Of a DNA stretch of 34,899 nt, positions 1 to 34,899 are shown piece by piece. Position 1 is the first letter of the stretch; each line of letters begins with the position of its first letter. Position numbers and translations under genes: made by a program. The stretch comes from Candidatus Geocrenenecus huangii. Lineage in GTDB: Archaea; Thermoproteota; Nitrososphaeria_A; Caldarchaeales; Wolframiiraptoraceae. Below the pieces are notes generated by a model. The model did not search any database. It was not told the origin of the DNA and worked only from the letters and a program-made list of their open reading frames with translations. Location of the stretch: assembly GCA_023254095.1 (NCBI GenBank), contig JALNLM010000015.1, positions 1-34,899 on the forward strand, given 5' to 3'.

Positions 1-91
1 GAATCTCATAAAGAGAATTGAAAGAATATTCTAGCGCTAGTTATCAAGTTTCTCAGAAACATGTAGAGAATCTCATAAAGAGAATTGAAAG
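1..91 (+). CRISPR. Trailer end of a CRISPR array: two identical 24-nt repeats GAATCTCATAAAGAGAATTGAAAG (1-24, 68-91) and one 43-nt spacer (25-67); probably continues upstream of the window
   Basis: Exact 24-nt direct repeat with a 43-nt unique spacer. The repeat ends in ATTGAAAG, the typical 8-nt 5' handle of crenarchaeal type I/III repeats, which gives the orientation. No cas genes in the window. Confidence 0.88.
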
Positions 92-94
92 ATT

Positions 95-319
95 TTATGA
101 GATGGTGCATCTGAGTCTCTCTACATGTCTGAGATTTATGAAGTATCTCTCTTTTACATTCTCAAGGATTATTACTGGAGGGTCTGAACTTAGGCTGTAT
201 CCGATGAGTTTACCGTAAATAGGCTCACCCCTAGCTGTGATTACTTCAACCTCCTTATCTAGGGATTGGTGTAGGTAAGCTCTAAACAAAGTAATCTTCT
301 TAACTACTTGACTCAACAT
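95..319 (-). CDS. Small Sm/LSm(Hfq)-fold protein, divergent, 74 aa
   Basis: N-terminal helix then LDKEVEVITARGEPIYGKLIGY (Sm1-like strands) and RYFINLRHVERL (Sm2-like). SD-like GGGTGGTGA directly before the ATG. Lacks the canonical SmAP D-x-x-M-N and IRGxNI residues. Confidence 0.65.
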   Translation of the reverse strand: MLSQVVKKITLFRAYLHQSLDKEVEVITARGEPIYGKLIGYSLSSDPPVIILENVKERYFINLRHVERLRCTIS

Positions 320-1232
320 TCACCACCCGAGCCTACATGCCTTAGATTATTCACCGAAATTAATATTTAATACAGCGAAAACTTAAAAATCTTAATGCTA
401 AGAGGCTCCTCTCCTCATACTCTATTCATAATTACTTGTTGAGATATCCCTGATACGAATACTTAGTGGATGCGCCCACGTATCCTATCTAGACAGTATC
501 GTTGCTTCTATAGTACTATCTTGTTAGACCATAATCCCTATGGGTCTGAAATATCCATACTACGAGTATGGACAGTATATTGATCATAAGCAGAATTCTA
601 CCTAGTAACCGATAAAGTTCTCCGCTATGAACAGCATCGATAGACAAAGTATTATGCCTACCATGAGCAGTGATACCTCTTAAAGATTCCTCCAATGTAG
701 AAATATCCCAGTCCCAGAGAGAAGAATCCACCAATAAATACTAGTGGAGTCGCAATAATTCTTTTCTTCTTTTTACATATTGATGCTTACCCTATTGTAA
801 TTACAGTCTCTTAGAATTTACGATCTCTTCATCGCTGTTAGGGAGATGAATAAGCGGATAAAGGATTATCTCTAACCCCCGAAAAATTAGGACATAGGTT
901 CCTCTAAATATCCCCTAAATGGGGGAAGATATCGATAGTGGGGAATAAGATGAAGGTCTCTCCTTTCTCTTCTCTCATCTTAAGATGAAGATTCCGGGAA
1001 GAGACATACTACGACCCAATGTTGAAGAGGGTGGAATGACAGAAAAACTAGAAGCAGTCTTAAAAACCCTGGCTTCAAGACACCCCCATTATATTTTTTA
1101 ACATGATATAATCCCATCTAGAAAAACATCGACAAACTAAGCCTCTATTCAATGATTTCATCTACTCCAGCAAAGGTAAACCTTATAGCACAAACCTGCG
1201 TCCAACCATAAAAATAATACCATATTAAAAGT

Positions 1233-1250
1233 AAGAAGGTTAATAAAAAA
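1233..1250 (+). promoter_or_regulatory. BRE/TATA promoter of tRNA-Asp
   Basis: AAGAAGG followed by TTAATAAA (1240-1247), about 25 nt upstream of the tRNA 5' end. Confidence 0.55.
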
Positions 1251-1271
1251 CTACGATGAAAGAATATGTGA

Positions 1272-1345
1272 GCCCTGGTAGTATAGTCCGGTTAGTATAC
1301 GGGCCTGTCGAGCCCGGGACCCGGGTTCAAATCCCGGCCAGGGCG
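1272..1345 (+). tRNA. tRNA-Asp (GUC), intronless, CCA not encoded
   Basis: Acceptor stem GCCCTGG/CCAGGGC; anticodon arm CGGGC-CTGTCGA-GCCCG; T arm CCGGG-TTCAAAT-CCCGG; discriminator G. Confidence 0.97.
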
Positions 1346-1352
1346 CTACACC

Positions 1353-1358
1353 TTTTTT
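1353..1358 (+). terminator. Oligo-T terminator after tRNA-Asp
   Basis: TTTTTT 8 nt downstream of the tRNA, as in archaeal intrinsic terminators. Confidence 0.55.
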
Positions 1359-1430
1359 GAGAGTATCTTTAGATTTCTAGACCTATTTTCATTTCTCGAT
1401 GGATTTTTTCCAGTCCTTTTTCAAAGGCAT

Positions 1431-2132
1431 TCATCGAGTAAGCTCTATCTTCAAGATGGGAAAGGAATGCCAGTTCTCCTTGACATCGTATTTCCAAAAC
1501 TTGTTCTCTTCACTCTTTAAGATCTCTAAAGTCTCGTTGAGCGTGGTTGAGTGCGTCCTTATGATATAATGGATTACTATGCTGGTTAGCCTACTATATC
1601 CGTAATCGCTCAACTTTTTAGCGACAATCTATTTAGGTATATCACTACGTAGATCAAATATCCATGCGTTTCCTTCGTCTTTAAACACCCTGTAGATCTC
1701 ATTAATTATACGTATTGGTCTTTTCCAATGGTGTAGAGAACCCGTACTTATCACTAAGTCGAATAAGGAATCTTCGAAAGTCATCTCGTTTGCATTTTCA
1801 ACCATAAATTTGACTTTCTCTAAAAGCTTTGCCTTTTCAGCATTCTTTCTAGCGATCCTCACCATATCATTGGATAGATCTATTCCTATTACTTCAATAT
1901 TCGGAGCCAACTTAGCTATCTCTATCGGCAAGTACCCAGGCCCTGTACCAACATCTAGGATTTTCCCACTATAAATTTCGGATGCAACTTCACTAGCTAC
2001 TTCTCTATAGAAATCCTTCATGAGCCTAGTTCTCGCAAAGAGATCATATATCCTCGTGAAAGGGAGAGGTATAGCCTCAGGAACATGTTTTTCTAAAAAT
2101 CTATAAACAGTTTCTAACATAGGTGTTTTCAA
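1431..2132 (-). pseudogene. Class I SAM-dependent methyltransferase (UbiE/Methyltransf_11-like) interrupted by one in-frame TAG at 1629-1631
   Basis: ILDVGTGPG motif I, GIDLS, FDLVISTGSLHHW. ORFs 1629-2132 and 1431-1613 share a frame and are joined by ...DIPK*IVAKKLSDYG... Confidence 0.75.
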
Positions 2133-2281
2133 ATAATACTATTCATTAATAGTGATAAAAACCTATTGACCCTCCTGCAGAGTGCAAACAACTTAGATTC
2201 TGATTTTATACTCTTCGAATCCTTTAGGGACTGTAAAGATGTCTTCTATGTGGCCAACGTCACTACTTTTCCTGAAAAGCA

Positions 2282-3217
2282 TTACCACCATCTCGAGCTA
2301 TACTTCAACAGCTTCTCTCCATCCATAGGCTTCCTGAAGATGAATAGGTGCTCGTGGGCTATGAGGTAGAAACCCTGCTTGCCCCAGCCTCTCCACTTCT
2401 CTCTAGTAATCTTCGTCCTCCACTGCTGCTTTATTATATCCTCCTTGAGTACGAAGCCTACTTCGAGGAACTTCTGCATAACCTTGAAGGCTATAGGCAC
2501 GTAGTGCCCATGCTTCCTAGTGTCCCCGATTAGTATAGCGCAGTATTTTCCTGGCTTCAACACTCTGAAGCATTCTTCAGCAACCACCTTCATTTCTCCA
2601 ATATAGTCTTCCAGGTTCAAAGCGGAGAGGTCTCCTTCCACTCTGGCCTTTGTATAAGACACTATGGATGCGTAGGGTGGATGTGTAGCGATAAGGTCTA
2701 TGCTTTCATCTCTCACCTTATCCAGATTCCTCGCGTCACCGACGTAAGTGAGTATTTCCGGCTCGACGTATCTCTTATCTAAAGGGTTATAGCTAAAATC
2801 TAGCCTATCTCTCGCAACCATAACGCTATTCCGATTTATGTCCACGCCGATAGCGTTGCGGCCCAAGAGCTTGCACTCCACCAAAGTAGTCCCTGAGCCC
2901 ATCATCTGGTCTAAGACCCATTCCCCGGGTTTCGTGAATCTTAGGATTAAGTTCCGAGGTATGAAAGGGCTCCAATTCCCACGATAATCCCCACGATGCG
3001 TTGCCCATTCACCTCTGTCAGGGAAACTCCAGATAGTTGTTGTCTCAAGCTTATAATCGCTGGGTGGAGAATAACTCTCTATCTCTCGCTCTTTTCCAAG
3101 CTCTATCTCTACATCTTCTATTATGACCTTCCTGTGTTTTCTAATGAATTCCAAGTAGTCTTCATATGTAACCAGCTCCATACTGCGGTAACCAATCTTA
3201 GATTTTTCCAAACTCAC
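2282..3217 (-). CDS. N4/N6 amino-methyltransferase (DNA methylase N6_N4 / Trm11-like), orphan; start may be ATG 3181
   Basis: SAM-binding VLDQMMGSGTT, catalytic THPPY, CFRVLKPGKY. No adjacent restriction endonuclease. Confidence 0.8.
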   Translation of the reverse strand: MSLEKSKIGYRSMELVTYEDYLEFIRKHRKVIIEDVEIELGKEREIESYSPPSDYKLETTTIWSFPDRGEWATHRGDYRGNWSPFIPRNLILRFTKPGEWVLDQMMGSGTTLVECKLLGRNAIGVDINRNSVMVARDRLDFSYNPLDKRYVEPEILTYVGDARNLDKVRDESIDLIATHPPYASIVSYTKARVEGDLSALNLEDYIGEMKVVAEECFRVLKPGKYCAILIGDTRKHGHYVPIAFKVMQKFLEVGFVLKEDIIKQQWRTKITREKWRGWGKQGFYLIAHEHLFIFRKPMDGEKLLKYSSRWW

Positions 3218-3390
3218 TTCAGTAAGATTACTTACTAAACCTAATATACTTTTAGCGGGCCAAAAATCCGATAAAACCGATTGACAAGACTCTAGATATG
3301 GAATTTCTCGGCACTCCTCAACTGCGAATGAACTACTTAGATGGAAGCATACATCAAAGCGATGCTATGAGAAATATCGCCGTTAGATAA

Positions 3391-3417
3391 TTATAAACCA
3401 CTAATATGTGGGTTTAT
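3391..3417 (+). promoter_or_regulatory. thi4 TATA box overlapped by inverted repeat ATAAACC-N11-GGTTTAT (candidate operator)
   Basis: TTATAAA at 3391-3397; 7-bp perfect arms at 3393-3399 and 3411-3417. Confidence 0.45.
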
Positions 3418-3448
3418 CAACAGGTTTTCCACTCTAGATTATGGAGAA

Positions 3449-4231
3449 ATGATTGAGGAGTCGGAGATTACCCGGATGATAATCGAAGAGAGTATGAAAG
3501 ATTGGTTAGATATAGCTGAGGTAGACGTAGCGGTGGTTGGAGCTGGTCCATCAGGTTTAACTGCTGCCTACTATCTATCTAGAGCAGGCCTCAAGTCCGT
3601 CGTTTTCGAGAGAAGACTTTCATTTGGAGGAGGCATAGGAGGTGGCGGCATGCTCTACCACAAAATCGTTGTAGAGTCTTCCGCAAACGAGATCTTGAGA
3701 GAGATGGGCTGCAGACTTGAAAAGATAACGGAAAATCTTTACGTATTAGATAATGTAGATATGATTGCTAAGCTCGCCTCAGCCGCGATCGATGCAGGAG
3801 CGAAAATAATGCTAGGTGTAACAGTTGAAGACGTGGTCTTCAGAGATGAAGAAAGAACAAGGATAACTGGTGTAGTTGTCCCATGGACTGCTGTCACAAT
3901 GTCTGGACTTCACGTTGACCCAATTGGAGTTAAAGCAAGAGCCGTAGTTGATTGTACAGGTCATCCCGCCGAAGTCCTATCTATAGCTGCCAGGAAGATC
4001 CCTAGATTAAATTTAGAAATTAGAGGTGAGAAGTCTATGTGGGCTTCTGAAAGTGAAAGATTGGTTGTTGAAAAAACTGGCGAAGTTTGTGAAGGGCTCT
4101 GGGCCGCGGGGATGGCTGTCTCAGCGATCTATTCTACACCGAGGATGGGACCCATCTTCGGAGGAATGATTTTAAGTGGAAGAAAAGTCTTGGAAATGAT
4201 AATTTCTAAGCTAAAAGGTAGAAACGCTTAG
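3449..4231 (+). CDS. thi4: Thiazole synthase Thi4, His-type (sulfide-dependent)
   Basis: DVAVVGAGPSGL, ERRLSFGGGIGGGG, GLHVDP, DCTGH, PRMGPIFGGMILSG. Confidence 0.95.
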   Translation: MIEESEITRMIIEESMKDWLDIAEVDVAVVGAGPSGLTAAYYLSRAGLKSVVFERRLSFGGGIGGGGMLYHKIVVESSANEILREMGCRLEKITENLYVLDNVDMIAKLASAAIDAGAKIMLGVTVEDVVFRDEERTRITGVVVPWTAVTMSGLHVDPIGVKARAVVDCTGHPAEVLSIAARKIPRLNLEIRGEKSMWASESERLVVEKTGEVCEGLWAAGMAVSAIYSTPRMGPIFGGMILSGRKVLEMIISKLKGRNA

Positions 4232-4262
4232 TGGATTCACAAGCCTAGATGACGTGGTGTAC

Positions 4263-5351
4263 CTAGAGCATCGATTTGAAGCGTCTCCTCAAGTCTCCAA
4301 TATACACGTAGTCTAACACGGTCCCACTTGCTTCAGCAATCTTCATGTGGTCTATTAGTGATTTTGATCTTCCTCCAGCTAATCCGTCGGCGATTAAAGC
4401 GGCTCCTTGAGCAGCTGATTTAGCCTTTGCTTTGAAGCCTATTATTCTTTCAACTCTAGCTATCTCTGAAAGTCTATCCTCCAGTTCATCATATATTTCT
4501 GAGATGCCGCTTAATCTACCGGAGATAATTATTGCTTGAGGCTCTTTAACAGATGCGTTCAGGGCTCTAACCATCTTCTCAATGCCTTCAATGAATGCTT
4601 CATAAGCTATAGAGGCCATCTCATTTATTTTGATTATTCTTGGCAGGTCTTCAGGTGCTAGACTATAGTCCCCGATGATGGTTCTTAAACCACCTGTAAA
4701 CAACATATTCTTGCTAAACGAGCCTAGGAGATAAGCTACCTCCATATCTAGAGAACCACATGTAAGGAATGCTGGGCCAGCCCTACTTCCACCTATCCCA
4801 TCAACTATTCTACCATTCTCGATAGCTATTCCCGCGTTAAATCCGAAGCCGATCTCAACCATTATTAATGAGACTTCATTAAATGGTATCCCATGTCTTC
4901 TAGAGTAGTCATATATTGCTAGAACTGCACAACATAGTTTATCAGCGGTCCCCATATCGATTGCATTCAATTTTCTATGTGTCGGAACAGTTGGTAGATG
5001 GATGACACCCGGTATTAGATAGATGTTGAGCATAGTCATTTTCAATCTCTTCAGTACCTTGGTAAGCCCGGTCAACACGGATAAATCTACATCATCATGC
5101 TTAACAAGAGTTATGTAGAAAAGATCTTCATCCGTTATTTCTGATAGACGTTTTAACGGAACCCCATATCCTGATGGACCGACTACAGCATCTAGAGGCT
5201 GGTTATCTAAAAGCATCTTGACAAGGCATTCAGGATCTCTATCTACCTCACTGGTATGAATAGACTCATCCAGAAAGACTTCCTCATCTTCAAGTCCGAA
5301 AATGTCAAAGCTCCTAGTCCCAGGGTCTATACCGACAACCCTTGGAGCCAT
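4263..5351 (-). CDS. DUF1464 family protein (ASKHA/butyrate-kinase-like); ORF open to 5408
   Basis: VVGIDPGTRSFD, GPSGYG, PGVIHLPTVP, IDMGTADK, AAQGAALIADGLAGG. Confidence 0.85.
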   Translation of the reverse strand: MAPRVVGIDPGTRSFDIFGLEDEEVFLDESIHTSEVDRDPECLVKMLLDNQPLDAVVGPSGYGVPLKRLSEITDEDLFYITLVKHDDVDLSVLTGLTKVLKRLKMTMLNIYLIPGVIHLPTVPTHRKLNAIDMGTADKLCCAVLAIYDYSRRHGIPFNEVSLIMVEIGFGFNAGIAIENGRIVDGIGGSRAGPAFLTCGSLDMEVAYLLGSFSKNMLFTGGLRTIIGDYSLAPEDLPRIIKINEMASIAYEAFIEGIEKMVRALNASVKEPQAIIISGRLSGISEIYDELEDRLSEIARVERIIGFKAKAKSAAQGAALIADGLAGGRSKSLIDHMKIAEASGTVLDYVYIGDLRRRFKSML

Positions 5352-6062
5352 GTTAGAAGAACCTGTACTCCCTCTTATAATCTTGTCACTTACGCTGAAT
5401 AGAATCACTTTTTACTAGATCTTCTTACCTGCATAAATGATGTCTATTCTGGAGTGTAGAATAAATCTCCAACAAATAGAAAGTTTATGTGAAAACGTTT
5501 GCTTATACTCTCTCTTAGTTGTTCACGAGGGTTTTTCTTCCGCATTCTTATCCAAAAATCCCTAGATCTAGTAGTTAAATAATTCGTTAGTCATGATGGA
5601 GACTGCCAGGTAGAATGGTTACTCATTCTTCTCTTAGAGATTTCGCTAAGATAGGTATCGCTTCGATCATCATAGCTTCTATTGTACTTCATTTCTATAT
5701 CACCGTTTAGGGTAGATTTCTTTAATCAAATGTAGATAGGCCTCTTAGTTCCTATTGCACATTGAGTAGAGTGGTCATAATAAGTGCCTGGAAAGATCTT
5801 GTTGCGGTAAAAGTTCTAGATAGTAGGTCGAGTACAATCTGCTTCTTTAATAAGATGGAGAATGGGTCTGAAGGTATATGTGTTGTAAAGGAACATGACG
5901 TCTATATTGTCGTTCGCGATAATTTTAAAGACGTGGTAGAATGTTCTCAACCACCTACAGTCTCTATTAGAATTGAGACTCCTACACCAGTAGACTGATT
6001 CGTTTCCTTAGTTCTATATGTTAGGAGAGTAGGAAAAATAGGATCTTGTAAATATGATAGGG

Positions 6063-6113
6063 TTAAATACATCTATGAAGATATCGATATCGATAATATG
6101 TCGACATCGATAA
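6063..6113 (+). promoter_or_regulatory. padR promoter (TTAAATA) and tandem palindromic operator spanning the start codon
   Basis: Palindromes TATCGATATCGATA (6082-6095) and ATGTCGACAT (6098-6107); imperfect 16-bp direct repeat 6081-6096 / 6098-6113 (14/16). Confidence 0.6.
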
Positions 6114-6667
6114 GAAGTGGTAGGAAGAGACATTGGTTGAAACACATGGCTGTGGCGCCGAAAGGGTTACTGAGATATTATGTGTTAGAAATATTATCTA
6201 AAGAGCCAAAATCGGGGTCTGATATAATGGATTTTGTTGAAGAGTACAGTGGTGGGCTCTGGAGACCTAGCCCGGGCTCGATTTATCCACTGCTTGAATT
6301 GTTGAGAGACAAAGGATACATAAAAGAAATTCAACGCGGTGAAACCACTACAAGGAAGTATACTTTAACCGAGAAGGGGTGGAGGCTTCTTGAAGAGCAG
6401 AGAAGGGCAAAGATCCTGATGATGATTTCTTGGAGACTCTTCGCTCCCCATTTTCTAGATTTGACTTTCTTTAACACATGTAGTAATGAACGACGTGAAT
6501 TATTGAGGGAACTGAAGAATTTCATGCAGGCTCTCTTTAGCTTAGAGGCCGAGCTACGGGAGAAAGATGATAAAGAGTATATTGAATCAGTTACGACGAT
6601 ATTGAAGGATGCCTCTCTCAAACTTAAGGAATTAAGGAAGAAGATGGAGATGAGGATGAATGAGTGA
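6098..6667 (+). CDS. PadR family transcriptional regulator
   Basis: GLLRYYVLEILSKEPKSGSDIM, WRPSPGSIYPLL, RKYTLTEKG winged-helix motifs. Confidence 0.92.
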   Translation: MSTSIRSGRKRHWLKHMAVAPKGLLRYYVLEILSKEPKSGSDIMDFVEEYSGGLWRPSPGSIYPLLELLRDKGYIKEIQRGETTTRKYTLTEKGWRLLEEQRRAKILMMISWRLFAPHFLDLTFFNTCSNERRELLRELKNFMQALFSLEAELREKDDKEYIESVTTILKDASLKLKELRKKMEMRMNE

Positions 6668-7664
6668 AGATGCTATAATAGCTGAGAATCTAACAAAGAT
6701 CTTCAATGGAAATTTGGTGGCCGTGGACCATGTTTCTTTCAGCGTAAGGAGGGGAGAGATATTTGGTTTGCTTGGTCCAAATGGTGCAGGTAAGACCACA
6801 ACGATAAATATACTCACTACTGTTCTAAAACCTACGGAGGGCAGAGCATTCATAATGGGGTATGACGTCGTTAAACATGCAAGCACTGTAAGAAGACTGA
6901 TAGGTGTAGTTCCACAAGAATACACAGCGGATGAAGACCTAACAGGGTACGAGAACATCATACTATGCGGAGACCTTTATGGAATACCTAGAGATATATC
7001 AAAGAAGCGGGCCATCGAGCTTCTGGGACTCATGGAGTTAACAAAATTCAAAGATAAGAAGGTTGAAACATATTCCGGCGGGATGAGGAGGAGGTTAGAG
7101 CTTGCATGTGGTTTAATCAATAGACCAAGAATATTGTTCCTGGATGAGCCTACTCTAGGCTTAGATGTTCAGACGAGGTCAGCTATATGGAGTTACATCA
7201 AGAAGTTAAAAGATGAATACAGCATCACCATACTCATGACTACACATTATATGGAGGAGGCAGACAGCTTATGCAATAGAATAGCGATAATTGATCATGG
7301 AAAGATAATGGTTACAGGAACGCCGGAGGAATTGAAGAACTCTGTGGGTAGTGACATCATGGTGATAGTCATAAAGGAGCGAGAAGATGTTACAGACCTA
7401 ATCGATAGAGTGGATTACGTCAAGGAAGTTAGGAAGAAAGAAGATGGAACATACATTGTAAGGCTGGAAGAGGGAGAAGTAGCGGCCCCCATCATTATTG
7501 AGCATCTCAGACAGAGGGGGTATCATGTTATGAAGCTATCGATCAGCAAACCTACATTAGATGAGGTATTCCTCACATATACTGGTAGAGCTATGAGGGA
7601 TTCTGAGGAAAGCGAAGAAGCAGTTATGTCAAGGAGAATTATGTTGAGGAGGGCGAGGAGATGA
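6660..7664 (+). CDS. ABC-2 exporter ATP-binding protein (DrrA-like)
   Basis: Walker A GPNGAGKTT, signature YSGGMRRRLE, Walker B LFLDEPT, TTHYMEEAD, C-terminal PTLDEVFL. Confidence 0.95.
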   Translation: MSEDAIIAENLTKIFNGNLVAVDHVSFSVRRGEIFGLLGPNGAGKTTTINILTTVLKPTEGRAFIMGYDVVKHASTVRRLIGVVPQEYTADEDLTGYENIILCGDLYGIPRDISKKRAIELLGLMELTKFKDKKVETYSGGMRRRLELACGLINRPRILFLDEPTLGLDVQTRSAIWSYIKKLKDEYSITILMTTHYMEEADSLCNRIAIIDHGKIMVTGTPEELKNSVGSDIMVIVIKEREDVTDLIDRVDYVKEVRKKEDGTYIVRLEEGEVAAPIIIEHLRQRGYHVMKLSISKPTLDEVFLTYTGRAMRDSEESEEAVMSRRIMLRRARR

Positions 7665-8626
7665 TTTCGCACGAGTATGAAGAGCTTGATGTTAGGAGGA
7701 TGTTCCAAGGACTATGGGGTCTAACAAGTAGGGAACTAAAGAAGTGGATGAAGGAGCCGATAATATTATTCCTAGCTATAGTGCAGCCAATAATGTGGAT
7801 GATTTTATTCGGTAAATCGATGAATTTAGGATCTATCTTCTCATCTACTAATCTAAACAGCATAAATATTCCAGAAATAATGGTGCCTGGCGACCTGCTT
7901 AATCCTCCGATAAGCGGGGTTGTAAATATACCAGGCTACGTAATATCTAGTAGTCTTAGAAACCTTCTTGAGGTGATCGGTGCAAAAGCTATGGAGTCCG
8001 TTTTCGGAGTATCAGACTATTTTAGCTATCTAGCTGTAGGAATGGTATCTATGATAACTATATTTACTTCAACATTCACGGGAATGTCTATCGTATGGGA
8101 TAGGAGACTAGGATTTCTATATAAGGTGTTGAGTACCCCCGTCCCAAGATCCGCGATAATATTATCAAAAGTACTCAATGCAGCTATACGATCCATCTTT
8201 CAATCAACGATAATCCTTGGATTAGCAGTACTCCTAGGTGTTAAGTTTAGCTCAACGTTTAGCTTACTGAATCTACTATCAATCTATTTAGCTATCTTCC
8301 TCTTCTCGACCGGCTTGTCATCTCTGTTTCTAGCTTTCGCTCTGCGATCCACTAGGCATGAAACGCAGATGGCCATAGTAAACTTATTCACTATGCCGTT
8401 AATGTTTACTAGTAATGCATTCTTCCCGGTTTCCATGATGCCTAATTGGCTTCAAGCTATAGCTATAGTAAACCCGGTCAGCTACATGACTGATATAGTA
8501 CGTCAGCTTACCATCTACCAGACAGACTTAACGACATTATTCACGGATTTAGCTTACCTAGGGTTATTCGCTATTTCTCTTTCAACATTAGGAATAATCC
8601 TCGCATGGAAGTATCTAGTAAAGTAG
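7661..8626 (+). CDS. ABC-2 exporter permease (DrrB-like)
   Basis: Multiple TM segments, SIVWDRRLGFL...PVPRSAIILSK, MPNWLQAIAIVNPVSY; ATGA overlap with the ATPase gene. Confidence 0.93.
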   Translation: MISHEYEELDVRRMFQGLWGLTSRELKKWMKEPIILFLAIVQPIMWMILFGKSMNLGSIFSSTNLNSINIPEIMVPGDLLNPPISGVVNIPGYVISSSLRNLLEVIGAKAMESVFGVSDYFSYLAVGMVSMITIFTSTFTGMSIVWDRRLGFLYKVLSTPVPRSAIILSKVLNAAIRSIFQSTIILGLAVLLGVKFSSTFSLLNLLSIYLAIFLFSTGLSSLFLAFALRSTRHETQMAIVNLFTMPLMFTSNAFFPVSMMPNWLQAIAIVNPVSYMTDIVRQLTIYQTDLTTLFTDLAYLGLFAISLSTLGIILAWKYLVK

Positions 8627-8772
8627 CATAATATCCCAAGACATCTCCCCATGTTTACTCCATCAAGATTACACAAATATTTGATCTTACTTTCAATTTA
8701 CTTGCAGGAATTTATAAAATATAGAAAAATATTTATATTCTCAATTAATTGATAATGAGTCCGTGATGAGAA

Positions 8773-10302
8773 GTGAAAGCTGATGCTCCGATTTTGGAAG
8801 TCAGAGGTATTACAAAGAGGTTTCCAGGAGGTGTCGTCGCCTTAGATCATGTAGACCTCGAGATAAGACCAGGCGAGATTCATGCAGTCCTAGGAGAAAA
8901 TGGAGCTGGAAAAACAACCTTGATGAATATTCTCTTCGGAGTATTACAGCCTGATGAAGGAGAGATCTATATCAACGGGAGAAGAGTTAGGTTTAGATCG
9001 CCCTTGGATGCCATGAACATGGGAATAGGGATGGTTCACCAGATCCGAAAACTAATACCTGCCCACACTGTTCTCGAGAACATAATTCTCGGTCACCCAA
9101 AGACTGAAAGTATCATAAATTTGAAGAAGGCTAGGGAAGAAGTGAAAGCACTATGTGAAAAATACGGTTTCAACATAGATCTTGATGCAAGGGTTTGGCA
9201 GCTTTCTGCTGGCGAGCAGCAAGTTGTAGAGATATTAAGAGCTCTTTACCGCGGTGCAAAAATACTCATTCTCGATGAGCCTACTACAGTTCTAACCCCG
9301 TCAGAGGTTGAATCATTCCTGAATTCTATGAAAGCTATGACTAAGGAGGAGATCGCAACTATACCGTTCGTTACTCACAAATTGCCTGAAGTATTTGCTG
9401 TATGTGATAGGATCACTGTGTTAAGAAGGGGAAAAGTAGTAAAGCGCCTTGGAACAAAGGAAGCCACGATGAAGGCTTTAGCTGAGTATATGGTTGGTAG
9501 AGAGGTCCTCTTTAAATTAGAGAAACCTAAAGTAGAGATAGGAGAAGAAATACTTAGAGTAGAAAATCTTTCAGCTTTAAGTGATAAAGGAGTCCTAGCA
9601 CTTAAGGGAGTATCCTTCTCAATAAGGGAAGGCGAGATATTTGGGATTGCTGGAATCGCAGGGAATGGCCAGCAAGAATTAGCTGAGGTTATAGCCGGTC
9701 TCCGAAAACCTCTTGGAGGAAGAATAATCTTCCAAGGGCGAGATATTACGAATGCTTCAGTCCTAGAGAGAATGAAGATGGGGATAGGATATATTCCCCC
9801 TGAGCGTCTAGGAGTTGGGGCGATCGGAAACTTCTCGCTGGTTGAAAACATATTGATGAGCATATACTTTGACCATGAATTCTCCAGTAAAGGATTCTTA
9901 AGCTATAAGAAGATCAGAGAATATGCTAAGAAAATTATCTCCGAGTTTGAAGTAGTAGCTCCAAGCATCGATACGAAGGCAGCACATCTGTCGGGAGGCA
10001 ACCTACAGAGATTGATTCTAGGCCGTGTAATCCCTAGGACCTCAAAACTTCTTATCGCAAACTCGCCTACCGTTGGACTTGATATCGCTGCAACGGAAGC
10101 TGTTAGAAATAGAATACTAAAATGTAAAGAGAGAGGCATGGGCGTACTCCTGATCTCTGAAGACTTAGATGAGGTTCTAGAATTAAGCGATAGTATTGCA
10201 CCAATCTATGAGGGGAGGTTTGTGAGGATATTGTCGGCTGTAGAAGCCAAAAAAGAAGTAGTGGGCGCAATGATGGCAGGTGCATTATCAGGAGGTGGTT
10301 AG
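8773..10302 (+). CDS. Nucleoside/sugar (CUT2, NupA/YufO-like) ABC importer ATPase with two fused NBDs
   Basis: GENGAGKTT, LSAGEQQ, LILDEPT; second degenerate NBD GIAGNGQQE, LSGGNLQ, LISEDLDE. Confidence 0.93.
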   Translation: MKADAPILEVRGITKRFPGGVVALDHVDLEIRPGEIHAVLGENGAGKTTLMNILFGVLQPDEGEIYINGRRVRFRSPLDAMNMGIGMVHQIRKLIPAHTVLENIILGHPKTESIINLKKAREEVKALCEKYGFNIDLDARVWQLSAGEQQVVEILRALYRGAKILILDEPTTVLTPSEVESFLNSMKAMTKEEIATIPFVTHKLPEVFAVCDRITVLRRGKVVKRLGTKEATMKALAEYMVGREVLFKLEKPKVEIGEEILRVENLSALSDKGVLALKGVSFSIREGEIFGIAGIAGNGQQELAEVIAGLRKPLGGRIIFQGRDITNASVLERMKMGIGYIPPERLGVGAIGNFSLVENILMSIYFDHEFSSKGFLSYKKIREYAKKIISEFEVVAPSIDTKAAHLSGGNLQRLILGRVIPRTSKLLIANSPTVGLDIAATEAVRNRILKCKERGMGVLLISEDLDEVLELSDSIAPIYEGRFVRILSAVEAKKEVVGAMMAGALSGGG

Positions 10303-11388
10303 ATGGTTTACCTACAACTTCCAAAGCTTAAACGTGAAAGATTAATAGTACTTACAGGAAAAGAAGCTGTTCTCATATCTATCTCCTCATTAATTGTAGC
10401 CTTCATCATATTCAGCGGGTTCCTAATGCTTGAAGGTGCGACGCCGACTGAAGCATACGGGCACATCTTCACTTTTGCTTTTGATCCAAAGCTAGGGCTC
10501 TCGACAACACTTCACAGAGGGTTCTTCATACTATTCTCGACTCTCGCATTTATAGTCCCAATGTCAGCAGGACTTTGGAATATTGGGATGGAAGGTCAAT
10601 TCTATCTTGGGACTATTGGAGCTTTTGCAGTCGCATATAGTCTACCCAATCTAGATCCTGCACTTCTAATTCCCTTGATGATAACTTCGGGAGCCCTCTT
10701 CGGCGCGGGATATGGAGCCCTAGCAGGCTTCCTAAGAGGAAAGCTGAATGTTAACGAAGTTGTAGCTACCTTGATGCTAAATAACATCGCTTTCTGGCTT
10801 GTTTATTTATTGACTGTTGGAGGCCCATGGGCTGGTATCGCCGAATCGACTAGTCGACCCTTACCCGCATCTGCCCGTGCGCCTATAATCTGGAATACTA
10901 CTTTTACCAGCTTTCTCGCCATAGGGATAGCCATATTACTTTACATCTTTCTTAAGTATTCATCCCTGGGGTATCAGATCCGTGTTTTGGGAAATAGCTC
11001 AGTAGCAGCTAAACACATAGGTATTAGTGCTCCCAAAATAACTATACTAGTAATGTCGATTGGTGGAGCAATAGCTGGGGCCGCGGGCTACCATATGTGG
11101 GCTGGGGACCCTGCCTTCTACATGATCCCGAGACCTGAAGCCTATAAAGCTATCGGCGACCTGACTTACTGGGGGATATTGATAGGACTAGTTTGTCTAC
11201 TTAATTCATTAGCTGCGATTCCATTCACTGTTTTCATCGGCTCGATACTAGTAGGATCCACCGTCCTAGTCAGAAGACTCCGCTTACCCTTCGGTCTTGA
11301 TGTCCTCTTCTTAGGCGTAATCTCTTTGACCTTCGTTGCATTCCAATTCTTCCATAACTATAGAATTAGAAGAATTAGGAGGGAGTGA
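10303..11388 (+). CDS. Nucleoside-type ABC importer permease 1 (BPD_transp_2)
   Basis: AGLWNIGMEGQFYLG, VNEVVATLMLN, GYQIRVLGNS; hydrophobic; directly follows the ATPase. Confidence 0.9.
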   Translation: MVYLQLPKLKRERLIVLTGKEAVLISISSLIVAFIIFSGFLMLEGATPTEAYGHIFTFAFDPKLGLSTTLHRGFFILFSTLAFIVPMSAGLWNIGMEGQFYLGTIGAFAVAYSLPNLDPALLIPLMITSGALFGAGYGALAGFLRGKLNVNEVVATLMLNNIAFWLVYLLTVGGPWAGIAESTSRPLPASARAPIIWNTTFTSFLAIGIAILLYIFLKYSSLGYQIRVLGNSSVAAKHIGISAPKITILVMSIGGAIAGAAGYHMWAGDPAFYMIPRPEAYKAIGDLTYWGILIGLVCLLNSLAAIPFTVFIGSILVGSTVLVRRLRLPFGLDVLFLGVISLTFVAFQFFHNYRIRRIRRE

Positions 11389-12272
11389 ATATCATGTGGC
11401 CATTCATTATCAGGTCTCTAGAAGTGGCTACAATCCTATTACTTGCAGCTATCGGTGAGCTATTGACTCAGAGGTCAGGAATCATTAACGTTGGTATAGA
11501 GGGGCTGATGCTTCTTGGAGCTGCCTCAGGCTTCTTAGCAGCTCTAATATGGGGCATAGTACCAGGCTACGTAGTTGGGATGATTATGGGGGCTCTCTTC
11601 GGTCTCCTACATGCTGTTCTCTCAATAACGTTAAGAGTGAACCAGGTTGTAAGCGGTATGGGAATATGGCTCTTCGCAATGGGCTTCGTAACATACTGGG
11701 CAGATAGATACTCCGGTCCACTACCTCCAGGCGTTGTCTCTTTACGGATATACGGTCTCTCACCACTTTTCTTCATTGGGATCGCCGCCGTTTTCATAAT
11801 CTGGTTCATACTGTCAAAGACTCATCTAGGATTAAAGATAAGGTCTACGGGAGAAAACCCGTTTGCAGCAGAAGTCTCTGGAGTAAAGGTCATTCGGATC
11901 CGTTATGCGTGCACGATTATCGGAGGAGCATTATCTGGTTTAGCAGGAGCATTCCTATCCTTAACATATCTAGGGACTTGGAGTCATCTCCCTACAAAGG
12001 GGTTAGGATGGATTGCATTCGCCCTCGTTATGTTCTCTCTTTGGAGACCTCAAATACTTCTAGGCGGCGCTATACTCTTTGGATTCGTATGGCAGTTCGC
12101 AATCTCCCCTGAGAGCGTATATGCTGGAATCCCAGCCCCACTCCCGATATTGAGGATGCTCCCATTCATTGTTACGATAGTACTACTGGTGATAATCTCT
12201 TCTGAAAGATTTAGAAGAAAATGGTGGCTAGCAAAACCAGAAGCACTAGGAGTACCCTATATCAAAGAATAA
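11385..12272 (+). CDS. Nucleoside-type ABC importer permease 2 (BPD_transp_2)
   Basis: RSGIINVGIEGLML, NQVVSG, RSTGENPFAA, C-terminal PEALGVPY. Confidence 0.9.
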   Translation: MNIMWPFIIRSLEVATILLLAAIGELLTQRSGIINVGIEGLMLLGAASGFLAALIWGIVPGYVVGMIMGALFGLLHAVLSITLRVNQVVSGMGIWLFAMGFVTYWADRYSGPLPPGVVSLRIYGLSPLFFIGIAAVFIIWFILSKTHLGLKIRSTGENPFAAEVSGVKVIRIRYACTIIGGALSGLAGAFLSLTYLGTWSHLPTKGLGWIAFALVMFSLWRPQILLGGAILFGFVWQFAISPESVYAGIPAPLPILRMLPFIVTIVLLVIISSERFRRKWWLAKPEALGVPYIKE

Positions 12273-12464
12273 GAACCGCCTCTCCACTATATATTATCCA
12301 TGTTTTGTACGTTATCAATGTTTTATTTGTTGTTAATATTCTTCTTTTTATTCTTTAATGATTTACTCAGGATATTATCAGATGAGCATACGAGTTTTTA
12401 GATGATTACTGGGGATAGATAAAAAATAGGAGGTATAAAAGTGTATAGATTGCTTGCTTGTAAG

Positions 12465-13877
12465 CTACTTAACTAGCACTATGCCATCTAGCTGGAAGTT
12501 GAGTTTGCCTAAGAGCCAATCGTCTGTCGGCATTACTCCTGCTGGCTTAACTACGGTACCTTTCGGTGGTACATCCAATCCTAGTTCAGGTATCGGGATG
12601 CCTTCTCCACTGCTAACTATCGCATGTTCAGAGAATGGATCATAAGCGCCGATGAGCATCTGCGTTCTTCTCCTATCGATCAGACTCAGTACGTCATCTG
12701 AGATCAAACGTCTTGCTTTCGGGCTGATTGCGTCGAGACCTATCTTGTTATTATTCTGAAGATCTACGGCTGGTAGAATAGTTTCACCTGGTACCCATGG
12801 ATTATCGCCCGGTAGAGGTATATGGTGGTTCATTCCCAAAAAGATCAATCTATCAGGATATTTTGTTCCTGCTAGATACTCTTTCAATACGTGGTAGAAT
12901 AATACTTCCCATCTTGTATCAAATGAGATCGCTACCGTATCCGTTGTTCCCCATCCATAGAGCCCAACTATGTCGGAATCTTTTCCCACGAACCATATTC
13001 CTCTTTCCTCAGCGACTTTAAGAGGTTCAACGGAGTCCGTGTAATGCGTTAAGACGTCAACGCCGAGGTCAACCAATGATTGTGATACTTCTCTCTCCTT
13101 AGGTGGATCATACCATTCTCCAACATATTTGACGTATAGAGTTGCATTTGGGTTAGCATCTTTTATACCTAGGTAGAAAGCCGCCATTCTCCTCCAATTC
13201 TGGACGCATGCTGGGCCTACTGCTATACCGATCTTATTAGTTTGCGTTATTGCTCCTGCTACTAGCCCTTCTAAGTACATTGCTTGATACTGCCTAATGA
13301 AGACTCTTAAGAAATTCCTTTGAGAGGATATATCGCTTCCGACTATTCCCAAGAAGTATACATCTGGATATTCTTGTGATACACTGTGAAAAGCAGGTAT
13401 TGCCGCCGGTTCCCAGCTACCAAAAACGATATTTGCTCCACTAACCGTTATTAAGTCTTTAGCAGAAGAGATCGGGTCTTTACCCTTTAATACAACGCCT
13501 TCATCGTAGACGTAATCAAACCATGGATAAAGCTGTTTTAATCTCTCAACAGCCTTTATTTGTCTGCCATCCCATGTTGAACCCTCGATATACCCACCTA
13601 AAACCATTCCCATAACAACTTTTAACCCCTTTACCACTTCTACCGTTTTAGTCTGTGTTACTGTTGTTGGTACGGTTACCGTTGCAGCACCTGCAGCTAC
13701 GGTTTTTGTCTCTGTTACAGTTGCTGGAGCTCCTGCCATACTGCCTGCGTAGTAGCCTCCAACACCAGCTACTACTCCAGCTATGATGACACCAGCAGCA
13801 ACTTTCCCTGCTGTTGATAAAGCTTCCCTTCGACTAAAATTTCTCGAAAATTTTCTATCTTCTTTTTCTTTAATCAT
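12465..13877 (-). CDS. BMP-family ABC substrate-binding protein with Tat signal and Thr/Val-rich linker
   Basis: SRREAL twin-arginine motif plus hydrophobic stretch; YQAMYLEGLVAGAIT.TNKIG, GEWYDPPKERE, GVDVLTHYTDS. Convergent with the matching ATPase and permeases. Confidence 0.88.
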   Translation of the reverse strand: MIKEKEDRKFSRNFSRREALSTAGKVAAGVIIAGVVAGVGGYYAGSMAGAPATVTETKTVAAGAATVTVPTTVTQTKTVEVVKGLKVVMGMVLGGYIEGSTWDGRQIKAVERLKQLYPWFDYVYDEGVVLKGKDPISSAKDLITVSGANIVFGSWEPAAIPAFHSVSQEYPDVYFLGIVGSDISSQRNFLRVFIRQYQAMYLEGLVAGAITQTNKIGIAVGPACVQNWRRMAAFYLGIKDANPNATLYVKYVGEWYDPPKEREVSQSLVDLGVDVLTHYTDSVEPLKVAEERGIWFVGKDSDIVGLYGWGTTDTVAISFDTRWEVLFYHVLKEYLAGTKYPDRLIFLGMNHHIPLPGDNPWVPGETILPAVDLQNNNKIGLDAISPKARRLISDDVLSLIDRRRTQMLIGAYDPFSEHAIVSSGEGIPIPELGLDVPPKGTVVKPAGVMPTDDWLLGKLNFQLDGIVLVK

Positions 13878-13911
13878 AGTTATATTAGGATATTTGTCTA
13901 ATATAAAGTTT

Positions 13912-13923
13912 AGCTATATATGT
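13912..13923. promoter_or_regulatory. Candidate regulator site AGCTATATATGT upstream of the BMP gene TATA box
   Basis: 10/12 match to the palindrome AGCTATATAGCT; 35 nt from the start codon. Confidence 0.4.
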
Positions 13924-14015
13924 TAAGAATCAACAAGCTTACCGATTAAGTCAGTTTTCTAAGAATGTCTGAAATGTAAATAGTTAAAATAGAGGGAAGG
14001 AGTATATTACTAGCA

Positions 14016-14918
14016 ATGCTGTTGCTCTGTCATTGTGTACTAAATGTAAACTCTAGAGCTCCTGGAATTGCTCGTTGGAGTAACATTATTAAACCTGTCT
14101 GGGATATTATTAGAGCCCGGAATCTACAGTTCATTCAACTTCCATGTCTCGAAGCAGCTTATCTTGGTTTAAGAAGATGGTGGTTCGTTAAAGAACAATA
14201 CCGTAATGCTCTCTTCAAAGATTTATGCCAGACTATTGGAGTCGGTATCTGCGAGATCTTAAAGAAGAATAATGTGAAAAAAGTTAAGTTAATTGGATTG
14301 GGAATAAGCCCAACATGCGGATATAGAGAAACTCAAAGCGACCCATCTTGGGGTGGAAAACCGAGGGAAGTCAACTTGAAAAACAATATAACCGAGGGTC
14401 CAGGAATCTTGATAGAGATATTGAGTAAAATTCTTAAAGATTATGGATTCATATACGAGGTCTACGATCTACCACCTTGTATGATATATCCCGACGAGAG
14501 AGCAGGGGTAAAAAAGTATCCGAGAAATTTTGAAGAATCCATTGAAGAAGTCTCTGAGTTCCTAGGATTTGATTACAGGTCACTTGAACTATCCGAATAC
14601 GATAAATTCATTAATTATGATATTAGGTCTGGTAGAATCTTCATTTGCCCGCATGAGGCACTTGTAGAACAACACAAGGTTGTGGACAGATATATTGAAG
14701 ATGGATATGGGTTGATATCGATTCCAAGGTCGAATACTTTGACTTTTGAGGAAAAAGAGGTTGCGAGGATATTCGCATTACAAGTTGAGAATCATCTAGA
14801 TGTAGGTCATCAAGTCATTCTCTACAGATACGAGAAATATTCTGCTCTATTCGATACGCTAGTGGAGTTCCTGAAAGACCGAAACTTATTAGAGAAAATA
14901 TCCATAATATCATTTTAG
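14016..14918 (+). CDS. TudS/DUF523-related (CD3072-like) putative [4Fe-4S] desulfidase with C-terminal extension
   Basis: CHCVLN, QLPCLE, GLRRW..KEQY and GISPTCG supply the three Cys motifs of the 2-thiouracil desulfidase family. Confidence 0.75.
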   Translation: MLLLCHCVLNVNSRAPGIARWSNIIKPVWDIIRARNLQFIQLPCLEAAYLGLRRWWFVKEQYRNALFKDLCQTIGVGICEILKKNNVKKVKLIGLGISPTCGYRETQSDPSWGGKPREVNLKNNITEGPGILIEILSKILKDYGFIYEVYDLPPCMIYPDERAGVKKYPRNFEESIEEVSEFLGFDYRSLELSEYDKFINYDIRSGRIFICPHEALVEQHKVVDRYIEDGYGLISIPRSNTLTFEEKEVARIFALQVENHLDVGHQVILYRYEKYSALFDTLVEFLKDRNLLEKISIISF

Positions 14919-15032
14919 GCCAATCATATATCAGAATTTTATGAGGCATATATTGCAATCAAATAATTAGATCTGTCATGTTATCTCGCTTAGTAATCGG
15001 ATGTAAAAATATGGAGGTTGGAAAGTTGAGGG

Positions 15033-15854
15033 TTATTTTTCGTTAGCGAATGCTACTATTCGGGCGAAGGCTGATTCGCCATCCTGGAACTTGAATGGAA
15101 ACGCTCCTATTATACATCTTCTGTTAACTACTTTGCTTATTTCTCCTCCCAAGTTCTCAGCATGTAATATCATTTGCGGGAATAGCTTAAGATGCATAAG
15201 CTGATAGTTTTGTGGCCATGGCATCAACTCATCTATTTTCTTACCCCACTTCTTTTCTGCCTCAGCTACTAAGTCGGGCCTCGCCCTTCGAATCACTGTA
15301 TTGAGTGGATGATCGGCTGACATAGCGTCTACACCGATCCATTTTATCTTTTTGTCAATACACCATTTAGCAAAGCTTTCATTGGGACCAGGATGTTTCA
15401 CCATGTATCTAACTTCATCAGGTTCGGTTCCGCACCAAGCATATTTATGATATCCCGTATGGATTATGAGTATATCTCCTCTCTTAATCTCTACACCTCC
15501 GTCTTTTGCAGCTTTCTCTATGGTTTCTGAAGTATAGATATCGTAGTCTCCAACATATGGAGAGATATCTACCACTACTCCTTCACCGACTAGATAGTCT
15601 TCTAATGGGAGACTTGCTACGTCTTTTCCACCTGTCACGAAATGCATCTGACTATCGAAATGTGTTCCGAAATGTAGCGATGTCTCTATGTACTGAGCGT
15701 TTACTCCATGTTCTCCGAGAGTCTTGATCCAGTAGACTTTCATAGGGGGATACCACATGAAAGGCGGTTGCTTCCAGCTAGTCGGCTGAGATAGGTCATA
15801 AATCCTGACTTTACTCCAATCTACTATCTTACTCCAGTCTAAGGTCATGATCAC
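15033..15854 (-). CDS. Cyclase family metal-dependent amidohydrolase (kynurenine formamidase/isatin hydrolase fold)
   Basis: HFGTHFDSQMH (HxGTHxDxPxH variant), GDILIIHTGY, IGVD..SAD, HAENL, RIVA. Confidence 0.92.
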   Translation of the reverse strand: MIMTLDWSKIVDWSKVRIYDLSQPTSWKQPPFMWYPPMKVYWIKTLGEHGVNAQYIETSLHFGTHFDSQMHFVTGGKDVASLPLEDYLVGEGVVVDISPYVGDYDIYTSETIEKAAKDGGVEIKRGDILIIHTGYHKYAWCGTEPDEVRYMVKHPGPNESFAKWCIDKKIKWIGVDAMSADHPLNTVIRRARPDLVAEAEKKWGKKIDELMPWPQNYQLMHLKLFPQMILHAENLGGEISKVVNRRCIIGAFPFKFQDGESAFARIVAFANEK

Positions 15855-16008
15855 TCACAAGGCTCATTACTCTAATATGAAATATAAATTTATTTTTTAT
15901 ACAGTAAAATATGTAAGAAAAATCAATAGTAAACATTTAAAGTATGTTGGCCGTGCTTTCTATTTAAATGATTAACGCTTATTATCCAGTGACTGGGATT
16001 ATTAGAGC

Positions 16009-16449
16009 ATGAAACTCGAAGGTAGAATACTCCTAAGATCTCATATAGAAGACGTCTGGAATTTTATATCAGAACCTACAAAAGTTATAGAGTGCGTACC
16101 AGGTGTTCAAGATTATTCAGTAGCCGAGGGAAAAAGGATAATAGCAAAAGTTAAAGTAAGCATAGGCTTCATTAAGGGAATCTTCCATGCATATAGCAAC
16201 GTCATCGAAGAAGACCATGAAAACTATAAGGCGAAATTGAGGTTGAACGGATCCGGTGCAGGAAGTGGTTTTGATGCATTGGTGGAGATAAAACTAGGTG
16301 AGTTAGGTTCCGAAACGGAGTTAGCATGGATGGCCGATGTAAGTATTTCAGGCCCTCTCGGAAGTCTCGCAAGACCAATGTTAGAAGGATATGTTAGAAA
16401 GATAGTCGACCAGCTCTTTGACTGTATTAAGCATAAGCTTGCAAATTAA
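16009..16449 (+). CDS. coxG: CoxG/SRPBCC family protein
   Basis: VWNFISEPTKVIECVPG, GSGAGS, ADVSISGPLGSLA; precedes the Mo-hydroxylase operon. Confidence 0.88.
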   Translation: MKLEGRILLRSHIEDVWNFISEPTKVIECVPGVQDYSVAEGKRIIAKVKVSIGFIKGIFHAYSNVIEEDHENYKAKLRLNGSGAGSGFDALVEIKLGELGSETELAWMADVSISGPLGSLARPMLEGYVRKIVDQLFDCIKHKLAN

Positions 16450-16509
16450 ACATTTAAGAAAGGAATTTAAATAGGCTAATAGTTTGTCATCTCGTAGGAG
16501 GCGGGAGAA

Positions 16510-18906
16510 CTGACGTTCAAATATATTGGAAAACCCATCCCACCACATGATGGTTTCTATAAAGTCACTGGAACTGCACAGTATACATTTGATATTGAGC
16601 TCCCCGGAATGTTATACGCTAAGCTAGTCACGAGCACTGTACCCCATGCTAAGATTAAGAGGATAGATTTCAGTAAGGCCTTACAAATTCCTGGAGTGGT
16701 TAAGGTGGTGACGGGTAAAGATTTTCCATACAGGGTCGGTATGTATGCAGGAGATAGAGATCTCCTAGCTATAGATAAGGTAAGATGGGTCGGTCATCCG
16801 GTTGCAGCCGTTATAGCAGAAAGCTTAGAATCAGCGGAGAAGGCCGTTGATCTCGTTGATATTGAATATGAAGAGTTGCCTGCAGTTTTCGACCCATTGG
16901 AGGCTCTTAAACATGATGCGCCTTTAATCCATGAGAAGATGGAAGAATACCGGCATTCACCCGCTTTTAAGCCCATACCTGGAACAAATATCGCAAATAA
17001 ATTCACTCTTGTTAAAGGTGATGTAGAGAGAGGGTTCCGAGAAGCAGATGTAATTATTGAAGAGCAATTTTACATACCTCACGTAAGTCACTGCTATATG
17101 GAGGTCCAGAACGTCGTAGCACACTATCATCTAGATGGGACTGTCGAGATCTGGACAAGCTGGCAGAATGTTGCACCTATTAGGCAGATTATGGCATTAT
17201 CACTTGGAATTCCTCATAACAAGATCATTGTAAGAATCCCATATGTTGGAGGAGGATTCGGAGGTAAGGCTGGACTTGGATGGGAAGCTCTAGTGGCCGT
17301 ACTTTCTAAAGAAGCTGGGTTCCGCCCTGTAAAACTTGTCTTATCAAGGAGAGAACAGTTCACCGTAGCTGCGGTCAGAGAAGGATTCTATGGATTTGCA
17401 AAAGCAGGATTCAAAAAGGATGGCAAATTTATTGCGTATGATGTTAAATTCATTCTGGATGCTGGAGCTTATGCAGACTATACTGTCAATGTGGGTAGAG
17501 CCGTCGGCTACTCTGCAGATGGTAGTTATGATATACCCAACATTAGAGTAGAATCTCTCACAGTATATACGAATAAGATTCCTACAACTGCTTTGAGAGG
17601 TTTCGGTTATCCTGAAAGTCATTGGGTTCTTGAACAGATAATGGATAGAGCTGCCGAGAAGATTGGGTTAGACCCTGCAGAGATCAGGAGGATCAACTTG
17701 GTCAAGCCAGGTATCTCTGAAACATGTACTGGTGAAAGGCTTAGAGAGGATGCTGGAAACCCTGAGAAAGTACTCCAGACCCTGCTAGAGGAGATTGAAT
17801 GGAATGTTCCACCTGAAAAACCAGGAGAGCCTTGGAAGATAAGATCTAAAGGTTTAGCATTATTCGTTAAAGGTCCAGCGCAGCCTCCGAACGCTGCGGC
17901 ATCAGCTATCTTGAAGTTTAATGAAGATGCAAGTGTGGATCTCTTGATCGCTACAGGAAACTTCGGGCAAGGAACTATAACCGGTTTAATACAGATTGTA
18001 GCGGAAGAATTCGGGCTACCGCTGGAAAAGATTAGAGTAGACTATATTAGAGATACTCATAAATCGGCTTACACTTGGCAAACGGTGGGAAGTAGGGGTT
18101 TATTCACTGACGGGATAGCTATATTGAGAGCGATAGAAGATGCTAAGAAGCAGATATTTAGAGTTGCCTCAGAAGTACTAAGATGCCCTGAGGATCATTT
18201 AGAACTCGTTAATGGGGAAGTGAGGGTTAAGGGTAAACCTTGGGAGAAGATACCTCTTCAAGACATAGTTATGGGATATACGTACCCAAACGGTAACTCG
18301 ATCGGAGGACCAGTAATCGGTAGGGGGGTATTCATGTCTACTCATACAACGTATCTGGACCCTGAGACTGGTCAAGGAAACCCGACGATCTTCCATACAT
18401 TTGGAGGTGCAGCAGTTGATGTAGAGATAGACTTGCTTACGGGAGAGATTAAGGTCTTGAAGATTGTTCAAGTACTAGATTTGGGGAGAGTGATAAACCC
18501 ATTATTGGTTAAGCAACAAGTAAATGGCGGTTCCTTAATGGGCTTGAGTATAGGGTCATACGAACAGATAAAATTCGATGAAAGAGGATGGGTTGTAAAC
18601 CCGAATTTTACGAACTACTATCTAATCAGAATTAAAGATATTCCTAAGGAGGTTGTTTGGAAAGCAGTCGAGACAGCTCAGTCTGATGGACCATACGGTG
18701 CGAGAGGTGTAGGTGAACTAACAATGATAGGTATAGCTCCAGCAATAGCTAACGCAATCTACAGAGCCACCAAGGTGAAGATAAACCAGCTCCCGATGAA
18801 CCCAGAAAACCTGTGGAAGGCGTTCAAAGAACAGAGACCCGACCTATTCGATGAAGCTTTGAAGATGTTTATAGAATCTAAGAAATTAGTAGAGGTGAGA
18901 GCATGA
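16510..18906 (+). CDS. Xanthine-dehydrogenase-family molybdenum hydroxylase, large (Mo) subunit 1; probable CTG start (first ATG at 16609)
   Basis: YIGK...KVTGTAQYTFD..LPGML N-terminus, VGGGFGGK, ALRGFG, GQGT, TVGSR, GARGVGE. Confidence 0.93.
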   Translation: MTFKYIGKPIPPHDGFYKVTGTAQYTFDIELPGMLYAKLVTSTVPHAKIKRIDFSKALQIPGVVKVVTGKDFPYRVGMYAGDRDLLAIDKVRWVGHPVAAVIAESLESAEKAVDLVDIEYEELPAVFDPLEALKHDAPLIHEKMEEYRHSPAFKPIPGTNIANKFTLVKGDVERGFREADVIIEEQFYIPHVSHCYMEVQNVVAHYHLDGTVEIWTSWQNVAPIRQIMALSLGIPHNKIIVRIPYVGGGFGGKAGLGWEALVAVLSKEAGFRPVKLVLSRREQFTVAAVREGFYGFAKAGFKKDGKFIAYDVKFILDAGAYADYTVNVGRAVGYSADGSYDIPNIRVESLTVYTNKIPTTALRGFGYPESHWVLEQIMDRAAEKIGLDPAEIRRINLVKPGISETCTGERLREDAGNPEKVLQTLLEEIEWNVPPEKPGEPWKIRSKGLALFVKGPAQPPNAAASAILKFNEDASVDLLIATGNFGQGTITGLIQIVAEEFGLPLEKIRVDYIRDTHKSAYTWQTVGSRGLFTDGIAILRAIEDAKKQIFRVASEVLRCPEDHLELVNGEVRVKGKPWEKIPLQDIVMGYTYPNGNSIGGPVIGRGVFMSTHTTYLDPETGQGNPTIFHTFGGAAVDVEIDLLTGEIKVLKIVQVLDLGRVINPLLVKQQVNGGSLMGLSIGSYEQIKFDERGWVVNPNFTNYYLIRIKDIPKEVVWKAVETAQSDGPYGARGVGELTMIGIAPAIANAIYRATKVKINQLPMNPENLWKAFKEQRPDLFDEALKMFIESKKLVEVRA

Positions 18907-19781
18907 GCTTTGGATCTCCCTATTTCACTTTACCGGACTTCACTTATCATAAACCAAGGACTCTTAGAGATGCTTTAGAACTCTTGGAAAAGTATGGCGA
19001 TGATGCAAAGATACTCGCAGGTGGAGTAGGGCTAATCGCCTTCATGAAGGAAAGATTGGTCTCTCCAAGCCACGTAATTGATGTAAAAGAGATACCTGAA
19101 CTTAAGAGACTCGAATATAGGAAAGGTGAAGGACTAATCATAGGGGCCACGATAACTTTTTCGGAGCTAGAATCACACCAAGTGGTAAGAGAAAAGTATA
19201 GAGCATTATATCAAGCAGTGAAATTGGCTTCAGATAGCATAATAAGGAATAGAGCGACACTGGTAGGTAATGTTTGTGAGGCCATACCATGGGTTGATGG
19301 CCCACCCCCGCTGATAGCCTACGGTGCAGAGGTTGAGATAAGGAGTTTGGATAGAGTTCGAAGAGTTCCAGTAGCCGACTTCATTAAAGGACCTGTAGAG
19401 ATAGACCTAGAGCCTAGGGAGATCGTTACATCTATACATGTACCTGAAGTTCCAGATGAGGCGAAAAGCGGCTTCGTAAAATTCAACATAGGCTCTGAGT
19501 TCGCCCTAGTGAATCTCGCAGCTTACCTCTCATTGAACGGGAAGAAGAAAGATGTAAGACTTGTCTATGGAGCTATTTCACCGAAACCTGTTAGAGCATT
19601 AGAAGCTGAAAAGATTCTTTTGGCCGAGGGCGATATGAGAACTCTCATAACGTCAGCTGCCTTAAAAGCATCTGAAGAATTGGAGGTGATCTCGGATGTT
19701 CTTGCCTCGGAAGACTTTAGAAGACACCTTATCAAAGTCCTCACCGTGAAGCTTTTGACAGAGCTTATAGGAGGCGGTTAA
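18903..19781 (+). CDS. Molybdenum hydroxylase FAD (medium) subunit 1
   Basis: AKILAGG, IRNRATLVGN, DGPPPL, ISDVLAS. Confidence 0.93.
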   Translation: MSFGSPYFTLPDFTYHKPRTLRDALELLEKYGDDAKILAGGVGLIAFMKERLVSPSHVIDVKEIPELKRLEYRKGEGLIIGATITFSELESHQVVREKYRALYQAVKLASDSIIRNRATLVGNVCEAIPWVDGPPPLIAYGAEVEIRSLDRVRRVPVADFIKGPVEIDLEPREIVTSIHVPEVPDEAKSGFVKFNIGSEFALVNLAAYLSLNGKKKDVRLVYGAISPKPVRALEAEKILLAEGDMRTLITSAALKASEELEVISDVLASEDFRRHLIKVLTVKLLTELIGGG

Positions 19782-19783
19782 AC

Positions 19784-20263
19784 ATGGTCCATAAAATAAC
19801 TCTAACGGTAAATGGGTATAAGAGAACTGTTGAAGTAAAAGATAACGAGTTATTGCTTGATGTGTTAAGGGATAAACTGAAGATTAAGGGTTTGAAGGCA
19901 GCTTGCTGGCGAGGAGAATGCGGATTATGCACCGTCCTATTAAATGGAAAATTGGTGAAGTCTTGTCTTGTTCTTGCTGTTGAGGTTGATGGTTCTGAGA
20001 TTGTTACTGTTGAGGGTTTGTCAAGAGACGGTGAACTCACAGAGCTACAGAAAGCATTCATAGAGCATGGAGCACTACAATGCGGATTCTGCACACCAGC
20101 ATTCGTACTTGCATCACATCAGCTATTGCTAGAAAATCCCAATCCTACAGACGAAGAAATAAAAGAGAAATTGAGTGGAATACTTTGTAGGTGCGGTACA
20201 TACTACGAGATCATTGAGGCCATCAAGAGTGCATCGAACTTTTATCGAAAGAAGCAGAGATAG
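19784..20263 (+). CDS. Molybdenum hydroxylase [2Fe-2S] (small) subunit 1
   Basis: CWRGECGLCTV, QCGFCTP, LCRCG. Confidence 0.95.
   Translation: MVHKITLTVNGYKRTVEVKDNELLLDVLRDKLKIKGLKAACWRGECGLCTVLLNGKLVKSCLVLAVEVDGSEIVTVEGLSRDGELTELQKAFIEHGALQCGFCTPAFVLASHQLLLENPNPTDEEIKEKLSGILCRCGTYYEIIEAIKSASNFYRKKQR
19955..20104 (+). repeat. 150-bp repeat, copy 1 (inverted, identical to 32505-32654)
   Basis: Base-by-base comparison: GTGAAGTCTTGT...CCAGCATTC is identical to the reverse complement of 32505-32654. Confidence 0.93.
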
Positions 20264-20437
20264 CTAGAGTAGCTTATCTAATTTTTCTTTTAATCCTTTT
20301 TCTAAGCTGGGAGGAGGCTGCCAGTTGATCTGGATTGCTTCTACTCCCTGATCTTTAAGTGAACGGTAGAATATTTCTAACCCAATATTTGCAATCTTTA
20401 GCTCTTCTCTAAAAAGCTTCTTTATTTTTTCGCTCAT
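20264..20437 (-). CDS. Small FdrA-associated protein, 57 aa (below the ORF-track cutoff)
   Basis: Manual translation MSEKIKKLFREELKIANIGLEIFYRSLKDQGVEAIQINWQPPPSLEKGLKEKLDKLL; NxGL..F...L..QG.....W.PP motif; GGAGAG SD; 12 nt after the fdrA stop. Confidence 0.85.
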   Translation of the reverse strand: MSEKIKKLFREELKIANIGLEIFYRSLKDQGVEAIQINWQPPPSLEKGLKEKLDKLL

Positions 20438-20449
20438 CTAATCACTCTC

Positions 20450-22087
20450 CTATACATTTAAGAATTCATTGTACATCTTCTTTAATTTCTCATCTGATAT
20501 TTTACAACGTTTTACCACTAAGGCTGAAGCAAAGGCCATTAATGCGTTCGTTGGGAAGACGGTAACACCTAGGCTTCTCAACTTCTCCTCTTGTATCGAG
20601 GAGTTCTGTGGGTCTGCGTCTGTACCACATACATGCGCCATCATTATTATCTCCCTTGAATTACTCTCAGCTAATCTCTTTGCTTCTATTATTGCATCCT
20701 GCATAGCTCCAACCGGGTCGTTGTGAGCTCCGTAACCTAGAACAAAATCCATGGTTATCACTGCCACTTCAGGATCCTTAGCCTCTTCAACTAATCTCAA
20801 TTTTCGAATAGTTGGGTCTATCATTGGATGAGCTCTTCCAGCTGTAAACTCTTCTTCACCGAGGTCTACCACAGTGTTCATATAGCTCTTATAGGAATCT
20901 TCCAACTTATATTTCAAGTCGAGCGGAGAGTTACTGTATACGTCTTTGCCTAGTAACTCACGGTATATCAAGAGAGACTCGTACATCAATGTCCCGCCAG
21001 TATAGAGAGCTCTTAGGTATCTTTGATTAGGCTTTAAATTGCCAGAAAGCTTCTTGCAGAGTTTCTTCAGCTCTGAGAGTTTGAGAGAGATATCCGACTT
21101 AGCTATCTTATACTTTTCCGGGTCGATTAATTTTACCATGCCGAGAGCGGCTGCATGAAGACTTCTGTAAGAATGCATCCGCTTAGCTAACTTCTTCGGT
21201 GGAATATATCTCTTAGTGCCGAGAAAACATAAGACGAATGGTTTTCTAGTTTCTTCTTCAATGAATTTCACGACCTTCTTTAGTACACTATCATCGGGGG
21301 GCTTAGAGACAATCATTATGGACTTCGTCTCTTCGTCTGCCTCGAGAGATCTGATGCAATCTAGGGTCATTATACCTCCTACGCTCTCTTTTACATCGTT
21401 GCCTCCTACGCCGAGACCTTGTGATACTCCTAGACCAGCCTTATCTATCAGCACGCTAACTTCCTGTAAACCTGTACCAGCAGCTGCGACTATCCCAACA
21501 GCACCTCTTCTAACTTTATTTGCGAATGCTATGGCTTTTCCATTAATAATCGATGTTCCTGCTCCAGGTCCAAGTACTAGCAGCCCTCGTTCACTTGCAT
21601 ATCTCTTTATTTCTACTTCGTCTTCTACCGGTACATGGTCGCTGAATAGATGAATATGGATTCCTTTCTCTAGCAATTTTAAGGCTACTTCTTTAACGTA
21701 TCGTCCCGGTATAGAGACGACCGCTAGGTTGATGTCAGGCATAGCTTCCAAAGCAGCTTCGACTGAGAAATGCATCTTATCAACGGCTGGTTGGAGTATT
21801 GTCGGGGGCTTCATCAACATTTCTTCTATTATTGAGACTATTCTTGGAAGTAGGCTTTCATCTTTCGCTCTAATAGCTAAGATTAGATCATTCGCTGTAG
21901 CTGCCTTTCCTTCATCAGTTAGAAGATTTAATTTCTCTAGGATTTCCTTATTCGTGGTTGTGCCCATCACTAATGCTGCATCAACTACTCCATCTAGCTT
22001 CTTGGCTTCTTCAGATAATTGCATTAGTTGTAATGAGTCTCTGAAGAGATTCGTCTTTACTATGTTTTTGACGGTCTCCATCCTCAT
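20450..22087 (-). CDS. fdrA: FdrA (AllF/YahF-like; succinyl-CoA-synthetase-alpha-like CoA-binding fold)
   Basis: FRDSLQLM, MGTTTNK, SIPGRY, LFSDHV, AAAGTGLQEV, LYTGGTL, FTAGRAHPMIDP, DFVLGYG, VCGTDADPQ. Confidence 0.92.
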   Translation of the reverse strand: MRMETVKNIVKTNLFRDSLQLMQLSEEAKKLDGVVDAALVMGTTTNKEILEKLNLLTDEGKAATANDLILAIRAKDESLLPRIVSIIEEMLMKPPTILQPAVDKMHFSVEAALEAMPDINLAVVSIPGRYVKEVALKLLEKGIHIHLFSDHVPVEDEVEIKRYASERGLLVLGPGAGTSIINGKAIAFANKVRRGAVGIVAAAGTGLQEVSVLIDKAGLGVSQGLGVGGNDVKESVGGIMTLDCIRSLEADEETKSIMIVSKPPDDSVLKKVVKFIEEETRKPFVLCFLGTKRYIPPKKLAKRMHSYRSLHAAALGMVKLIDPEKYKIAKSDISLKLSELKKLCKKLSGNLKPNQRYLRALYTGGTLMYESLLIYRELLGKDVYSNSPLDLKYKLEDSYKSYMNTVVDLGEEEFTAGRAHPMIDPTIRKLRLVEEAKDPEVAVITMDFVLGYGAHNDPVGAMQDAIIEAKRLAESNSREIIMMAHVCGTDADPQNSSIQEEKLRSLGVTVFPTNALMAFASALVVKRCKISDEKLKKMYNEFLNV

Positions 22088-22218
22088 TCGTTTCGAATAG
22101 CTACATCGTATTAGATAAACATTTCTAGTTCATAATTCACATCTACCGTATAGTGTTATTGATAAACCTAAATGATGAAGGGGAGCACGAGGTCTACTTT
22201 CTCGGAGTTAGATAATTT

Positions 22219-22512
22219 TTATCCTCCTCCAATAATCTCGACTAAATCTATTACATCGATAGATACGTTGTCATCTTCAGTAAGTGGAGTCTCAATCCCC
22301 TTTAATAACTTAATACTATGCCCATTCACTAGTATCATCAAGTTATCTCTTAATCTTTCTTCCTGGTAAACAGCTTTCCTAAATTCTTCACCAAAAGTCC
22401 TCGAGATGCTCTCTATGAGTTCTCCAACATTTCTAGGAACTTGATTTAAAATAATCTCATCTTTACCAGCAATCTCTTTCAATCTAGAATATAACCTAAC
22501 TCTTATCCCCAT
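22219..22512 (-). CDS. MoaD/ThiS ubiquitin-like (SAMP-type) sulfur carrier, 97 aa
   Basis: IRVRLYSRLKEIAG, ILVNG, terminal GGG. ATG 22512 lies 5 nt after the DUF2877 stop; the track's 22584 start overlaps the upstream gene. Confidence 0.88.
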   Translation of the reverse strand: MGIRVRLYSRLKEIAGKDEIILNQVPRNVGELIESISRTFGEEFRKAVYQEERLRDNLMILVNGHSIKLLKGIETPLTEDDNVSIDVIDLVEIIGGG

Positions 22513-22517
22513 CCCAA

Positions 22518-23474
22518 TTATGATCTTTGACAACCGGGATAAATATTTTCTACATGTTCGCCTAGGAAAGATCCTAGGGTACAATTTATTAATCTCTCAG
22601 TCAGATTTCTGCTCTTCACTCTATCTATAACTGATGCGAATCCTGTCAAAACTCCTAAAGTAATATCTAAACCGGAAGTATGCCCCCTCCTCGCAAGGTG
22701 GAGGATAGAGTCCATGAAGCTTGTTTCATTCTTCAAAGATATTGAGCTCAGCAATTGATATACATCTTCATCGTAAAGGCCATTCTGAGCATATTTCAAG
22801 AACATTGCGCTAACCCAGTTAGTATTACTAAATAGAATTTCATCTTCTAAGATTACTCTAGGTATCTGGAATCTATCATCTAGTAGATTTAAGAAGCTGA
22901 TGAATCCTAGTAGGTAATCGTCGCCGGAAGGAGTAAAACCTTGACCTAACCCGAGAAGCATTTTATAGTTCTCGGTTTTCTTAATAGCTTCTAGATCTCC
23001 TTTCGAGAATGGATAGACTACTTTATTTAAGAATTCCTTGAATCTACTCAATCCAAGTATTGGGATATTTTCCGTAGAAATATAATATAAGAGTAGGATT
23101 GTCTTCAATCCTTTCAAGTACATTCTCTCGCACAATTCGTCTAATTCACGTATTCTATCTATCTTTTCAGGAAAATAGCCTTCTGCATTTTCTAATCCTA
23201 TTTCAAGTTCTCCGACACGTATATACTGCCTCCCTATCTCTACGTTATCTCCTATTCTAATGTAAGAGTAGAATGGGATGTTTAAAGAGTCTTGAGGAAT
23301 GGTTATGGTATTTGGGGAGCGATTATTCTTCCGATTTACGATAACCATATCTCTACCTACTTGAAGGTACAACGTATTAGCGAACACATGTCTGACCCTA
23401 GAGTATCTTTCCCCCCTCTCTAAGACCTCCTCACATTTTCTTCCAATAGTAGAAGCTTCAACTCTATATCTCAT
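22518..23474 (-). CDS. ylbF: DUF2877 family protein (YlbF/AllH/YahE-like)
   Basis: LLGLGQGFTPSGDDYLLG and GHTSGLD motifs; start chosen at ATG 23474, which overlaps the DUF1116 stop. Confidence 0.88.
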   Translation of the reverse strand: MRYRVEASTIGRKCEEVLERGERYSRVRHVFANTLYLQVGRDMVIVNRKNNRSPNTITIPQDSLNIPFYSYIRIGDNVEIGRQYIRVGELEIGLENAEGYFPEKIDRIRELDELCERMYLKGLKTILLLYYISTENIPILGLSRFKEFLNKVVYPFSKGDLEAIKKTENYKMLLGLGQGFTPSGDDYLLGFISFLNLLDDRFQIPRVILEDEILFSNTNWVSAMFLKYAQNGLYDEDVYQLLSSISLKNETSFMDSILHLARRGHTSGLDITLGVLTGFASVIDRVKSRNLTERLINCTLGSFLGEHVENIYPGCQRS

Positions 23475-24732
23475 ATTCTTGGATGAATGCTTCGAAAGCT
23501 TTCTTGAATACCTCAAATGGGAAAGACACTATGCCAGCGCCTATCTGGCCTATTCCTGCTTCTTTATGGGCGATACCTGTATTGATCGTAGGAACTATGC
23601 CGGTCTTTAATACCTTCCTGATATCTACGCCTGTTGGAGTTCCTTGGAAGTTCAAGTAAGGTATCTGGAAATACCTGTGCTTAGCATATGTTATCTCATA
23701 CATCTTGTTAGTTATCTCGATTGCTGTCTGAACTGTTCCCCCAACCCATGAAACTATAGCTGGAGCCGCGGCCATGGCGAAGCCCCCGAATCCCGCGGTC
23801 TCGGTGATCGAGCTATCCCCTAAATCTGGATTCGCATCTGATTCCGAGAATCCGGGGAACCATACACCTTTAGGTATAGGAGCAGCCGCCGTGAACCATC
23901 TGTTTCCCAATCCGCTAACCCATATTCCGGTCTCCGTACCATTTCTAGACATAACCGTTACGATCGTGCTATACTTGATTTTATGTGCTGCCAATGTCAT
24001 AGCTTTTGCTGCAGCCATCCCGAGATTTAGAGTCGTGAAGTTGTTTCCAGCTAGAAAACTATACACTTCTCTTATTGTTTGTTTATCGAATCCAGAATCT
24101 ATCATGTACGGTGTGACCTCTTTTAGGAGGAGGCTCGTGGCTGCATTGTATCTATTGTGGCAATCGTCACCCATCTGTAATGCCTGAGCTATAATGCTTT
24201 TCAGAGATATGCCTCCTCTATCTTTTACGATCTCTCTAATAGTAGCTTGGAGGATTGGCGCAACTGTAGACTCAATCCATCTAAGTCTATCTATCACTTC
24301 TTTACTATATGCTCCATATCTTAAAACTTTCCCAATACCCTCATTAAAATTGGAATACGTTTTATTACCGTACTTTTTATCGTACACCTCATACACCGGC
24401 ATCCTGGGAGATATTATCCCAGCCATTGGTCCGACAGCATTATGAATATGGGTGGGTTCTAAGACGACTTGACCTGAAGTAACTAGTTTCTCAGCTTCCT
24501 CAGGTGTATCCGCCCACTCCTCATAAAGTATCGCACCTAATATCGCGCCTCTCATCGGGCCGCTTGCCTTCTCCCATGTTATAGGTGGACCTGCGTGAAG
24601 TAATAGGTAATCCTTCATTTCAGGTAATTTTTCTCTAGCTATACCGACATCAACCCATACCGGTTCGGAATCCATCATTCTTTCAACAGCTTCCTTATTA
24701 GCTTTCTCGATCTCATCTTTAACCGAAGACAT
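23464..24732 (-). CDS. ylbE: DUF1116 family protein (YlbE/AllG/YahG-like)
   Basis: LLHAGPPI, GPMRGA, AVGPMAG, NEGIGKVLRYGA, GDDCHNR, RNG, DLGDSSITET, INTGIAH. Confidence 0.93.
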   Translation of the reverse strand: MSSVKDEIEKANKEAVERMMDSEPVWVDVGIAREKLPEMKDYLLLHAGPPITWEKASGPMRGAILGAILYEEWADTPEEAEKLVTSGQVVLEPTHIHNAVGPMAGIISPRMPVYEVYDKKYGNKTYSNFNEGIGKVLRYGAYSKEVIDRLRWIESTVAPILQATIREIVKDRGGISLKSIIAQALQMGDDCHNRYNAATSLLLKEVTPYMIDSGFDKQTIREVYSFLAGNNFTTLNLGMAAAKAMTLAAHKIKYSTIVTVMSRNGTETGIWVSGLGNRWFTAAAPIPKGVWFPGFSESDANPDLGDSSITETAGFGGFAMAAAPAIVSWVGGTVQTAIEITNKMYEITYAKHRYFQIPYLNFQGTPTGVDIRKVLKTGIVPTINTGIAHKEAGIGQIGAGIVSFPFEVFKKAFEAFIQEYEI

Positions 24733-24774
24733 ATCCGGTCATCTTTTAGGGATCTTTAGTTGTTTAAAAACCTT

Positions 24775-24786
24775 AGCTATATAGCT
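24775..24786. promoter_or_regulatory. Perfect palindrome AGCTATATAGCT upstream of the DUF1116-operon TATA box
   Basis: 12-bp palindrome 43 nt from the DUF1116 start, just upstream of minus-strand TTTAAA (24763-24768). Confidence 0.45.
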
Positions 24787-24963
24787 TGAAAGTAATTGTT
24801 CTGGTAGGCAACATATGTAATATTCTTTTCGAGCGTTCCACAAGATTATTGAAGAAACCGTATTATCTGTCAAGTATTTTCCTTTCAAATGTATCGAAAA
24901 TGTTTAAAGGTTTTCTCTTTGAACATTTTAGTGAGATTAGTCATGGTTTGGAGAGCTGTTATT

Positions 24964-25872
24964 ATGAAGAAGAAAGTTGATACAGCTAAATTTCTGCGTG
25001 AAGAATTGGAGAAAAATAAGATCATCGTGGTGCCTGGAGTTTTCAATCCATTATCTGCAATGTTGGTAGAGAGTATGGGTTTTAAAGCAGTATACGTCTC
25101 GGGCGCGGCGGTAACAGCTTCCCTCGGTTTACCAGATATTGGGTTGATAACTATGGATGAGATGGTTAGAGCGGTTAAGTATATCGCCGATGCAGTGGAT
25201 ATTCCGGTTATAGTTGATGCAGATACTGGTTATGGAGAAGCGATGAATGTGGTTAGAGCGGTTAGAGAATTTGAGAAAGCTGGGGCAGCAGCTATCCAAA
25301 TAGAGGATCAGGTGCTTCCGAAGAAGTGTGGACACCTAGCTGGCAAGAAGCTCATCGACCCGTTAGAGATGGCTAAGAAGATTAAAGCAGCTACAGAGGC
25401 TAGGACAAATCCAGATCTGGTTATAATAGCTAGAACAGATGCTAGAGGCGTTAGCGGTTTTGAAGACGCTGTAAAGAGAGCGAAGATCTACCTAGAAGTC
25501 GGGGCAGACGTGATCTTCCCGGAAGCCTTAGAGTCTGAAGAAGAGTTTAAAGAATTCGCTGAAAGAGTAGATGCTTTCTTACTGGCAAACATGACTGAGT
25601 TCGGGAAGTCTCCAATCATATCTTTTAAGAGATTAGAAGAGATGGGATATAATATGGCGATATATCCTGTTACGTTGTTGAGGTTGGCCATGGCCTGTAT
25701 GAGAGAAGGTTTAATAAAGTTGATGGAAGATGGATCCCAAGAGAAGATGATCTCGAAAATGTTTACACGTAAAGAATTATACCACTTAATACATTACAAC
25801 GAGTATGAAGATTTCGACAAGAAGATTTCTGATGAAGTCGAGGAAGGTGTGAGAAAGGTATGGATAGGATAA
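24964..25872 (+). CDS. prpB: 2-methylisocitrate lyase (ORF open from 24889)
   Basis: VDADTGYG, IEDQVLPKKCGH, IARTDAR, IFPEAL, LANMTEFGKSP; SD GGAGAG before ATG 24964. Confidence 0.92.
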   Translation: MKKKVDTAKFLREELEKNKIIVVPGVFNPLSAMLVESMGFKAVYVSGAAVTASLGLPDIGLITMDEMVRAVKYIADAVDIPVIVDADTGYGEAMNVVRAVREFEKAGAAAIQIEDQVLPKKCGHLAGKKLIDPLEMAKKIKAATEARTNPDLVIIARTDARGVSGFEDAVKRAKIYLEVGADVIFPEALESEEEFKEFAERVDAFLLANMTEFGKSPIISFKRLEEMGYNMAIYPVTLLRLAMACMREGLIKLMEDGSQEKMISKMFTRKELYHLIHYNEYEDFDKKISDEVEEGVRKVWIG

Positions 25873-27221
25873 CCCGCATTCTTGCAGAATATGCTTACAA
25901 CGTAGATTACAAGAAGCTACCTTATGAGACCGTGCATGAAGTGAAGAGGAGGATTATCGATTCCCTCGCAGTGGCTTTTGCGGCTTATTATTCAGATCCT
26001 GTAGTTAAGAGTCGACGTGTCGCATCTCAATATGCTGCAGAGAATGGAGGGCGGATAATTGGTACAAGGTATAAAGCTTCACCGGACTGGGCCTCATTTG
26101 TAAATGGCATAATGATAAGATATCATGATTATAATGATACGTATCTTTCTAAGGAACCCTTGCATCCCAGTGATATGATAGCTGCGGCATTCGGTCTCGG
26201 GGACGCATTAGATTCTATAGGGGAAGACGTCATCACGAGTATTGCTGTCGGCTATGAGGCTGCTGTAACTTTCTGCGATGGCGGAAGCCTTAGGAAGAGG
26301 GGATGGGATCACGTAAACTTTCTAGGCATAGGTAGCACCATCCTATCCAGTAAACTCCTCAAACTAGATATAGAGAAGATCCAGCATGCCCTCTCCATAT
26401 ACGCCGTTCCCCATGCTTCTATGAGGCAGACGAGGGTTGGGGAACTAAGCATGTGGAAGGGTGCCGCAGCGGCGAATTCAACTAGAAATGCTGTATTCAG
26501 CTCTCTACTTGCAAAGGAAGGATTTACTGGACCATTCAAACCGTTTGAAGGTGAGATGGCTTTCATAAAGCAACTTTTGCATGGAGATTTCGATGTTAAC
26601 GTTCTATCATCGATGGAGGAGGGGAAACCTCCTAAGAAAATCCTGGATACGTATATAAAGAAATATCCTGTAGAGTATCATGCTCAAACTGCAGTTGACG
26701 CAGTCTTAAGACTTAGAGAGAAAGTCTCGTATACCGATGTGGATAAGATACTTATCGAGACATTCCAAGCAGCATATGATATTATCGGACCAAAGGATCC
26801 TGAGAAATGGGATCCGCATACGAAGGAGACTGCAGACCATTCATTGATGTGGATTGTTTCCGCTGCTCTAGTCTGGGGGGATATCTCTATCGAGCATTAT
26901 CAAAATATACGGGACCCACGAGTTCTATCCTTAATGAAGCGAATGGAGGTTAAGGTGGACCATGAGATAAATGAGAAATATCCAAGTTCTTTTCCCAACA
27001 GGATAACTATAACAACTAGAGATGGACGGAGGTTTACGGAGGAGGTCGAATATGCTAAGGGTCATCCCAAGAATCCTATGTCTGATAAAGAGGTAGAAGA
27101 GAAGTTTAATACTTTAACGATGAGCATTATTCCAAGCGATCAGAGAAGCAGTTTACTACAGAAGATCTGGAGAATAGAAGATTATACCATTAGGGAAATT
27201 GTTGAAGATCTGATCATCTAG
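25860..27221 (+). CDS. prpD: 2-methylcitrate dehydratase (MmgE/PrpD family)
   Basis: RYHDYNDT, HPSD, GWDH, LSMWKG, KKYPVEYHAQ, ETADHSL, GHPKNPMS. Confidence 0.92.
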   Translation: MDRITRILAEYAYNVDYKKLPYETVHEVKRRIIDSLAVAFAAYYSDPVVKSRRVASQYAAENGGRIIGTRYKASPDWASFVNGIMIRYHDYNDTYLSKEPLHPSDMIAAAFGLGDALDSIGEDVITSIAVGYEAAVTFCDGGSLRKRGWDHVNFLGIGSTILSSKLLKLDIEKIQHALSIYAVPHASMRQTRVGELSMWKGAAAANSTRNAVFSSLLAKEGFTGPFKPFEGEMAFIKQLLHGDFDVNVLSSMEEGKPPKKILDTYIKKYPVEYHAQTAVDAVLRLREKVSYTDVDKILIETFQAAYDIIGPKDPEKWDPHTKETADHSLMWIVSAALVWGDISIEHYQNIRDPRVLSLMKRMEVKVDHEINEKYPSSFPNRITITTRDGRRFTEEVEYAKGHPKNPMSDKEVEEKFNTLTMSIIPSDQRSSLLQKIWRIEDYTIREIVEDLII

Positions 27222-27405
27222 AAGCCTGCGTAATCAAATAGCTTGATATCTTTTAAGGAGACGCCCTTAACATTCTTCAAAAATACTTGCCTTAATAAAT
27301 TCTAAGTCGAGCTGAATGACTGACTCTTCAGTATCGAATAACTGTAATCATCATAATGTACCTTTAAATATATCTAACGCATTACCATAATATACGTGAA
27401 TGTGA

Positions 27406-28989
27406 ATGAGTGAAAAAACCGATAGAACTACGGAAGAGTTAATAAACGAGTTAAATGAGATGAGGAAGAAATCTTTACTTGGTGGTGGAGTAGAAGCAAT
27501 CGAGAAACAGCATCAAGCAGGAAAACTAACAGCAAGAGAGAGGATCGATATACTACTGGATAAAGATAGCTTCATAGAACTAGACTCTTTCATGGTACAT
27601 AGGGCCGCTGAATTCGGCATGGATAAAAGGAGAGTCTTAGGCGATGGGATAGTTACGGGTCTAGGAAGGATAGATGGAAGATTAGTCGCCGTTTTCGCTC
27701 AAGATGCTACTTTCATGGGAGGGTCAATAGGCGAGATTCACGCCAACAAGATCTCTAGGATCCTAGATCGTGCAATGGAGTTGGGGGTGCCGATAATAGG
27801 CTTAAACGATTCTGGAGGTGCCAGAATCCAGGAAGGAGTTGCGTCTCTCCACGCTATAGGAGAATATTTTGCTAGAAATGTTAGAGCGTCAGGTGTGATT
27901 CCCCAGATCACTCTGATAATGGGGCCATGCGCTGGAGGAGCAGTGTACTCTCCAGCTCTTGGAGATTTTATCATAATGGTTGAGAAGACTAGCTACATGT
28001 TCATTACGGGGCCACGAGTAGTGAAAGCCGTAATGGGTGAGGATGTTTCTTTCGAGGAGCTGGGAGGGGCTGATGTCCATGCAAAGATATCCGGGGTCGC
28101 CGATTTCACAGCACCGAACGATGTTGAAGCATTAAATCTGGTTAGGAGGCTAGTGTCCTATCTTCCATCAAACTGTCTTGAAGAACCGCCATTCATTGAT
28201 ACTGGAGACCCACCAGATAGAATGAACGAAGAATTAAACTACATGATCCCTGATGATCCACGCAAGAGCTACAATATAAAAGATTTGATAAATCTCATAT
28301 TCGACAAAGGTACTTTCCTAGAGGTTAAAAAAGATTTTGCACCGAATGCAGTAGTAGGATTTGCAAGGTTAGCTGGAATGGTTGTAGGAGTTGTGGCAAA
28401 CCAGCCTGCATCACTGGCAGGTGTTCTAGATATAGATTCTTCTGATAAAATTGCTAGATTTGTTAGATTCTGCGATTGCTTCAACATCCCTCTAATAACG
28501 TTTGTAGACGTGCCAGGATATCTACCTGGGACGAAGCAAGAACATGGAGGAGTAATAAGGCATGGAGCGAAGGTTATCTTTGCTTATGTTGAGGCAACTG
28601 TCCCGAAGATCTCCGTCATCGCTAGAAAAGCTTATGGTGGAGCCTATATTGCGATGTGTAGTAAAAGCTTGGGGGCAGATATGGTCTTCGCCTATCCTAC
28701 AGCTGAGATAGCGGTTATGGGTCCTGAAGGTGCAGTAGAAATAATTTATAGGAAAGAAATAGATTCGGCGGAACCCTCAAAGAGGGAAGAGATTATAGCT
28801 CAGTTGATCAAAGAGTACAGGGTAAAGTTTGCGAACCCCTATGTCGCAGCAGGCCTAGGATACATTAACGCGGTAATAGAACCTAAAGAGACTAGGCCAA
28901 TGCTGGTTAAAGCTTTAAAGACATACATGAAAGGTAAGAGAAGCCTAGTATCAAGGCTTCCGAAAAAGCATGGTAACATTCCACTATGA
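27406..28989 (+). CDS. mmdA: Acyl-CoA carboxyltransferase (methylmalonyl-CoA decarboxylase alpha / PccB-like)
   Basis: GKLTARERI, DSGGARIQEG, GPCAGGAVYSP, VDVPGYLPG, RKAYGGAY, KKHGNIPL; abuts the decarboxylase beta gene. Confidence 0.9.
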   Translation: MSEKTDRTTEELINELNEMRKKSLLGGGVEAIEKQHQAGKLTARERIDILLDKDSFIELDSFMVHRAAEFGMDKRRVLGDGIVTGLGRIDGRLVAVFAQDATFMGGSIGEIHANKISRILDRAMELGVPIIGLNDSGGARIQEGVASLHAIGEYFARNVRASGVIPQITLIMGPCAGGAVYSPALGDFIIMVEKTSYMFITGPRVVKAVMGEDVSFEELGGADVHAKISGVADFTAPNDVEALNLVRRLVSYLPSNCLEEPPFIDTGDPPDRMNEELNYMIPDDPRKSYNIKDLINLIFDKGTFLEVKKDFAPNAVVGFARLAGMVVGVVANQPASLAGVLDIDSSDKIARFVRFCDCFNIPLITFVDVPGYLPGTKQEHGGVIRHGAKVIFAYVEATVPKISVIARKAYGGAYIAMCSKSLGADMVFAYPTAEIAVMGPEGAVEIIYRKEIDSAEPSKREEIIAQLIKEYRVKFANPYVAAGLGYINAVIEPKETRPMLVKALKTYMKGKRSLVSRLPKKHGNIPL

Positions 28990-30087
28990 TCAAAAATATG
29001 CTGGAAGTAGAGATAATACAATAGCTCCAGCGATGACAGAGGTTATCTGACCTCCAGTGTTTGCAGCCATTGCATGCATTAGTATCCAGTTATCAGGGTC
29101 TTCTTGCCTAGCGATGAGATGAGCTGTTCTCGCAGCCATCGGGAAAGCTGAGATACCCGTTGCGCCAATCAATGGATTTATCCTACCCTTAGTAAGGTAA
29201 TATGCAAGTTTAGCTGCAAGGAGACCGCATGATAAATCTGCGATGAAGGCGAAGACACCGAGGGCGAAGACTATTAATGTTGACAAGCTTATGAATTTTT
29301 CTGCCAACATAGTTCCACCGATACTAATACCTAGTAGTAACGTCACAATATTGGATAATTCATTTTGAGCCGATTTCGACAATCTTTCAACCACGCCGCA
29401 TTCTTTCAAGAAGTTTCCAAACATTAACGCCCCTATTAATGGGATACCCTTAGGAGCTATCAAGCCTATGATGACCGTTACCAGTACAGGGAAGATGACT
29501 TTAAGAGTTCTTGAATACTGTCCCTCCTTGTACTCCATCCTTGTAAGTCTCTCTTTCTTGCTTAGAAGTAGTTTCGACGCAGGTACTTGGAGAAGAGGCA
29601 CGATCGAGATGTACGTATAAGCTGAGACAGTAACAGGTCCTAGCAAGTCTGGTGCATATTTTGATGTTACATAGATTGCTGTTGGCCCATCCATTGCGCC
29701 GATTATACCTATGCTAGCAGCTTCACCAGGACTGAATCCCAAGGCTATGGCTAAGAGCATCGTTAAGGGAATTCCTAGATGTGCAGGTATTGTAATTAAG
29801 AGAACCCACGGGCGTTCAAAGAATGGGCCTAGGTCTATCATGGCTCCAATGCCTATGAAGACCAATATTGGGAATATCTCCGTGAGTATTCCGTAATCGT
29901 ATAGGTATCTAAGGAACCCTCCTAGCTCCATTAATTCCCCGAAAGGTATGTTTACTAAGATAGCTCCGAAGCCGATTGGTACCAAGAGGAGAGGCTCATA
30001 CCCTTTCTTAATCGCTAGATAAATAAGAATTGAGCCTACAGCGATCATTATTGCGTTGCCTGCATATGTCGTCAATGGATCCATCAT
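28990..30087 (-). CDS. mmdB: Na+-translocating decarboxylase beta subunit (OadB/MmdB)
   Basis: YEPLLLVPIGFG, IGIIGAMDGPTAIY, NPLIGATGISAFPMAAR, HAMAAN. Confidence 0.93.
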   Translation of the reverse strand: MMDPLTTYAGNAIMIAVGSILIYLAIKKGYEPLLLVPIGFGAILVNIPFGELMELGGFLRYLYDYGILTEIFPILVFIGIGAMIDLGPFFERPWVLLITIPAHLGIPLTMLLAIALGFSPGEAASIGIIGAMDGPTAIYVTSKYAPDLLGPVTVSAYTYISIVPLLQVPASKLLLSKKERLTRMEYKEGQYSRTLKVIFPVLVTVIIGLIAPKGIPLIGALMFGNFLKECGVVERLSKSAQNELSNIVTLLLGISIGGTMLAEKFISLSTLIVFALGVFAFIADLSCGLLAAKLAYYLTKGRINPLIGATGISAFPMAARTAHLIARQEDPDNWILMHAMAANTGGQITSVIAGAIVLSLLPAYF

Positions 30088-30096
30088 GGATTCACC

Positions 30097-30486
30097 CTAC
30101 TCTATCTCGACCAATGCTTCTCCTGCATTAACTGAAGCTCCTTCGGAAACATACACTCGCTTAACTCTACCTGATACGGGAGAATAAATTTCGTTCTCCA
30201 TCTTCATGCTTTCCAAGACTAGCAGAGGATCTCCAGCTCTAACATTATCGCCTTCCCTACATTTTATTGAAACGATCGTGCCCGGGATAGGTGCTCGGAC
30301 TAAACCCGGCGCTTTCGCTTTCTCGATCTTAGATTCAGGTATAACGGTCGGAACAGTTCTATGTTCCCCTATAGGAGCAGGAGCGGGTGAAGGTGTAGGA
30401 GCTGCAGGTAATTCTTCTATACCAATCTCCTCAATCTCGACTTCAAATACTTTGCCTCCTACTGTAACTCGGAATCTCCTCTTCAA
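30097..30486 (-). CDS. mmdC: Biotin carboxyl carrier subunit (ORF open to 30504)
   Basis: FRVTVGGKVFEVEIEE, Pro/Ala linker, APIPG, biotinylation motif ESMKM; TTG 30486 follows SD GGGGAG. Confidence 0.92.
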   Translation of the reverse strand: MKRRFRVTVGGKVFEVEIEEIGIEELPAAPTPSPAPAPIGEHRTVPTVIPESKIEKAKAPGLVRAPIPGTIVSIKCREGDNVRAGDPLLVLESMKMENEIYSPVSGRVKRVYVSEGASVNAGEALVEIE

Positions 30487-30487
30487 C

Positions 30488-30817
30488 CTACTCTCCCCCT
30501 TCATATCTTGAAGAATACAAAATGCTTGAAATCTTCCAGAGCGACGTTGTAGGCGTTAATGGTTCTCTTATATACTTGTTTTTTACCGGCAGAGATAACG
30601 TTGTGATAACAGCACTTAATCCTGCGATTAGTTCAAGGTCTTCTTCACCGACTTCTTCTTTCGATTCTGTTTTCTCCTCAATTTCTACAGCTTTAGAAGG
30701 CATGACTCGTCTGAGAAGGTAAGTTATTAGTAGTATTAGGAGTACTCCACCGGTAAGGAGTGCAAGCCATCCCAAAGTAAAACCGAACCCTAAATTTAGG
30801 TCTTCCATTAAGACCAT
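30488..30817 (-). CDS. Decarboxylase membrane-anchor subunit (OadG/MmdD-like)
   Basis: Single N-terminal TM helix, EEDLELIAGLSAVI, SLWK; first gene before mmdC and mmdB. Confidence 0.75.
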   Translation of the reverse strand: MVLMEDLNLGFGFTLGWLALLTGGVLLILLITYLLRRVMPSKAVEIEEKTESKEEVGEEDLELIAGLSAVITTLSLPVKNKYIREPLTPTTSLWKISSILYSSRYEGGE

Positions 30818-30853
30818 GGAATCAAAAATAAAGACCGACTATTTTAATATTAC

Positions 30854-30865
30854 ATTTATATAGCT
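30854..30865. promoter_or_regulatory. Candidate regulator site ATTTATATAGCT upstream of the decarboxylase operon
   Basis: 10/12 match to AGCTATATAGCT; 37 nt from the 30817 start. Confidence 0.35.
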
Positions 30866-30967
30866 TATTGAGAAGCATGATGCATTCAGGTCAATGTCGA
30901 TTAGCCACGTTATTGTTGAACTTCACATAGCTGAATCTTAATTAATAAATTTCAAGATTGACTAATC

Positions 30968-31723
30968 GTGGCGAGGATGGTTAATCTCGGAGATTTCGAG
31001 ATCTACTTCTATGACCTTGTTGATTCTACCCAAGACTTAGCTAGAAATCTTAGAGAGGCTAAGGAGTTTACTACAATAGTAGCTAGAGAACAAAGTAGGG
31101 CTCGTGGTAGATTTGGTAGAAGATGGTGCTCTCCTGTAGGTGGATTATGGTTTACAACTATTCTTTATCCTAAGACCAGTATATCGACTTATTCTATTCT
31201 CTGCTTACTTAGCTCATTATCCGTTGTCGAAGCAATAAAAGACCTTACGAGTATTGAAGCCTTTATCAAATGGCCTAACGACGTGTATGTGAGTGGGAAG
31301 AAAATTGCAGGTATTCTCGTAGAGTCAGAGGTATTTGGTGATATAATTGAGAGAGCGATAGTGGGAATAGGGTTAAACCTCAATTTTCGAATAGACGCAA
31401 TACCGGGCGAACTCAGGAATAAAGTGACCACGCTCCTTGAAGAATATGGTAAGCCAGTGCACACGGAAACTCTCCTACTAAGAATACTGAATGAATTAAA
31501 GAAGAATTATGAAAAGTACAAGATCGGAGCCTATTCTGAATTGATTGAAGCTATAAAGAGTGATATGGAGATTCTAGGTAGGGAGGCCGTGGTCTCTCTG
31601 AGCCATGGAGAAATATTAGGAGTAGTTAGAGATCTTGATATTGACGGCAACCTTATCTTCGAGTCATCAGGTGGAAAGATTGTTATTAAACCTTCAGAGA
31701 TTAAGAAGCTGGAACTTGTTTAG
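30968..31723 (+). CDS. birA: Biotin-protein ligase (class I, no HTH)
   Basis: DSTQ, QSRARGRFGRRW, KWPNDVY, KKIAGIL, GIGLNL. Confidence 0.94.
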   Translation: MARMVNLGDFEIYFYDLVDSTQDLARNLREAKEFTTIVAREQSRARGRFGRRWCSPVGGLWFTTILYPKTSISTYSILCLLSSLSVVEAIKDLTSIEAFIKWPNDVYVSGKKIAGILVESEVFGDIIERAIVGIGLNLNFRIDAIPGELRNKVTTLLEEYGKPVHTETLLLRILNELKKNYEKYKIGAYSELIEAIKSDMEILGREAVVSLSHGEILGVVRDLDIDGNLIFESSGGKIVIKPSEIKKLELV

Positions 31724-32282
31724 CTCTAAACCTGGCTATCATCTGCGAGAACTCTTTCCTCCTCAAGAGATATAGTATAAACGCTATCTTTAAACCATCT
31801 CCCGGGAGAAATACTAGTGAACCCGCTACTATCCCTCTGGTAATTGCTTCAGAGAATTCTAATCCTGCAAAACTTGAAAGCCAGAAGATCAACCATGGAA
31901 CACCGAGACCGTAAATAATCACTTCAGCTAAGATGCATGCTACTAACCCTTTGAATATCTGGTCGCCACTCGAAGGATTATAGGTTAAACCAGCAGTAGC
32001 GGCAGCAATGGGAAAAGATATTAGGTATCCAGCTGTAGGTCCTTGGAATGCTGTGAAACCACTTCTAAAGCCTGCGAATACTGGTAGCCCAATCAAGCCC
32101 ATCGCCAAATATATTGATTGAGATAGAAGACCTACAGTGAACCCTCCGACTAAACCTGAAAGTATCACGAAGAAAGATTGTAAAGTTATCGGAACTGGCC
32201 CAATGTAGAAAGCGAGCTGTGCGCCTAGAGATGTAAGGACTGCGAAGATACTTGATATAGTTATTACACGTCCTCTAACCAT
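31701..32282 (-). CDS. bioY: Biotin transporter BioY
   Basis: PVPITLQ, GLIGLPVFAG, GPTAGYLISF, FLPGD..K. Confidence 0.94.
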   Translation of the reverse strand: MVRGRVITISSIFAVLTSLGAQLAFYIGPVPITLQSFFVILSGLVGGFTVGLLSQSIYLAMGLIGLPVFAGFRSGFTAFQGPTAGYLISFPIAAATAGLTYNPSSGDQIFKGLVACILAEVIIYGLGVPWLIFWLSSFAGLEFSEAITRGIVAGSLVFLPGDGLKIAFILYLLRRKEFSQMIARFRAKQVPAS

Positions 32283-32357
32283 GCCTAGTACTAAAATTTA
32301 TCTCGATTTAAGATTAATTTCCAAAAAATAACAAAATAATAAAATGTGTATGTTTGT

Positions 32358-32828
32358 CTACTTCTTTGCTTTAGAAACACTTAAGATGGCTTCTATTATT
32401 GGTCTGTAGCCTGTACATCTGCAGAGAAGACCGTTAAGAGCTTCTACTACTTCTTCCTTTGAAGGTCTTGGATTTCGATTGATAAGCCAGTGACCTACTA
32501 TTAGGAATGCTGGTGTGCAGAATCCGCATTGTAGTGCTCCATGCTCTATGAATGCTTTCTGTAGCTCTGTGAGTTCACCGTCTCTTGACAAACCCTCAAC
32601 AGTAACAATCTCAGAACCATCAACCTCAACAGCAAGAACAAGACAAGACTTCACAGGCTCTCCATTCAGTAAGACAGTGCACAATCCGCAATCTCCTCTT
32701 TCACAGGCTTTCTTTGTTCCTTTCAATTTGAGTTCTTCCCTTATGAGCCATAGAAGAGTCTTATTCGGTGCAACCTCAACAGTTTTCTCAACGCCGTTTA
32801 TTTTAAAAGTTATCTTCTTTTTCTCCAT
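32358..32828 (-). CDS. Molybdenum hydroxylase [2Fe-2S] (small) subunit 2
   Basis: GTKKACERGDCGLCTV, QCGFCTP, LCRCTGY. Confidence 0.95.
   Translation of the reverse strand: MEKKKITFKINGVEKTVEVAPNKTLLWLIREELKLKGTKKACERGDCGLCTVLLNGEPVKSCLVLAVEVDGSEIVTVEGLSRDGELTELQKAFIEHGALQCGFCTPAFLIVGHWLINRNPRPSKEEVVEALNGLLCRCTGYRPIIEAILSVSKAKK
32505..32654 (-). repeat. 150-bp repeat, copy 2 (inverted, identical to 19955-20104)
   Basis: Reverse complement identical to 19955-20104. Confidence 0.93.
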
Positions 32829-33689
32829 CTACACAACCTCCACCATCTGCTTTAACAATCTTCTAGTTAAGACCTTTACCAAGTTCAATCTGTACTCTGC
32901 ACTTCCTCTAACATCTGATATGGGTGAAACCCTCTGTGATGCTACTTGAACTGCTCTCTCTATCCTTTCTTCCATCGTCCCATCTCTCGTAAAAGCTTCT
33001 TCCGCTTCTCTTATTCTTAGAGGTGTCGGAGCTACGCTAGAATAGGCGAGCCTGACTCTTAATTCTCTTCCCTCTCTATACCCTAAACCGGCAACTCCTA
33101 CTATGGCTAGGTCTTCACTCCAAACCCTCATCATCTTGAGATATCTTCCGAAAGAATTACTTGGAGGCTCGGGAACAACCACCTCTTTTACGACTTCTCC
33201 CGACCTCAATATAGTCTTCTTAACGCCTGTGAAGAACTTGTCTATTGGAACTTCCCGAGAACCTTCCTTACTTACTATCCTCACATTTGCTTCGAGGACT
33301 AGTAGAGCTGGAGCGCTATCTGCTGCAGGGCTTGCATTACATATGTTGCCTACGAGAGTTGCTCTATTCTTTAGGATTACGTCTCCGATAGTTTTTACAG
33401 CTTCCCATAAAACTGGATACTTCTCTCTGATTAGCTGAGATTCTAGAATCCTTCTAAGAGTGACTGTAGCACCTATTATCAGCCCCTCACCTTTTCTGTA
33501 TTCGAGCCTATCCAATTCTTTGATTTTCTTAATATCTACGAGATGTCTAGCTTTCTCCACTCTATCTCTTAATGATACTAGTAGGTCGGTACCTCCAGCC
33601 AATATCTTTGCCTTCTCTTGATATTTCTCTAGTACCTCGAATAATTCTTCAAGAGTCTTAGGAGATGAATATTCAAGTTTTGGAAGCAT
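32829..33689 (-). CDS. Molybdenum hydroxylase FAD (medium) subunit 2
   Basis: ILAGGTDL, KNRATLVGNICNASPAADS, ISDVRGSAEYR. Confidence 0.94.
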   Translation of the reverse strand: MLPKLEYSSPKTLEELFEVLEKYQEKAKILAGGTDLLVSLRDRVEKARHLVDIKKIKELDRLEYRKGEGLIIGATVTLRRILESQLIREKYPVLWEAVKTIGDVILKNRATLVGNICNASPAADSAPALLVLEANVRIVSKEGSREVPIDKFFTGVKKTILRSGEVVKEVVVPEPPSNSFGRYLKMMRVWSEDLAIVGVAGLGYREGRELRVRLAYSSVAPTPLRIREAEEAFTRDGTMEERIERAVQVASQRVSPISDVRGSAEYRLNLVKVLTRRLLKQMVEVV

Positions 33690-33693
33690 TTTT

Positions 33694-34899
33694 TCACTCC
33701 CCCTTGTTTAGTGCCCTCCATATATTTTCAAAAGTTAATGGTAGATTGTTAATGTTTATCCCAGTAGCGTGGAAGATAGCATTCGCGACAGCTGGTGGAA
33801 CCGATAGCATAGCAAGCTCCGCTACGCCTCTAGCCCCATAAGGCCCATCCTTTTGAGGGTTCTCTATTACTACTATCTCATATTCTTCAGGTATATCTCC
33901 CGCTCTAGCTATCTTGTAATCTGTTAGATTTGGATTAAGCATCTTTCCATTCTCATCATACCTATACTCTTCCCACATTCCTAAGCTGAGAGATTGGACT
34001 CCTCCCCCAATTATCTGTCCTTCAACAAGGAGAGGGTTTACTGCTTTCCCAACATCGAAGGCGGAAACGATTTTTAAGATCTTTACTTCACCCGTCTCTT
34101 CATCCAGCTCGATCTCTACGGCTTGAGCTCCAAAAGTCCATTTGAGAGCTGGGTACCCTTGACCCGTCTCAGGGTCTAGATACGTCAACCTACTTCCTAC
34201 ATAGTATCCACGGCCGATTATCGGTCCTCCGATAGTATTCCCGTCTGGATATACGTATCCAGCTGCTAAATCCTTCAAATATATACTCCATTCAGGTCTT
34301 CCCTTCACGTATACTTTCTCATCTTCTATTACTAGATCGTCTTTCGGAGTTCTCAGAACCTGAGAAGCTATATCTAGTATCTGCTCCTTAGCATCTCTTG
34401 CAGCCCTAATCACGGCCCTGCCTTCCATGAATAGGTTTCTACTTGCAACAGTCTGCCAAGAGTATGGTGTTAGATCGGTATGTCTAAATGGAACTACCTT
34501 TATCTTCTCTACAGGGACGCTAAGCTCTTCAGCGACTATCTGAGCTAGTGCCGTAACTGTTCCTTGACCTATCTCTGTCACCCCTACTGATAAGAGAATA
34601 GTCCCATCCTCATTCAGTTTGATTATTGCTGCTGATGCAGCGTTAGGAGGCATCGCAGGCGCTTTCCAAAGTGCAGCGATACCCTTCGCTCTAACCTTGC
34701 TTGAACTGATTTTCACAGGTGGGGTGCCCCAGCCAATCTTCTCAGCTACAGCTCTAATACATTGGTCTACTCTACCAGCATCTTCTCTCAATTTTTCACC
34801 TGTAGCAGTAGTAAGACCTGGAAGGAGAGCGTTCTTTAATCTAAATTCGACGGGATCCATCCCAATCTCTGCGGCCACTATCTCCATCTGCCTTTCTAT
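33694..34899 (-). CDS. Molybdenum hydroxylase large subunit 2, 5' part outside the window
   Basis: Frame open to the window edge; MDPVEFRLKN, GQGT, TVASR, YLDPETGQG, GARGVAE; paralogous to 16510-18906. Confidence 0.92.
   Translation of the reverse strand: MERQMEIVAAEIGMDPVEFRLKNALLPGLTTATGEKLREDAGRVDQCIRAVAEKIGWGTPPVKISSSKVRAKGIAALWKAPAMPPNAASAAIIKLNEDGTILLSVGVTEIGQGTVTALAQIVAEELSVPVEKIKVVPFRHTDLTPYSWQTVASRNLFMEGRAVIRAARDAKEQILDIASQVLRTPKDDLVIEDEKVYVKGRPEWSIYLKDLAAGYVYPDGNTIGGPIIGRGYYVGSRLTYLDPETGQGYPALKWTFGAQAVEIELDEETGEVKILKIVSAFDVGKAVNPLLVEGQIIGGGVQSLSLGMWEEYRYDENGKMLNPNLTDYKIARAGDIPEEYEIVVIENPQKDGPYGARGVAELAMLSVPPAVANAIFHATGININNLPLTFENIWRALNKGE

Follow-up and report, generated by a model that had tools for sequence, protein, structure and literature searches.

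A widely conserved, uncharacterized gene module in a Caldarchaeales archaeon, possibly for the catabolism of cyclic ureide nucleobases

Introduction

The AllFGH complex of Escherichia coli, the only one characterized, acts on oxalurate; it releases carbamoyl phosphate (PMC11326118). The window analysed here, the whole of a 34,899-nt contig (C28) of Candidatus Geocrenenecus huangii, encodes an AllG-like protein that is 45% identical to the E. coli AllG.

A sequence-only reading of this DNA had proposed that positions 8773–34899 form an archaeal island for oxidative (thio)pyrimidine catabolism, coupled to Na+-pumping decarboxylation and the methylcitrate cycle. In our analysis, comparative evidence supported the single catabolic module and agreed with the pyrimidine-to-(methyl)malonate logic. 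The archaeal specificity, the linkage to prpB/prpD and the TudS assignment were weakened or found no support.

Results

Gene content of the window

The genes named in the sequence-only reading were all placed by Pfam and NCBIfam profile matches, with the TudS-like and MmdD-like labels corrected. One gene overlooked there encodes a MoaD-family small protein with a GGG end (22219–22584, minus strand; TIGR01687, 61.8 bits, cut-off 49.5). Its true start is probably near 22512, and the protein was found in 17 of 80 related loci.

The island begins with an importer, consisting of an ABC transporter ATPase with two ABC_tran domains (8773–10302, plus; Pfam PF00005, two stretches) and two BPD_transp_2 permeases (10303–11388 and 11385–12272, both plus; Pfam PF02653). 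The adjoining BMP/PnrA-like substrate-binding protein (12465–13877, minus; Pfam PF02608) has an RR-containing anchor, as read from its N-terminus. The adjacency of ATPase and BMP was kept in relatives.

At its other end, the contig joins another (C17) by an exact 127-nt overlap. The last gene, for Mo-hydroxylase large subunit 2, continues there and is followed by an ORF of the GNAT fold and then by replication genes.

Contigs from two RNA libraries of one study matched the genes for BMP, the cyclase, Mo large subunit 1, FdrA, AllG and MmdA at 90–99% identity. We took these matches as weak evidence, because DNA carry-over was possible.

Conservation of the core genes

The cyclase-family metal hydrolase (15033–15854, minus; Pfam PF04199), a candidate ring-opening enzyme, retained the HxGTHxDxxxH motif and was 47–84% identical across Caldarchaeales families. 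Its relatives in species genomes numbered 546. For comparison, we used 80 loci at cyclase orthologs, from Caldarchaeales, Desulfurococcales, Bathyarchaeia, Hadarchaeales, Chloroflexota, Clostridia and others.

Within about 10 kb of the cyclase, AllG was present in 50 of the 80 loci, FdrA in 53 and a Mo-hydroxylase large subunit in 60; both All-type and Mo genes were present in 42, and at least one of the three genes in 75, many of the loci being mutually related, so that the counts overstate independence. On the last count, the gene grouping is more than chance. The AllG family was rare outside these loci: one of 14 control genomes carried it, and a search of 60 relatives plus the organism's own genome found it in 20 of the 61.

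The co-occurrence of AllG and FdrA with the cyclase, put forward earlier as a check, was therefore recurrent. The comparisons also backed a single conserved catabolic module with importer, Mo-hydroxylases, cyclase-type hydrolase and AllFGH-like enzyme. Its description as archaeal was too narrow, as Chloroflexota, Clostridia and other bacteria also carry the module. The core gene set is real, widely conserved and uncharacterized.

AllFGH-like genes and carbamoyl phosphate

Three minus-strand genes encode the AllF/FdrA-like (20450–22087; Pfam PF00549/PF02629), AllH/DUF2877-like (22518–23516; Pfam PF11392) and AllG/DUF1116-like (23464–24732; Pfam PF06545, 295 bits) subunits. The FdrA protein scored 404 bits against NF004760 (cut-off 433) and was 30% identical to E. 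coli AllF.

Carbamate kinase was encoded next to the module in 6 of the 80 loci. In the organism's own genome a second BMP-ABC operon is immediately followed by an arcC gene that scored above cut-off. These genes probably serve the catabolism of a ureide, with carbamoyl phosphate as a product.

A full allantoin pathway elsewhere in the genome would have spoken against the proposal. Homologs of Ldh_2/AllD, uricase, AllC, AllE and GlxK were not found in this genome, which is 96% complete, and none of AllC, AllD and AllE occurred within the 80 cyclase loci.

Pyrimidine and (methyl)malonate genes in related loci

Several genes linked to the module elsewhere pointed to a pyrimidine substrate. The NCS2 permease of the Clostridium rhizosphaerae cluster scored as an equivalog-level uracil permease (639 bits, cut-off 477). 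An Amidohydro_3 gene of the module, cytosine-deaminase-like, was present in 11 of the 80 loci and in one further genome (G040), and in another (G003) it lies immediately after the island.

Other linked genes would suit the (methyl)malonate part. An amidase, with malonamidase E2 as the best solved relative (2e-49), occurred in 18 of the 80 loci. A family III CoA-transferase occurred in 14, lying between AllG and the cyclase in Clostridia, and methylmalonyl-CoA mutase in 5, from four groups. No amidase or CoA-transferase for these middle steps is encoded in the island, and the candidates elsewhere in the genome (C5, C11) were unlinked to it and below cut-offs. The earlier pyrimidine-to-(methyl)malonate logic fits the genes of the related loci. 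We consider a pyrimidine/barbiturate route somewhat better than an even bet.

One Clostridiales locus carries, on a single strand, genes for a Mo-hydroxylase, an NCS2 permease, AllHFG, the cyclase, a CN-hydrolase, a CoA-transferase, the mutase, MeaB, an epimerase and MmdA/gamma/C/B. The mutase, epimerase and Mmd genes there could equally be a neighboring succinate-to-propionate module.

The same linked genes bear on a different route, from purines or other ureides to oxalurate, which we regard as unlikely. In it, the ring oxidized by the Mo-hydroxylases would be a purine, with urate formed from xanthine, or else of the imidazole or hydantoin type. The product of the cyclase-type hydrolase, acting on a five-membered oxo-ring such as parabanate, would be oxalurate, from which AllFGH would produce oxamate and carbamoyl phosphate, with Mmd and Prp as roleless neighbors. 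Such a route agrees with the oxalurate activity of the sole characterized AllFGH (PMC11326118), and XdhA-type xanthine dehydrogenase was the top NCBIfam model for both large subunits. Against it, AllC, AllD, AllE and uricase were not detected in the genome, nor were AllC, AllD and AllE in the 80 loci. The 25 gene clusters with the most members in these loci, all labeled by window homology or Pfam, included no oxalyl-CoA decarboxylase-like family.

Of the seven NCS2 permeases scanned, three had xanthine permease as the best model and four uracil permease. Clostridia loci contain a regulator of the PucR family, which takes its name from purine catabolism. Family III CoA-transferases include oxalate enzymes, with YfdE and Frc among the solved relatives, but the linked one was closer to succinate-hydroxymethylglutarate CoA-transferase, a dicarboxylate enzyme (405 bits), than to Frc (about 187 bits). 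The resemblance of the amidase to malonamidase E2 also argued against oxalurate, and the uracil permease, cytosine-deaminase-like, methylmalonyl-CoA mutase and Mmd genes would be roleless in an oxalate route.

Mo-hydroxylases and the TudS-related protein

The first Mo-hydroxylase set is on the plus strand, with the large subunit (16609–18906; Pfam PF01315/PF02738/PF20256), FAD subunit (18903–19781; Pfam PF00941/PF03450) and [2Fe-2S] subunit (19784–20263; Pfam PF01799/PF00111). It is preceded by a CoxG/SRPBCC accessory protein (16009–16449, plus; Pfam PF06240), present in 25 of the 80 loci. The second set is on the minus strand, with the [2Fe-2S] subunit (32358–32828; Pfam PF01799/PF00111), FAD subunit (32829–33689; Pfam PF00941/PF03450) and the C-terminal part of the large subunit (33694–34899; Pfam PF20256), cut by the contig end. 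Its N-terminal part was located at the end of C17.

Both large subunits scored below every NCBIfam equivalog cut-off, those of the CO dehydrogenase models included. A motif scan of the two proteins did not find the CO-dehydrogenase active-site motif. We know of no reference sequence for a uracil/thymine dehydrogenase, and the Mo enzymes could therefore not be placed by phylogeny.

In the tree, the cyclase-linked large subunits formed three distinct clades, and many loci contain members of two of the three; subunits 1 and 2 belong to clades A1 and A2, respectively. Two copies of the cyclase were present in some loci (L076, L078 and L084).

The ORF at 14016–14918 (plus), labeled earlier as a TudS-like desulfidase, combines a distant TudS-related (CD3072-like) domain (residues 1 to about 185) with a genus-specific C-terminal domain. 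It scored 96 bits against NCBIfam TudS_rel_CD3072 (NF045597), below the cut-off of 130, and had no DUF523 match in the Pfam scan. The top match of its VIA comparison was TudS (6z92; Z 7.7, 143 aligned), and Cys7, Cys44 and Cys71 were invariant across nine homologs. The desulfidase assignment was accordingly weakened, and the proposed TudS link of the island is weak. A distant relative of TudS would still be one more hint of a pyrimidine substrate.

These features bear on a second alternative, that the substrate is another urea-bearing N-heterocycle (a modified or thiolated pyrimidine, a 5-substituted uracil, an orotate-like compound or a hydantoin) degraded by the same chemistry. Three large-subunit clades, often two per locus, suggest more than one hydroxylation or substrate, as might the paired cyclases, and the TudS-related and GNAT-fold proteins accompany the module. 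The equivalog-level uracil permease and the malonamidase-like amidase favor plain bases instead, and genes for side-chain removal were not seen among the conserved clusters. We judged this alternative to be less probable still than the oxalurate route.

Decarboxylase and methylcitrate genes

Between the two Mo-hydroxylase sets lie genes for an MmdA-like acyl-CoA carboxyltransferase (27406–28989, plus; Pfam PF01039; TIGR01117, 789 bits, below the cut-off of 999), the Na+-translocating decarboxylase beta subunit MmdB (28990–30087, minus; TIGR01109, 385 bits, cut-off 191) and an MmdC-like biotin carboxyl carrier with SMKM, as read from the sequence (30097–30504, minus; Pfam PF00364). Biotin-protein ligase BirA (30968–31723, plus; TIGR00121, 166 bits, cut-off 83) and the BioY biotin transporter (31701–32282, minus; Pfam PF02632) follow. 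BioY is on the same strand as the second [2Fe-2S] gene and 75 nt after it.

A small membrane protein (orf109; 30488–30817, minus), taken earlier as MmdD-like, matched no Pfam or NCBIfam family. Its single N-terminal hydrophobic helix would allow a delta/gamma anchor subunit, and homologs hold the equivalent position in G003, G007 and G002.

In four Bathyarchaeia loci, MmdA/B/C, BirA and BioY are interleaved with the cyclase, CoxG and two Mo-hydroxylase sets. Two archaeal groups that differ in gene order thus both mix Mmd and BioY with genes of the module, and in each of them BioY is on the operon strand. Mmd genes also adjoin the core in one Clostridiales and one Geothermarchaeota MAG. On the other hand, two relatives that lack AllG (G036 and G039) have the Mmd/BirA/BioY cassette on its own, and of the 20 genomes with AllG that were searched (G000, the organism's own, and 19 relatives), 13 had no MmdB. 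Methylmalonyl-CoA mutase and biotin carboxylase were not found in the organism's own genome, which left Mmd as its sole detected biotin enzyme, without a succinyl-CoA feed. The earlier coupling to Mmd was supported by linkage in the three groups and not by the lone cassettes; on balance, functional coupling is fairly likely.

Methylisocitrate lyase PrpB (24889–25872, plus; TIGR02317, 407 bits, cut-off 354) and an MmgE/PrpD-family dehydratase (25860–27221, plus; Pfam PF03972/PF19305; below the cut-offs of NCBIfam PrpD models) had been regarded as part of the pathway. They were not at the island position in L052 and G003, which include the closest species. The genome holds a prpC-prpB-prpD copy elsewhere; the PrpD copy, of 94% identity, lies on C30 beside a 2-methylcitrate/citrate synthase gene. 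PrpB/PrpD beside the module is a genus-specific insertion, in part of one genus only. Coupling of the module to methylcitrate genes is doubtful.

A chance mosaic of CoxLMS-type CO/aldehyde dehydrogenases, an Mmd/BirA/BioY and PrpBD propionate unit and an independent AllFGH unit would fit the label of aerobic CO dehydrogenase given to such genes in Caldarchaeales papers (PMC10547907), the lone Mmd cassettes and the restricted prpBD insertion, but is very improbable in view of the co-occurrence of cyclase, AllFG and Mo-hydroxylase across many phyla, the CO-dehydrogenase scans above and the mixing of Mmd/BioY with module genes in two differently ordered archaeal groups.

Discussion

We put at about even the chance that the island represents the archaeal version of a widely distributed, uncharacterized pathway for cyclic ureide nucleobases, most likely uracil and/or thymine. 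We infer every substrate and every reaction of the scheme that follows.

Uptake of the base, or of the corresponding nucleoside, would fall to the BMP-type ABC system. Ring oxidation by the two XDH-family Mo-hydroxylases, together with CoxG, would convert uracil or thymine to barbiturate or 5-methylbarbiturate. Ring opening by the cyclase-family hydrolase would then yield ureido(methyl)malonate, an N-acylurea, from which the AllF/AllG/AllH-like complex would move the carbamoyl group onto phosphate, as E. coli AllFGH does with oxalurate. The carbamate kinase, whose gene lies outside the island, would use the carbamoyl phosphate to make ATP.

Enzymes encoded outside the island would deamidate the remaining (methyl)malonamate and convert it to (methyl)malonyl-CoA. 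MmdABC, biotin-dependent, Na+-pumping and supplied by BirA and BioY, would in this lineage decarboxylate this CoA ester to acetyl- or propionyl-CoA. Processing of thymine-derived propionyl-CoA by PrpB/PrpD would be an optional, genus-specific extra.

We found in the literature no description of the core module or of the archaeal Mmd linkage. The archaeal linkage of the core module to a biotin decarboxylase appears to be new. If the scheme is true, a hot-spring archaeon would gain ATP from the urea part of its substrate and would probably pump sodium on decarboxylating the carbon part.

Gene content and borders of the island

The genome is 1.61 Mb in size and 96% complete, and the window is its entire contig C28 (34,899 nt). 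Pfam and NCBIfam scans found an ABC importer with a BMP/PnrA-like binding protein (8773-13877), a cyclase-family hydrolase (15033-15854, Pfam PF04199), CoxG followed by a first Mo/FAD/Fe-S hydroxylase (16609-20263), the FdrA, DUF2877 and DUF1116 genes (20450-24732), which Pfam now names AllF, AllH and AllG, and a second Mo/FAD/Fe-S hydroxylase set (32358-34899). The same scans detected PrpB (above the equivalog cut-off), an MmgE/PrpD protein, an MmdA-like carboxyltransferase, MmdB (above its cut-off), a biotin carrier, BirA and BioY. The gene content of the 26-kb catabolic island described by the sequence-only reading was thus confirmed gene by gene, with corrections for a TudS-like ORF and for orf109, a small membrane protein with no family match. 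A MoaD-family ORF between FdrA and AllH had been overlooked in that reading.

The final gene of the window, which encodes the large subunit of the second Mo-hydroxylase set (MoL2), is truncated by the contig end. Positions 34773-34899 form an exact 127-nt overlap, in opposite orientation, with the 3' end of contig C17 (L048:18755-19993). This indicated that the two contigs are neighbours and that MoL2, at about 770 residues, is a single uninterrupted gene. Beyond MoL2 on C17, a 246-residue ORF of GNAT fold ends the island; Cdc6 and RFC genes come next. The island borders showed neither an integrase nor any other mobility gene.

The region 1272-8626, outside the island, contains tRNA-Asp, Thi4, a DUF1464 protein and a PadR regulator with an ABC-2 exporter pair. 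An ABC-2 exporter set adjoins the importer also in one related MAG (L054). The BMP binding protein (12465-13877) has an N-terminal arginine pair followed by a hydrophobic stretch, which resembles a twin-arginine-type signal or anchor.

The cyclase and MoL1, the large subunit of the first Mo-hydroxylase set, share 93-95% identity with their counterparts in Candidatus Geocrenenecus and other Caldarchaeales MAGs. Contigs of two metatranscriptome libraries from one study matched BMP, cyclase, CoxG, MoL1, FdrA, AllG and MmdA at 90-99% identity, and covered 24/30 and 20/30 bins. Uncovered in both runs were 14401-15067 and 30409-32399; these contigs tell neither absence, level nor strand of transcription. 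The coverage hints weakly at transcription of the island in a close relative, with DNA carry-over also possible.

Conservation of the module

AllG was searched for in 61 genomes of the order, that of the window included, and was present in 20. Among the relatives, cyclase and FdrA were near AllG in every case. Mo-hydroxylase genes and the BMP-ABC importer were frequent around it in four families of the order. The cluster of G040, a complete genome from another family, consists of AllG, cyclase, FdrA, AllH, a GNAT-like ORF, a Mo large subunit, a 467-residue carboxyltransferase, a second Mo set, MoaD, a cytosine-deaminase-like amidohydrolase, an ABC importer and two BMP genes. It is bordered on one side by housekeeping genes.

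For a wider survey, one genome per species was scanned with an alignment of eight cyclase orthologues. This gave 546 cyclase relatives, and the neighbourhoods of the best 80 were searched by tblastn with the window proteins. AllG was found in 50 of these 80 loci, FdrA in 53 and the Mo large subunit in 60. The Mo large subunit occurred together with AllG or FdrA in 42 loci, and at least one of the three was present in 75. CoxG (25/80), BMP/ABC genes (21/80), MoaD (17/80) and a cytosine-deaminase-like gene (11/80) were also found. These tallies are lower bounds and not independent counts, because short contigs are common and a good many of the loci are related to each other.

The archaeal carriers were Caldarchaeales, Desulfurococcales and Pyrodictiaceae, Bathyarchaeia and Hadarchaeales. 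The bacterial carriers were Chloroflexota, Clostridia, Thermotogae and several other phyla. The module is thus not confined to archaea, contrary to what had been proposed from the window.

The Mo-hydroxylases

The island hydroxylases have the Mo/FAD/2Fe-2S subunit architecture, and all NCBIfam equivalog models fell below cut-off for them. The scores of MoL1 against the respective cut-offs were 459/780 (XdhA_XDHase), 444/916 (PRK09970), 389/784 (pucD) and 305/850 (xdhB). MoL1 exceeded none of the curated cut-offs of the xanthine dehydrogenase equivalogs (XdhA/PucD/XdhB).

Glutamate after GGGFGxK is a feature ascribed to xanthine dehydrogenases. This residue was A, I or V in 63 cyclase-linked large subunits, and E. 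coli XdhA is likewise without Glu at this position, which made the residue uninformative for typing the large subunits. We know of no reference sequence for uracil/thymine dehydrogenase. In a FastTree phylogeny of 68 large subunits, none of them a characterised reference enzyme, three cyclase-linked clades were resolved. The two Mo enzymes of the window fell into sister clades (A1 and A2), and the two other paralogues of the genome lay outside the cyclase-linked clades.

CO dehydrogenase identity was rejected on the model scores (339 against 950 and 293 against 991 for MoL1) and on a pattern scan, in which the form I and form II CoxL active-site motif, in the form that we assumed for this loop, was absent from MoL1 and both MoL2 parts. 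One Caldarchaeales genome paper labels such Mo enzymes CO dehydrogenases (PMC10547907). The available parts of two Caldarchaeales genome papers make no mention of purine or pyrimidine breakdown.

The cyclase-family hydrolase and the AllFGH-like complex

The cyclase matched PF04199 with 124 bits (cut-off 23). It contains the metal-binding motif HxGTHxDxxxH, of which the histidines and the aspartate were invariant across eight orthologues. This family and motif are shared with the kynurenine formamidase/cyclase-family metal hydrolases (PDB 1r61, 4co9 and 4cz1). On the other hand, the likeness to these enzymes is distant (E 6.5e-07 to 1e-04); the island cyclase is about 60 residues longer, and belongs to a separate, highly conserved subfamily tied to AllFGH.

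Two cyclase-family copies are adjacent or close to each other in three related loci (L076, L078 and L084). This pairing suggests two ring-opening specificities.

The AllFGH complex of E. coli uses phosphate to split oxalurate into oxamate and carbamoyl phosphate, and its operon includes carbamate kinase, AllK (PMC11326118). The island likewise has all three families (PF00549/PF02629, PF06545 and PF11392), in a group interrupted solely by the MoaD-family ORF. AllG and AllF are 45% and 30% identical to the E. coli proteins, respectively, and AllH is too diverged from its E. coli counterpart for tblastn. A scan for the FdrA phosphohistidine-loop motif matched neither the window protein nor the E. 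coli protein.

The surroundings of these genes differ from those in E. coli. The island genes are not linked to allB, allC, allD or allE, but to a cyclase-family hydrolase and Mo-hydroxylases; homologues of AllC, AllD and AllE were absent from the 80 related loci. The carbamate kinase gene of this genome is on a separate contig, whereas carbamate kinase adjoins the module in 6 of the 80 loci. The substrate of the island complex is probably the next higher homologue of the E. coli substrate, ureidomalonate.

Contig C22 (L049:9385-15677) carries a second BMP-ABC importer operon and, next on that strand, genes for a carbamate kinase (above cut-off) and a HAD hydrolase. This hints that the cargo of this importer also ends as carbamoyl phosphate.

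A proposed pyrimidine route in the related loci

All ORFs in the 80 loci were clustered de novo and then searched against Pfam, NCBIfam and PDB. An amidase-signature enzyme was found in 18 loci, from Anaerolineae, Chloroflexia, other bacteria, one Methanobacteriota MAG and one Caldarchaeales MAG. Its best solved relative was malonamidase E2 (2e-49, nearly full length). A family III CoA-transferase was present in 14 loci, and in three Clostridia loci was located between AllG and the cyclase. It was nearest to succinate-hydroxymethylglutarate CoA-transferase (405 bits, versus about 187 bits for formyl-CoA:oxalate transferase).

NCS2 permeases occurred in 11 loci, and seven of them were scanned. 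The permease of Clostridium rhizosphaerae was identified as a uracil permease above the equivalog cut-off. The other six were all below cut-off, three best matching uracil permease and three xanthine permease. Methylmalonyl-CoA mutase was found in five loci from four groups, and a thiolase-like gene, nearest to archaeal acetoacetyl-CoA thiolases, in 13, mostly of Anaerolineae.

The array in a Clostridiales MAG (L081:168-20693) covers about 20 kb on one strand. It starts with an Fe-S subunit, a Mo large subunit, an NCS2 permease, a PucR-type regulator, AllH, FdrA, AllG and cyclase, continues with a CN-hydrolase, a CoA-transferase, a MobA-like gene, mutase, its B12 subunit, MeaB and epimerase, and closes with MmdA, an OAD_gamma protein, MmdC and MmdB, a complete Mmd pump.

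As far as gene families can tell, these extra genes fit a route in which the base would be imported, hydroxylated and ring-opened, and its carbamoyl group transferred to phosphate. The (methyl)malonamate-type amide would then be hydrolysed, and CoA transfer would lead to the use of (methyl)malonyl-CoA.

The genome of the window has four PNP_UDP_1 nucleoside phosphorylase genes. Its candidate amidase (contig C5) and CoA-transferase (contig C11) are unlinked to the island and below cut-offs. On contig C6 (L136:8876-18735), a cytosine-deaminase-like amidohydrolase gene adjoins an aldehyde:ferredoxin-oxidoreductase-like gene, near a third BMP homologue. In a relative (G003), a cytosine-deaminase-like amidohydrolase gene directly follows the island (L149:19464-20000).

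The classical oxidative pyrimidine pathway of aerobic actinobacteria consists of uracil/thymine dehydrogenase, barbiturase and ureidomalonase. The island resembles it in the three-subunit Mo/FAD/Fe-S dehydrogenase and in the predicted ring-opening hydrolysis and release of a C3 dicarboxylate, and the uracil permease, cytosine-deaminase-like and malonamidase-like genes linked in related loci fit it as well. It differs in three respects. The place of barbiturase is occupied by a cyclase-family enzyme; the ureide would undergo phosphate-dependent cleavage, with carbamoyl phosphate and an amide as products, instead of being hydrolysed to urea and malonate; and the module is found mostly in anaerobes and thermophiles. 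The AtzD/TrzD-family barbiturase model (PF09663) had no match in the genome, and was likewise silent in all 14 control genomes. In the literature, mainly the main texts of openly accessible papers, we found no description of a cyclase/AllFGH/Mo-hydroxylase cluster or of a phosphorolytic barbiturate route.

An allantoin route as the source of oxalurate was rejected for this genome. Neither Ldh_2/AllD nor uricase was found in the 96% complete sequence, E. coli AllD, AllE and GlxK gave no tblastn match, and AllC gave a weak partial match only. The sole gene matching an allantoinase model is probably PyrC, since it satisfies the dihydroorotase model too and is located close to pyrB. A full allantoin pathway elsewhere in the genome, which the sequence-only reading had named as evidence against its proposal, was thus looked for and not found.

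The biotin-dependent decarboxylase

The Na+-translocating methylmalonyl-CoA decarboxylase is known from the Veillonella/Propionigenium type. The island likewise encodes an alpha carboxyltransferase, a beta Na+ pump subunit, a biotin carrier and a small membrane protein. MmdB matched TIGR01109 with 385 bits (cut-off 191). The MmdA-like protein scored 789 bits with TIGR01117, under the cut-off of 999, and matched PF01039 over its full length. The biotin carrier matched PF00364 and contains SMKM, presumably the biotinyl-lysine motif.

Methylmalonyl-CoA mutase (neither a PF01642 nor a tblastn match) and biotin carboxylase were not found in the 96% complete genome. The Mmd pump was the only biotin enzyme detected, with no succinyl-CoA feed. 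These results argue that Mmd is not part of a succinate-to-propionate route. Its location also sets it apart from the Veillonella/Propionigenium type, in that its genes sit between those of AllFGH and a Mo-hydroxylase operon.

MmdB was present in 9 of the 61 genomes of the order, that of the window counted: the latter, six of seven others in its genus, and two of three in one other genus, which is without AllG. In the genus of the window, the Mmd cassette was on the AllG contig wherever the contig was long enough. Four Bathyarchaeia loci have MmdA, MmdB, MmdC, BirA and BioY interleaved with MoaD, cyclase, CoxG and both Mo sets, in a different gene order. Mmd genes were also beside the core in the Clostridiales locus and in one Geothermarchaeota locus. 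BioY lies on the same strand as the second Mo set, 75 nt after it, in the window, and directly before the cyclase in Bathyarchaeia.

The recurrence of Mmd and BioY with the module in other lineages supports a functional link. Other results speak against an obligatory link: an MmdC-MmdA-BirA-(BioY)-MmdB cassette occurs alone in two relatives (G036 and G039), and MmdB was absent from 13 of the 20 AllG-positive genomes searched (19 relatives and that of the window). Caldarchaeum-type clusters contain a carboxyltransferase paralogue only.

This paralogue, of 467 residues and 43% identical to MmdA, is found at L022:7275-8678 in G040 and also in L060, L061 and L077. The other 11 genomes searched from the family of G040 yielded no MmdB. 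The paralogue may represent a biotin-independent or trans-acting decarboxylation step.

Methylcitrate, TudS-like and GNAT-like genes

PrpB scored 407 bits with TIGR02317 (cut-off 354). PrpD was recognised at the Pfam family level only, the NCBIfam PrpD models being under cut-off. No 2-methylcitrate synthase gene (prpC) was found within the island. Adjacency of prpBD to the module was limited to the genus of the window (three of the 80 loci, and G007), and in the closest species prpBD are absent between AllG and MmdA, where a gap of 319 nt is seen in G003 and in L052. The methylcitrate coupling that had been proposed is thus a recent, optional addition. The presence of prpBD would suit propionyl-CoA derived from thymine, but gives no evidence of such a source.

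Further copies of both genes, with identities to the island versions of 90% (prpB) and 94% (prpD), lie after a 2-methylcitrate/citrate synthase II gene on contig C30 (L139:512-4496). They may stem from recent duplication, from gene conversion or from a strain binned together with this genome.

The TudS-like protein, homologues of which were encoded in 10 of the 80 loci, matched the NCBIfam TudS-related model (TudS_rel_CD3072) with an E value of 1.5e-27, below threshold. The DUF523 assignment did not stand: PF04463 had no match in this protein and none in the genome. In an AlphaFold model (pLDDT 80, pTM 0.84, 9-row alignment), the first 185 residues had TudS (PDB 6z92) as the top VIA structural match, with a Z score of 7.7, under the value of 8 counted as clear (rmsd 3.9, 143/150 residues aligned). 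Foldseek gave poor two-domain matches and no convincing one, and a HMMER profile of the family had no match among solved chains. Cys7, Cys44 and Cys71 were invariant in nine homologues, and Cys101 was conserved in seven of the nine. Unlike TudS, the protein has an additional 115-residue C-terminal domain, found only in the genus of the window.

The 246-residue ORF at the end of the island (L048:17910-18650) belongs to no Pfam family. Its fold resembles that of GNAT acyl-CoA N-acyltransferases (best E 7e-07, TM about 0.5-0.6). Homologues were found in 9 of the 80 loci, usually beside the cyclase-linked Mo large subunit.

Discussion

The island is a real functional unit. The pathway proposed for it by the sequence-only reading is the best available explanation and is backed by the related gene neighbourhoods. 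Its archaeal specificity, its coupling to the methylcitrate cycle and its TudS step are weaker than had been stated.

Tentatively, and with somewhat less than even confidence, we interpret the module as an energy-conserving pyrimidine catabolism common to many uncultured archaea and anaerobic bacteria, with a cyclase-family barbiturase, a ureidomalonate carbamoyltransferase, a Na+ pump and misannotated 'form II CO dehydrogenases'. The cyclase-family enzyme would be a new type of barbiturase, and the AllFGH-like 'ureidomalonate carbamoyltransferase' would supplant hydrolysis to urea. One ATP would be gained per uracil or thymine, via carbamoyl phosphate. Geocrenenecus-type Caldarchaeales and Bathyarchaeia would gain an extra Na+ gradient from the decarboxylation of (methyl)malonyl-CoA by a dedicated biotin pump. 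The many enzymes annotated as 'form II CO dehydrogenases' in genomes of this kind would include some of the long-sought uracil/thymine dehydrogenases.

To our knowledge, uracil/thymine dehydrogenase and ureidomalonase have been activities without genes since the 1950s to 2000s. If this interpretation is true, candidate genes would be at hand for both. It would also provide a second substrate class for the newly described AllFGH transcarbamylase family, and a first catabolic role for a very conserved cyclase subfamily. Caldarchaeales genome papers routinely annotate these Mo enzymes as CO dehydrogenases (PMC10547907), a label that would be corrected. Thermophilic archaea and anaerobes would obtain ATP, and here perhaps a sodium gradient, from the nucleobases of dead cells. 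What the window would specifically add is the coupling, in an archaeon, of the module to a biotin Na+ pump, where the usual feeder, methylmalonyl-CoA mutase, is missing from the genome.
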